This document shows positions 1 to 54,972 of a stretch of DNA of 54,972 bases, in pieces (positions within the stretch are counted from its first letter, which is position 1; each line of letters begins with the position of its first letter). This DNA comes from Octopus bimaculoides (taxonomy: Eukaryota). The position numbers were made by a program, and so were the translations under genes. The stretch spans positions 8,118,971 to 8,173,942 of the forward strand of contig NC_069001.1 of the NCBI RefSeq assembly GCF_001194135.2, in the 5' to 3' direction. The notes under the pieces are model-generated. The model was given only the letters and a program-made list of their open reading frames with translations. It did not search any database and was not told the origin of the DNA.

Positions 1-215
1 TTCGAGCGTGGCCGTTTTCGTGCGGGTGACACGTAAAAGCACCCACTACACTCTCTGAGTGGTTGGCGTTAGGAAGGGCATCCAGCTGTAGAAACTCTGC
101 CAAATCAGACTGGAGCCTGGTGTTGCCATCCGGTTTCACCAGTCCTCAGTCAAATCGTCCAACCCATGCTAGCATGGAAAGCGGACGTTAAACGATGATG
201 ATGATGATGATGATG
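1..215 (+). mobile_element. 3' end of an RTE-type LINE or RTE-tailed SINE, ending in (ATG)n
   Basis: Contains ggttggcgttaggaagggcatccagc...ccaacccatgctagcatgg...gacgttaaacgatgatgatg. A homologous 3' UTR follows an RTE ORF end on the minus strand at 42966-43660. Confidence 0.75.
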
Positions 216-225
216 ATTACACTTG

Positions 226-630
226 ACAAAGTAATCTGAATGTTAAAGGGTTAAAAAAACAAAAAGAAGTTTAAATCTTTAAACCAGCCATATCTGGCCG
301 AAATATTCTATCTGTTTTATCTTCAAACTGGCCAGATCTGGTCTCTCACACTTACTCTACAATATTATTCTAAAAATAAACAATCACGTCATTGAAATCT
401 CAAGGCTACAAGGTAATACATGACTAATTCATATCAATGTGAATAAATATTTTATTTCACAGAAATCTGAATGCTAAATAGTTATCTCTAGCATTTAAAG
501 TGGCCATATCCGGCCAGTATATTCTACCTCATTTATCTTCAAACTGGCCAAATCTGGCCTCTTACACACATCTACGTCATTTGAAAAATAAACAATTATC
601 TCATCAAAATCAGAGTTAAAAATATCAATT
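226..630. repeat. Degenerate tandem copies of the piggyBac-like MITE seen at 6323-6540
   Basis: Shares the TIR-like end aatgttaaagggttaa and the internal aaactggccagatctgg...aaaataaacaatcac...cattgaaatctca with the copies at 6323 and 29383. Confidence 0.6.
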
Positions 631-772
631 CTAATTAATGCAATTTATCTGAACTTACAAACGTTTGTTTGAAGGTTCATGCAAACATCATTAAATAACA
701 AGTTCCAAGCTCTTTTTTTCTAACTGCAGAAATGAAGAATGTTGTTTATTGCATATATCAATATTCTGTTTA

Positions 773-986
773 CACTTTTACTTGTTTCAGTCATTTGACT
801 GTGGCCATGCTGGAGCACCGCCTTTAGTCGAGCAAATCGACCCCAGGACTTATTGTTTGTAAGCCTAGTACTTATTCTATCAGTCTCTTTTGCCAAAATG
901 CTAAGTTACGGGGACATAAACACACCACACACCACCATCGGTTGTCAAGCGATGTTGGGGGGACAAACATAGATACACAAACATAT

Positions 987-1023
<37 letters not shown>

Positions 1024-1192
1024 CAAATATACGACAGGCTTCTTTCAGTTTTCGTCTATCAAATCCACTCACAAGGCTTTGGTTGGCCTGAGGCTATAAT
1101 AGAAGACACTTGCCCAAGGTGCCACGCAGTGGGACTGAACCCAGAACCATGTAGTTGGTAAGCAAGCTACTTGCCACATAGCCACTCCTGCG
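773..1192 (-). mobile_element. tRNA-derived SINE family A, full length, with central microsatellite
   Basis: Minus-strand head has an A box (tggctatgtgg) and B box (gggttcagtccc), then ccttgggcaagtg (MIR/CORE-like), a (TA)/(TG) tract, and tail ...gactgaaacaagtaaaag. More than 10 related copies occur in the window. Confidence 0.85.
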
Positions 1193-1499
1193 CGTAGTTG
1201 CACTTTTTGACACAACTCTGGTAAATATAAACCTGGACACATACATACACTCACACATACATTAATAAGGTGGGCAGTATCCATAGACCAAATTTCACAT
1301 CAACTCACAGCTAGTTACATACACTTGCCTAAGATGATGTGCAGTAACCACATAGTTTGTGAAACAACTTCTTACTCAATGGGTCTGGCAGCACCAATAA
1401 ATCCATCGAATTTGTGAGTTCTGAAGTTTGTGGTTAGATTAGCACAGTCATGTTACATGATCTCCTCCTCCATCACATCCTACTTCTACACATGTGTAA

Positions 1500-2739
1500 C
1501 TTAGTCAATTTTTGTTTTCTGCTGCAAATGATTTACTACATGCAACAGTGATATGACTTCTATCCTGTATGAATGTGTTTGTGAATAAATAAGTGATGAT
1601 GCTGAGAAAATGATTTACAACAGACATCATACTGATGTGGCTTCTACCCTGTATGAACACGCTTGTGCTTAGTTAAGTTACTGTTTTGAGAGAATGATTT
1701 ACCACAGATATCACAGTGATATGGTTTTTCACCAGTGTGTGTGTACATGTGTTTAGTTAAACAGTATCTGCGAGAGAATGAGTTACCACAGAGATCACAG
1801 TGATATGGCTTCTCTCCAGTATGACTTCGTTTATGAGCAGCAAAGTTATTTTCGCTAGAGAATGATTTATCACATATATTACAGTGATATGGCTTCTCTC
1901 CTGTATGAATACATTGGTACATCCTTATGTCATTATTATCACTTTGCGAGGATGATTTAAAACAGATACTACAGTGGAATAGTGTCTGTTCTGTATGAAT
2001 GTGCTTGTCACTAATTAGGTTAGGTTTTTGAGAGAATGATTTACCACAGATATGACAGTGATATGGTTTTTCTCCTGTATGAATACGTTTGTGTTTTTTC
2101 AAATGATCATTTCTAGAGAATAATGTACCACAAATATCACAGTCATATGACTTCTCTTCTTGTATGAATGCGCTTGTGAGTAGTAACATTAGTTTCTTGA
2201 GAGAATGATTTACCACAGACATGACAGTGAAATGGTTTTTGCCCTGTATGAATATGCACATGTTTTGCTAAGTGATCATTTCTAGAGAATAATTTACCAC
2301 AGGCATCACAATGATATGGTTTCTCACCAGTATGAATGCGTTTATGTTTGGTTAAATGAGCAGTTTGAGAAAATGATGTGCCACAGATATCACAATGATA
2401 TGGTTTATCTCCAGTATGAATGTGTTTATGTTTGGTTAAATGATTATGTTGAGAAAACGAGTTACCGCAGATGTCACAGTGATATGGTCTCTCTCCTGTA
2501 TGAATACGTTTATGACAAATTAAGTTATTTTCATTTGAGAAAGATGCACCACAGATTTCACAGTGATGCAGTTTTTCTCTTGTATGAATGCATTTATGCT
2601 TCGTTAAGCTACGGATTTTAGAGAAAGATTTGCTACAAATATTACAGCAATATGGTTTTCCTCCTATATTAGTGTGCATGAGTTCAGGTAAACAATCAAT
2701 TTCAAAGAAGAATTTCCGACAAATTTCGCATGATAACAA
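1500..2739 (-). pseudogene. ZNF-1: disrupted C2H2 zinc-finger array (about 10 intact fingers plus degenerate ones)
   Basis: Overlapping ORFs 2143-2739 and 1644-2261 are joined by a +1 insertion in a linker at ~2157-2160. The conserved MEN start is absent, two internal fingers are broken, and TAG occurs in linkers at 1644-1646 and 1560-1562. The acceptor AG is retained at 3195-3196. Confidence 0.8.
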
Positions 2740-3403
2740 TCATGCTCAGACAGTGCTCTTAGTGCTCCACTGGTAAAGGTGCCATCACGATTTCGAATTC
2801 ACTTGCCCCAGCAGGTCTTTGCTGTAATTATTCTTTCACAATATATTGATATTTTCTTTCTTTCTATTTTTACATCTCATTTGTAAAAACAATACTTACT
2901 GCTGTATTTCTATCAACAGTGATATCTGTCAAGTGCTGAAGATATTGCAAACTCTTTTTTTACATCTATCCACGTTTAAGTAGAGTGCAAAATAAGCTTG
3001 CACACATTCAGATAGTCACGTAAACAAAGTTTGTAAATATTATCACTCAGAGGTGGTATTCCACATTACTTGTTCCACAGATTTATGTAACCAAATTTAC
3101 ACAACTGTTGTATATAATATATTCCTTAGTCTTTAATAGGCGATGGTGCTTCTGAAGTAAAAAATCTTTTTTAATGCCAATGTCATCTGATATTCTGAAA
3201 TAATAAAGAAATATTATTAGTTATATAAGATACTTAAAAATTTAAGATTCAGCAATTATTTTACTATAATTTTAGTAGTGTACATGATACTGATAAACTA
3301 CAGATACTAGCTTTTATCTGTGTACTTTATTTAAAAATTATATTCTACAACCTTATGTGAAGTTTACACATTTGCACACTTGAGCTATACACTTTCAGAT
3401 ACT

Positions 3404-3620
3404 CTTTACTCTTGACTTGTTTCAGTCATTTGACTGTGGCCATGTTGGGGCACCGCCTTTAGTCGAGCAAATCAACCCCAGGACTTATTCTTTGTAAGCC
3501 CAGTACTTATTCTATCGGTCTCTTTTGTCGAACCGCTAAGTTACTGGGACATAAACACACCAGCATCGGTTGTCAAGCAATGCTAGGGGGACAAACACAA
3601 ACACACACACACACATATAT
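3404..3620 (-). mobile_element. SINE family A, 3' half
   Basis: Near-identical to 773-1000 and ends at the (CA)/(TA) microsatellite. Confidence 0.85.
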
Positions 3621-3898
3621 GCCTAACGTTAAAGCCTAAAATTGTCTAACCCTAGGACATGAATACATTATACAGACATTAAGTTTATTTAAAAGAAATT
3701 CATAATTTTCATGGCTTTCTCATTATTATTATTATGGTAGGAAATCAATTATCTACCATGGGGGGGGGATGCAAAAAGAAGTCTTTCCAAAATTCCCCAC
3801 AAATGGTTTCAATACAGTTTTAACAGAAAGGTTTGGAAGAATTAGACGGAAGTTCTCCAGTAATTTTCTTTAATGTAAATAAATGTATTTATTTTCAG

Positions 3899-4065
3899 CC
3901 AGGTACTTATTGCATCGGTATCTTTTGCGAACTGCTTATTTACGTGGACAGACACAAACCACCACCGGTTATGAAGCGGTCGTAGGATACAGACAGACAC
4001 GACGAGCTTCTTTCAGTTACCGTCTGTCCAGTCAAAAGGTTTGGTCGGCCTCGGGCTATAATGTA
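3899..4065 (-). mobile_element. Old, degenerate SINE family A fragment
   Basis: Diverged match to the family A middle (gtacttatt...cttctttcagtt...ggtcggcctcgggctata). Confidence 0.55.
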
Positions 4066-4149
4066 TGAGCGGTCATAAAAGACCGACAGGTCAAAAACGA
4101 AAGCATACAACGATAACGGTCATAGAAATAGTCTTTACTGAGTACTTAC

Positions 4150-4260
4150 GGAAACGTTTTTAAAATTGTCACTTGCAGCCGAGAAAGATAAACAACGTAA
4201 CACATGTTTATTTTGAAGACGGAAGCGGAAATCGCGCCACGCCCACTTCGCATGCGCATA
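4150..4260 (-). promoter_or_regulatory. Putative promoter and short non-coding exon 1 of ZNF-1
   Basis: CGGAAGCGGAA (ETS-type, 4220-4230), GCCACGCCCAC (Sp/KLF-type, 4236-4246) and CGCATGCGCA (NRF1-type, 4249-4258) cluster in AT-rich DNA. A minus-strand donor GTAAGT lies at 4149-4144. Confidence 0.65.
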
Positions 4261-4315
4261 TATTTTCCTTAATTGTCCTTTTGAGAAGGGAAATTACTCT
4301 TACAAGGCTTACACT

Positions 4316-4741
4316 ACAATGTGTCCACAAAGTCTAGGTACATGGGGATTAACACATACTTTAAGAAATTATTATTTCTTATATTTAATTGTTTGTTATG
4401 ATTTTATTTACTCCATGTACCCACATGGGGGTTAACACATACTTTAAGAAACTATCATTTCTTATATTTAATTACTCTTTTACTTGTTTCAGTCATTTGA
4501 CTGCGGCCATGCTGGAGCACCGCCTTTAGTCGAGCAAATCGACCCCAGGACTTATTCTTTGGAAGCCTAGTACTTATTCTATCGGTCTTTTTTGCCGAAC
4601 CGCTAAGTTACAGGGACATAAACACACCAGCATCAGTTGTCAAGCGATGGTGGGGGGGGGGACAAACACACATACATATATATATATATATATACGACGG
4701 GATTTTATTTACTCCGTGTACCCAGACTTTGTGGACACCCT
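4316..4741. mobile_element. Tc1/mariner-type MITE interrupted by a SINE
   Basis: TA-flanked inverted ends caatgtgtccacaaagtctaggtac / gtacccagactttgtggacaccctg, with an internal duplication of gggttaacacatactttaagaaa. Confidence 0.65.
4474..4697 (-). mobile_element. SINE family A, 3' half, nested in the MITE
   Basis: Near-identical to 3404-3620. Confidence 0.85.
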
Positions 4742-5059
4742 GTATATTGTCGTCAGCAGCACCTTGTATTTTGATGTTTGTCTGACAGCAGTCTGTTGTA
4801 CTCAATTGCATCCTCTGGATTTCAAATACAGTAATACCTCACTTTACGAGACTCCAGATTTACGAGTTTTGTTTTATAATAAATATAAAAAGGTTATATA
4901 CATTTGGTTTGTGTGTGACAACACTTGCTTACAGCGGAGTAAAATGACGGCATAAAATTTCAATGTCTTACTCGGCGTGTGCGCTTAGTTGAGAGTGACT
5001 ATTACAAGCTAATTCTTCGTGCTCCATATTTTATTTTGCATACGTGTATTTACATTCTG

Positions 5060-5418
5060 GGGCACCGCTTTGAAGAATTTTAGCCGAATGAATTGACCTC
5101 AGTACTTTTTTTAAATATTTTTAAAACATGGTACTTATTCTATGGACCTCTTTTTTGAACCGCTAGGTTACGGGGGATGTAAATATATCAACACCGGTTG
5201 TAAAGCAGTGGTGGAGGGACAAACATAGACACACATGTAAATATATATATGCATATATATATATATATGATGAGCTTCTTTCAGTTTCCGTCTACCAAAC
5301 TCCATTCACAAGATTTCGATCGGCCTGAGACTATAGTAGAAGACACTTGTCCTAGGTGCTACGCAGTGGGGCTGAACCTGGAACCATATGGTTGGGAAGC
5401 AAGTTTCTTACCACGTGG
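5060..5418 (-). mobile_element. SINE family A, diverged near-full copy
   Basis: Head, CORE-like block, microsatellite and tail are colinear with 773-1192. Confidence 0.75.
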
Positions 5419-6322
5419 CTTCTCCTGTGCCAATAGTGTACTTTGGCGGGGGGTGGGGTGGATTCAGTCCTTAATAAAAGAATTACCAGTAGACTCTTTT
5501 GTATTAAATAATTGTGATAAAATATTAAATATAAAATTGTTTTTCCAACCACCAATGGGACATACATTTTTCTGGATAGTTGTGGTGGGGCCTGGAGAAA
5601 AATAGGCAGGGAAACACTGGTCTCAAGGATGAATACTGTTGAACTAATTCTTCTACTGTGTGTATTTCAGTAGCATATGGTTTAATGTTTCTTGGCTCAT
5701 CAGTTCTTATGCTCTTGTTTTACTAGCATGTAGACTGATTGATTCTTCTGTGTCTCAGCTAGTTTGATAATATCTGTTAACATTTGAGGCTAATACAGTC
5801 TTTCTTTTGCTCTCTTTCAGTACAGTGAGCAAACTAAATATGACTTGAGCCACAGACCAAACTTTAAATAGTGGGACCAAGATATGTATCACCTCATCTT
5901 CGCAGTTCCAGTAACTAACAATCACACTTGGCAGTAGACACTATTTTTCAGGCCAAGTACAATTAATTAGGACAAGTTCTAAAACTTGTACTAATTAAGT
6001 TAGTTGATATCATTAGCAATCTGTTTTATAATTTTTGCATCGTATATTTGAAGAGTCAGTAACAAATCAGACTGTCACACAAGTGGGAGAGACCAGTTAT
6101 ATGTTGCACAACAAAGCATATTATCAATTTGCAGTTCTTTTTATCCCTTTAGAAAGTTTAAAGTGCAATCATAATTCTATATTTTTTATTACCATTTTCT
6201 GCAACTTTGAAGGAGCATGTAAATTGGTTTGTTCAGAATCAAAGATGATATGATCTGTCCCTACTCATAATTATATATCATTCACATCTCAGGCAATTTG
6301 CAACAGAAAATGTTTTACTTAA

Positions 6323-6540
6323 CCCTTTAGCATTCATATTATTCTGTCAAATGTAAAGCTTATGTATTCACACCATTTTAAATTAATCATACATTATTTC
6401 ATGGCTTTGAGATTTCAATGATGTGATTGTTTATTTTTAAACTGACACTAATGTAGCAATGAAAGACAATATCTGACCAGTTTGAACATAAAACAGGTAG
6501 AATATTTTGGCTGGATTTGGCTGGTTTAAACACTAAAGGG
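6323..6540. mobile_element. piggyBac-like MITE (~218 bp)
   Basis: TTAA|CCCTTTAG...CTAAAGGG|TTAA: terminal inverted repeats starting CCC, flanked by a TTAA duplication (6319-6322, 6541-6544). Confidence 0.75.
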
Positions 6541-6689
6541 TTAAATTTCATCTTCATAAACAAATCTTTAAAAAAAGCTACAAAATTGTTCAAGCTTTTT
6601 AGAAGTGTAATTAAGGTCAAAGTAACCAAAAAATAATTAATAAAATCATTAAACATCCTCATTTCTATGCTTACATGGTATTTGTTGAA

Positions 6690-7018
6690 GTGGGAATTCT
6701 ATGGTTGGATGTCCTTCCAGTTACAACCTTCACCTGTTTAAAAGTAAGGTAATATATCCCCACATCCAGACATGTTTTCACAGATTGGATATGAAGGACA
6801 CCACATGAATTACAAATATCATGTGATGTGAAGGCAACGAGAGTAACACACACACACACACACATCTATCAGTACACATGGCAGATTTCTTCAGTTTCCA
6901 TTTACCAAATCTATTTATAAGGCTTTGGTCAGTCTACAGCAAAAGTAGAGCCATGCAGTAGGACTGAACCCAGGACATGTGGTTTGGAAGCAAACTTCTT
7001 ACCACACAGTAATGCCTG
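6690..7018 (-). mobile_element. SINE with a family A head and an RTE-type tail
   Basis: The head matches family A. The distal part matches the RTE 3' UTR motif ggttggatg(t/c)ccttcc. Confidence 0.6.
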
Positions 7019-7838
7019 TATTAATATTCTGTACATCATTTTACATTTTTTGTTTTGATTTCTTCAGTGAAATAAAGGAAAGAAACTGGAAAAAGAAAAA
7101 GAAGACATTTTTATGCATGGAAATATTCTTTCTCAACAATATTTCCATGGTTCCACTTTTATTTTTTTGAGACTCCATTCCAGTTATTCAAATGAACTTC
7201 TTTAGAAAGCCAGGACAGCAGAAAAGTGACTAGCAATGTAACTGATAAACATAATGCTGTTTATGTAATTTCTTTTTCTTTTGATAAATTGTGATATGTG
7301 AATTTCTATGAGCAAAAGTTAAGAAATAAGTGTACTCTTCATTTTCACAAGTCCAACATCTTAACCACTAAGCAACACACCTCCACCAAAATATATATAA
7401 GGGCTTACATGCACATACATACTACTAAAGTATGACAAAAGAATTTTTGTCATGAATTATGTGTTTATTTCTAACATAATAACTGTACAGAGAAGTTAAT
7501 CCTGATTTATGACAATTCATTTTTCAGTTATTTATTCACATTGTCAAATAAATCAATACAATGCTTTTTTCCCTCTGGAAATATGCTAGATGGAATATAT
7601 ATGAGTCTTCTAAAATGACTGGTAATTTGTCTCACCAATGTAGGTATAGTTGAGGACATGTGTGTATAATGAAGTGTTGGGTGGTTGTTTTCACACAATC
7701 ATAATTTTTAAAATACATTTATTGTTAGATATATCTTATACAAAAAATCCCTTTTCGCATTGGTACAGTGATTTCTTCAGTATGCATAAATGCATGTGTA
7801 GCTCAGTAACTTTTATGAGAAATGATTTACCACAAATA

Positions 7839-9281
7839 TCAGTTATATGGCTTCTTCCCTGTATGAATAAATTTGTGTCTAGTTAAGCAGTATCTTTGAG
7901 AGAATGATTTGCCACATGTATCACAGTGGTATGGTTTGTCTCCTGTATGATTATGTTTGTGGTTAGTTAAGGTAATTACATGAGAGAATGATTTACCACA
8001 GATATCACAATGATATGGCTTCTCTCCAGTATGAACACGTTTGTGTTTAGTTAAATGATCATTTCGATAGAACGATTTACCACAGATATCACAACCATAT
8101 CGTTTCTCTCCTGTATGAATATATCTGTGGTTAGTTAATATAGATTTTAAAGAGAATGATTTACCACAGATATCACAGTCATGTGGTTTTTCTCCTGTAT
8201 GTATTAGTTTGTGACTGGCCAAGTAAGACCTTTGAGAGACTGATTTACCACAGATATTGCACTGATATGGTTTTTCTCCTGTATGAATATGTTTGTGACT
8301 AGTTAAGTCAACATTTCGAAAGAATGATTTACCACAGATATCACAGCGATATGGTTTCTCTCCTGTATGAATACGTTTGTGAGAAGTTAAGTAGCTATTT
8401 CGCGAGAATGATTTACTACAGATATCACAGTGATATGGTCTTTCTCCGGTATGAATACGTTTATGTGTAGTCAAGGTGCTTCCATGAGTGAATGATTTAC
8501 CACAGATATCACAGTGATGCTGTTTTTCTCCTGTATGAATAAATTTGTGGGTAGTTAAGTGACCCGATGCAGAGAATGATTTTCCACAGATATCACAGTG
8601 ATACGGCTTCTCTCCAGTATGAATACGCTTATGAGTAATTAACTGACTTTTTTGAGAGCATGATTTACCACAGACATCACAGCAATATGGTTTTTCACCT
8701 GTATGAATGCGCCTGTGAGCAGTTAACTCACTTGTTTGAGAGAAAGATTTACCACAGATATCACAACAATATGGTTTTTCTCCAGTATGAATATGTTTGT
8801 GAGTAGTTAAATATCCATTTCGAGAGAATGATTTACCACAGATATCACAGCGGTAAGGCTTTTCTCCTGTGTGAATGCGTTTGTGTGATGTTAACGTACT
8901 TCCATGAGAGAATGATTTACCACAGATATCACAGTGATGTGGTTTTTCTCCTGTATGTATACGTTTGTGAGTAGTTAAAGTACTACTTTTGCAGAATGAT
9001 TCACCACAGATGTCACAGTGATATGGTTTTTTTCCTGTATGTATATTTTCATGACTAGTTAGGTTACCTCTTAGAGAAAATGAATTACCACAGATATCAC
9101 AATGATATGGTTTTCCTCTTGTATGAATACGTTTGTGAGTAGTAAGCTTACTTTTTTGAGAGAATGATTTTTTACAGATATCACAGTGGTATAATTTTCT
9201 TCCTATCTCATCAGGAAAATTAATCATTTTAGACTGTGTGTTACATTTAAACTGGTTCTTGGACAATTCGTTTTCCATCAT
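7839..9281 (-). CDS. ZNF-2: C2H2 zinc-finger protein, 16 tandem fingers, 480 aa
   Basis: Intact ORF of a 32-aa N-terminal peptide plus 16 x 28 aa with TGEKP-type linkers. Acceptor ttatttcag at 9505-9506. Confidence 0.95.
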
Positions 9282-10756
9282 TTTTCTTCCCTCATCACAA
9301 TATACAGATAGATATTCTTCTTCTTCTTGTTTTCATATTGCCTTTCTAGTAAACATTTCTACATCATATTCCCATCAGTTGTGATCTTTGCTGACATCTG
9401 AAGTTGCTGCTAACTAATTTATAAATGTTTTGTGTATAATAGCTTTCTTCAGTCTTAAATAGATGATATATATATATTACTTTATACCAATGTTGTTTGA
9501 TATTCTGAAATAAAGAAATAGTATAAGATATAGGGGGTACTTATGTAAAAATTCAATAGTGGAAATTTTATTACACTTCTATATTAACAATCTCCCAACA
9601 GAAACATTTATCTGAATGACTGAAATTCACTTTTTAATTTATTAAAATACCATCATATAACCTTGTGTGAAATCTACATATTTGCAGATGACAGCCTTTC
9701 AGAGTGTGTAACATTATATAAGTTAAACTATAAAATAGTGGACAATTAAATTCTTCTCTATCCAGGAACTTCATTCATTGTGTAGCTTTGTCTAGACATC
9801 ATGTGATGGCTATTAATGAGCATCATTGCCACACAAGCAATAACAGTAATTAGCAACAGACATTTGATTGTGTGTATGAATGTATGTATATATAACATGC
9901 TAGTAATAGCAATTACATTACCCATCATTACAAACTGGGGGCGGGGCTAACCCATAGAAATATTGAAAAACAAACACTTTAAATAAGACCTGAACCTGAA
10001 AAATAAAAGACGGGATGTCTATGGTTGGAATGCCTTTGGTCATAGGTGTGTTGGATCGGAGCTGACCTGAGCTAAAAAAAACTATAACAATTAGTAACAG
10101 CCTAACTGAGGACTTCTCTGTGCAGTCACTTGATTCGTCAGAAATAATAACCAAATCATTACTCAAACATCTTTAATCAAAGACATTTGCTTGATTAAGG
10201 CTGACGTGAGGCTAATTGCCAACAGATTTTTAACCATCTTTCCAGGTAGAGACCAGTAATCTATTTCTCACAGATCAAGTTAACCACACAGAGGGCTTCT
10301 CTTTAAATGAATCAAGCCCGTCACTCATTATAATAGTTTAGTTCCAGTTCAGCTCTTTTTATTTATTAATTCATGACAAAAATCAATTTCTTTTCCATTA
10401 GCATACAAAACTACATCAGTACACCAAATTTGAAAACAACTGGAACAAAATTAAGAAACAGAAAACTGTCACAACAACAGAAAAGATCCCAGCTCTATTC
10501 CAGTAGACCAGTGACTGAAAGCATTCCAGGCTTGACCATCCCATCTATTATTTTTTTAGAGAATCATAGTATGTTGACATGTATCAGTTTCTAGTTAACA
10601 AGGAAATTTATATAACGACGAACAATGTAGCTGTTATTTCTAGCATGTTGGGTCACAACAGTTGACGTACAGAAGTCTTTCGCTCGTTGTTGCTCTCATC
10701 TACAGCCTTATGACGAAAGGCATTCATTCACGGTCACTTTTATTTTTCGGGTAAAG

Positions 10757-11106
10757 TAGACTACGTTATCCAATGCATCCTTTAAAAAGAAAATGGATAA
10801 CAGGGGACATTAAAAGCGACACGATGGTTACAGTTAAGACGTTTAAAAGAAGAGATGGTCATAGTTGGAACAGTTTAAAAAAAAAACAGTATGATCACGG
10901 CTGGAGTATCATTGAAGACACATTTAGAAAACGTATGCTTTTGCCTCCCAATGAGTTGCACAAATGAAATGGAAGTGCTATTTTTTAAAATTTCCATTGT
11001 GTAGATAATGCACCACACGGATACTCATATACTCATCTTACGGCATTAGTGTACTCGGGACTACATTATCCGTTTTCTAAATGGGTACATTAGATAATAT
11101 AGTCCA
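10757..11106. mobile_element. MITE-like element with degenerate ~50-bp terminal inverted repeats
   Basis: tagactacgttatccaatgcatcc...aaaatggataa is an imperfect inverted match to ttatccgttttctaaatgggtacattagataatatagtcca. Confidence 0.5.
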
Positions 11107-11585
11107 AGGTGCGCTTTGCGAGAAAAATGGTAGATGAGGGAAATTTTGATATAATAAAAACATGAGACATTCCAGGATAGAACACATTGAAAGACAAGCA
11201 CTTAAAAAGACATGTTCGTGCGTCCGCATAATTACATATGCAGAAACGAACCGGACGTGTTATTTTCCAATTTCATTCTTTGGAAAATCAATAATAATAA
11301 TAATAATAAGTCAATAAAAAAGACAAAAATAAAGAAATAGGGAGCTGTCTTCTGGAATAAAGAGAAGGGACTTTCCTGATTGTGTGAAAGTGTATAAACA
11401 TCAATGTCAACGAAGAATTTTCTCTTAGGTTTGTCGTTTCTGTAAAATTACTGCGGCGTCCTTGAAGATGGTTATTCGGTGATCTTTCGATACTCGTTAT
11501 TTCGGACTCGTATCGAAAGATAGCCGGTTATTCTATCATTTAGACACATTACCTGACAGATATATTGAAATCTTCGTAAACTTAC

Positions 11586-11700
11586 CGACCCAAGATGTAA
11601 ACAGCGATTTACCTTTTCGTGCCTTGAGTTTTTCGAAATGACGTAAATTATTTCAAAGTTAGATTCTATATCCTTAGCCGCAGTTTCGATATACCGGGTA
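11586..11700 (-). promoter_or_regulatory. Putative non-coding exon 1 / TSS region of ZNF-2
   Basis: Donor GTAAGT at 11585-11580. Paralog-conserved motifs gatgtaaaca and agccgcagtttcga (11676-11689). Confidence 0.6.
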
Positions 11701-12008
11701 TCCCAGAAAGGTTTACTGATGGTTAACAAAAAAAAAATTCTCGAAAATTATTGGACAAAGCAATTATATTTTTGATTGCATTCAGCAATTCGCACATGCT
11801 TCAGCTTTAAGTGTTTATATTTTTTGTTTTCGTTTATAATAATTTTGTCAACAGATATGGCATCTCANNNNNNNNNNNNNNNNNNNNNNNNNNNNNNNNN
11901 NNNNNNNNNNNNNNNNNNNNNNNNNNNNNNNNNNNNNNNNNNNNNNNNNNNNNNNNNNNNNNNNNNNNNNNNNNNNNNNNNNNNNNNNNNNNNNNNAAAA
12001 AAAAAAAC

Positions 12009-12118
12009 GATAGAATAAGTACTAGGCTTACAAAGAATAAGTCCTGGCGTCGATTTGCTCGACTAAAGGCGGTGCTCCAGCATGGCCACAGACAAATGAC
12101 TGAAACAAGTAAAAGAGT
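12009..12118 (+). mobile_element. SINE family A 3' tail (5' part in gap)
   Basis: Reverse complement of the family A tail at 773-880. Confidence 0.8.
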
Positions 12119-12639
12119 ATTGGAAAAAAGTGGGTGGGGGGAATATTTACACAAGGAAAGTAGGTAACAAACGTTCTTCATTCAAGCACCTTTACCTATA
12201 ATCTGAAGATTGTTCTGGTTTGAGCCTTTGAATTACAACCAGCCTCTGTGAGTGTGTCTGTTTACATTTGCACTCTATGAAAGTCACAAGCTATGAGCAG
12301 TGTTGTTGCTGTCACTTCTGTCAACAAATCTTCTCGCCTTGCACCATAAAAGGTAACTGATTGTAAAGCAAAGCCTCAATAATGTACTCATTTAATCTAT
12401 CCTACCTGGAAAAAAAAAAGATCTAAAATGAATGAACAGCCAATCAACTCAACCATTGCTCTCCTATTTCTGGATAACTGACTGATACTCCAAAGTGAGA
12501 AAGAAAGTAATATGTGACAGAAAGTCTGGCAAAGAATGCTGGCCAGAGCCATCTAGCATGGATTTTGATGCTATATAAAAATTATTGGATTGTCAATTGA
12601 AGCAATTTAATCTATTGTTTATATGTACATATGCATATA

Positions 12640-12815
12640 TACACACACACATACACAACAAGCTTTTTTCAGTTTCCACTTATTAATTACTCTCAAGAGG
12701 TTTTGGTTGGCCCAGGGCGATTGTAGAAGACATCTGTCCAAAGAACATTGCACTAAGACTGAACTTGAGATCTCATGGTTGGGAAGCAAGCTTTTTAACC
12801 ACACAGCCATGCCTG
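12640..12815 (-). mobile_element. SINE family A 5' half
   Basis: tRNA-like head and CORE-like block as at 1030-1192. Confidence 0.7.
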
Positions 12816-13299
12816 CACTTTGTGGAATATATCTTTTTCACAAAGGTAAACGTATATGAGAGTTGAAACAAAGCAAAGGTAATGGAAAAAGGAGAGATGT
12901 GTATTGAGTAGAAGTAATATACACAGTAGTTTATAGAGTAAAAGCCATTTTAGAAGTAAAGGGAGTCAGTTTGATTTAGGCCAGATATAGCAAACTGATA
13001 TGTGAATCTTTGCCAATTAGATGGATGGCATTTTAACAGCTTTGTGGGCTGAGATAATATAATGTATATTCATTGATATGTATGAAGGACTTTTAAATTA
13101 AGTTTACATTCTTACATTTCTCATCTCTTACCATGTCACACTATTTTCACTCAGTGCACTTACCTATACACATATCCACCATTTCTGCTCTTCATTCCTG
13201 TTCTGCATCATATTCACCTTATGCCTTGACCTCACATTCGTTTTCCCTCCCTTTACCACCACCTTCATCATTCAACCTCTCAGGTTCATCTCAAATTGA

Positions 13300-13740
13300 T
13301 TTCAAATTTTGGCACAAAGCCAGCAGTTTTGGGGCAGAGGGTAAATCAATTACATCGACCTCAGTGCTCAGGTGGTACTTAGTTTATCAACCACCAAAAG
13401 GATGAAAGGCAAAGTTGATCTCAGTGGAATTTGAACACAGAAGAATGTGAAGACGGAACGAAATGCTTAGCAGCATTTCACCTAGCATGCTATTTTGCCA
13501 GCCTGCTGTCTTACTCTGTATATATGTATATTGTTTTCAAATTTTGGTACAAGGCTAACAATTTCAGGGGAATGGACAAAATTACATCAGCCTCAATGCT
13601 CAACTGGTACTTATTTTATCAACCCCAAAAGGATGAAAAGCAAATTTAACCTTGGCAGGATTTGAACTCAGAACATGAAGATGGACAAACTGTCGTTAAG
13701 CATTTCACCCAGCATGCTAACAATTCTGCCAGCTTGCTGT
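13300..13740 (-). mobile_element. Two tandem copies of SINE family C (13300-13506, 13533-13740)
   Basis: Both carry aaaaggatgaaag.caaa.tt...gaatttgaac.cagaa...gcatttcacc.agcatgcta, matching 28958-29188 but with a ttttgg(c/t)acaa.gc tail. Confidence 0.7.
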
Positions 13741-14289
13741 CCTAGTTTGCATATATTAAAATGAATGAATCATTATCATATAAATGATAAAATAACATAA
13801 ATCAAGAACAGAATCATTTCCTTGATAGGTTATTTATTATATAGATTTTACAGCGAAAATAATGTACATAAAATCCAGAATATACCATAATCATATTTAC
13901 ATATATGAATATGGTATATTGTTTATTACATATATGAATATGGTATATTGAAATACTTTTGCATGGTTTGTGCATTGATAACAGTTGCAATGATGGTTTA
14001 TCAGAAAATATTTTTCAGCAATTTACCAACAATGTCAAATGAATGGTCAGCATTTTCTTCCCACTTCTGGAAATATGTTACATGAAATATAAATGAGAAT
14101 TCTGAGTGAATGCTTCTATTAAAAAAAATTTGCATTGCTAAATTATCTCACCGATGAAGATATAGCTGTGAATGGCATCCCAACGATAGGCTGTGCCAGT
14201 CACATGATGAGGAATTTAATTTTGGGAAGTTGTTAACACATTGTTATATTTTCATAACTATGTAAATACATTTATGATCTTAACAGATA

Positions 14290-14508
14290 CAAGTGGGGTG
14301 CTGAAAAGTTCCTGGTTTTGGGTAAAAGAAAATACAGAAGGATCAGTTAATTATGATTTTATTCAACATATTCCTGTCTCAGATTCACTCACTTATTGCA
14401 GTGGTCCTTCAGTTTTTCTTAGCCCTGTAAAAGAACTTGGAAGGTTGGGCCTCCAACCATGCCTTTTTGTGATACCTTGAAAGCCAGGAACTTTCCAGCA
14501 CCCCCTCG
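14290..14508. mobile_element. mariner-type MITE (~220 bp)
   Basis: TA-flanked TIRs ggggtgctgaaaagttcctgg / ccaggaactttccagcacccc. Three copies in the window. Confidence 0.85.
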
Positions 14509-14704
14509 TATGTATATATATATATGCACACACATAAATATATATATGAAAAAAACTTGCTATGCTGATAGTTATTTTCGTAAAGAATACTTAGGTATGT
14601 AGTTTCACGATTTTTTTAAAGAAAATTATTTTCCAAGACAATTGTAGCGTGGAAGGTGTTTATAAGCCATTTAAAATAACACACAAAAATCGTTAGATTC
14701 AATA

Positions 14705-15649
14705 TCAATTATATGGCTTCTCTCCTGTATGTACATACTTGTGTCTCGTTAAGTTACCAGTGAGAGAGAATGATTTGCCACAGATATCACAGAGATATGG
14801 CTTCTCTCCTGTATGAGTACGTTTGTGTTTAATTACATGATGATTTTGAGTGAATGATTTGCCACAGATATCACAGTGATATGGCTTCTCTCCTGTATGA
14901 ATGCGAATGTGAGTAATTAATTCACTATTTCGAGAGAATGCTTTATCACAGATATCACAGTCATATGGTTTCTCTCCTGTGTGAATGCGTACATGAGAAG
15001 TTAATTCACCATTTCTAGAAAATGATTTACCACAAATATCACATTCATACGGCTTCTCTCGTGTATGAATATGTCTGTGTTTAGTTAAGTCACAATTTCC
15101 AGAGAAAGATTTACCACAGATATCACAACAATAAGGTTTTTCCCCTGTATGAATGCGTATATGAGCAGTTAAGTTACTACTTTCAGAAAACGATTTATCA
15201 CAGATATCACAGTGATATGGCCTTTCTCCAGTATGAATTCGTTTGTGTTTAGTTAAATTACAATTTTGTGAGAATGATTTACCACAGATATTACAGTGAT
15301 ATGGCTTCTCTCCTGTATGAATGCGTTTGTGTTTAGTTAAGACCCACATCTGAGAGAAGGATTTATCACAAATATTACAGTAATATGGTTTCTCTCCTGT
15401 ATGGATCCGTTTGTGTTTAGTCAAGACCCCACTTTGAGTGAAGGATTTACCACAAATGTCACAGTTATATGGCTTTTCTCCTGTGTGAATACGTTTGTGA
15501 GTAGTTAGGTTACCATTTTGAGAAAATGACTTTTTACAGATATCACAGTGGTATAATGTTTTTCCTATCTCTTTGAATGTCTCATCAGGAAAATCAATCG
15601 TTTTAGATTCTGTTTTATACTTCACCTTCTCATTTATTTCATTTGCCAT
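14705..15649 (-). CDS. ZNF-3: C2H2 zinc-finger protein, 10 fingers, 314 aa
   Basis: Intact ORF of 34 aa plus 10 x 28 aa. Acceptor ttatttcag at 16008-16009. Confidence 0.95.
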   Translation of the reverse strand: MANEINEKVKYKTESKTIDFPDETFKEIGKTLYHCDICKKSFSQNGNLTTHKRIHTGEKPYNCDICGKSFTQSGVLTKHKRIHTGEKPYYCNICDKSFSQMWVLTKHKRIHTGEKPYHCNICGKSFSQNCNLTKHKRIHTGERPYHCDICDKSFSESSNLTAHIRIHTGEKPYCCDICGKSFSGNCDLTKHRHIHTREKPYECDICGKSFSRNGELTSHVRIHTGEKPYDCDICDKAFSRNSELITHIRIHTGEKPYHCDICGKSFTQNHHVIKHKRTHTGEKPYLCDICGKSFSLTGNLTRHKYVHTGEKPYN

Positions 15650-16714
15650 AATTTTTCTTCTCTCACCACATTATACAGATGATATTCCCTTTTACTTATT
15701 TTATATTTTTTGTTCCTAAAAAATATTCTTACGGCTATGTTTCCATTGTCTATGATCCTTGTTCATACCTGAAGGTGTAAGTTTGTCCAAAGGATGTAAA
15801 ATCATCTTGTATATATTCCAGACAATGAAGCTGAAACACCTTGTAAATAATCTCACTTGAGAGGAAAATATTTCACAGTAACTCTACTCCTGATTTATAT
15901 AAGCAGGGTTATATCTCTTCTGCATAATCTCCCTTTTGTGTTCCAAAGATGATAAATATTGATAATGCATCTCAAAAGTGATTTTTATGCCAATGACATT
16001 TGAGATTCTGAAATAAAAGTGAAATAATAAAGATATAGAGAATACTTAAAAAGTAGGAATTTAATAGTAGAAACTTTACTACATTTCTATACTGACAGAC
16101 TTGAGAAAAACTGTTACAACTGAATTTTAGTTTTCTTAATTTACTAAAATTATATCAATCAAACTTGTGTGATATTTACGTATTCACAGACAGCATCTTC
16201 AGATTGAGCAAGATTATAAATGTCAAATAACAGAATGGTACATAATAATATTCTTTCCTCGAGATTTGTTATTATCCAGTCGTTGGCTGGCTCTAAAACA
16301 ATCCTCACTGAGCAGATAAACAATCAACGGTATTCCAGCCATGATCAACCATACTCCTTTCAGGCACTACACACCTCGGATTATATTATTCAATATACGC
16401 CTCGAATTCATGATGAGAGAGTCAAGTTTCACGGAAACTTGGTTGTATTTTCTAGCAAGTCTGAGCTCCCCGAGTAGTTTATTATTACTTTAAAATTAAC
16501 GTTTATGAAATGTTGTAGCTTCCTTATGTGCAGCTACTTAAGGGACACGTAGAGGTAAGGTGTGAAAGTGAAATATACTTCCCTAAAGAGGAAAATATTA
16601 TAAGTAAAAGGAGAGTATTGTTTGTAAAGAATTAAAAGTTTTGAATGGTACAACAATGCACTATAATACAAAAAAATGGACTATATACCTGTTGTAATTT
16701 AATTATCTATAGTC

Positions 16715-16750
16715 CGATGATATTTCGGAATACAATTCCTTCTTCAGATA
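16715..16750 (-). ncRNA. Minimal hammerhead-ribozyme-like motif (Penelope-type), probably degenerate
   Basis: Minus strand reads CTGAAGA-A-GGAAT-tgt-ATTCC-GAAA-TA-TC. Core and helix II are present, but helix I has only 2 bp. Confidence 0.3.
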
Positions 16751-17244
16751 TACTTAGATTGAGTCGTTGCAAACAGATTGCATGGAATGAAGTAAGCAAT
16801 ATAGACCTTCGAGTAATCATCGTACTTTGGATCTTTTCTGTTTAATTCACTGAGCCATTTTAAAAACAAAATCTACACAGATGTAGTTTTGATTGCTAAT
16901 TACGAAAAACCTCGTTCTTTTCATACCTATAGGTTTGATCAAATAAGTACCAGCCTAGTAATGATGTGACCTCGTGTCAATGTTTGAAATTTCGTTTATA
17001 TACTCAGGTAAAATTCGACCAAATGTTTACAGTCGACACAGCCTTTCGATCCATGGTTTTCAAAAATAACAGATCATAATTCCAGTTTGATAGTAGATCC
17101 TGTATGTAAACATCAACATGACGAGATACCTTTCGCCTAATGTTATTTACATGTTTCACTTTCGTTTAATTACTCTATCCTCGAACAGAAACATAATTCT
17201 GATTTACACAATTACAACCTTAAAGCAAATCTTCATCAACTTAC

Positions 17245-17460
17245 CGAGTTGAGATGTAAACAGTGAACTAGAACTAGTTTAGTGTTTTACCTTTTTACCA
17301 AACCATCTCCTCGCTAAATTGAGATTTTCAGAGGTTTTAACAACTTTACACTTTGATATCAAGGTTTAAAGAATTTCAGATTTATTTCTTGTCAGGATGA
17401 AACAGTAAAGCTGGTATTATATCTTCAGCCTCAGTTTCGCTGACGAAATAATATGTGTGT
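17245..17460 (-). promoter_or_regulatory. Putative non-coding exon 1 / TSS region of ZNF-3
   Basis: Donor GTAAGT at 17244-17239. Motifs gatgtaaaca and agcctcagtttcg (17427-17439). Confidence 0.6.
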
Positions 17461-17611
17461 ATATGTAAAATACTAATTATCTCAAACAGTGCCCCACGAC
17501 TGTTTTTTTTTGCATCAATTTCATGAAATACAATTTTTTCACGGACCAGGAGATCACGCAGAAAATAAAACACAATAACGTGCAAAATAGGCATATCTAA
17601 ACAAATGGGCT

Positions 17612-17962
17612 TCTCCCGATTTTGTTTCCTCATAACTTTCAGAAAAAATTATATTTATATTTATATTTTTTAATGAAATTTTCTACAAATACTTTTCAGA
17701 TGATGTAGAATACAATTATATCGGAATTTAATATGAAAAATAGAAAAAAAGGTGGACGCGCACAAATGTTTTCCACAATTTCAAGTTTCGTTTCATAGAT
17801 ATATAATGTTAGTGAGTATGTATGTGTGCGCGCCCACAAACTATTTTTTACACATTAAATTCCGATATAATCGTATTCTGCACCACCTGAAGCGTATATG
17901 TAGAAAATTTAATTAAAAAACATCCATTTTTCTGAAAATTATGAGGCAACAAAGTCGGGGAT
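17612..17962. mobile_element. Foldback (palindromic) MITE
   Basis: Arms at ~17612-17765 and ~17822-17962 are long imperfect inverted repeats (cctcataa..tcagaaaaa...tatatcggaatttaat...gcgcaca). A related end occurs at ~40770-40812. Confidence 0.75.
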
Positions 17963-18572
17963 GGGAGCACAATTCTGTAGGTATGCCGCATAATATATAA
18001 TATAATTATTGCTTATATAATTCAGTTCGCCACCTTACATTGCAATGTAATAATAGTAGAATTAAAGTGCAAAACATACAAGGTCTTAATTACTTGATAT
18101 TGAGATGGTACGTCTGTAACAAGAAGGGCCCCTCAAACCAAAGAAATTAAACTATTGAAATCAAATCCTCAATACCGAAAATGCTTGTATTTGTTTTGCC
18201 AGTGGTCAAAACAATACTGTAACAGTTAGGGACTTAACCTCATTTAGAGATACCCCAGCAGTAGTTTAAAGTTGAGTATGAAGTGAGCACTCCAACTAAA
18301 CGTGTCAAGATTCTTGGAAACTAGCTTAACTTGTCTACATTGGCTCCTGAGAAAGTCGCCTGATTAAACTAACAAAGCTTCTGTGGACTTGGTGTCACAT
18401 CATTCTACTTCCATCAATCAAGACAAATTGAAATATGCAGTTAGATTTTTAAAAAGATATATCCTGAGATATTACTATATTGACTAACTAGGTCATTAAT
18501 GTTGTTCTTTTAATATTGTACTTATGAGGTTGTGTGGGAGAATCTTTAAGGGCATGGGAGAGGAGAATATAA

Positions 18573-18790
18573 TGAGGGGGTGCTGAAAAGTTCCTGGCCT
18601 TGGGTAAAAGAAAACACAGGAGGATTAGTTGATTATGATGTGATTCAACATATTCCCCTTTCAGATTCACACATCTGTTGCAACACTCCTTCAGTTTTTC
18701 TAAGCCTTGTAAAAGAACTTGAAAGGTTGGACCTCCAACTAGGCCTTTTGTGATACCCTTAAAACCAAGAACTCTTTAGCACCCCCTCAT
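18573..18790. mobile_element. mariner-type MITE
   Basis: Same family as 14290-14508. Confidence 0.85.
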
Positions 18791-19199
18791 ATTTCATGTT
18801 ATAATGACAATAAAAATAGCTGAATCATCAAGAGATTCTGATAATTTTATAACTCCTAAGTTCTGGGTTCAAACCTCACAGGAGACATCTTTACCTTTCA
18901 CTCTACCAAGGTCAGTAAGTATCAGTCATGTACTGGGGTCGAATTAATATACTTAAAATGAAAGAAGCAGGCCTCACATTTTGACTGTACTCAGGACTAG
19001 AAAATATATTTCCTTAAGTTGGAATAATATAGTTCTTGCTTTACAGACTGGATTGTTATAGCTGCAACATCTTTTATAATACACATTCTCAATCAGGACT
19101 GCTAACTTGTTAAACAATATCAAAAACAACTCAGCCATGTCTCTTATATAGTTATGGTTTTTCATTTTGGTACAAGGCCTGAGATTAGTAATATAAAAA

Positions 19200-19700
19200 C
19201 CTACATTTCCAACACTAGTCTGAACAGCTCAAACTGATAAAAACAATTGTTTCACTCTCTCTAATTTTGGACGTGTAATTAAACGCTCAAGGTTTCCACA
19301 AATACTAGGCATCACATTATCTAATCTTTCTTGACAATTCCACACATAGCTAAAACTTTTATTTCAAAGTCAGACAATAGTGAACCTCTAAGTAGTTGCT
19401 GACCTTTTACTATGTTGAAATTAGACTTCCAATGAATAGTCTGCTGCACAAAAAACAAGAGTGCATCCAACTGGTTGGGAAATACTCAGCAACAACTACA
19501 ACAATTGGTTTACAGCTAAGCTGTCTTTTTATCTCTTCCTATTCTACCAATACTATATTGCCTCTGTTCTAATGATCACAATATATTACTGACACTTATT
19601 CCCCATACACACAATGAGAATGGAAGGCCAAGCTGATTCTGGTAGGACAATATTCTATAAAGTTTTTAATCATTCACAGCAAGAGATACCTAGTCAGACA
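19200..19700 (+). mobile_element. Possible degenerate CR1/L2-type LINE RT 3' fragment
   Basis: Hand-translated pieces KILGITLSNLS and LFLFYQYY resemble CR1/L2 RT C-terminal motifs. Many stops. Confidence 0.4.
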
Positions 19701-19889
19701 CAGATCAATGATATCATATCATATTGTAAAATTAGACATGTATGTCAGTAATACATCAGTGAATGTATTACTGTATTTATATATTTGGGTCCCATAGCCT
19801 ATATTTTGATTCATGATGTGCATCATAGTTGGTTTTGTATCGTCTATAAAAATTAAGATAGTTTTCTTTCATTAGTTGAGGTTTGTTTA

Positions 19890-21090
19890 AACATTAGCTT
19901 TGTTTTCTGTGGTAAATCTAATTTTTGCTTCCCTCCTTGCTAAATATACTAGGTATCTAACTTCTCTTTCAGTTGTTTGATATTATTCCTTGCTCCTCTC
20001 TTTCTTCCATTCTTTCCCAAGCCTGTCTTCACTTACTATAGCTTTGTCTATTATACAACGCCAACGCTATATCAGCTTCTGCTTGACCATCTATAGATTT
20101 GAGATTTGGTCAACGGCACACATCAGGATGTCATGTAAAAATTCCCAGCAGGTCTTTTTCTCCTTCTCATACACATTACTTATACTTCTCTGAATCGAGA
20201 TCTAGTTCTTACTCTAAATAAATCACTAGAATATGTTGAGTGATGTTCTTCATTGTAGAAGGTTTTAGTATCCACAAACATCCATCTAATTTTATGGTAA
20301 GGTGATCGGGGAATTGGCCAGTTTCCTCAAGTTAGTATTGCAAAACTTTAAGTCAACTGAACCATAGAACCCCAAGAAACTTAATCACTCTTGATTATAT
20401 TTCTATAGTCATAACCTCCTTGGTCATTGGGAGAGCCATCATGGTGTTGCTAAACATTTCCATTAAAGTTGCAAAGCATGATTATGTGGTTATTGTCATC
20501 TATTATTGTGCTGTCTATAAGAAAGCCTTCTAGGAAGGTTTTTTTCCTCTTGTTCATCTATCAGTTCTGACTGTGGTGCATATGTGAAAATTACTATTGC
20601 TTATGACTGGTCTAAACCCAATAACTCTGAATGCATCAATTACTTTATCTACCTGTCTCTCTCTACCAACAATATATCTATGCTACAGTGATGTTACCCA
20701 GCCAGAATAATATGCATCTGTGTTTCTTCCTAACAAGAAGATTGACTGAAATTCATCTCCACTTTACCTCTTGTGTCTAGCATACATCAACTCACCACAG
20801 CACAAGAATCTCTACAATATTTCCAGACTGACTCTTAATTGTGCCAAAACTGATGATGTCAACCCCTAAAAATTTGCTTCTGAAAAGAAGAAGGGAGATT
20901 CTGAGGGTGCTTGAGTTGTTTCATGTCTATTTTCTATCTCTGAAAGGAAGAGAGATGGTGCAACCTTTTGATAAGAGTTGAGGAAATTTCACACATTGCC
21001 AGATGTTCACACCAAGCCACCATCCACTTTGCATTTATACACAACCAACTAAAACATAAAGAATCATGCTTCAAAAAAAAAATTATATAA
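19890..21090 (-). mobile_element. Degenerate RTE-type LINE 5' part (AP endonuclease region)
   Basis: Broken-frame motifs GTIKSQSGNIVEIL, VDVC*TQEVKWR, a YAPQS-like block, a GDFNGHV-like block and a CNTNFRK-like block occur in RTE order. Confidence 0.75.
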
Positions 21091-21650
21091 AACTTAGCAA
21101 TAGCAGAGAATGATCTATCACAAATATTACATTGATATGGTTTCTCACCAGTATGAATGCGTTTGTGTTCGGTTACATCACCACTTTGAGAGAATGATTT
21201 GCCACAGATATCACAGGGATATGGTTTCTCTCCTGTATGAATTCGTATGTGTCTAGTTAAGTCGCTTGTTTTAGCAAATGATTTACTACAAATATTACAA
21301 AGATAAGGCTTTTCTCCAGTATGAATGCGTTTATGTATAGTCAATTGGCTACTTACAGACAAGGATTTACCACAGATATCACAGTGATATGGCTTCTCTC
21401 CTGTATGAATACGTTTGTGTTTGGTTAAGTCGCTATTTCCAGAGAATGATTTACCACAAAAATCACAGTGATATCGTTTTTCACCTGTATGAATACGTTT
21501 GTGAGAAGTGAGGTTACCTTTTTGAGAGAATGACTTTTTACAGATTATACAGTGGTATAATGTTTTTCCTATACCTTTCAGTCTCTCATCAGAAAAATCA
21601 ATCTTTTTAGACTCTACTTTAACCTCATTCTCATCTAAATCATTTTCCAT
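20934..21650 (-). CDS. ZNF-4: truncated C2H2 protein, 5 complete fingers plus a LINE-derived tail
   Basis: The paralog-equivalent ATG (MENDL) is at 21650; the track start at 21716 is a TTG. Finger 6 breaks at ~21092 and the frame runs ~50 codons into non-ZF sequence. Acceptor at 22011-22012. Confidence 0.8.
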
Positions 21651-22774
21651 AATTTTTCTTTTCTCACCATAATATTTGACTACACTCGTTTCTGTTTTGT
21701 CTTTTATTCTTAACAAATATTTCTGTTGCTATATATTCCCATGTACTGTTATAAATTTGATGAATTATCATAAATTATAAGTTAAATGGAGAATACTAAA
21801 TCCTTTTGTACACATTCCAGACAATGAAATAGTGAAATTTTGCTATTAATTTCAGTTCATATGAAATATTTCACGGTAATTCTATGAGATTTATATAAAC
21901 AGGGTTATATCTGTTCTGTATAATATTTTCCTTTCGTTTCTGGAAGACATAAATATTATTGATGACGCACGTGATGTTGAAACTCTTTCATGCCAATGTC
22001 ATGGGATATTCTGAAACATGAGAGAAACAACACAAGATGTAGGCAATACTTGAAAAGAAGAGATTCAATAGAGGAAATTCTACAATTTTATAATGAGAAA
22101 ATATAGATGTAACCTTCAACTGAACAATCGAATTTCAGTTTTTAATCATTAAATTACATTATACAACCTTTAGTGGAGCTCATAATTTGCAGATTACAAA
22201 TAATCGTTGAAATTGTTTGAAATTCTGTTAAAAGACACAACAGTGGATACTAAATTTCTTCTCTTTTCAAAAACGTCATTTGTCACTGCTCTGATGCTGT
22301 TCTTGTACTTTAGCCCAATCTTGACTGAGTGGAACTACAACCAACGTCATTCTAGCCAAGACCATTTCTTCCATCTGTCAGACAGTGTATATCTATGAAT
22401 ATATTATTCTATATATATCTCCCTTTTCAAAACGGCAAAGCATAGATTAAAGGGAATATGGCAGCTATTTCTAGCAGATAAACAACTACATAGGTGGTTT
22501 GCTAGTGATTAGTTCTATGACAGCCCCGACTGAGCAAACCTATGATCAAAAGCTGGTTGTTTTTCAAAGGTACTACGAATATTATGACATCAAACAAAAA
22601 GAAACGTTGATGAATAAAGAAAAGACAAGTGAATGAAAAAGCATTAACAAAAAAAGTCTACAAATGGCAGTTGAATTGATAGAAAAATGCCTTCATCTTA
22701 TATAACCTTACAATTTCTTTACATGTAATCATTGTAGGCAGAAGTAATGCTAAAGGTATACCTGTCTGGTAAGA

Positions 22775-22966
22775 CAGTTGCTCCCTAACCACATGGTTCG
22801 AGGAGTAGTCCCACTGTGTGGCACTTTGGGCAAGAAACCGATAAAAAGTATCAGGCTTCAAAAATAAATAAGTACTAGAATCGATTCATTCGACAAAATG
22901 TTTTCTAAGGTGGTGCCCCAGTGTGGCCAAAGTCTAATGATTGAAACAAGTAAAAGATAAAAGATT
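22775..22966 (+). mobile_element. SINE family A with internal deletion
   Basis: The head (ccacatggttc..gtcccactgtgtggcactttgggcaag) is fused directly to the tail (gaaacaagtaaaagataaaagat). Confidence 0.65.
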
Positions 22967-23313
22967 TAACAATTCTATTTTCCTGCTCCAATAATGACAC
23001 AATTTCTTATATTTATTTACAATGCGAGTTATTCTTTGGGAATTACGAAGATTATAGACACACTTAAGACTATTTATATTATACATTTAAGACTTTACAT
23101 TCATAAAAAATGTTACGAGCCTAGACATTACAATATAACAAATAAACATTTGAGTTCGATCGTTTTATCTTACGCTTAAATCTCATTAGATGTCTCAGCA
23201 CAAGCATTGCTGTGTTTTCACTCCTATACAATTACTGTATCCTCGAATAGAGACCATGATTCTATAATTTACATCAATTATTTCGAGTTTGAAGCAAATT
23301 TTTGAAATCTTAC

Positions 23314-23510
23314 TGTTTTCGGATGTAAACAGTGAATCAATGTTTTTCGTTTTTTAACAGACAACGTATGAAGTGACTTCGTTGTTAGGAAAAGGGTTTT
23401 CATCATCAATGCTCACGCAGCTTCTTCTGTATTCCATTACAAATTTGCATCCTGTCAGGATGAAGCAGTGAAGCTGACTTTTTGTTATTGGCCACAGTTT
23501 CGATACGTAA
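23314..23510 (-). promoter_or_regulatory. Putative non-coding exon 1 / TSS region of ZNF-4
   Basis: Donor GTAAGA at 23313-23308. Motifs gatgtaaaca and ggccacagtttcga (23490-23503). The block tgtcaggatgaa.cagt.aagctg is shared with ZNF-3. Confidence 0.6.
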
Positions 23511-24191
23511 TATTTGCTTCATATTGGAGCATTACAATCACTCCGCGCGTGCGGTCGTATGTGTGAGAGAGAGAGAGAGAGTGTGTGTGTGTATGCACTC
23601 CTTGTTTCCCAACAAGGAAACATTCCTCATAGTTGAACTTTTTTTTCACGAGACTAAAGAGAAAAAAATGATAGTGACACTTATTTAGAACTATCACATA
23701 GTGTTAAGTCAAGAGGATACAACTATCTCCATGTGCCTATACACACATACGTATGTATGAATGTATGTACGTACGTAGGTGTGAGTGTGTGCTGTGCATA
23801 TATATACATATATATATATATANNNNNNNNNNNNNNNNNNNNNNNNNNNNNNNNNNNNNNNNNNNNNNNNNNNNNNNNNNNNNNNNNNNNNNNNNNNNNN
23901 NNNNNNNNNNNNNNNNNNNNNNNNNNNNNNNNNNNNNNNNNNNNNNNNNNNNNNNNNNNNNNNNNNNNNNNNNNNNNNNNNNNNNNNNNNNNNNNNNNNN
24001 NNNNNNNNNNNNNNNNNNNNNNNNNNNNNNNNNNNNNNNNNNNNNNNNNNNNNNNNNNNNNNNNNNNNNNNNNNNNNNNNNNNNNNNNNNNNNNNNNNNN
24101 NNNNNNNNNNNNNNNNNNNNNNNNNNNNNNNNNNNNNNNNNNNNNNNNNNNNNNNNNNNNNNNNNNNNNNNNNNNNNNNNNNNNNNNNNNN

Positions 24192-24282
24192 AACAACCAT
24201 TTTTCGCTGCTTCCCTTGTTGAAGACCCTTTGCAGAATTCATAAAGCATGCAGTGTTTGATCTGGGTCTGATCCAAACTCAT
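24192..24282 (-). mobile_element. mariner transposase N-terminal fragment beside a gap
   Basis: MSLDQTQIKHCMLYEFCKGSSTREAAKN resembles mariner paired-domain starts (IRhcmlYEF.KG....EA.KN). Confidence 0.65.
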
Positions 24283-24464
24283 TTTAACTCAGGTTAAAAA
24301 GCAATACATATTAAGCAACTATGGTATAAAAGTAACCAGCAAAGAAAGAAGAAAAAACACGAGAATGAAAATTAATGCTTATTTTACCATAAATATTGGA
24401 AAAGTAACCACAGTGATTATGTCTGATATGTGACTGGAATTTCTTTACCAACCCAATACATGTA

Positions 24465-25200
24465 CAGGGTTTGGACAAAATAATGGAAACACCTTAAAAT
24501 TTCAAACAAATTTATTTTAATATGGGGTAGGACCGCCTTTGGCAGTAAATACAGCTTGAATTCTATGAGGTATGGACTCATACAAAGTTTGAATCGTTTC
24601 CAAAGGAATTTTAATCCATTCTTCAGCTAAAACAGTCTCCAGTTCTTGTAGTGATGATGGTGGAGGATATCGATTCCTTACTTGTTTTTCTAAAATGCAC
24701 CATAAATATTCAATAATATTGAGATCTCAGGACTGTGGTGGCCAGATAAGATGTTCAACTTCACTAGAGTGTTCCTCATGCCAATCAGTAACAGCTTTAG
24801 TTGTGTGAATTGGTGCATTATCATCCTGAAAGATTATGTTGCCCTCCAGAAACAGTTCCACAACCATAGGATGAATTTGATCAGATAAAATGCTTAAAGA
24901 CTCGACTATTAATTCTGCCATGAAGGGAAACCATTGGGCCGGCGGATTTCCAAGATATAGCCTCCCAGATCATCACAGATCCTCCTCCACGTTTAACAGT
25001 TGGAAGAAGGCAGTCTGGGTCAAATGCTTCTTTTGGCTTTCTCCACACGTATACTCAGCCAGTGGTGGGAAATAAGGTAAAGGATGACTAGTCTGAGAAA
25101 ATAACATTCTTCCACTGTTCTAGGGACCAATTCTGTAGGTTTTTGCTCCACTCCAAATGCTTTGCAACGTTTGTTTTTTAAAAGTAGTGGTTTTCTGATT
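24465..25200 (-). mobile_element. Tc1-family (DD34E) transposon remnant with inactivated transposase
   Basis: Motifs VIFSD*SSF, TVKRGGGSVMIW, FQDDNAPIH and WPPQS*DLNIIE. TA|cagggtttggacaaaataatggaaacacc is a TIR-like end at 24465. Confidence 0.85.
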
Positions 25201-25568
25201 ACATTTCAGAAAATGTACTAGAAAAGCTCACAGATAACTTTGAAGGTAAACATACTCGTTAGATCCAAAAATAACAACTTTTCTACATCCTCTAAAAAGA
25301 TTCCTGAAGCTGTAGCACAGGCAATAAAATCCATGGAGTCAAATAGTATGACGGACGCAGTTGATGAATCAACTTGATTGGGTTAATAACCTGGTAGTTA
25401 TGAAGAAACAAGATATAAGACTACACAAATATATCGATGCAATAGATTTTAACAAATCTGTTACGTACACACTATTGTCCACCTACAACTGAGAAGGCGA
25501 CTGTCAAATTACTATTTGTTAAGTATTACACAGGCTTTTACCAAATAAATCTGTCCGAAGAGTGTAGT

Positions 25569-25935
25569 TGTTGTTGTTGGCACTCCGTCGCTTACGACGT
25601 CGAGGGGTTCCAGTTGATCCGATCAACGGAACAGCCTGATCGTGAAATTAACGTGCAAGTGGCTGAGCACTCCACAGACACGTGTACCCTTAACGTAGTT
25701 CTCGGGGAGATTCAGCGTGACACAGTGTGACAAGGCTGACCCTTTGAATTACAGGTACAACAGAAACAGGAAGAAAGAGTGGTAGTGAAAGAGTACAGCA
25801 GCGTCCGCCACCATCCCCTGCCGGAGCCTCGTAGAGCTGTAGGTGTTTTCGCTCAATAAACACTCACAACGCCCGGTCTGGGAACCGAAACCGCGAGTCC
25901 GCTGCCCTAACCACTGGACCATTGCGCCTCCACTT
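25569..25935 (-). mobile_element. tRNA-derived SINE family B
   Basis: Head ggaggcgcaatgg.ccagtggttagggcagcggac and (CAA)n tail. TSD gaagag(t/g)gtagt at 25557-25568 and 25936-25947. Confidence 0.9.
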
Positions 25936-26834
25936 GAAGAGGGTAGTAAACTAATTACAATCCACAATCCTTTCTCATATAGGAAGAAGGGCTGGAATTG
26001 GTTGACAGGGTTTGTCAATTACTCAATTACATTGGCCCTGGTATTTTGACTGGCACTTTGTTTTATTGACTCCGAAAGTATGAAAGGCAATGAATTTGAA
26101 CCCAGAATGTAAAGCTGACAATTCTATTAGTTTATCACCTTAACCNNNNNNNNNNNNNNNNNNNNNNNNNNNNNNNNNNNNNNNNNNNNNNNNNNNNNNN
26201 NNNNNNNNNNNNNNNNNNNNNNNNNNNNNNNNNNNNNNNNNNNNNNNNNNNNNNNNNNNNNNNNNNNNNNNNNNNNNNNNNNNNNNNNNNNNNNNNNNNN
26301 NNNNNNNNNNNNNNNNNNNNNNNNNNNNNNNNNNNNNNNNNNNNNNNNNNNNNNNNNNNNNNNNNNNNNNNNNNNNNNNNNNNNNNNNNNNNNNNNNNNN
26401 NNNNNNNNNNNNNNNNNNNNNNNNNNNNNNNNNNNNNNNNNNNNNNNNNNNNNNNNNNNNNNNNNNNNNNNNNNNNNNNNNNNNNNNNNNNNNNNNNNNN
26501 NNNNNNNNNNNNNNNNNNNNNNNNNNNNNNNNNNNNNNNNNNNNNNNNNNNNNNNNNNNNNNNNNNNNNNNNNNNNNNNNNNNNNNNNNNNNNNNNNNNN
26601 NNNNNNNNNNNNNNNNNNNNNNNNNNNNNNNNNNNNNNNNNNNNNNNNNNNNNNNNNNNNNNNNNNNNNNNNNNNNNNNNNNNNNNNNNNNNNNNNNNNN
26701 NNNNNNNNNNNNNNNNNNNNNNNNNNNNNNNNNNNNNNNNNNNNNNNNNNNNNNNNNNNNNNNNNNNNNNNNNNNNNNNNNNNNNNNNNTAATATTTAAG
26801 AATTTTTTTTTTCTGTAGTATATGTACATGTGCA

Positions 26835-27169
26835 TGGAGGCGCAATGGCCCAGACCGGGCGTTGTGAGTGTTTATTGAGCAAAAACACCTAAAGCTTCAC
26901 GAGGCTCCGGCAGGGGATGGTGGCGAACCCTGTTGTACTCTTTCGCCACAACTTTCTCTCACTCTTACTTCCTGTTTCTGTTGTGCCTGTAATTCAAAGG
27001 GTCAGCCTTGTCACACTGTGTCACGCTGAATCTCCTCGAGAACTACGTTAAGGGTACACGTGTCTGTGGAGTGCTCAGCCACTTGCACGTTAATTTCACG
27101 AGCAGGCTGTTCCATTGATCGGATCAACTGGAACTCACGACGTCGTAAGCGACGGAGTGCCAACAACAA
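26835..27169 (+). mobile_element. SINE family B with head deletion
   Basis: TSD gtacatgtgca at 26824-26834 and 27170-27180. The deletion between two cccag microhomologies removes the B box. Confidence 0.9.
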
Positions 27170-28154
27170 GTACATGTGCAACAAGCATATTATGTGCTTG
27201 TCTTGAGATCAAACTAGTGTGATTCTTGATAATCAGGCTTGCCAGTTTAGATAATTTCTTTCTAGCACATAATGGTTAATGAAATCAGTAAGCAAAACAT
27301 CTATAAATCTAGTTAATTTCTAAAGTAATCCAGAAAATTTTAGCCAATTTTTCATTGTTCATATTTTTAAACAACCTAATCGCAGTCTCTGGTAAAATGA
27401 CTGGCAAATTTAAGGGCTCACTACATTTTCCAATTTCGGAATGGCTATAATTGGTGTCAGTTACATTGTAGAAGAGCTATTTTAGTAATCTAATGCACAC
27501 ATGCTATCATATTGTTTTATTTTTATTTTTAAGGTCTCAGTATTTCTACTGCACCACTGACACCATCATCATCAGCATAATCTAACATACGTTTTTTACA
27601 CGCTTGCATGATTCAGATGGACTTTGTTGAGCCAGTTTTTCTATGACCAGACACCCTTCTTGTTACCAACCCTCATCTTCTCCCAAGCAAGATATCATTC
27701 CCCATAGCCAGACATATTTGTTGTAGAAGACTGGAATACTTGTATGGTGATGATGGTTGTCAAAGACCATCTTCTGATGTGATGACAAGGCCACACATAA
27801 AATTATAAAGGCCTTACCAACAGAATCATTCACTCAATAAACTTTATCCCAGAAAATACATAAGATAGATAAATGAATAAATATGAGATAAAGAAGATAT
27901 ATATATAAGCTATCATACATGTGCCCTATCATAGCATGATGGGATATTTTCTTTATGGTTTGTATATTTACTTTTAGCTTACTTGCACTGTGACATTAAT
28001 GATTGATGGGAACATATTTCTCAAAGATTCACCCACAATATCAAATACATCAAAAGTATATTTTCTTCCTTTTGGAATTATGTTAGACGGAATATATATT
28101 ATATCAATAATAATAATAATAATAATAAAACACTTTCAATACAGTAAACATAAG

Positions 28155-28247
28155 AGCACCACAGCAAACCACAGCACATACCCAAGGCGCACAGAGCTGC
28201 GCTCGGTAGTGAAGTGAAAGCACGTTATAAAAATAAAACTACTGAAC

Positions 28248-28282
<35 letters not shown>
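28155..28282 (+). repeat. Short GC-richer segment ending in (AAT)n, possibly a retroposon 3' tail
   Basis: ...gcacgttataaaaataaaactactgaac is followed by (AAT)n at ~28248-28282. Confidence 0.35.
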
Positions 28283-28285
<3 letters not shown>

Positions 28286-28434
28286 TAAAAAAAAAAAATA
28301 ATAAAAATAGTCAAGACGAAGAGTGCAATTCGATTGAATAGATATTTTATTCGTTACTCTCGTTCATATGGATTTATGCAACAATCAACAAAGATAAAAT
28401 ACAAACAAGACATCTTACATCTTTAACAGTATTA

Positions 28435-28651
28435 CAAGGGCGTGCTGAAAAGTTTTTGGCTTTAAGTAAAAGAAAATACAAGAGGATCAGTTAATTATGA
28501 TTTTATTCAACATATTCTCCTCTCATATTCACACACTTATTGCAGCAATCCTTCAGTTTTTCTAAGCCCTGTAAAAGAACTTGGAAGGCTGTGCCTCCAA
28601 CCAGGCCTTTCACAATACTTTTAAAGCCAGAAACTTTACAGCACCTCCTTG
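28435..28651. mobile_element. mariner-type MITE
   Basis: Same family as 14290-14508, TA-flanked. Confidence 0.8.
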
Positions 28652-28957
28652 TAGAGATTAGTAAGTATATTTTGCTTGTTCTGCTTCTCAAATAACTGGC
28701 TAGATTACAAGATTACTAGATAACTATGTCATTATCATTTAATACACAAATTACACCTTTATTTCTTATTCACTGTATAATAATCTCCAATATCTAGAAT
28801 TTAACTTCAAATTTTATTAAATTAGATAACTTCAATGTAAAAGATTTAATGAATAAGAGTTGGGTGAATGTGAAACTTTTACTAGACATTGATCAACTTT
28901 GGGAATTCTAGAGATAGAGATGCTGATGGGGTTAGCACATATTTAATTAGATATTCT

Positions 28958-29188
28958 TATTTCTTTATTGCCCACAAGGGGCTAAACATAGAGGGGACAA
29001 ACAAGGACAGACAAATGGATTAAGTTGATTACATCGACCCCAGTGTGTAACTAGTACTTATTTTATCGACCCTGAAAGGATGAAAGGCAAAGTTGACTTC
29101 GGCGGAATTTGAACTCAGAATATAACGGCAGACGAAATACTGCAAAGCATTTTGCCTAGCACGCTAACGTTTCTGCCAGCTCGCCACC
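28958..29188 (-). mobile_element. SINE family C, full length
   Basis: 15-bp TSD ttaattagatattct at 28943-28957 and 29189-29203. B-box-like gagttcaaattcc on the minus strand. Confidence 0.9.
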
Positions 29189-29382
29189 TTAATTAGATAT
29201 TCTACATATAAAATGATATGAGAGTAATTTAAGTGGAAACCAGCTTTATTTAAATTTCAAGTTATGAATTTCCACAAAGTGTGGTGAGATCAGAACTGTA
29301 AACACTGGACTTCACAGATGAGATGATAAAAGATTGAACAAAACAAAGTGGTATCTTGTTGAGAGAAATGTTCAATCAATAT

Positions 29383-29604
29383 CCCTTTAGCATTTAAACT
29401 GACCATGTCCGGCCCAAATATTCAGATTGTTTTATGGTGAAACTGACCAGATCTGGCCTCTCTCACTCCTATTCTACAATGTCATACTAAAAATAAACAA
29501 TCACATCATTGAAATCTCAAAGCTATGAGATAATGTATGATTAATTTAAAACAATTTGAATAAATAAATATGACATTTGACAGAATAATATGAATGCTAA
29601 AGGG
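29383..29604. mobile_element. piggyBac-like MITE, opposite orientation to 6323-6540
   Basis: ccctttagcatt...aatgctaaaggg TIRs. The TTAA flanks are eroded. Confidence 0.7.
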
Positions 29605-30248
29605 ATGTACTATAACGCAGAATGGAGATTTAACTATTTATTATGATGATGATGCTGACAACAATGATTACAACATATTATATCACTCATTTAGAATTTA
29701 TATTAAGTTTAAGGTTTCAAAGATGCTTGTAAATTAACATTCAGCTTAATCGCCAAGTCATAAATTATTTTATAAATGAAAAATATATATAAAATCTGAC
29801 AGTATCATCCATTTCATAGAATTTCAAACAGAATATGCATAAGATACATGGAAGAACATATATCAGACCGAGTGTGTGTGTGTGTCCCCTAGTTATTGTA
29901 TGTCGGAACTCCTGTCTTTAAATGGTTTGTGTATTTGCTCCTCACATAATAACTGTACAATGATGTAATTCATAATTTATGATAATAATATGTAAATATA
30001 TTTTTGAGCATTTATACAAAATGTCAAATACGTCATAGAATGTGTAATGGAAAATGTATGAGTATTCAGAAAGCATCCAAAGTTTCCTCACCACTGCAGA
30101 GAGAGTCGTTGTCATACAAAATATAATGTTGAGAAGTTTTTATCACATCATTATATAATTTTGTTATGTAAATTTAATTATGGTTATACAAGATAGGAAT
30201 GAATAAATATCTAGTTCAGAGACTTTTTGAGAGAATGAATCACAGCTG

Positions 30249-31364
30249 TCAATTATACGGTTTTTCTCCTAAAGAAATGCACTTGTGCCTACTTAAACTA
30301 CCTGTCTGAGAGAATGATTTACCACAGATATTGCAGTGATATGGTTTCTCTCCTGTATGAATGCGTTTATGAGTAGTTAACTGACCTGTTACAGAGAATG
30401 ATTTACCACAGATATCACAATGATAAGGCTTCTCTCCTGTGTGAATGAAATTATGAGTAGTTAGGTGACTTTTTTGAGAAAAAGATCTGTCACAGATATC
30501 ACAGTGATATGGTTTTTCTCTTGAATGGATACGTCTGTGTTTTGTCAAGTTACCACTTATAGAGAAAGACTTACTACAAATATCACAATGATAAGGCTTT
30601 TCTCCTGTATGAATGCGTTTATGTATAGTTAAATCACTTGCTTTAGCAAATGATTTACCACAAATATCACAGTGATATGGCTTCTCCCCTGTATGAATGC
30701 GTCTGTGTGTAGTTAAGTCACCACATCCAGAGAATGATTTACCACAGATATCACAGTGATATGGCTTCTCTCCTGTATGACTGCGTCTGTGTACAGTTAA
30801 GTCACTTGTTTTAGAGAATGATATGCCACATATATCACAATGATAGGGCTTCTCTCCTGTATGAATACGCTTATGAAATGTTAAGTTACCTGTTGCTGAG
30901 AACGATTTACCACAAATGTCACAGTGATATGGCTTTTCTCCTGTATGAATACGGTTGTGAGTAGTTAAGTGACTTCTTGTAGAGAATGATCTACCACAGA
31001 CATCACAGTGATATGGTTTCTCCCCTGTATGAATATGTCTGTGTTTAGTTAAGCTTGATCCTTGAGAGAATGATATACCACAAATATCACATCGATGTGG
31101 TTTCTCCCCTGTGTGAATGTATTTGTGAGTAGTTAAATGACCTTTTCGTGAGAAAGACTCACCACAGATATCACAGTGAAAAGGTTTTTCTCCTGTATGA
31201 ATGCGTTTATGAATAATCAAGTGACTTCTTTGAGAGAATGACTTGTTACAGACATCACATTGGTAAGATGCCTTTGCTTTCTTTCTCAGCATCCCATCAG
31301 GAAAACAAATCATTTTAGGCTGTGTTTTACATTTAACCCGATTCTCATGTAATTCATTTTCCAT
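30249..31364 (-). CDS. ZNF-5: C2H2 zinc-finger protein, 12 fingers (last lacks the second His), 371 aa
   Basis: Intact ORF of 35 aa plus 12 x 28 aa. Acceptor ttatttcag at 31679-31680. Confidence 0.95.
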
Positions 31365-31889
31365 AATTTTTCTTCTTTCACCACAATATATGGATATTTT
31401 TTTTCTCTTCGTTTTAATATTTTATTTCTAACAAATACTTCAGTGATGTATTTCCATTATTTGTGCAGTCTCTGCCAATATCTGAAGACGCTTGAAGTTT
31501 CATGAACATCTCCTCATTGAAGTTTGATTAAGAATTTAATTTATCTCACAGTAACTTGATCACAGAATCATATTGTGGGTTCATTCAGTATAACATTTTA
31601 CAGTTTTTAATAGATAACAATAGAATTCATTGGTGCATCTTAAGTAAGAACTCCTTTATTGCAATATCACATGGTATTCTGAAATAATAAATAAATTTGT
31701 TTAAAATATAGAGGATACTTTAAAAAATATGGAAGTAATAAACAAAATCTTACTACATACATGGAGAGTTGGTAAGCTGTAGCTATTAACTTTAACAAGT
31801 AATGGAACTTCACTTTTTAATTTGTAACTAAAAGTGCATCATACAACCTTTTAAGAAGTTTACATGTTTGTAGATTACAGACATCTTCT

Positions 31890-32260
31890 AGGCATGGTTA
31901 TATGGTAAGAAGTTTGCATCCTAACTACATGTTTCTGGGTTCAGTCCCACTGTGTGGCACCTTGGGCAAGTGTCTTCTACTATAGCCTCAGAATGACCAA
32001 GACCTTGTGAGTGGATTTGTTAGACGGAAACTGATAGAAGCCTATGATATGTGTGTGTTTGTGTGTCCCATCACCACTTAACAACTGGTGTTGGTGTGTT
32101 GACATCCCCCTGACTTAACAGATCAGCAAAAGAGACTGACATAATAAGTACTAGTCTGAATAAAAAATACTGGAGTCAATAAGTTTGACACAAAATTCTT
32201 CAAGGCATTGCCCTAGTGTGGCCGCAGTGTAATGACTGAAACAAGTAAAAGATAAAAGAT
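31890..32260 (+). mobile_element. SINE family A, full length, diverged
   Basis: Colinear with the reverse complement of 773-1192. Confidence 0.8.
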
Positions 32261-32810
32261 TAGTGGCTAAAAAGATTCTTCCCAGTCCAGAAAGGTAATT
32301 CTTTGTTGACTTATTATTTTAGCACTCAAAACTCAGTTGCACTTTTCATTTGACAACGAATATTTCTACTCTTCTCTCTCCTATCATTTTACAACCACAT
32401 GCAAGAGAAACTTGACAAGCTAACACAGCCTCAATATGCAAGAAATTGCAACTAAATCTTCAAAAAAGATTTCCCAGCATTGGATAATGCTGTCTAACAT
32501 ATCAGAAGAAAACAAGATGGTTATTGCTGGAATATTTAACTTAGTTCTTAACTTCAACAACAACACACAAAAAAGACACTTTAGTTTTAGTTACAAAAGA
32601 AATTTTGTAACCAAAACTAAAGGTGAAATAAGGACTCCTGATCTGAGGTATTCTTAAGTTGAGGATGAGCATTTAAAAAATTTTCAATAAAAGCCTTAAA
32701 AAACTAAATGACCCATTTGAAAATCTTTGGAAGTGACTCTAGTAGAATGTGATTAAAATTTCAAATCTTTAATTATGAAAATTCATAAATCAAGTTATGT
32801 TAGAAATATA

Positions 32811-33145
32811 TGGCTGTGTGCTTAAGAAACATGTTTTGTAGCCACATGGTTCTGGCTTCACCCCATTGTATGGTACTTTGGACAAGTGCCTTCTACTATA
32901 GCCCTGAGCTGTGAAACAAAAACTATGTAGAATTCCAACATGTATTCTGTATTTTACTGTCTCCTTACCATGACATTGTGCGATAGTTATAAGTGAATGT
33001 TACTGCTCTTTGCTTCCAATCTTCCACGGAAACATGTCTGAGCATATTGGAATATTATCTTACTTGGAAACAGGTGAAGGTTGGCATCAGGAAGGGCATC
33101 CAGCCATACAAGATCTGTCTAATCCATATGAACATGGAAAAATGT
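32811..33145 (+). mobile_element. SINE with a family A head and an RTE-type tail
   Basis: Head tggctgtgtg..taag. Tail ggttggcatcaggaagggcatccagcc...catggaaaaatg. Confidence 0.55.
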
Positions 33146-33656
33146 GCGGGCGTGTGTGTCTGTACATATGTATGTATAAATCATGTGGACAATACTAGAA
33201 TTACGTAAGGAAAAAAATCTGTCCAGAAATTAGTTAGTGAGGGCGACCAACAGAGAGCAGGTCAACCAGTTCGAAATACCGTCTCGACAGAACATCATAA
33301 AGGGACAGCTATGGAATTCATCAACGATACAGTTGTTCCGTCCACCACTCTCTTACTTTCGACCAACATCACTTGATCTATTGACTTACGGCTGCTAGAA
33401 CGACAGGGAATAGATAAGTCTAATGCTATTTGCACTTTTACAAGAAAATATAACTCTCGTTATCTCGTATGCTTTCCCACTGATTCTATACACGCCTACA
33501 CGTCGTGGTTTGACTTTAATTACATGTAATGGAGAAATAAACGTGTTATCTACAACTTCGGGCACTGTCTTCCTTTCATTGAATCAACATCATCTTCACC
33601 TTCTACATACACAACAACCATTACATTCTGGTAACCACTCCATTACATATTTAATG

Positions 33657-34017
33657 GTGGAGGCGCAATGGCCCAGTGGTTAGGGCAGCGGACTCGCGGT
33701 TTCGATTCCCAGACCGGGCGTTGTGAGTGTTTATTGAGCGAAAACACCTAAAGTTCCACGAGGCTCCGGCAGGGGATGGTGGCGAACCCTGCTGTACTCT
33801 TCCACCACAACTTTCTCTCGCTCTTACTTCCTGTTTCTGTTGTACCTGTAATTCAAAGGGTCAGCCTTGTCACACTGAATATCCCCGAGAACTACGTTAA
33901 GGGTACACGTGTCTGTGGAGTGCTCAGCCACTTGCACGTTAATTTCACCAGCAGGCTGTTCCGTTGATCGGATCAACCGGAACCCTCGAAGTCGTAAGCG
34001 ACGGAGTGCCAACAACA
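33657..34017 (+). mobile_element. SINE family B
   Basis: TSD acatatttaatg at 33645-33656 and 34018-34029. Confidence 0.9.
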
Positions 34018-35011
34018 ACATATTTAATGAAACTATTTGACACAAACTAGTTTTCCGAATATGAACTGAGAGAACCATCAGTTCTTGTATGGATAATAAT
34101 CTAACCATTTTGAATTTTAAAAAAAAAATCATTCTCGCTCCCATTGCAACATTCCTTCATTTTTTTTTTTTTTCCTTTTCCAAATTTTGTAGTTTTGACG
34201 TAATGTAAATGTTTAAATTGCGAATATACAAAACCTGATCATGAATCATTAACAAAGAAGACTTAAAATATTCAGATCGATAATATGAATTAAGGTAAGA
34301 AAAATATATTCATACAATAAGTCGATGACGATGTGAAGGACGTTTTAGCTGTTGCAGCGGACGGAACATTTAATCACAATAACATACACTTTAGACACAT
34401 CAAGTTGGTTTCGATTACTTATAGCAGCATATTGTCCCGTGGATGAAGTCACGATCACTACATTCTTCTGTTTGCTTTCCAAAAGTAGCCCTCGGAAGTA
34501 TCTCTCATTTGTTCAAAATTGTTACAGCTATATTTCTGTTTACACGCTCTTTCATGTAACCCCACTTTGTATCGAGCTCGATTTTTTCGTAAATCGTCAG
34601 CGGTTTAATACCGAAACGATTATTATCAAAATGTTTTAGAGGCATTTCGTCTGTATTTATATTTCTGAATTGAAATTCCGCTAACGTGGACCTTTCGGGG
34701 TCGATGAAATAAGTACCAATTAAGCACTGAGATCGATGCAATCAACAAGCACCTTTCCTCAAAATTTTAGGCCTTGTACCGATAGTAGAAAAGATTATCA
34801 TCATAATTTATTTATATTATTTTCCATAAACTCCTTAATTACTGAGTATAATTGTGTAAGAAAAACGTAGGACATGAACATGTTTCCCAATGTTGTTTAG
34901 AGTTTTCACATCTAAGTTTATATAATTAGTACACGCCCCGAAGAAGCAGACATTTCAATTACTTACACATGCACAATAATACAACGTTAATGCAAATCTT
35001 GGCTAACTTAC

Positions 35012-35220
35012 CATATTTAGATTGAAACAATGAATGCCTGTGTTCTGTTTTCACATAAAACAACGAAAAAAGATTAAAATAGAGTTTTTTTTTTTCAGGT
35101 TCCTCCTTTACGTGAAATGAAAGATAAATAAGACTATTGCAAGTCTTCCATATTCAGCGGTAATTTCGTAGTAAAGCAATAAAGATGACTAATGTTATTT
35201 AGCCGCAGTTTCGACACGAA
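35012..35220 (-). promoter_or_regulatory. Putative non-coding exon 1 / TSS region of ZNF-5
   Basis: Donor GTAAGT at 35011-35006. Motif agccgcagtttcga at 35201-35214. Confidence 0.55.
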
Positions 35221-35989
35221 ATAACTGCGTTAATATATTAGCTTATTTCTAGCACACACACATTAATGTTTGTTTTTATGTTAAGTCATATGTAAAAAGA
35301 AACACTATTAAACCTTGGGAGAGGCATTATGCCGGTAAGAAACACACGCACTGGTTCGGTCCTTTATTTATAAACAGTATTTAGTTTTTTTTTGTTTTGT
35401 TTTGTTAAATCATTTCATTGCACTCTTGCAATCTCTTCAGTAACCCGTCTCTCCACAAGAATCTTCAACACCAAATAAAAAGAAACAATTTGACATTAAA
35501 GTGAAGGATTACTCAACACTTTTAGTACAGTACTCGTTTAATTAATAACTTTTACAAAGGAAAGGTTAACAGCGACGTCAGTTTCGGCTTCTTTTATCGT
35601 GCGTGTGTGAATGTGCATATGTAGGAATATCTTTTATCTTTTACCGTTTCATTCATTTGATTACGGCCATGCTGGTGCACCATCTTGAAGAGTTTTAGCC
35701 GAACAAATCGACCTCAGACTTATTCTATCGGTCTCTTTGCTGAGCCAAAAACATATGCCCACGACTGTCCTCTTATATAGTTTTAAGACAAAATGCTTGT
35801 CTTTTTTTTGTCAGGCAATAGTTTGGACAGTTTGACAAGCTTTGATGTCTACAGATTGCATCGAGCTCCTATATCTGCCTTGGCATGGTTTTTTTATGGT
35901 TGGATGCCCTTCCTAATGTCAACCACTTTATAGCATAGACATGGGTGCTTTTTTTGATGTCATCTACATTATTGAGGTTGCCATGTAAC

Positions 35990-37200
35990 ATTATGCCCTC
36001 GTAGATATTACATAAAAACTTATGATTGCTGAATCTGGTCCTGAAGTGATTCCTTGTGCACCCACATAATTTCCACACACCATCTGCCCTACAGGGATTC
36101 TTTGATATAAACTCTACCTGAAACACAAGTTTCTCACTGCACTGGTTATTTAGTGGGCATTTTATGTTACACCTGAATGAACAACCTCCCTCTGTTCTCA
36201 TCATTCCATAAAGTCCTTGCTCTAAACATCTTGCTGAATACTTTATTCAGTCACTCAACACCATCAGGATGTCAATATCACCAGGTGTCCCTTATGAACC
36301 CAAAATTTTCCACTGAAACTAATTGTGGTGTGACAGGCCATTAGGATAATATCAATTTCTTTCCTAGTGAAGTCCAAGTCTACCTGAGCAAAAATAAGAG
36401 CCTTATCGAGCAGGACAAGTGAGACAGTGGAATAATACTTATTGATATCGACTTGTATAAATTTACATTTATCTTCATAGAATAATGGTCGAAACTAGTG
36501 GAAAAGCTTCTTAATATTAGTCCACAGGTGTAGTGGAATTTTAGAACAGAGGTAGCATACTATTCTACCTAAAATTACATATTCAACCTATATCTGAGCT
36601 AGCAGGGCATACGAGATGAATAGAAGGGTTGGCAACAGAATTAACTTTGCAGTCCTTTAAGTTAATATGTGGTGATCAATGTTCAAAAGGTTCAGTCTGG
36701 TCCTCTAGTCCACAGCCCCTAATTGACAGCTCTTCCAGTTGATTTCCATTAAAGTGAAATCTGGTACAATTTTATAATTTTTATGTAGCTGCTTTATGAG
36801 ACTCCAATAAATATTCAGTGGTAAAATGTAAAGGCTGCCTGTTTTGTTTGCAGAAACTAAGATTCCAGTTGTATTGATTTAGTCTTCTAATAAAGTCGTT
36901 AATCTTCCTTAGATGTAGGTTTAGTGTGCTGAATTTCAGCTTAAATTTAACTTTTTAATCATCTTAAAGTCCTTTTCAAAATTCTCATCATTTTGATTAC
37001 TTAGGTGGCAGTGGTGGTGGAGGTATTCCTTCAAGATCAAAATGCAAGAGAAATTAGGAAGGTTACAATTCTCAGGTCTGACATGGATTTTTAAAAATAA
37101 GTTTTCCATCTCACTTGGCTAATTAGCTCATTTGTAATGTATATTAGCAAATTCATATACACCTTTTTTTTTACCTGGTAATGCGATATCCACGAGCAAC
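35990..37200 (-). mobile_element. Degenerate Penelope-like element (RT plus GIY-YIG remnants)
   Basis: Hand-translated pieces in PLE order: ISQVRWKTYF, LVSANKTGSLY, NLKDCKVNSVANPS..CPASSDIG, KFIQVDINKYYSTVS..LLDKALIFA, then CPLNNQC...FRTRFSNHK. Confidence 0.75.
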
Positions 37201-37894
37201 AAATTCAACCTTAATTTTTCCATTCTGAAGATTTCTATACTGTTAGCATTCACAAGTGCATGAACAAAACAGTTATAGAGCAGCACAACCCAAAAAGATC
37301 CTGGTACAGGAAGTTAGTAAACATCATGCTTGTACACAGCTTGCATAGACAACAAAAAGCAGTGTTATGCAAGGCATAGCCTTTATTTACCTTTTCCATT
37401 CCTTACAATCTTTGATACATAAAATTCAGAATATCAAAAAATCATACATATATCCATTGAAAGTGTTATAAAATGTTTACATGGTTTGTGTTCACCCAAA
37501 ATCTATGGTCAATTATGAGAATACATTTCTCTAGCTATTCACCCATGATGTCAAATCAATTGTATCTTTCCTCCCTTCTGGAAATAGATTATATAGAATA
37601 TATATGGATGTTCTTAAAGAATGCCTTTATTAAAAATATCATTGTATGTCTTAGTTCATTTTTGCACCTGATTTTCCATGATATCCTGGGTTTTGGACGG
37701 AGATTTATTGGGATAGTTGCCAAGCCTTACTTGTACTTTAAGAAAGAAATTTTTTTTTGGTATTTCATTTCAACTTTTCCTCAAAGACACAGAGTTACAG
37801 GATGTCTTGTATAGGGAAGAGCTAAACAGGACTCACCATATTTCTCTCAAATTGTATCAAGAAAAGACACACTGAATGTAAACATTTATATGTG

Positions 37895-38065
37895 CATGTG
37901 CAAACACACACACACACATAAACCAGCTTCCATCTACCAATTACACTCACAAGGCATTGGTCGTCCCAAGGCTGTAACAGAAGACACTTGCCCATGGTGC
38001 CACACAATGAGATAGAACCTGAATCCATGTGCTTCAAAGCAAAATTCATATTCACACAGCCACGG
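37895..38065 (-). mobile_element. SINE family A 5' half
   Basis: agaagacacttgccca.ggtgccac block and tRNA-like head. Confidence 0.7.
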
Positions 38066-38090
38066 CTGTAGTTGTTATATAAAGTTGTTA

Positions 38091-38691
38091 TGTAAAAATG
38101 AAATTTTTGGGAGTGAGGATTCATTAGACATAAATAAAATTATATAAAAAAAAATGCGTTCCTTGATATGACAGAAATTTTTTTTTTAGCAACACTGCAT
38201 CTGTCCAATGTAATGCAAGTGTTTCAGAGACATCAAGCCATTTTGAATTATAAACAATTTGGTTGCTAAGGCGTTGTCAACATCATATCTCCATAAGTAA
38301 TTATTGTCAGAGAATGAATATTGAGAGATACAGCTACTCTACAATATCAACAGATTATGAATAGATAAGTGACATTTTTTGAAAGAATGATATAATACAT
38401 ATATTACATGATTTTTCTTTTTCGTCAAGAGTGAATATACCCATCTAGTTCAGGGGTCAGCAAACTGGGGGTAAATTACAAGTGGTGTAAAAATGAAATT
38501 CTTGGGAGTGAGGATTCATTAGACATAAATAAAATTATATAAAAAAAATGTGTTCCTTGATATGACAGAAATTTTTTTTTTTAGCAACACTGCATCTGTC
38601 CAATGTAATGCAAGTGTTTCAGAGACATCAAGCCATTTTGAATTACAAACAATTTGGTTGCTAAGGCGTTGTCAACATCATATCTCCATAA
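38091..38691. repeat. ~205-bp near-identical direct repeat (38091-38296 and 38486-38691)
   Basis: Two copies of tgtaaaaatgaaatt...catcatatctccataa with few differences. Confidence 0.9.
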
Positions 38692-39017
38692 CCTGAAGTG
38701 AAAAAGTTTCTAGAAAATCCCTTTTGTTTCAAAATCAGGATATTTTATCACATTTGTTTCATACTTTTTATATTTATAATTCTATTCTCTCCATATAAAT
38801 AGAGTCAATAAACCTTCTGAATCCAAAGAATCTATGATTTTCTTCTTTTCAAATCAAAGGGGTAACGTTGGCATAAAGAAAATATGTTTTGGGGTAATTG
38901 GTTAAAAAAAGTTCTTGTCAAATACTTCTTTGATAAAATGAACTATCACAGACGTTACACTCGTGTGGTTTCTCTTCTTTCACAGAATGATTTATCACAG
39001 ATATCACAGCAATACAG

Positions 39018-40109
39018 TTACTCTCTTGTATGAATATGTCTGTGTTTAGTTAAGTAACTAATTTTAGAAAAGGATTTACCACAGATACTACAATGATATG
39101 GTTTTTCTGAACTGTGAATGTACCTATGTTTATTTAAGACACTTCCATCAGAGAATGATTTGCCACAGATATCACAGTCATATGGTTTCTCTCCTGTATG
39201 AATACGCTTGTGAACAGTCAATGAACTACTCTGAGAAAAAGATTTGCCACAGATATCACAGTGATATGGTTTTTCTCCAGTATGAACACGCTTGTGAGTA
39301 ATTAAAGTACTTCCATGAGAGAATGATTTTCCACAGACATCACAGTGATATGGTTGTTCACCTGTATGAATACGCTTGTGTTTATAAAAGTTACCAGTTT
39401 CAGAGAAAGACTTACCACAGATATCACAGTTATATGGCTTTTCTCCAGTATGAATGCGCTTGTGTGTAGTTAAGCTACTACTTACGGAGAATGATTTTCC
39501 ACAAATATCACAGTCATATGGTTTTTCTCCTGTATGAATACGTTTGTGAACAGTTAGATTACCTTTTTGAGTGAATAATATACCACATATATCACAGTAA
39601 TAAGGTCTCTCTCCTGTGTGAATACGTTTGTGAGTAGTTAAGTGAGTTGTTTCGGAAAATGATTTACCACAAGTATCACAATGATATGGCTTCTCTCCTG
39701 TATGAATTCTTTTGTGAGTAGTCAAGTCATTACTTTGAGAAAATGATTTACCACAGATACCACAATGATATGGTTTTTCTCCTGTATGAATACGCATGTG
39801 AGTAGTTAGGTTACCCTTTTGAGTGAATGATATACCACAAATATCACAATCATATGGCTTCTTTCCTATGTGAATATCCCTGTGTCGAGAAAAGCAACTT
39901 TTTTGAGAGAAAGATTTACCACATATATCACAGTAATATGGCTTGACTCCTGAATGAATATGTTTGTGAGTAGTTAGGTTACTTTTCTGATTGAATGACT
40001 TTTTACAGATATCACAGTGGTATGATGTTTTTCCTATCTTACTGGAGAAGTTCATCTTCTTATACTGTCTTTTACAATTTACTTTCTTTTCAGATAATTG
40101 ATTTTCCAT
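39018..40109 (-). CDS. ZNF-6: C2H2 zinc-finger protein, 12 fingers, 363 aa
   Basis: Intact ORF of 31 aa plus 12 fingers, ending at a TAA in the linker. Acceptor ctatttcag at 40469-40470. Confidence 0.95.
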   Translation of the reverse strand: MENQLSEKKVNCKRQYKKMNFSSKIGKTSYHCDICKKSFNQKSNLTTHKHIHSGVKPYYCDICGKSFSQKSCFSRHRDIHIGKKPYDCDICGISFTQKGNLTTHMRIHTGEKPYHCGICGKSFSQSNDLTTHKRIHTGEKPYHCDTCGKSFSETTHLTTHKRIHTGERPYYCDICGILFTQKGNLTVHKRIHTGEKPYDCDICGKSFSVSSSLTTHKRIHTGEKPYNCDICGKSFSETGNFYKHKRIHTGEQPYHCDVCGKSFSHGSTLITHKRVHTGEKPYHCDICGKSFSQSSSLTVHKRIHTGEKPYDCDICGKSFSDGSVLNKHRYIHSSEKPYHCSICGKSFSKISYLTKHRHIHTRE

Positions 40110-41059
40110 AATTCTTTTTAACTTACAACATGAAGATATTCTCTTCTCTTTGATGTACGTTGTCTTCTCGACAAATATCTCTTCTGCTACACTCCCATCA
40201 GATGTTCCGTTTGTGATATCCGAAAAGAGTGCAAACTCATTTGCAATTTAAGTTTAGTTAAATTGCAAAATTGCCTTGTATATATTTTAGCAAGCTTTAT
40301 GGAGAAATGTTGCTATTAATCTCAACTTGTTGGAAATATTTCGCAGTAATTCCACCATACAGTATTATACCTATGGTGTATAACATCTTCCTTTAGTCTT
40401 TAAACAATGGTAAATAGCACTGATGCAGCTGAAGTAAAAATTCTTTCATGTCAATATCATCCATTATTCTGAAATAGAAAAACAGAGTAAGAGATTGAGA
40501 ATACTTCATACTTACAAAGCAGCAATTCAACACAAGAAATTTTATTAACTCTACATATTACAAATTACAGGAGTATTTTAAACCTTCTTCATTTTCTTAT
40601 TTGGTTTTCAAGATTCTTGATGTAAATTCCCGCGTTGGGACAAATTTTATGTAAAAAGTCGGATCGTGTGAATATGCCGAAACTCCTTTCCCCCACCCTC
40701 CACCCTCTCGGAAAAATTCTTTCCCATAAATCCCTATATATCTGAATCCACAGCATCTAAGAGGTATTTGTTGAAAATTTCGTTAAGAAATATCCATATT
40801 CTGGAAATTATGNNNNNNNNNNNNNNNNNNNNNNNNNNNNNNNNNNNNNNNNNNNNNNNNNNNNNNNNNNNNNNNNNNNNNNNNNNNNNNNNNNNNNNNN
40901 NNNNNNNNNNNNNNNNNNNNNNNNNNNNNNNNNNNNNNNNNNNNNNNNNNNNNNNNNNNNNNNNNNNNNNNNNNNNNNNNNNNNNNNNNNNNNNNNNNNN
41001 NNNNNNNNNNNNNNNNNNNNNNNNNNNNNNNNNNNNNNNNNNNNNNNNNNNNNNNNNNN

Positions 41060-41417
41060 TGAGTGATCGATCCTAACCCTAAACACATGTATTCATTTGC
41101 ACACGCGCACTTTTTGTAGGATCGACCACTCACGACTAGCTAGCGCGGACGCGCGACCGCGCGTTCGGGACCACTCTGCTTTAGTAGTACCCAGTAACAG
41201 TACTCTAGAGTAAAGATTATTTATCGACATAATGTGGCAGCCCTGATTAGGACGAATGTTACTGTTATTTAGCCCCAGGAAACATCGTCTCCAGCTGGCC
41301 ATCGACGCACGATCTGTATCCTTATATTTTCGAACGAGGGTGTTTAGCTAAGTGGGGACGCTAAACTTCCTTGTTCGAAAATATAAGGACACAGATACTG
41401 CATCGATAGTCAGCTGG
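41060..41417. repeat. GC-rich element with two inverted-repeat hairpins
   Basis: A 16-bp IR (41060-41075 / 41117-41132, 15 of 16 match) encloses accctaa. A 58-bp-arm hairpin spans 41291-41417. Confidence 0.8.
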
Positions 41418-41464
41418 AAATACAATTAAGTTATGCGGAAACGTTGCTTATTCCGAAACTTTAC

Positions 41465-41710
41465 CCGTTTTGCACGTTATGCTGAAATTTTAATTTGAAG
41501 ACGGATATGTCATAACTGGAAGACATTTCATTATACGTTTCTTAAACAGGATTGCAACATGTTAAATGATATTTATTTTGAATTATACCATGTTGAAATA
41601 ATACTTATAGATTTTATTATTTTGATGATCTGTCAGCATCAGTTTGTGTTGAAAGAATATTTTCGGCGCATGCGTAAAATCCAAAATGGATCGGGGCGTC
41701 GTTTCGGACA
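41465..41710 (-). promoter_or_regulatory. Putative promoter / exon 1 of ZNF-6
   Basis: NRF1-type gcgcatgcgt (41666-41675) in a CpG-rich patch. Donor aaaacgg|GTAAAG at 41464, whose exon side resembles that of ZNF-8. Confidence 0.45.
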
Positions 41711-42965
41711 GCGAAGTACGGGATACATTTTACAAGTTATTTCCTTGATTTATTTTCATTTTTGCTATAAAGGCTGAAGCAAAAAGTTAAATATAAATTA
41801 TAGGGAACGGTGTAAACTTGATCCTAGCAAGTTGTTGAGCTATTTGGTTACTTTATCTAGCAGGTCGAAAGACCTAGCTTTTGTAAATGTGCATAAGGCG
41901 AAAGAATATTTAAAAAGTCGAAATTGTCAAACGGAAAGCGAAACGGGATGATTAATCCAAGATTATCAGTAGAAATAGGTTTCACTTCATTTATAAATGT
42001 AAATAGTAAAAACACATATACGTTTCCATCAAATGATAAAAATCAGGGAGCCCTCTACAGGGTCGCTTGACCTGCAAAATAAAAATTAAAAATAGCAACT
42101 ATATTTCCCTCAAATCATACACTACCGTCTTAAGGTAAAGATATGTTGAATAATATTGCTCTAAAAACTTCTGAAGAAGGTGCTAGAATGTCTTTGATCA
42201 GAGATCTGCTTAATAGCAACAACATATAGGAAGATTTTGTTCATCACCTTCTTTCAATAGCACGTGGAAATCATTGTGTTTTTAACAAATTTCGGGAAAA
42301 ACTTAAACCAATACAAATCGTAAAATGGACTTTTAGAAATAGAATTACGTTAAATTTAGGTGGATTTTGAGACTGCTGGTGCCCTAGTATAATTACAACC
42401 TATAACATCAGATGTGAGGGAGGGGACACGAAATTCCAGGCAGAGTGAAGAAAAGGCGATAAAGTTTGCTTTGGTGTTATAAAATACATGCAAGTTCACG
42501 ATTATGTAAAATGAGTGTTCAATGATCATTTTATCTTACCTGTCGTGGTGCATAAATCATCGTCTTCTACGGAATAAGTTTAGTTTTTAATGAAGTCTGA
42601 TTACTTTCAACAAGCGATCAACTTTGAATGGAGCGGGAAATTCTAAATAATATTTCAATGATGCGTATTAATACCTTTTGCATCTCTATTAGGCACTTTA
42701 CGCAAAAGATGTTATAAAGGGGGGTAACTTGAGAAGTGTGCGCAAGTTTCAATGACAATTCTTTTAGTTTTGTGAAAAAAATATAATCATATCGATATTC
42801 TTTTCCTTTAATACACTTGAGGCTACCTATATCGATGCACTGAAATTTCAATTCAAATTTTTGACAGAAAGATAATATAAAATTTTAACATATCTTGTTT
42901 GTCTGGTTATTTTAAAACAAAAAGACAATATATTCTGGTAAGAAATATTGTCGCGAAACCGTTAC

Positions 42966-43660
42966 CATCATCATTATCATTTAACGTCCCTTGTTGATTC
43001 TGGCATGGGTTGGACGGTCTGACCAGGGTTGGGAGGATGCACCAGACTCCAGTCTGATTTGGCATGGTTTCTTCGGTTGGATGCCCTTCCAAACTCCAGC
43101 CACTTCAAGAGTGCAATGGATACTTTCACATGCCACCAGCAGGGGTGCTATTTGTGTGACACCATTATCTGCCATGATTGCAATTTTACTTGGTTTGATG
43201 GGTCTTCTTCTCAAGCACAGCATAATACCAAAACTCTGTTATTCATCATTGCTTCCATGAAGCCCAACACTCAAAAGGTGCTTTTCACATGCCACTAGCA
43301 TTGGTCACCTTGCCTCTGTAAGGCCCAAAGCTCAAAAGGTGATTTTCATATGCTACTGATATGGGTACCAGTTACATGACACCAGCAGCGGCCACGACTA
43401 TGATTTCATTTGACTTGTTGGGTCTTCTCAAGCACAGCATATTACCAAAGGTCTCGGTCATTAGTCATTGCCCCAGTGAGGCCCAAAGTTTGGAGATCAT
43501 ACTTCATCACCTCATTCTATGTCTTCCTGAGTTTACCTCTACCACAGGTTCTTTCCACAATTAGAGATCAGCTGTTCTCATCACATATTGAAAGAATATT
43601 TTTAATGATGTCTGTTAACTGCATTTCTCCACATATTTGAACACAATTTCTCCTAAGTGT
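42966..43660 (-). mobile_element. RTE-type LINE 3' end (ORF end, 3' UTR, (ATG)n tail)
   Basis: CGRGKLRKT*NEVMKYDLQTLGLTGAMTNDRDLW*YAVLEKTQQVK* is followed by a UTR homologous to 1-215. Confidence 0.8.
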
Positions 43661-44254
43661 AGTTTAATGAGTTCCATTATCTATTTTCGTATGGTTTTTT
43701 TCAGCTGGATGCCCTTCCTAATGCAACCACTTTACAGAGTGTCCATGGCAGCAGTACCATCACCAAGTACCTTGAAAGATAAAATCCCCTCAACTGGGTG
43801 GTGGGAGTAGTACTGAGAGGGGGTGTCCTTCATATGTCCTTGATGAAATTAGGAAAATTACTTTATTCAAATGTATACTACAATGTTAAAATAGATTGCT
43901 CCTTTCCAGATAATCGGTTTGCAGCAATTCCTTCTCAAACATCTCTTCTTTATGCTTCTAATATCAATTTCCATATTGCTTTTACAATTTATGCAGACCT
44001 CTGTTAAAAGCAACAAAAAGTGTTCTTGTAACCACTTTATGTGGCAAAGTTTGGTTATACAGATTTCAGTAACTAATTGACGGTAATTTATAGTTAATAA
44101 AAGTGTATGGCCTTTACAAATTTTTATTTTACGAAGTCACAAAGTAATTTCATACACAAGTGTATATTCTAGTCAAAGACAAATAATTTTAATAGGTAAA
44201 CACATACTCATAAAATAAAATATAAGCGCATATATCATATCTTTATTGGCATCC

Positions 44255-44655
44255 ACATTCTTTTCTACTCTAGGCACAAGGCCTGAAATTTTTGGGGGAA
44301 AGGGCCAGTCGATTAGATTGACCCCAGTATGCAACAGGTACTTAATTTATCGACCCCAAAAGGATGAAAGGCAAAATGGACCGCGGCGGAATTTTAACCA
44401 AGAACATAAACAATGACGAAATACCACTAAGCATTTTGCCTGGCATGCTAATGTTTCTTATTTCTTTATTGCCCACAAGGGGCTAAACATAGAGGGGACA
44501 AACAAGGACAGACAAAGGGATTAAGTTAATTACATCAACCCCAGTACGTAATTGGTACTTAATTTATCGACCCCAAAAGGATGAAAGGCAAAGTCGACCG
44601 CGGCGGAATTTGAACTCAGAACGTAACGGCAGATGAAATACCGCTTAGCATTTCG
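44255..44655 (-). mobile_element. Two adjacent SINE family C copies with different tails
   Basis: 44255-44457 has the ggcacaaggcc tail. 44458-44655 has the gcccacaaggggctaaacatag tail, as at 28958. Confidence 0.8.
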
Positions 44656-45399
44656 ACCAGATTAGGACATGTATATGTGTGTAGGTCTGCTACTGTGTAT
44701 GTGAGTCTGTGTGTGTATGTCCTACCATGGCCATATCATCTTTTTAAGATTTAGGGTTACATTATTTAATGCATTCTCTCCTTATTATAACAGTATTTGG
44801 CTGCTATTTCTAGCAGTGACCACAGAGAATCCCTTATATTGGTCTGTAGACAGCAGCTGTTCACATGAAATATATAAAATACAAAAGTGAAGTAGAGTAT
44901 TCTAAACTGATATCAAAGTCAATCTGGTTTATATACTAGCACCAAAAGAAAAATAACATCATCACCACAAAATATTAGTGCTCAATAAATGTATATATGT
45001 ATGAGAATGTATGCATGTGCATCCATCTGTGTACCCATATATCTGTATTAATTTAATGGTATTCCACTTTGAATTCTACAACTTAGGGTTGTGTCAGAAA
45101 GATGGTTAACATATAGAATAAAATAGTTTAAGAGTAAATTAGTTTTAATGTAAAACTCATACAAGCATGTGGAATGAATATCAAAACATTGATAGTGGTG
45201 ATGATGATGATTGTCAAATTACAGCAACTATTTTCATTATTTTTCAAGATTACACTAACACATGCAAATTAACATTAGACTTCATAATCAAGTCATGAAA
45301 TAAAATAGACCAATAAAACTACATAGTAATATATTTTATAAATATGGAATTATTCCTTTATTGGACTTATTTGTGTTTCTTTAATTTGTCTCTCATATC

Positions 45400-45667
45400 A
45401 CAGCAATATGGTTTCATCCCTGTATGAATTCATCTCTTAAATTAGAATAACGATTCACCACAGATAATTCATGACATAATTTCTCACCTGCAAACATATG
45501 CCTGTACTGTTGCATAAAGACATTTACAGAATGTTTTTCTATATTGAAATGGTTCATTTCCTGTATCAAGGTGTTCATGAGTAATTAAGTTACTTCTTAA
45601 AGAGATTTAAATGCATATGAACTTTTTCTTGAATGAACGCAGATATGTACAGTTAAGTCACTTGATT
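45400..45667 (-). pseudogene. Tail of decayed fingers downstream of ZNF-7 (paralogous tail at ~49420-49800)
   Basis: Finger and linker remnants (cattcaagaaaaa, gatacaggaaatgaacc, tgtggtaaatcg, catacagggatgaaaccatattgctgtgat) with indels and stops. Confidence 0.75.
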
Positions 45668-46377
45668 TCAACAATATTTTACTGCAGATCTCATAGTATA
45701 TATCTCTCCTGTATGAATACATTTGTGATTTCGTAAGGGTCCTCTATGAGAGAATGATTTACCACACGCATGACAGTGATATGGCTTCTCTCCTGTATGA
45801 ATGCGTTTGTGAGTAGTTAAATTTCCATTTTGAGAGAATGATTTACCACAAATATCACAGTAATATGGCTTCTCTCTTGTATGGACACGTTTGTGTAGAG
45901 TTAGGGTATTACTTTCAGAGAATGATTTCCCACAGACATCACAATGGTAAGGTGCTTCTCCTGTATGAAGTCGTTTGTGTTTAATTAAGTTAGCATTGCG
46001 AGAGAATGATTTACCACAGATATCACAATGAAATTGTTTTTCTCCTGTATGAATATGTTTATGCACATTTAAGTATGTTTTCTGANNNNNNNNNNNNNNN
46101 NNNNNNNNNNNNNNNNNNNNNNNNNNNNNNNNNNNNNNNNNNNNNNNNNNNNNNNNNNNNNNNNNNNNNNNNNNNNNNNNNNNNNACTATTGGAGAAGCA
46201 TATACCACAGACATCACAGTGATATGGCTTCTCTCCTGTGTGAATGCTTTTGTGTACAGTTAAGTTAAATCTTACAGAGAATGATTTACCACAGATATCA
46301 CAGAAATACAGTTTTCCTCTTCTATGGAAGCATTTCTTCCTAGATAAGTTACTACTGCCTAAAGATGATTTATACAT
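45668..46377 (-). CDS. ZNF-7: C2H2 protein spanning an assembly gap (5 complete fingers and 2 partial fingers visible)
   Basis: ORFs 46069-46377 and 45668-46066 flank a 100-N gap (46086-46185), so the frame change is probably an artefact. Paralog of ZNF-8. Acceptor ttattgcag at 46883-46884. Confidence 0.75.
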
Positions 46378-47699
46378 TTCAATGTGTCTGCGTGACTTTG
46401 AGAGTGATATGATGTTGTGTGTGTTGCTTGCAGTATCTCGTGCGAAAAACCAAACTTTTTATATTATATTTTGTATTTAAACTGCTTACACAGAATTAAT
46501 TTTCCACTATACTTCTCTCTTCCAAATAAAGTTTTCTCCATTAATTTTGTGTTTTATTTCCAACAAATATTTCTCCTACTATATTTCCATCAACAGTTAT
46601 CGGTTAGGCATCTGAAGATGCTGTAAACGCTTTTACAAACGTGTCCAAGTTTCATTACATTCCAAATTCATCTTGTCCATATTCCAGAGAGCAAAGTAGA
46701 AAAGTGCCACAAATAATTTCACTCAGATGAAATATTTCAGAGAAACTTTTACCACAGATTTCTACAAAACGGGTTCTATCTATTCGGTGTAGCAGCTTCT
46801 TTTATTCTTTTTAAAAGATGATAAATATTGATGATGCATGTGAAGTAAAAAGCCTCTTTAATTACCAATGTCATCTGACTTGCTGCAATAAATAAATAAG
46901 AACAATAGCATAAGATATCAAGAATACTTAAAAAGCAGATATTTAACAGTTTCAGTTTTACATTTTTATAAAGATAATCTGTAGATATAAACCTTTACTA
47001 GAACAACTGAACTTTACCTTATAATTTTTTCATTAAAATTACAGAACAGCCACTACACCTTCAGATTATATAACATTATAATAATGAATTACATAAATTC
47101 CTCTCTCCACAGAAAAGTTATTCACTTTGCCTAAAACACAGATAGTGCTGAGCAGATCTATCATCAAAATCATTCCAAGTACGGCCAACACATTATTTTA
47201 TATATCAAGGATTATATTATTCAAAGTGTCCTTTGTTTTTTTTAAGATGATAGGGTATGATCTGAGGGAACTTGAAGTGACTACAATGGGTCCAAACAGA
47301 ATATATCTCTCTACAAATTTCTCAAGTCATACAGATTTTAACTAATTTTCTCATTACAAAAGAAAATATCTTTGCAAGATTTCAGTCCAGACTTGGTCAG
47401 ATGGCAATATAGTGAATGTGAAATGAATTACATCTCATTGATGGATTTGATTCTGTAGAAACCATAGTGGTTATCACAAACAAGACTTACTGCAAGAAAT
47501 AAGGGAGCTTCTTATTTACAACAGGTCCCATAACTTTTGAGATTATTCAAGTCATATTTATAGCACAGAAGGGTCAGAGAGGCTGGCAAATAAGATATTA
47601 TTGGCATGGGAAATATTGAAGTTCTTTCAGTTGAGATTAGATTACAGTGAAGTGGGAAAGTCTGATGGGTTCTCTCCTAATATTCTTCTAATTATATCC

Positions 47700-47835
47700 C
47701 TAGCTTAGCGATTAGAGTAATCGGTTCACGATTGCAAGGTCGTGAATTCAATTCTCAATGGTGTGTTGTTTCCTTGAGCAAGACACTTTATTTCACTTTG
47801 TTCCACTCCAACCCAGCTAGCAAAAATGAGTTGTA
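47700..47835 (+). mobile_element. Diverged tRNA/CORE-like SINE fragment
   Basis: gtcgtgaattcaattc (B-box-like) followed by ccttgagcaagacactttatttcac. Confidence 0.55.
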
Positions 47836-49800
47836 TCTAATTCAACATAAATAACGTATTTTTCTGCAATATATGGATAATTTATCCTGATCACGCTATT
47901 TTCCATTCTCTTCTGTTTCTATTGGAAAATCGGTGAAGGTGAAGCACATGTACACCACCCATTTCCAGTGTTTTTGGTTTTTTGGGGGGGATTTTTTTTT
48001 TTCAGAATTTCTTCGGATTTCTAAGTTTTCGATATACAGGAGAATATGAATTCCTAATTTTTAACTTTTTTTCGATTTTTTTTTATCCATGTACAAAAAT
48101 ACAAAGATTATGAATCTGGGATTTTTTTTTTTTTATTTTAATTTTTCTTAAAGATACATTCAATTTCCAGATTCGTAATCTCTACGAGAATAAAAAAAAA
48201 ATTACAAAATAAGAGACTGGGGTGGAGGAAAACGTGATTTTCGGGCAAAATTGTACCCTCCCATATCGAAAACATACCAATCCCCGGAAAATTTTGAAAT
48301 TTTTTTAATGTGGTGGGGGCGTGATTTAAGGTGTATTTAGCTGCTATTTTTAGCACAACTCACGACCAGCGTACAAGCAACTGTTTTCACCATTCTTGAA
48401 ATCCCAGAAATAAGACGAATAGGTTGATAGTTTGATGACTCAGTTTTTCTGCTTTTTTGGAATGGTATATACAGTGTTGTGTATGTACAGATCAAGATAG
48501 ATATCTGTAGAAAGAGATCTACTGAACAGATTGATGAGGATAGGAGCTAGTACTTGCATGCTTAGTTAGAGGATAAGGGAAGATACATTGCCAGAACTGT
48601 TAGCTTCTGAGAAAGGATGGTGTTTTCACACTTGGAAAAGTTTTGTTAAGTGTGAGAATTAAAAGTTAAACAAAAAAAAAAATGTGTAAAATTTCTCCTC
48701 AATTGTACTATTTGTAGATCCATCTTAGTTGAGGAGCTGCGTAAAAGAAATCTTCAAATTTAGTACAGATTCAATTGGCAACAGATCAATAATACCTGCT
48801 AACATTTCAGAAACTACCAACAGTTAGCAAACATTGCAACAGTTCAGCTATGCTAATGTAGAGAATGTAATATCTTCTATAAAATTTATGTGTTGACATA
48901 TTTTGTTTTAGTTATCACAAATGACAAAGTGTGACAAATGTAGGCTTATTTAGTATAATTTATAACATAACACGGATTAAAATAAAAACATTGGCTATCA
49001 CATTCTAACAGTATTAGTATTCAGTATCAAATAATGTCAACAGATTTTATAACTCTGGGTTAAAGATAAATCTGGAGAACTGTGTAATTTATACCATACA
49101 CAGATCAAGTCAAGGAATTCTACAACTTAGGGTTGTGTCAGAAAGATGGTTAACATATAGAGTAAATTAGTTTTAATTTAAAACCCATACAAGCATGTGG
49201 AATGGATATTAAAACAGTGATAGTGGTAATGATAATGATGATTGTCAAATTACAGCAACTATTTTCATTATTTTTCAAGATTACACTAACACATGCAAAT
49301 TAACATTAGACTTCATAATCAAGTCATGAAATAAAATAGACCAGTAAAACTACATAGTAATATATTTTATAAATATGGAATTATCCCTTTATTGGACTTA
49401 TTTGTGTTTCTTTAATTTGTCTCTCATATCACAGCAATATGGTTTCATCCCTGTATGAATTCATCTCTTGAATTAGAATAACGATTTACCACAGATAATT
49501 CATGACATAATTTCTCACCTGCAAACATATGCCTGTACTGTTGCATAAAGACATTTACAGAATGTTTTACTATATTGAAATGGTTCATTTCCTGTATCAA
49601 GGTGTTCATGAGTAATTAAGTTACTTCTTAAAGAGATTTAGAATGCATATGAACTTTTTCTTGAATGAACGCAGATATGTACAGTTAAGTCACTTGATTT
49701 CAATAATATTTTACTGCAGATCTCACAGTATATATATTTCTTATATGAATACATTTGTGATAATCTAACAGTCCCCTTCGAGAGGGTGATTTACCAGTTA

Positions 49801-51225
49801 TCACGGTGATAATGGTTCTATTTCTGTATGAGTGCGTTTGTGAATATTTAAGCAATGATTCTGAGAGAATGATTTACCACAGATATGACAGCAATATGGC
49901 TTTTCTCCTGTATGAACACGTTTATGCACAGTTAAGTTTCCATTTTGAGAGAATGATTTACCACAAACATCACAGCGATATGGTTTCTCTCTTGTATGGA
50001 CACGTTTGTGTACAGTTAAATTGTTACTTTCAGTGAATGATTTACCACAGACATCACAATGATAAGGTGTTTCTCCTGTATGTAGGCGTTTGTGGTTAAT
50101 TAAGATACCATTGTAAGAGAATGATTTACCACAGATGTCACAGCTATAGGGTCTCTCTCCTGTATGCAGACGTTTATGTATAGCTAAGGTACCACTTTCA
50201 GCGAATGATCTACCACAAATATCACAATGATATGGCTTTTCCCCTGAATGAATGCGTTTGTGAACAGTTACTTTAGCTTTCCGAAGGAACGATTTACCAC
50301 AGATATTACAGTGGTATGGTTTTTCTCCTGTATGAACACGTTTATGCACATTTAAGTATCTTTTCTGAGCAAATGATTTACCACAAACATCACAGTAATA
50401 TGGCTCCATTCTAATATGTATGTCTTTGTGTTTTGTTAAGTTAGAATTTACTGAGAACGATTTACCACAGATATCACAATGATATGGTTTCTCTCCTGTA
50501 TGAGTATATTTGTGAATAGTTAAGTAACTATTCTGAGAGAATGATTTACCACACACATTACAATGATATGGTTTCTCTCCTGTATGAGTGCGTTTGTGAA
50601 CAGGTAAATAACCATTTACAGAGAATGATTTACCACAGATATCACAATGATATGGTTTCTCTCCTGTATGAGTGCGTTTATGAGAAGTTAAGTAACTACT
50701 TCGAGCGAATGATGTACCACAGATATCACAATGATATGGTTTCTCTCCTGAATGAGTGCGTTTGTGAATAGTTAAATAGCCAGTTAGAGAAAAGGATTTA
50801 CCACAGATATCACAAGGATATGGTTTCTCTCCTGTATGAGTGTATTTGTGAGTAGTTAAAGAAACTTTTTGAGAGAATGACTGACCACAGATATCACAAT
50901 GATATGGTTTCTCTCCTGTATGAGTGCGTTTGTGAGTAATTAAGTTACTGCTTACAGAGAATGATTTACCACAGACATCACAGTGATAGGGCATCTCTCC
51001 TGTATGGAGATGTTTGTGTCTAATTAAGTTACTATTTCTGGAGAAGGATATGCCACATATATCGCAATGATATGGCTTTCCTCCTGTGTGAATGCGTTTG
51101 TGTTCAGTTAAGGTGACACCTACAGAGAATGATTTACCACAGATATTGCAGAGACAAGGTTTTTCTCTTCTATGAAAGCGTTTCTTCCTAGGCAAGTTAC
51201 TACTGCCTAAAAATGATTTATACAT
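49801..51225 (-). CDS. ZNF-8: C2H2 zinc-finger protein, 16 fingers, 474 aa, starting at an internal ATG
   Basis: Intact ORF of 25 aa plus 16 fingers. Acceptor ttatttcag at 51941-51942. Confidence 0.9.
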
Positions 51226-51565
51226 TTCTCTTGTATGAATGCGTTTGTGTGCATTTAATGCAATTGCTCAAGAGAATGATTTACCACAGATGTCGAAATG
51301 CTATGACCTTTCTGCTCTATGAATATGTTTGTGTTTAGTTAAGTTACTGCTTCGAAGAAACAACTTACCACAAATATTTGACTGAAATGGTGTTTTTCTC
51401 CTGTATGAATAAATTTGCAAGTAGTTAGGCTACTCTTTGAAGAAAATAGCCTTCAAGGTTAATATGAGGTTGTATGTGTTTCTTACAGTATCTCATGCAA
51501 AAAGCCAAGCTTTTTATATTATATTTTGTCTTTAAACTGTTTACACAGAATTAATTTTCCACTAT
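51226..51565 (-). pseudogene. Dead ancestral N-terminus and three dead fingers upstream of the ZNF-8 ORF
   Basis: GTG GAA AAT TAA replaces ATG GAA AAT GAA. The fingers carry a frameshift, lost Cys residues, and TAG and TGA codons. Confidence 0.8.
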
Positions 51566-52444
51566 ACTTCTTCTCTCTTCCCAATAAAGTTTTCTTCATT
51601 AATTTTGTATTTCATTTCCAACAGATATTTCTCCTGCTATATTTCCATCAACTGTTAACAGTGAGGCATCTGAGGATGCTGCAAACTCCTTTACAAACTT
51701 GTCCAAGTTTCATTAGACTACAAATTCATCTTCTCCACATTCCAGAGAGCAAAGTAAAAAAGTGTCACAAATAATCTCACTCAGATGAAATATTTCAGAG
51801 AAACTTATACCACAGATTTCTACAAAACGGGTTCTATCTGTTCGGTGTAGCAGCTTCTTTTACTCTTTTTAAAAGATGATAAATATTGATGATGCATGTG
51901 AAGTAAAAAGACTCTTTAATTACCAATGCCATCTGACGTTCTGAAATAAAAAAAAAACAACATATCAAGAATACTTAAAAAGCAGATATTTAACAGTTTC
52001 AATTTTACATATCTATATAGATAATCTATATAGAACTGAACTTTACCATATAATTTTTCCATTAAAATTATATCATACAACGTCTATAAAGTTTTAGACA
52101 ACAGCCACTACACCTTCAGGTTGTATAACATTATAGTAATAAATTACAGAATAATGAACAATAAAATTCCTCTCTCCACAGAAATGTTATTTCACACTGC
52201 TTTGAATCCCAGACAGGACAGAGCAGATTTATGATTAAAATTATTCCAAATCAGGCCAACAGTGTCCTTTGTTTTTTAAAATGATAGGGTATGATCTGAG
52301 TGAACTTGAAGTTAATATAATGGGTCCAATGGAATAGATCTCTGCATAAATTTCTCAAGACATATAGATTTTAACCAATTTCCCATTACAAAAGGAAATA
52401 TCTTAAGAAGTTTCCACGTTAGAGATGGACTATATGTAATCTGA

Positions 52445-52855
52445 ACCTTTCCCCCCCCCCCTTATTTATTAATTTTTTTTTACGGAATCCCACGTTTTAG
52501 GCTATGGAGATTCCGATTCTGAAAAAAAAATTTTAAAGGGGGGGGGGTATACCCAGATTACATATACTCCATCTCCACCGGAANNNNNNNNNNNNNNNNN
52601 NNNNNNNNNNNNNNNNNNNNNNNNNNNNNNNNNNNNNNNNNNNNNNNNNNNNNNNNNNNNNNNNNNNNNNNNNNNNNNNNNNNNNNNNNNNNNNNNNNNN
52701 NNGGGGGGGTCGAAATTTTGAAATTGAGATTTTTGAAAATTTTTTTCCAGAATCGGATTCTCCATGGTCTGAAACATAGGATTCCGTAAAAAAAAAAAAA
52801 TTTTAAAGGGGGGGGGGTATACCCAGATTACATATACTCCATCTCCACCGGAAAG
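52445..52855. repeat. Palindromic MITE-like element broken by a gap
   Basis: ttacggaatccc...gagattccgattctg is inverted as cagaatcggattctcc...ggattccgtaa. A ~55-bp block is duplicated on both sides of the gap. Confidence 0.6.
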
Positions 52856-53069
52856 GGAAATACTGAAGTTCTCTCAGATTAGATTATAGTGAAGCGGTAA
52901 AGTCTGATGTTGTATTCAATACTAGCCAGAAAAATATAAAACGAAATAACATGGGCTTTCCACTAATATTTTAAAGATTTGTTTCTAGTAAGCGCTCACT
53001 TCTGTATAATCGAAGAGAAACATAATTCTATTTACACATTTACAGTTTCAAAGAAAATCGTCAACTTAC

Positions 53070-53280
53070 CGTTTTGAGGTGTAAACAATGAATCGTTGTG
53101 TTGTGCTTCCTTACTAAACGATGAAAGAAATGATTTCGTTGTTACGGTGCTGTTTCCAAAGATTTTAGCATCATTATTCTAAAGCAAAAACTGCGACTGA
53201 AATGGAACACACAATTCTTTTGTCTGAATAAGCAACAAAGCTGGCTCTCTGTTTATAGCCGCAGTTTCTGCACGAAATAC
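53070..53280 (-). promoter_or_regulatory. Putative non-coding exon 1 / TSS region of ZNF-8
   Basis: Donor GTAAGT at 53069-53064. Motifs ggtgtaaaca and agccgcagtttc (53257-53268). The intron start is homologous to those of ZNF-3 and ZNF-4. Confidence 0.6.
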
Positions 53281-53799
53281 ACACACACACGCACAAATGC
53301 ATGCACAAACGCAATCTTGAAATAAAACTGAACAATGATATACATAGTGATTGCTCCATCTTCACACATGATTGCTGTCTTCTTGTGTTTCCTCGTTGGC
53401 AATAGCACGTGAGCGAGGGGAAGAGGTAAACCTTGTACATGTAGAGTGAGAGATACATGGTAGTAGAGAAAAAGAGATAATTTGGTGCAGTGAAGGGTGA
53501 TCGTTATAAAATAATTGCGGAGAGGGACAATATTTAAAATTAAGGAGAGATGACGAGTGATGTGATTCTGAACAGTGAGAATGATAACTGGTTTCACAGA
53601 AGAATACGACGAAATACTTAGTTCTACTTTCATTTAATTCCAATTACAACAGCAGAATATTAAAGTAATAGTAGTAGGGCTAGTGATAGGAAGATGGTAG
53701 GTGGTGAGGGAAAGCTTAAAAAAGTAATTGGTTGAAAGCGCAATTTTGTATGTGTACACGCACTCTCTCTCTCTCACACACACATTGTATTTCCAGGAT

Positions 53800-54515
53800 C
53801 TGTTTCGTCAAGACTGGCTAGTCTTCTTGATTAATGCATATCCAAGTCCTTTGATATCTCTTCCATGAGGTTCAAAGTCCTAAGATCAGCCTTCACTTCT
53901 TTGTTCCATGTCTTCCTGGATCTCTTCCACAAGCTCCACCCAACTTAAGTGATCAGCACTTTATACACCTCTTCTCATCTATACGCATCAGATGTATAGA
54001 CCCGTGAAGTTTTCTTCCTTGCACTCTACATCTGGTTCCTCTTACGCCTAATTTTTCTTTCAATGTATTCGTGTCTTGTCGTTCATGTACACTTACGTTG
54101 CACATTCAACAGAACATGCTCGCTTCTTGTCTTTCTAGCCTTCTCAAGTCCTCCGCATTCAGGGCCTATGTCTAAATACCATATACCATTGCTCTTCGTA
54201 CATAAGCTTCATACAATGTCTTTCACTTTGAGAGAGACACCAGGGAAACAGCCTTGCTCAGAATGTAAGACAAAAATACAATGCACCCGATGCAAACTAT
54301 GGATATACAAGAGGTGCAATGGAATCGTAGGTTTATAACAGAGAAATTAGTGTCCGTATGTGGAAGATGTTCAGGAGCAATAAAGAGTAAGGATGTACGG
54401 GAAATAGGCTTTCCCAAGCATGCAGGAAGATCTCAAGAGGTAGTAAATAGTTTCTGTTACCTAGGTGATCTAATTAGCAGTGAAATAGAATCTTCTGAAA
54501 GGATAGATGTTTAGT
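53800..54515. mobile_element. RTE-type LINE fragment with a 5' inversion
   Basis: Minus strand 53800-54240 encodes YEAYVRRAMVYG..ALNAEDLRRLER. Plus strand 54245-54515 encodes CTRCKLWIYKRC...VCGRCSGAI...VVNSFCYLGDLIS. Confidence 0.8.
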
Positions 54516-54763
54516 TAGAGTGTAGTGTCACTTATCTATTGTATGTAAGTTGGTAAAAGGAAAAATATGAGAAGGCAATTTTTATACGTGTGTGTGCGCG
54601 TGCGTTTATATAGGTTGATCATCTTGTAGAAGCTGTACACTTTCAAAGCTTTCTTCTGGCACAAAATCAAAGTGACATAAAAAATATATATCGCCATTAC
54701 ATACTATCTTCTCATTTAAATATAAATAAATGCGAGCGTAGTAGAGAACCCATTCCTTGTCCA

Positions 54764-54945
54764 TCACGTGACTGATCATTATTCGAATCGGCACCTTCTT
54801 CGAACCGTTCCCGCCAGAACGCAAACTGACCAATCACGGCCCCTAATAAGGTCACGTGATAGAGTATATTTCTACCATCTGGTGAGCCAATAGTTTGTTA
54901 TAAATAGCTTTAACTCGGCAGCCAAATTCGTCTCGGTCCAGTTTC
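54764..54945 (+). promoter_or_regulatory. Putative Pol II promoter of a gene beyond the window end
   Basis: TCACGTGAC (54764-54772), CCAAT (54830), GTCACGTGA (54851-54859), CCAAT (54887) and TATAAATA (54899-54906) in canonical order. Confidence 0.65.
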
Positions 54946-54972
54946 TCTTTGAGAACTGTTCCGTGTACCACA

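Follow-up and report, generated by a model that had tools for sequence, protein, structure and literature searches.

Eight C2H2 poly-zinc-finger units of one gene design in Octopus bimaculoides: a probable birth-and-death tandem cluster

The window, that is, the whole stretch of 54,972 nt that we analyzed (O. bimaculoides chromosome CM046621.1, about 8.12-8.17 Mb, GCA_001194135.2), contains eight paralogous C2H2 poly-zinc-finger units, here called U1 to U8, all on the minus strand, and very probably represents a birth-and-death tandem cluster of Krueppel-type genes within the lineage-specific octopus expansion. The units have in common a 3' splice site, an exon start, a 5'UTR, a leader of about 30 residues and 84-nt finger repeats. 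The intact copies most likely encode sequence-specific regulators, DNA binding being predicted from the fingers; they would be transcribed, presumably using the upstream exon described below, and their targets may be genes, transposable elements (TEs) or both. All 88 C2H2 pattern matches in the window lie on the minus strand, and TRF independently placed arrays of 84-nt period at each of the eight unit sites. PF00096 and PF13465 match every ORF (Pfam, E 1e-20 to 1e-129), and the Pfam matches listed for the ORFs, the best 25 where more matched, are to C2H2-type families only. As in Krueppel-type proteins, the fingers are tandem C-X2-C-X12-H-X3-H units that match the zf-C2H2 and zf-H2C2_2 models and recur every 28 residues (84 nt) with conserved TGEKP(Y/F) linkers; eight same-strand units in an octopus genome also fit the tandem paralogue clusters of the octopus/coleoid expansion. 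Exact-match look-ups of the unit ORFs put the window on this chromosome; they returned the genome assembly alone and no transcript match.

A first-pass annotation of this DNA had proposed a single repeated gene cassette with eight conserved acceptors, 5.1-9.7 kb apart and mostly at about 6 kb, and this description holds. Each of the eight positions (Table 1) is a minus-strand 3' splice site of the form ttatttcag/AATATCAGATGACATTGGCAT, and a profile built from them recovers eight minus-strand sites in the window and no more, at E values of 1e-27 to 1e-34. The 28-nt acceptor consensus, allowing at most three mismatches, finds four sites where 0.00 are expected from 100 shuffles. Successive acceptors are 6310, 6503, 6003, 9668, 8790, 6414 and 5058 nt apart, intervals that are nominal because several span gaps of unknown length. 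The intron ends and the leader are common to the units, as had been proposed, and so is the 5'UTR; the homology also takes in the 3' end, and the duplicated module is the whole unit of about 6 kb, 3' flank included, which bears out the idea of one repeated cassette.

A conserved collinear block lies 1.1-3.3 kb upstream of the acceptor in five of the eight units (U2, U3, U4, U5 and U8), and carries the motif ATTTCGTnnCGAAACTGyGGC and a consensus donor, G/GTAAGT. The remainder of the intron between block and acceptor is unalignable among units and far less conserved than the acceptor, the exon start and the block. From this conservation and the donor consensus, we regard the block as a putative non-coding exon 1; a search of the window found no such block for U1, U6 or U7. 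Since five units have their own upstream block and donor, they give the impression of independent genes of two exons each. Every canonical ATG is preceded by in-frame stops that follow the acceptor, so that no domain can come from an upstream exon. We also considered a single complex transcription unit, in which one upstream promoter and exon would be alternatively spliced to eight acceptors, resembling the protocadherin or UGT1 loci in reverse. Eight same-strand exons, each opening with a strong conserved acceptor, would suit such an arrangement, as would an annotated Octopus vulgaris model (P0145) in which one unit is joined to the acceptor of a unit further downstream. We think this highly improbable, however, as the five upstream blocks with their donors stand at a regular distance from their acceptors, nothing coding would be shared given the stops before each ATG, and the duplication includes the 3' flank.

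Table 1. Positions of the zinc-finger units, putative first exons, assembly gaps and transposase remnants in the window (position 1 is its first nucleotide)
Feature	Position	Strand	Details
U1 exon 2	1450..3194	-	Pseudogene, ~15 decayed fingers; acceptor G 3195
U2 exon 2	7839..9504	-	5'UTR; ATG 9281; acceptor G 9505
U2 putative non-coding exon 1/promoter block	11548..11696	-	CGAAACTG motif at 11688; putative donor G/GTAAGT, G at 11585; intron ~2.08 kb
Gap	11868-11996		Intergenic
U3 exon 2	14705..16007	-	ATG 15649; acceptor G 16008
U3 putative exon 1 block	17185..17464	-	Motif 17439; donor G 17244; intron 1237 nt
U4 exon 2	20934..22010	-	ATG 21650; leader and 5 fingers; acceptor G 22011
U4 putative exon 1 block	23254..23527	-	Motif 23502; putative donor CA/GTAAGA, G at 23313; intron 1303 nt
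Gap	23823-24191		Intergenic
Decayed Tc1/mariner-type transposase remnants	24200..24969	-	Between U4 and U5
Gap	26146-26789		Intergenic
U5 exon 2	30249..31678	-	ATG 31364; acceptor G 31679
U5 putative exon 1 block	34952..35238	-	Motif 35213; donor G 35011; intron 3333 nt
U6 exon 2	39018..40468	-	ATG 40109; acceptor G 40469
Gap	40813-41059		344 nt upstream of U6 acceptor, within presumed U6 intron
U7 exon 2	45668..46882	-	Acceptor G 46883
Gap	46086-46185		Within U7 finger array
U8 exon 2	49801..51940	-	Acceptor G 51941
Gap	52584-52702		Within putative U8 intron
U8 putative exon 1 block	53014..53294	-	Motif 53269; donor G 53069; intron nominally 1129 nt

The same cassette is present in O. vulgaris, where two loci (L005 and L004) share its acceptor and exon start and have a leader akin to that of the window. 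The units there are spaced 5.9-6.5 kb apart, much like the roughly 6 kb of the window. Their arrays comprise 7, 8 and 18 fingers, one broken copy is flanked by intact ones, and in one annotated model an exon begins exactly at the homologous acceptor. In L004, an exon-1-like piece lies inverted beside an acceptor, suggesting that the block is able to relocate without the rest of the unit.

Together these features suggest a cluster that would have grown by head-to-tail duplication of the whole unit, with the copies kept on one strand. Each unit would be a two-exon gene, in which a short non-coding exon 1, preceded by the conserved promoter-proximal motif and ending in the consensus donor, would be followed by an intron of 1.1-3.3 kb and a large exon 2 holding the 5'UTR and the entire coding sequence. 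The coding sequence runs from a leader of about 30 residues, predicted to be disordered, through a conserved first finger and a variable run of fingers to a conserved last finger and stop, and the 3'UTR would be composed of decayed fingers. Array length would shift by gain or loss of 84-nt finger units inside the array.

Intact, truncated, frameshifted and restarted copies had been described side by side, and examples of each are present. U2 (480 codons, leader and 16 fingers), U3 (314 codons, leader and 10 fingers) and U5 (371 codons, leader, 11 fingers and a degenerate last finger) are intact and end in PYN and the stop; U6 is intact as well (363 codons, leader and 12 fingers), with an earlier stop followed by decayed fingers. 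U4 is truncated, its sixth finger breaking near 21100 and giving way to an unrelated tail up to the stop at 20934. U1 is dead: it lacks a start codon, is frameshifted near 2143-2164 and has stops within its linkers. The canonical start of U8 is lost (GTG..TAA at 51562), and after a stretch of decayed, stop-bearing fingers the frame reopens at ATG 51225 for 474 codons and 16 fingers. In U7, GTG-GAA-AAT-TAA stands at the canonical start (46507) and the ORF begins anew at ATG 46377, with two fingers before the gap, the only one in the window to touch coding sequence, and about 4.5 fingers between the gap and the stop at 45668. The frame stays open as far as both edges of this gap, and the two sides agree in frame and finger register only for a gap of 77 + 84n nt, against a nominal 100. 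Because the gap lies inside the array, the apparent truncation of U7 and its 132-residue ORF with a GTG start are gap artefacts or undecidable. Three to four of the eight units are damaged.

The arrays vary between fixed ends. A mostly common first finger had been claimed, and five units have one: it is of the [10 protein letters not shown] type in U2, U3, U4 and U6, and a variant in U5. The last finger and stop are common to three units, and these first and last fingers, as judged from their conservation, appear as fixed bookends around an internal run that varies in length, with 5 to 16 fingers per unit. First fingers pair with one another as mutual best matches, their helix codons having an identity of 0.83-0.89, and internal fingers have no positional orthology, scaffold identity being 0.81 within units and 0.80 between them. 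The fixed chassis of the first-pass annotation is supported: it comprises acceptor, UTR, leader and first finger, and the last finger with its stop and the putative upstream exon can be added to it; the finger number and the recognition helices differ among units, also as claimed.

Variability peaks at helix positions -1, +2, +3 and +6 (2.4-3.3 bits), whereas entropy is about 0-1.3 bits at most scaffold positions and 0.4-1.0 bits at the T, G, E, K and P of the linker. The scaffold omega (dN/dS) of 0.16-0.26 at a synonymous divergence of 0.3-0.5 indicates long-term purifying selection on foldable fingers, acting on the zinc-binding scaffold and the TGEKP linkers. The contact residues have an omega of 1.0-1.2 in the window (0.7-1.9 across codon splits, with synonymous sites partly saturated), and 0.8-1.4 by divergence class and locus, reaching 1.4 among the closest pairs; in the younger copies of O. 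vulgaris L005 it is 0.8-1.2. The contact positions are hypervariable, as had been stated, but they change at about the synonymous rate, not demonstrably above neutral. This comes close to an outcome, helix residues changing no faster than neutral flanks, that the first-pass annotation had itself named as contradicting its reading. A contact omega near 1 is equally compatible with simple relaxation and with diversification. Because the four base-contacting residues are essentially free to change, each copy would be expected to read a different DNA sequence.

The same data bear on whether the cluster could be mostly the evolutionary debris of unequal crossing-over in a repeat-rich region, with relaxed helices and few or no copy-specific functions. 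The dead U1, the truncated U4, the missing canonical starts of U7 and U8, the contact omega near 1 and a leader omega of 0.62 all agree with this explanation. We nevertheless consider it unlikely, given the constraint on the scaffold at that synonymous divergence, the persistence of four ORFs of 314-480 codons and the U8 ORF at 35% G+C, and the conservation of acceptor, exon start and exon-1 block above the intron, which for the acceptor and exon start extends across species.

The copies had further been described as sitting among TEs, and this is correct for SINE-like elements (families A, B and E), two MITE families with terminal inverted repeats, and a decayed Mos1-type element; the evidence for LINEs in the window is weak. 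At least 24% of the inter-unit bases recur within the window, and the copies of family B are 90-92% identical, as expected of young repeats. The transposase remnants comprise a Mos1-type HTH_48 match at 24200-24282 (E = 1.2e-5) and weak DDE_3 matches at 24520-24969. The first-pass annotation inferred that the units may form a convergent, KRAB-independent TE-sensing or regulatory repertoire; taken as TE tracking, they would be repressors that parallel the KRAB-ZFPs, with each array selected on a SINE, MITE or LINE family and with silencing that does without KRAB. It is in keeping with this proposal that the contact residues are the most variable positions, that intact and dead copies lie side by side as birth and death would leave them, and that the cluster sits amid young repeats. 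Moreover, TE consensus sequences are enriched for the motifs that octopus ZNFs are predicted to bind, animals with more ZNF copies tend to have more TE copies (PMC10547256), and the argument has already been made for octopus specifically (PMC12988792). However, the contact omegas do not demonstrate positive selection, no known repressor domain appears among the Pfam matches listed, the leader is weakly constrained and predicted to be disordered, and published expression is mainly neural and has also been read as pointing to a developmental role (PMC12513265). We therefore hold the TE-tracking proposal to be possible though doubtful.

The leader reads MENELxENxVKCKTQSK.I.FPDE in the window; in the broader form ME[ND]EL.E..VKCKTQ....FPDE it is found in five units of the window, in another O. 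bimaculoides paralogue and in the O. vulgaris paralogues. KRAB (PF01352), SCAN (PF02023), BTB and ZAD (PF07776) are all absent from the Pfam matches listed for nine ORFs and seven leaders, and the arrangement typical of KRAB-ZFPs, an N-terminal KRAB domain on a separate upstream exon, does not occur here, the in-frame stops excluding an upstream coding exon. The first-pass description of the units as lacking an effector stands to the extent that no known domain is among those matches, but the conserved leader could itself be a short effector motif of the kind seen in the FiNZ proteins of cyprinids (cf. PMC10547256). Like the octopus units, the FiNZ-ZNFs form a large lineage-specific family with a short (about 28-30 residues), partly acidic N-terminus ahead of a tandem array; neither N-terminus resembles a known domain, and both families are proposed to target TEs without KRAB. 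FiNZ is on an exon of its own, whereas the octopus leader shares the array exon, and FiNZ-ZNFs have knock-down evidence for TE repression and positive selection detected with PAML (PMC10547256). The FiNZ sequence, homologous among its members, is restricted to cyprinids; the octopus leader is analogous to it, and sequence homology between the two is not expected. A stronger form of the idea, that the leader (ME[ND]EL.E..VKCKTQ....FPDE) is a lineage-specific effector that brings in a silencing or co-regulator complex and so plays in octopus the part of KRAB or FiNZ, in an independently invented TE-tracking family, strikes us as decidedly unlikely. If it were true, the family would be a further independent system of an N-terminal module plus a hypervariable array tracking TEs, and its members would all be under one expression control, provided by the promoter motif, the exon start and the mini-uORF that they have conserved.

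Among better-known systems, the tetrapod KRAB-ZFP clusters, such as those on human chromosome 19, share with the octopus cluster tandem birth and death, an array in one large exon, duplication and loss of fingers within the array, hypervariable contact residues, pseudogenes among intact genes and 3'UTRs of decayed fingers. The octopus units differ in that no PF01352 match is listed and the array exon has no coding exon ahead of it. Positive selection (omega >1) at the contacts and the binding and silencing of TEs are KRAB-ZFP traits; the octopus contact omegas lie on either side of 1 (0.7-1.9 across codon splits), with synonymous sites partly saturated. To our knowledge, a TRIM28-type pathway has not been established in octopus. 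Vertebrate "ZNF-only" proteins, which have no recognizable partner domain, and insect ZAD-ZNFs are likewise multi-finger DNA-binding proteins acting without KRAB, as is predicted for the octopus proteins, but ZAD is not among the matches listed and the octopus units have a family-specific leader and gene architecture of their own.

The first-pass annotation was right to set the cluster against a large clustered C2H2 expansion in octopus. O. bimaculoides has about 1,800 C2H2 genes, in clusters (PMC9068888), expressed mainly in nervous tissue (PMC12513265) and also in embryonic tissue (PMC12513265, PMC12988792), and the lineage-specific expansion is credited to Albertin et al. 2015 as cited in PMC12988792. 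From that expansion, the window differs in no respect of kind: it is of the same species, has TGEKP linkers and tandem same-strand units, is without KRAB and is repeat-rich. The convergent, KRAB-independent TE-targeting reading of octopus ZNFs has already been published (PMC10547256, PMC12988792, PMC12513265), with the ZNF-TE link resting on genome-wide in-silico enrichment (PMC10547256). The putative non-coding exon 1 with its motif and donor, the conserved acceptor with the exon start behind it, the leader and the bookend fingers are undescribed in PMC9068888, PMC12513265 and PMC12988792.

The locus is in itself an ordinary piece of the known expansion, and its value lies in the clean subfamily gene model that it provides, with exon 1 and donor, acceptor, leader, fixed end fingers and variable core. 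This model could be used to re-annotate the family, to choose young paralogues for selection tests, and to design probes or a family-wide knock-down aimed at the shared exon start or the leader, as was done with FiNZ. If the arms-race reading is true, octopus would offer an invertebrate parallel to KRAB-ZFP/TE co-evolution, and also some help in telling "ZNFs for brains" apart from "ZNFs against transposons", a question already under debate (PMC12513265, PMC12988792).

Exact look-ups of three ORFs assign the window to chromosome CM046621.1 of Octopus bimaculoides (assembly GCA_001194135.2), with its position 1 at about base 8,118,971. The window (34.7% G+C, with six N-runs) contains 88 matches to the pattern C-X2-C-X12-H-X3-4-H, all 88 on the minus strand, and TRF reports 84-nt arrays at eight places (13.3, 16.4, 10.0, about 5, 11.4, 12.6, 4.3 and 16.7 copies). 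When nine ORFs were compared with Pfam, only C2H2-type families were returned, and no KRAB, SCAN, BTB or ZAD domain was found among them. The eight acceptors proposed by the first-pass annotation, one for each of the units U1 to U8, are real: each coordinate is the last intron base of a minus-strand 3' splice site, at which a pyrimidine tract is followed by ttatttcag/AATATCAGATGACATTGGCAT (a slash marks the splice junction here and below). A profile of this site has exactly eight matches in the window (E = 1e-27 to 1e-34), and its 28-nt consensus, with up to three mismatches allowed, matched four sites versus none in 100 shuffles. The first 21 nt or so of exon 2, AATATCAGATGACATTGGCAT, are far better kept than the remaining 5'UTR in all of the units and in Octopus vulgaris. 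In U3, U4, U6 and two of the three units of the O. vulgaris locus L005 (discussed below), this stretch holds the ATG of a tiny uORF (MTLA, MSLA or MILT, then a stop), while in the other units the uORF is longer or absent. The conserved exon start could be a splicing enhancer or a common translational control element. Each acceptor is preceded, at a distance of about 35 nt, by an AAGTAT box. We considered this box as a donor and discarded the idea because too short an intron would result; it more probably represents the branch-site region.

The UTR between acceptor and ATG is 225-360 nt long and contains in-frame stops, thus no upstream exon can contribute protein sequence. A leader peptide of about 30 aa begins at that ATG in U2-U6, with a pN/pS of 0.62 and nucleotide identity of about 73%, versus 58% in the adjoining UTR. 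The leaders alone match no Pfam family, and AlphaFold, working from a shallow alignment, predicts residues 1-22 to be disordered (pLDDT <50) and finger 1 to be well ordered (>90). The common first finger described previously is borne out, as U2, U3, U4 and U6 are mutual best matches (helix-codon identity 0.83-0.89), with U5 less close (0.67-0.72). No positional orthology was found in the other fingers when these were compared across units. U2, U3 and U5 do have in common a last finger with R at +6 and the ending GEKPYN-stop, after which decayed fingers serve as 3'UTR sequence; the stop appears to derive from a 1-2-nt deletion in a former further finger.

When the regions preceding the acceptors were compared at high sensitivity, a collinear block emerged 1.1-3.3 kb 5' of U2, U3, U4, U5 and U8. 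It opens with the imperfect palindrome ATTTCGTnnCGAAACTGyGGC (TTTCG..CGAAA) and closes some 100-200 nt further on with TGTTTACATC...CG/GTAAGT, a consensus 5' splice site. Because the remaining intron cannot be aligned between units, the block is evidently under constraint, and we infer that it comprises a promoter and a non-coding exon 1, with the palindrome as a candidate common promoter element. The sequence CGAAACTG occurs five times in the whole window, always on the minus strand, and four of the five occurrences are inside exon-1 blocks; the U8 block carries AGAAACTG in its place. We did not find a corresponding block for U1, U6 or U7. We also considered that the cluster might be one transcription unit with a choice of terminal exons, and rejected this once these unit-specific, donor-bearing blocks turned up. 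An exact-match search for transcript-derived contigs of U2, U3, U5 and U6 gave either no match or the genome assembly alone. With the common 3' end and the upstream block included, the chassis is larger than the first-pass annotation recognized: on sequence grounds, it is made up of the putative exon 1, the intron ends, UTR, leader, first and last finger and stop, and only the internal fingers vary.

Coordinates of features in the window and in the O. vulgaris comparison loci
Feature	Coordinates	Strand	Remarks
Exon-2 start, conserved ~21 nt	3174-3194, 9484-9504, 15987-16007, 21990-22010	minus	window
Exon-2 start, conserved ~21 nt	31658-31678, 40448-40468, 46862-46882, 51920-51940	minus	window
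Exon-2 start, conserved	3891-3915, 9833-9857, 16293-16317		L005
Donor G of putative exon-1 blocks	11585, 17244, 23313, 35011, 53069	minus	consensus 5' splice site
Palindrome motif, 5' edge of putative exon-1 block	11688, 17439, 23502, 35213, 53269	minus	five units
Intergenic gaps	11868-11996, 23823-24191, 26146-26789
Gaps in presumed introns	40813-41059 (U6), 52584-52702 (U8)
MITE ~215 nt	14280-14510, 18577-18792, 28423-28653		21-nt TIRs GGGGTGCTGAAAAGTTCCTGG
MITE ~210 nt	278-484, 6320-6543, 29393-29604		TTAA-flanked, TIRs TAACCCTTTAG
P0145 segments	10001-10138, 19572-19601, 25598-25651		L004

The first-pass annotation had described intact, truncated, frameshifted and restarted copies side by side, and each of these states is represented. 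U2 (480 aa, 16 fingers), U3 (314 aa, 10 fingers), U5 (371 aa, 11 fingers and a degenerate last one) and U6 (363 aa, 12 fingers) are intact. In U4, the leader is followed by five fingers and then by a sixth that breaks off near 21100, with unrelated sequence beyond; the sequence past the breakpoint has no relevant match within the window. No start codon is present in U1, whose leader region contains an insertion; the unit also carries a frameshift, and two of its linkers contain stops. At the position of the canonical start, both U7 (46507) and U8 (51562) read GTG GAA AAT TAA. In U8, decayed fingers with stops are followed by a restart at the ATG at 51225, giving an open 474-aa, 16-finger ORF. 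The gap at 46086-46185, the sole gap touching coding sequence, is inside the U7 array, and U7 therefore cannot be called truncated. On the upstream side, its frame stays open from the ATG at 46377 as far as the gap, and on the downstream side from the gap as far as the stop at 45668. For the halves to share both reading frame and finger register, the true gap would have to be 77 + 84n nt long; a gap of the nominal 100 nt would put them out of frame. The gap also accounts for the 132-aa U7 ORF that begins with GTG, which is an artefact.

Two of the other gaps are accompanied by local repeats: that at 26146-26789 lies between inverted copies of the SINE-like family B (25571-25882 and 26849-27169), and that at 52584-52702 lies between perfect 62-nt direct repeats (52522-52583 and 52792-52853), with a 116-nt inverted repeat alongside. 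These duplicated or inverted repeats probably caused the gaps. U7 and U8 are 94.8% identical in the 3' flank of decayed fingers and 3'UTR (45071-45667 versus 49115-49800), 81.5% identical in the last four coding fingers (45668-46066 versus 49801-50142), and 80.7% identical in the 5'UTR and intron end (46407-47372 versus 51462-52404). This mosaic suggests that the 3' part has recently undergone gene conversion or else that the array is changing unusually fast.

Over 73 in-frame fingers, the contact residues (helix positions -1, +2, +3 and +6) have an entropy of 2.4-3.3 bits. That of the Cys and His ligands is 0, and most of the remaining scaffold positions have 0.2-1.3 bits. Over all pairs, dN/dS is 0.16 for the scaffold and 1.01 for the contact residues, with pS of about 0.5. 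As this all-against-all comparison is saturated, we replaced it with a split-codon nearest-neighbour design that avoids selection bias, in which one half of the scaffold codons serves to pick the neighbours and the other half to measure dS; omega is then 1.22 for contact residues (0.72-1.86 across splits) and 0.17 for the scaffold. Broken down by locus and divergence class, the contact residues have a pN/pS of 1.0-1.4 in the window and of 0.8-1.2 among the much younger L005 copies, and in the youngest pair, U7 and U8, contact pN is 0.41 versus an overall pS of 0.28, on four fingers only. Neither the all-pairs nor the split-codon design gives a clear omega above 1 at the contact residues. The proposed variable reader is thus upheld as hypervariability on a strongly constrained scaffold, but not as change faster than synonymous, contact omega being about 1. 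The 18-finger array of L005 (16461-18203) offers a direct example of growth by multi-finger duplication, in which a four-finger block (helices RSHHLTT, QNSHLTT, QNGDLTT and QKGNLIT) is repeated with small changes as two full copies and a partial third.

Of the bases between units, at least 24% are repeated elsewhere in the window. We distinguished the SINE-like families A (at least five copies), B (three copies, 90-92% identical) and E, and two MITE families with terminal inverted repeats, C (21-nt TIRs) and D (TTAA-flanked). U3, U4 and U5 each have a copy of the ~215-nt MITE in their 3' flank, all three oriented alike and at varying distance from the stop, and the U6 3' flank has a 207-nt direct repeat (38091-38296 and 38486-38691, 97.6% identical, spacing 395 nt). 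A Mos1-type HTH_48 remnant (E = 1.2e-5) and weak DDE_3 pieces were all that Pfam returned for candidate LINE and other TE ORFs, and Rfam and tRNA scans of the window were empty, leaving the SINE-like repeats untyped. The earlier statement that the units sit among TEs is therefore well founded for SINE-like elements, MITEs and a Mos1-type remnant, while the evidence for LINEs is weak.

When the whole U3 protein was used as a homology query, vertebrate and insect ZNFs crowded the results, with one octopus match among those listed. A profile of the leader and finger 1 found the leader in O. vulgaris proteins; in a word-indexed database, the matches listed were all 100 aa or less, and in an exhaustive representative search, which many-fingered proteins dominated, the only leader-bearing protein to surface was A0A0L8I9E2, from O. 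bimaculoides. Applied to 56 kb of O. vulgaris sequence, the acceptor profile built from the window identified five sites, each ahead of a zinc-finger array (four with E of about 1e-18 to 1e-20, and one with 4e-8). Four of the five are 150-260 nt upstream of an ATGGAR start, and a matching leader peptide is present at all three L005 sites. L005 (OX597834.1) has three same-strand units with acceptor spacings of 5942 and 6460 nt, an exon start, AAATATCAGATGACATTGGCATGA, nearly identical to that of the window, and arrays of 7, 8 and 18 fingers, the middle copy being broken by stops and frameshifts. Two more units are in L004 (OX597841.1). Since the same cassette is present at these loci, the architecture is family-wide and older than the species split, rather than peculiar to the window.

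The annotated O. vulgaris model P0145 has one exon starting exactly at the homologous acceptor, although it is spliced in from a neighbouring unit. The model is chimeric: it exits its unit A at a cryptic donor, AAAG/GTAAC, formed by finger-1 helix codons, and continues through a 30-nt exon, joining a unit 15 kb further downstream at its conserved acceptor. The cause is either an error of annotation or splicing that reads through from one unit into its neighbour. Also in L004, an exon-1-like piece with the donor TGTTTACATCTGGAAACA/GTAAGC (4683-4827, minus) lies inverted some 150 nt ahead of a unit's acceptor (4887, plus) as a result of local inversion or rearrangement within the cluster.

Clustered C2H2 expansion in octopus is established, with 165 genes given as 9% of the total, or about 1,800 in O. 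bimaculoides (PMC9068888), and the timing of the expansions and their neural expression have been described (PMC12513265). In silico analysis of octopus ZNFs has found their predicted motifs to be over-represented in TE consensus sequences, and the contact residues to have the highest entropy of all positions (PMC10547256). TE targeting by KRAB-less ZNFs has been argued explicitly for octopus (PMC12988792) and is treated elsewhere as an open question (PMC12513265). Mechanistically, the closest parallels are the tetrapod KRAB-ZFP clusters and the cyprinid FiNZ-ZNFs. The octopus locus lacks the KRAB domain that defines the former, and it cannot be a member of the latter, a cyprinid family whose domain is on its own exon, although the FiNZ sequence and the octopus leader are analogous in position and size. 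The first-pass description of the cluster is accurate, and its interpretation as a TE-sensing repertoire is reasonable and already published; the support for it here, as read from the DNA, is helix hypervariability and nothing further testable. The locus belongs to a known family and is unexceptional within it; the gene-model details are useful for annotation and experiment design.

Follow-up and report, generated by a model that had tools for sequence, protein, structure and literature searches.

Human ZNF252 (8q24.3) is a KRAB zinc-finger (ZNF) gene disabled at its 5' end that keeps a residual open reading frame (ORF), and it illustrates how a long ORF of this sort may survive in a gene regarded as a pseudogene (PMC2865497). 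A stop codon and a change of frame disrupt its N-terminal module, its longest ORF (461 aa) begins within the finger exon, and its 3' UTR holds a row of fingers, some complete and some degenerate, past the stop; the gene lies in a tandem ZNF cluster (PMC2865497). In vertebrate KRAB-ZNF clusters whole finger units are deleted or duplicated, dead fingers pile up past premature stops, and denser mutation outside a retained ORF has been taken as evidence of selection on that ORF (PMC2865497, PMC5363842). Expansions of C2H2 ZNF genes as tandem, lineage-specific duplicates have also been described in octopus and other coleoids, in an account that does not discuss pseudogenes or start-codon turnover (PMC12513265).

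We analyzed a 54,972-nucleotide stretch of the Octopus bimaculoides genome (CM046621.1, assembly GCA_001194135.2; hereafter the window), in which C2H2 zinc-finger genes form a tandem cluster on the minus strand. Coordinates below are window positions, and the features are on that strand. Two members of the cluster, ZNF-7 and ZNF-8, have the architecture published for ZNF252: a broken N-terminal module, a long ORF that begins inside the finger exon and fingers past the stop codon. By this analogy the pair is of a kind already known, the 5'-disabled ZNF gene with a residual ORF and post-stop dead fingers. ZNF252, however, lost a KRAB effector domain, whereas ZNF-7 and ZNF-8 lost a short peptide without a known domain; the orthologs of ZNF252 decay further (chimpanzee), whereas both octopus copies keep intact fingers with a dN/dS of ~0.4; and the octopus start codon, unlike that of ZNF252, arose where a deletion joined two parts of a finger. 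The loss and gain of whole units, the dead fingers past the stop and the concentration of lesions outside the ORF are shared with the KRAB-ZNF clusters, but the octopus family is cephalopod lineage-specific and without KRAB or SCAN, and ZNF-7 and ZNF-8 have lost their 5' end, start codon included, the usual truncation being 3'. The cluster belongs to the same organism group as the coleoid expansions and likewise consists of tandem lineage-specific duplicates.

ZNF-8, and probably ZNF-7, appear to be tandem paralogs in an octopus-specific family of C2H2 poly-zinc-finger genes, here called 'MENE'. A seven-paralog alignment that includes both copies shows homology across the finger exon, the upstream splice acceptor and the leader, all of which they have in common with the neighboring family members. 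The acceptor-like motif is conserved as a T-run followed by ATTTCAG in ZNF-8 (51941–51956; putative exon start 51940, 715 nt before the new ATG described below) and as TTATTTATTGCAG in ZNF-7 (46883–46895; putative exon start 46882). The same motif is present in O. vulgaris members of the family and serves as an acceptor in one O. vulgaris gene model. Canonical members and their O. vulgaris relatives begin with an M(M)ENE-type peptide of ~30 residues (M-E-N-E...FPDE...), for which no Pfam family was matched; the ancestral start site is ATG in all five intact paralogs of the window (ATGGAAAATGAA in g31364) and in the O. vulgaris members. ZNF-7 and ZNF-8 cannot start in this way, and neither has an ATG-initiated N-terminal peptide in frame with its fingers. 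Decay is also seen in other cluster members: the gene at 1519–2739 carries a frameshift, and the g21650 array is truncated.

At the ancestral start site both copies read GTGGAAAATTAA (51562–51551 in ZNF-8, 46507–46496 in ZNF-7). The replacement of ATG GAA AAT GAA by GTG GAA AAT TAA, proposed for both copies in a first-pass annotation of the window, is thus borne out by position and by comparison with the paralogs: the start codon is changed from ATG to GTG, and codon 4 from GAA to TAA. The N-peptide coding region that follows (51465–51550 in ZNF-8) is decayed and carries a −1 frameshift common to both copies, each of which has 98 nt between the GTG and the first finger. The evidence supports the conclusion that the ancestral start of ZNF-7 and ZNF-8 is dead. 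The lesion pattern is far from chance, being common to copies whose non-coding sites have diverged by 10.7%, and because all three start lesions are shared they predate either the split of ZNF-7 and ZNF-8 or the last homogenization of the 5' region.

Three dead fingers, D1 to D3, follow in ZNF-8 (51226–51464), as the annotation had described. They carry stop codons (TAA at 51461–51459, TAG at 51303–51301 and TGA at 51270–51268), a +2 shift between D1 and D2 (~51391–51378), a 9-nt knuckle deletion and losses of Cys and His ligands, and they score 23, 37 and 51 bits with nhmmer, compared with 45–81 bits for intact units. The ancestral coding sequence between 51226 and 51562 has thus lost its start and acquired four nonsense codons and two frameshifts. 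Next comes a relic fourth finger (51157–51225; 23 residues including the new start) that lacks both Cys and the first His. The new ATG (51225–51223) lies at a deletion junction where just 4 nt stand in place of 25 nt of the canonical unit, for a net deletion of 21 nt. This matches the proposed seven-codon loss (KPYHCDICG to MY) that placed an ATG in frame with 16 fingers, and it supports the birth of the new ATG at a deletion junction inside a decayed finger. Both the ATG (46377) and the relic recur in ZNF-7, again as proposed. The upstream region of that copy is shortened as well, by 207 bp (130 nt from GTG to ATG, versus 337 nt in ZNF-8) and not by the ~230 bp first estimated.

The ZNF-8 ORF comprises 474 codons plus the stop (49801–51225), with the nearest in-frame stop 15 codons upstream of the ATG. 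It contains 16 in-frame C-X2-C-X12-H-X3-H units of 84 bp each (F1 to F16; 49813–51156) of the C2H2 (Krüppel) type, with 64/64 zinc ligands present and the 84-bp phase, a 28-residue period, held through 16/16 units; scores for Pfam zf-C2H2 and zf-H2C2_2 are above the cut-offs. The linkers are mostly TGEKP, with the variants TGGKP, TGEMP, IRMEP and TEIEP. The ORF ends because of a +1 shift in the last (F16) linker, and at least five dead finger units lie beyond it (49441–49811). In ZNF-7 an assembly gap of 100 N (46086–46185; the real size may differ) hides the middle of the array. Its 5' ORF segment (46186–46377) holds the new ATG (46377–46375), the relic, finger 1 and part of finger 2; its 3' segment (45668–46085), whose frame is open all the way from the gap to the stop, holds the tail of an F10 equivalent, equivalents of F13 to F15 and a hybrid finger produced by an 83-bp deletion. 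Equivalents of F11 and F12 are absent from ZNF-7, so that unit counts differ between the copies, and dead finger units again follow the stop (45410–45696). Most of ZNF-7 is concealed by the gap, only ~610 bp of the ORF being visible, so that a continuous frame in this copy is putative. The ZNF-7 3' contig is not an allelic copy of ZNF-8, the finger region being only ~86% identical.

Searches with the full ZNF-8 ORF against the protein database were swamped by long vertebrate ZNFs and recovered no octopus relatives, and the unique 74-residue N-terminus gave one candidate, not significant. None of five window proteins had an exact match in the protein collection, whether or not the stop was included. 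A profile of the family N-peptide matched O. vulgaris family members; their loci have only repeats in common with the window, and we rejected them as orthologs of ZNF-7 and ZNF-8. The ATG junction gave no matches in a metagenome scan, and ARAGORN and Rfam found nothing in the ZNF-7/ZNF-8 region.

The lesions are distributed unevenly: at least seven disabling changes fall in the ~340 bp upstream of the ORF, at least three in the ~370 bp downstream, and none in the 1,425-bp ORF itself. Were ~10 lesions placed at random, the chance of an open stretch as long as the ZNF-8 ORF would be ~2e-4. Non-coding sequence of the two copies differs by 10.7%, with 12 indels per 904 bp. Neutral evolution simulated at this divergence gave P = 0.04 for the absence of stops, 1.5e-4 for retention of 64/64 ligands and 4e-4 for the absence of frameshifts in ZNF-8 alone; the joint neutral probabilities are <1e-6. 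Between the copies dN/dS is 0.36 (Fisher p ~1e-4), or 0.41 (p = 0.002) after correction of unit orthology, unlike the value of ~1 and the random lesions expected of a neutrally evolving remnant. Amino-acid differences affect 11/28 residues at helix positions −1 to +6 against 12/84 elsewhere (p = 0.007), and none of the ligands. The first-pass suggestion that the array came under selection after the restart therefore gains ground: to judge from these patterns, the downstream array bears strong signs of purifying selection since the restart, and, since the 16-finger frame is intact far beyond chance, it is probably still used.

Gene conversion or unequal exchange involving functional paralogs at other genomic sites could mimic the same features. 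ZNF-7 and ZNF-8 would then be pseudogenes, silent or transcribed but untranslated, with units overwritten time and again from such paralogs and the ATG merely the first of a leftover ORF; we consider this unlikely, though deserving of serious attention. The ancestral start is destroyed and the array has decayed at both ends, other cluster members are decaying, and ZNF252 is a precedent (PMC2865497). Conversion or unequal exchange does operate at the locus: the 3' tails are 97.3% identical versus 89.3% upstream, unit numbers differ, and the hybrid finger of ZNF-7 derives from a deletion. Synonymous divergence (~0.3) is also higher than the divergence of flanking non-coding sequence (0.116), an excess that imported differences would produce and that counts against a working array. 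No donor is visible, however. The best long alignment of the ZNF-7/ZNF-8 array to other arrays in the window reaches ~75–77% identity and pairs of ZNF-8 units at most 89%, so that there is no sign of recent refreshment by a nearby donor, and within the cluster no unit resembles another paralog more than its positional ortholog. Recent homogenization within the array can be dismissed, its maximum unit identity being the same as that of an intact paralog. Conversion would, moreover, have to skip the flanking dead fingers yet perfect 16 ZNF-8 units and the visible units of ZNF-7, and the joint neutral probabilities weigh against pseudogene status.

A selected array need not be translated from the new ATG. 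The start may lie elsewhere than 51225/46377, at a later Met, at a non-AUG codon or in an upstream coding exon joined through an unrecognized intron, although we hold this to be quite improbable. In the intron version, the junction would fall among the open codons that precede the ATG, 15 in ZNF-8 and 28 in ZNF-7. One or more upstream exons exist in the family, given the conserved acceptor used in the O. vulgaris gene model; AG dinucleotides can be read after pyrimidine-rich stretches a short way 5' of the ATG in both copies; and the selection signature shows only that the array is read in the retained frame. The candidate acceptors near the ATG are not conserved in position between the copies because of the 207-bp difference. 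At the ATG and its flanks (G at −3) the two copies agree exactly; T occupies +4. The putative leader contains nine upstream ATGs in ZNF-7 and 11 in ZNF-8 (one overlapping the new ATG), which would make simple scanning to 51225 inefficient, but intact paralogs tolerate 7–10 in the same leader, so that the count does not discriminate and we set it aside as a case against translation. The public gene call at the ZNF-8 locus is the single-exon 474-aa ORF, weak evidence since it is possibly ORF-based.

Two further suggestions about the protein fared less well. The consensus of a classical monopartite nuclear localization signal (NLS) is K-(K/R)-X-(K/R). The relic, specifically residues 12–22, had been put forward as an NLS, but no stretch of these residues fits this consensus strictly in either copy, and on a reading of the sequence the basic run is not conserved between them (RKKR versus RKKC). 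A dominant-negative role was likewise unsupported: it presumes that the ~30-residue peptide is an effector, yet no Pfam family matched that peptide.

We propose that the original start was lost before the copies diverged, through the change of ATG to GTG, the TAA at codon 4 and the −1 frameshift, and that the first three to four fingers would then have decayed. A deletion within the fourth finger, 21 nt net, would have brought the A from a linker Lys codon next to the TG from a Cys codon, giving the in-frame ATG. The remaining 16 fingers would have evolved as a working DNA-binding array, with scaffold, ligands and frame kept and the recognition helices changing most. Transcription would persist by way of the upstream exon and acceptor that the family conserves, and a shortened protein without the N-peptide would start at or near the new ATG. 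The lesions, their presence in both copies, the junction and the signature of selection are observed; taken whole, with transcription, use of the ATG and function inferred, this account seems to us on balance correct, by a small measure. Somewhat more tentatively, and a little short of an even chance, the deletion-made start codon would have rescued a 'headless' 16-finger array that then duplicated, founding a small subfamily without the N-peptide under purifying and helix-diversifying selection. What had been termed 'gene rebirth' is, as far as the sequence goes, a paralog truncated at its 5' end that has kept an ORF; the word 'rebirth' overstates the sequence.

If this account is true, the locus would be a datable case of start-codon birth through a deletion in a repeat array. 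Internal controls lie side by side, namely the dead fingers to either side of the array and a sister copy that has diverged, so that the order of events can be read: start loss, decay, new ATG and duplication. Either way the locus adds an incremental point on ZNF cluster dynamics and no new mechanism. Should the ORF go untranslated, the locus would illustrate gene conversion keeping dead ZNF arrays looking alive. If it is translated, cephalopod ZNF models that start in relic fingers need not be artifacts or pseudogenes, a warning to annotators, and ZNF-7 and ZNF-8 would be a clean natural example of fast-evolving zinc-finger clusters recycling damaged copies.

The C2H2 zinc-finger genes in the window (35% G+C, with six N-runs) form a tandem cluster lying entirely on the minus strand. 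Five members are intact (g9281, g15649, g21650, g31364 and g40109), and in all five a peptide of ~30 residues, of the M(M)ENE/MANE type, lies directly 5' of the first finger. Relatives in Octopus vulgaris, found with a profile of these family N-peptides, have annotated starts of the same kind. No Pfam family matched the N-peptide. A divergently oriented ZNF gene lies ~10 kb upstream of ZNF-8 in the sequence beyond the window's 3' end (L001, 1-565 and 4019-6253), with an N-run of at least 2.2 kb between it and the cluster, which makes ZNF-8 the first gene of the cluster on the minus strand. The 474-residue ZNF-8 ORF and an adjacent 371-residue ORF match CM046621.1 (GCA_001194135.2) exactly. Long apparent ORFs on both strands at 23709-24282 and 26135-26845 cross N-runs (23823-24191 and 26146-26789) and were rejected as gap artefacts.

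ZNF-7 and ZNF-8, a tandem duplicate ~5 kb apart, have lost the ancestral start. As the first-pass annotation had proposed, both carry GTGGAAAATTAA (51562-51551 in ZNF-8, 46507-46496 in ZNF-7) at the place where the paralogs have ATGGAAAAYGAW. Both have also lost 1 nt from the N-peptide region; in each copy 98 nt separate the GTG from the first finger, a length not divisible by three. A 25/26-codon upstream ORF (MKKTLLGREKKYSGKLILCKQFKDKI / MEKTLFGREKYSGKLILCKQFKYKI; minus strand, 51599-51519 and 46541-46464) common to the two copies crosses the dead start in another frame; the intact paralogs lack its ATG. The spacer between the two genes contains a tRNA/SINE-like stretch at 47690-47830 (…GGTTCACGATTGCAAGGTCGTGAATTCAATTC…CCTTGAGCAAGACACTTTATTTCAC), in which ARAGORN made no call and whose 25-nt tail motif (47772-47796) occurs once in the window.

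An nhmmer profile built from the 59 intact 84-bp finger units of the window was applied to the ZNF-8 array. It resolved the 16 intact units of the 474-residue ORF (45-81 bits) and, upstream, the three dead fingers that had been described there (D1-D3; 23, 37 and 51 bits), followed by a relic fourth unit (23 bits). D1-D3 contain three nonsense codons (TAA 51461-51459, TAG 51303-51301 and TGA 51270-51268, minus strand), a +2 shift between D1 and D2 and a 9-nt knuckle deletion, and several Cys and His ligands are gone. At the 3' end, too, the ZNF-8 array is cut short: the last linker contains a truncating +1 shift, and at least five dead units past the stop score from 31 bits down to ~2 bits. Degenerate relics, one or two, likewise lie just 3' of the stop codons of intact paralogs (7773-7841, 38922-39014 and 30212-30250), and 3' array truncation is therefore general in the cluster. 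Elsewhere in the cluster, the array at 1519-2739 looks damaged, with a +1 shift separating the unit that starts at 2232 from the one that starts at 2147 and two overlapping ORFs as the result, and the g21650 array (20934-21716) stops after five fingers at ~21093 and gives way to unrelated sequence.

In ZNF-8 the ATG at 51225 arises where profile position 79, the first A of the linker Lys codon, meets TGTA, so that 4 nt stand in place of 25 canonical nucleotides. The net loss of 21 nt at this profile-aligned junction agrees exactly with the earlier reading that KPYHCDICG was replaced by MY. Junction and relic recur in ZNF-7, and the context of the new ATG (G at -3, T at +4) is identical in the two copies. 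The upstream dead-finger sequence is missing from ZNF-7, as had been noted, but the missing segment measures 207 bp (130 nt versus 337 nt from GTG to ATG) rather than ~230 bp.

A 100-N gap (46086-46185) interrupts ZNF-7 and leaves 192 nt of its ORF visible on the 5' side and 418 nt on the 3' side. In an alignment of 904 bases, the non-coding leader and intron of the two copies show 89.3% identity and 12 indel events, 10 of them of a length not divisible by three; orthologous finger units are ~86% identical. Because the lesions that destroyed the start, like the ATG junction, fall within this 89%-identical part, they cannot be younger than that divergence. Identity rises to 97.3% in the dead-finger tail and the 3' flank (49115-49745 in ZNF-8, 45071-45715 in ZNF-7). 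The boundary is sharp and matches the position of an 83-bp deletion that ZNF-7 carries after 45747 and that joins two units as one hybrid finger. This identity mosaic indicates that the tail underwent gene conversion or unequal exchange recently. At the gap edge, the ZNF-7 unit at 46034-46085 agrees with the tail of ZNF-8 finger 10 (50317-50368) at 48 of 52 positions, and the next unit is the equivalent of finger 13, so the arrays differ by two whole units, fingers 11 and 12 being absent from ZNF-7.

The first-pass annotation had argued for selection on the ORF after the restart, and the distribution and kind of changes make selection since the loss of the start likely. At least seven ORF-disabling lesions fall in ~340 bp upstream and at least three in ~370 bp downstream, with none in the 1,425 bp between; for ~10 randomly placed lesions, an open stretch covering two-thirds of the array has P ~2e-4. 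In a neutral simulation of ZNF-8 alone, run with the observed per-lineage divergence of 0.058 and the observed indel rate, the probability of no stop was 0.04, of no frameshift 4e-4 and of retaining all 64 zinc ligands 1.5e-4. The visible ZNF-7 units are also intact. Between ZNF-7 and ZNF-8, dN/dS is 0.36 (Fisher p ~1e-4), or 0.41 with unit orthology corrected (p = 0.002), with the caveat that divergence at synonymous sites (0.25-0.35) is higher than in the flanking non-coding sequence (0.116). Amino-acid differences are concentrated at recognition-helix positions -1 to +6 (11/28 versus 12/84; p = 0.007), and none falls at a zinc ligand or in the Phe/Leu core. Neutral evolution of the array, the outcome named beforehand as counter to selection, thus fits poorly with these dN/dS values, read with that caveat, and with P <= 4e-4 for frame and ligands. 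The four lines of evidence agree that the pattern of sequence change is that of working, diversifying ZNF paralogs. The lesions in the dead fingers exceed the post-split prediction, which fits death before the split, and the array would thus have survived without the old start for longer.

We lean modestly toward a still-coding truncated gene, translated from a start at or near the new ATG. A pseudogene whose array is maintained by conversion is a less probable reading, and it draws on the gene conversion demonstrably active at this locus; however, long alignments to other arrays reach at most ~77% identity and the window contains no donor, every ZNF-7 unit is closest to its own positional ortholog, and similarity within the ZNF-8 array equals that of an intact paralog. 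The octopus genome reportedly (an estimate ascribed to Albertin et al. 2015) holds ~1,800 C2H2 genes, and conversion from donors among those outside the window could imitate selection. Translation from a different start is improbable. The ZNF-8 ORF is closed 15 codons upstream, leaving a 45-nt window for alternative splice entry in which no candidate is conserved between ZNF-7 and ZNF-8.

Each of the seven paralogs in the window, ZNF-7 and ZNF-8 included, has a conserved acceptor-like motif, TTATTTCAG|AAT, at a distance of 226-360 nt upstream from its ancestral ATG, with putative exon starts at 9504, 16007, 22010, 31678, 40468, 46882 and 51940 (minus strand). The motif recurs 124-263 nt upstream of the ATG in O. 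vulgaris family members (L003 ~25597; L004 ~3885, ~9827 and ~16287), and the last exon of the O. vulgaris gene model P0126 starts exactly at the motif, used as an acceptor. The family finger exon therefore probably begins there, the ancestral ATG following a spliced 5' UTR. The putative leaders are 505 nt with 9 upstream ATGs in ZNF-7 and 715 nt with 11 in ZNF-8; intact paralogs have 7-10 in shorter leaders, so this count does not discriminate. One upstream ATG (G at +4) is conserved in 7/7 paralogs, 83-97 nt before the ancestral start (minus strand, 9375, 15746, 21742, 31457, 40198, 46590 and 51648), opens a 3-codon mini-uORF (ATG GRA AYA TAG) in five of them and may act in translational control across the family. 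Weak finger-like nhmmer matches in the 5' leader, ahead of the ancestral start (ATCTGTGGTAWAAGTTTCTCTG; 6.9 and 8.6 bits; 51820-51782 and 46762-46724, minus strand) hint that the leader may derive from an older decayed finger.

Two functional suggestions fared less well. The relic had been proposed as an NLS; its basic run does not fit the strict monopartite pattern in either copy and differs between them at the key run. A dominant-negative role has no basis yet because the lost N-peptide has no recognisable domain.

Degenerate end fingers, fingers behind premature stops and gain or loss of whole units are standard in vertebrate KRAB-ZNF clusters (PMC2865497, PMC5363842). A near analogue is human ZNF252: its N-terminal module is broken, an ORF of 461 residues begins within the finger exon, and eleven fingers lie past the stop. 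ZNF252 is listed in RefSeq under a non-coding accession (NR_023392), and decay has gone further in the chimpanzee ortholog (PMC2865497). Octopus gene calls starting within relic fingers also occur elsewhere, in O. vulgaris (L005, 6635 and 16258). What is distinctive at ZNF-7 and ZNF-8 is the clear order of events, a start codon formed by a deletion junction, and the retention of intact fingers in both of the diverged copies.
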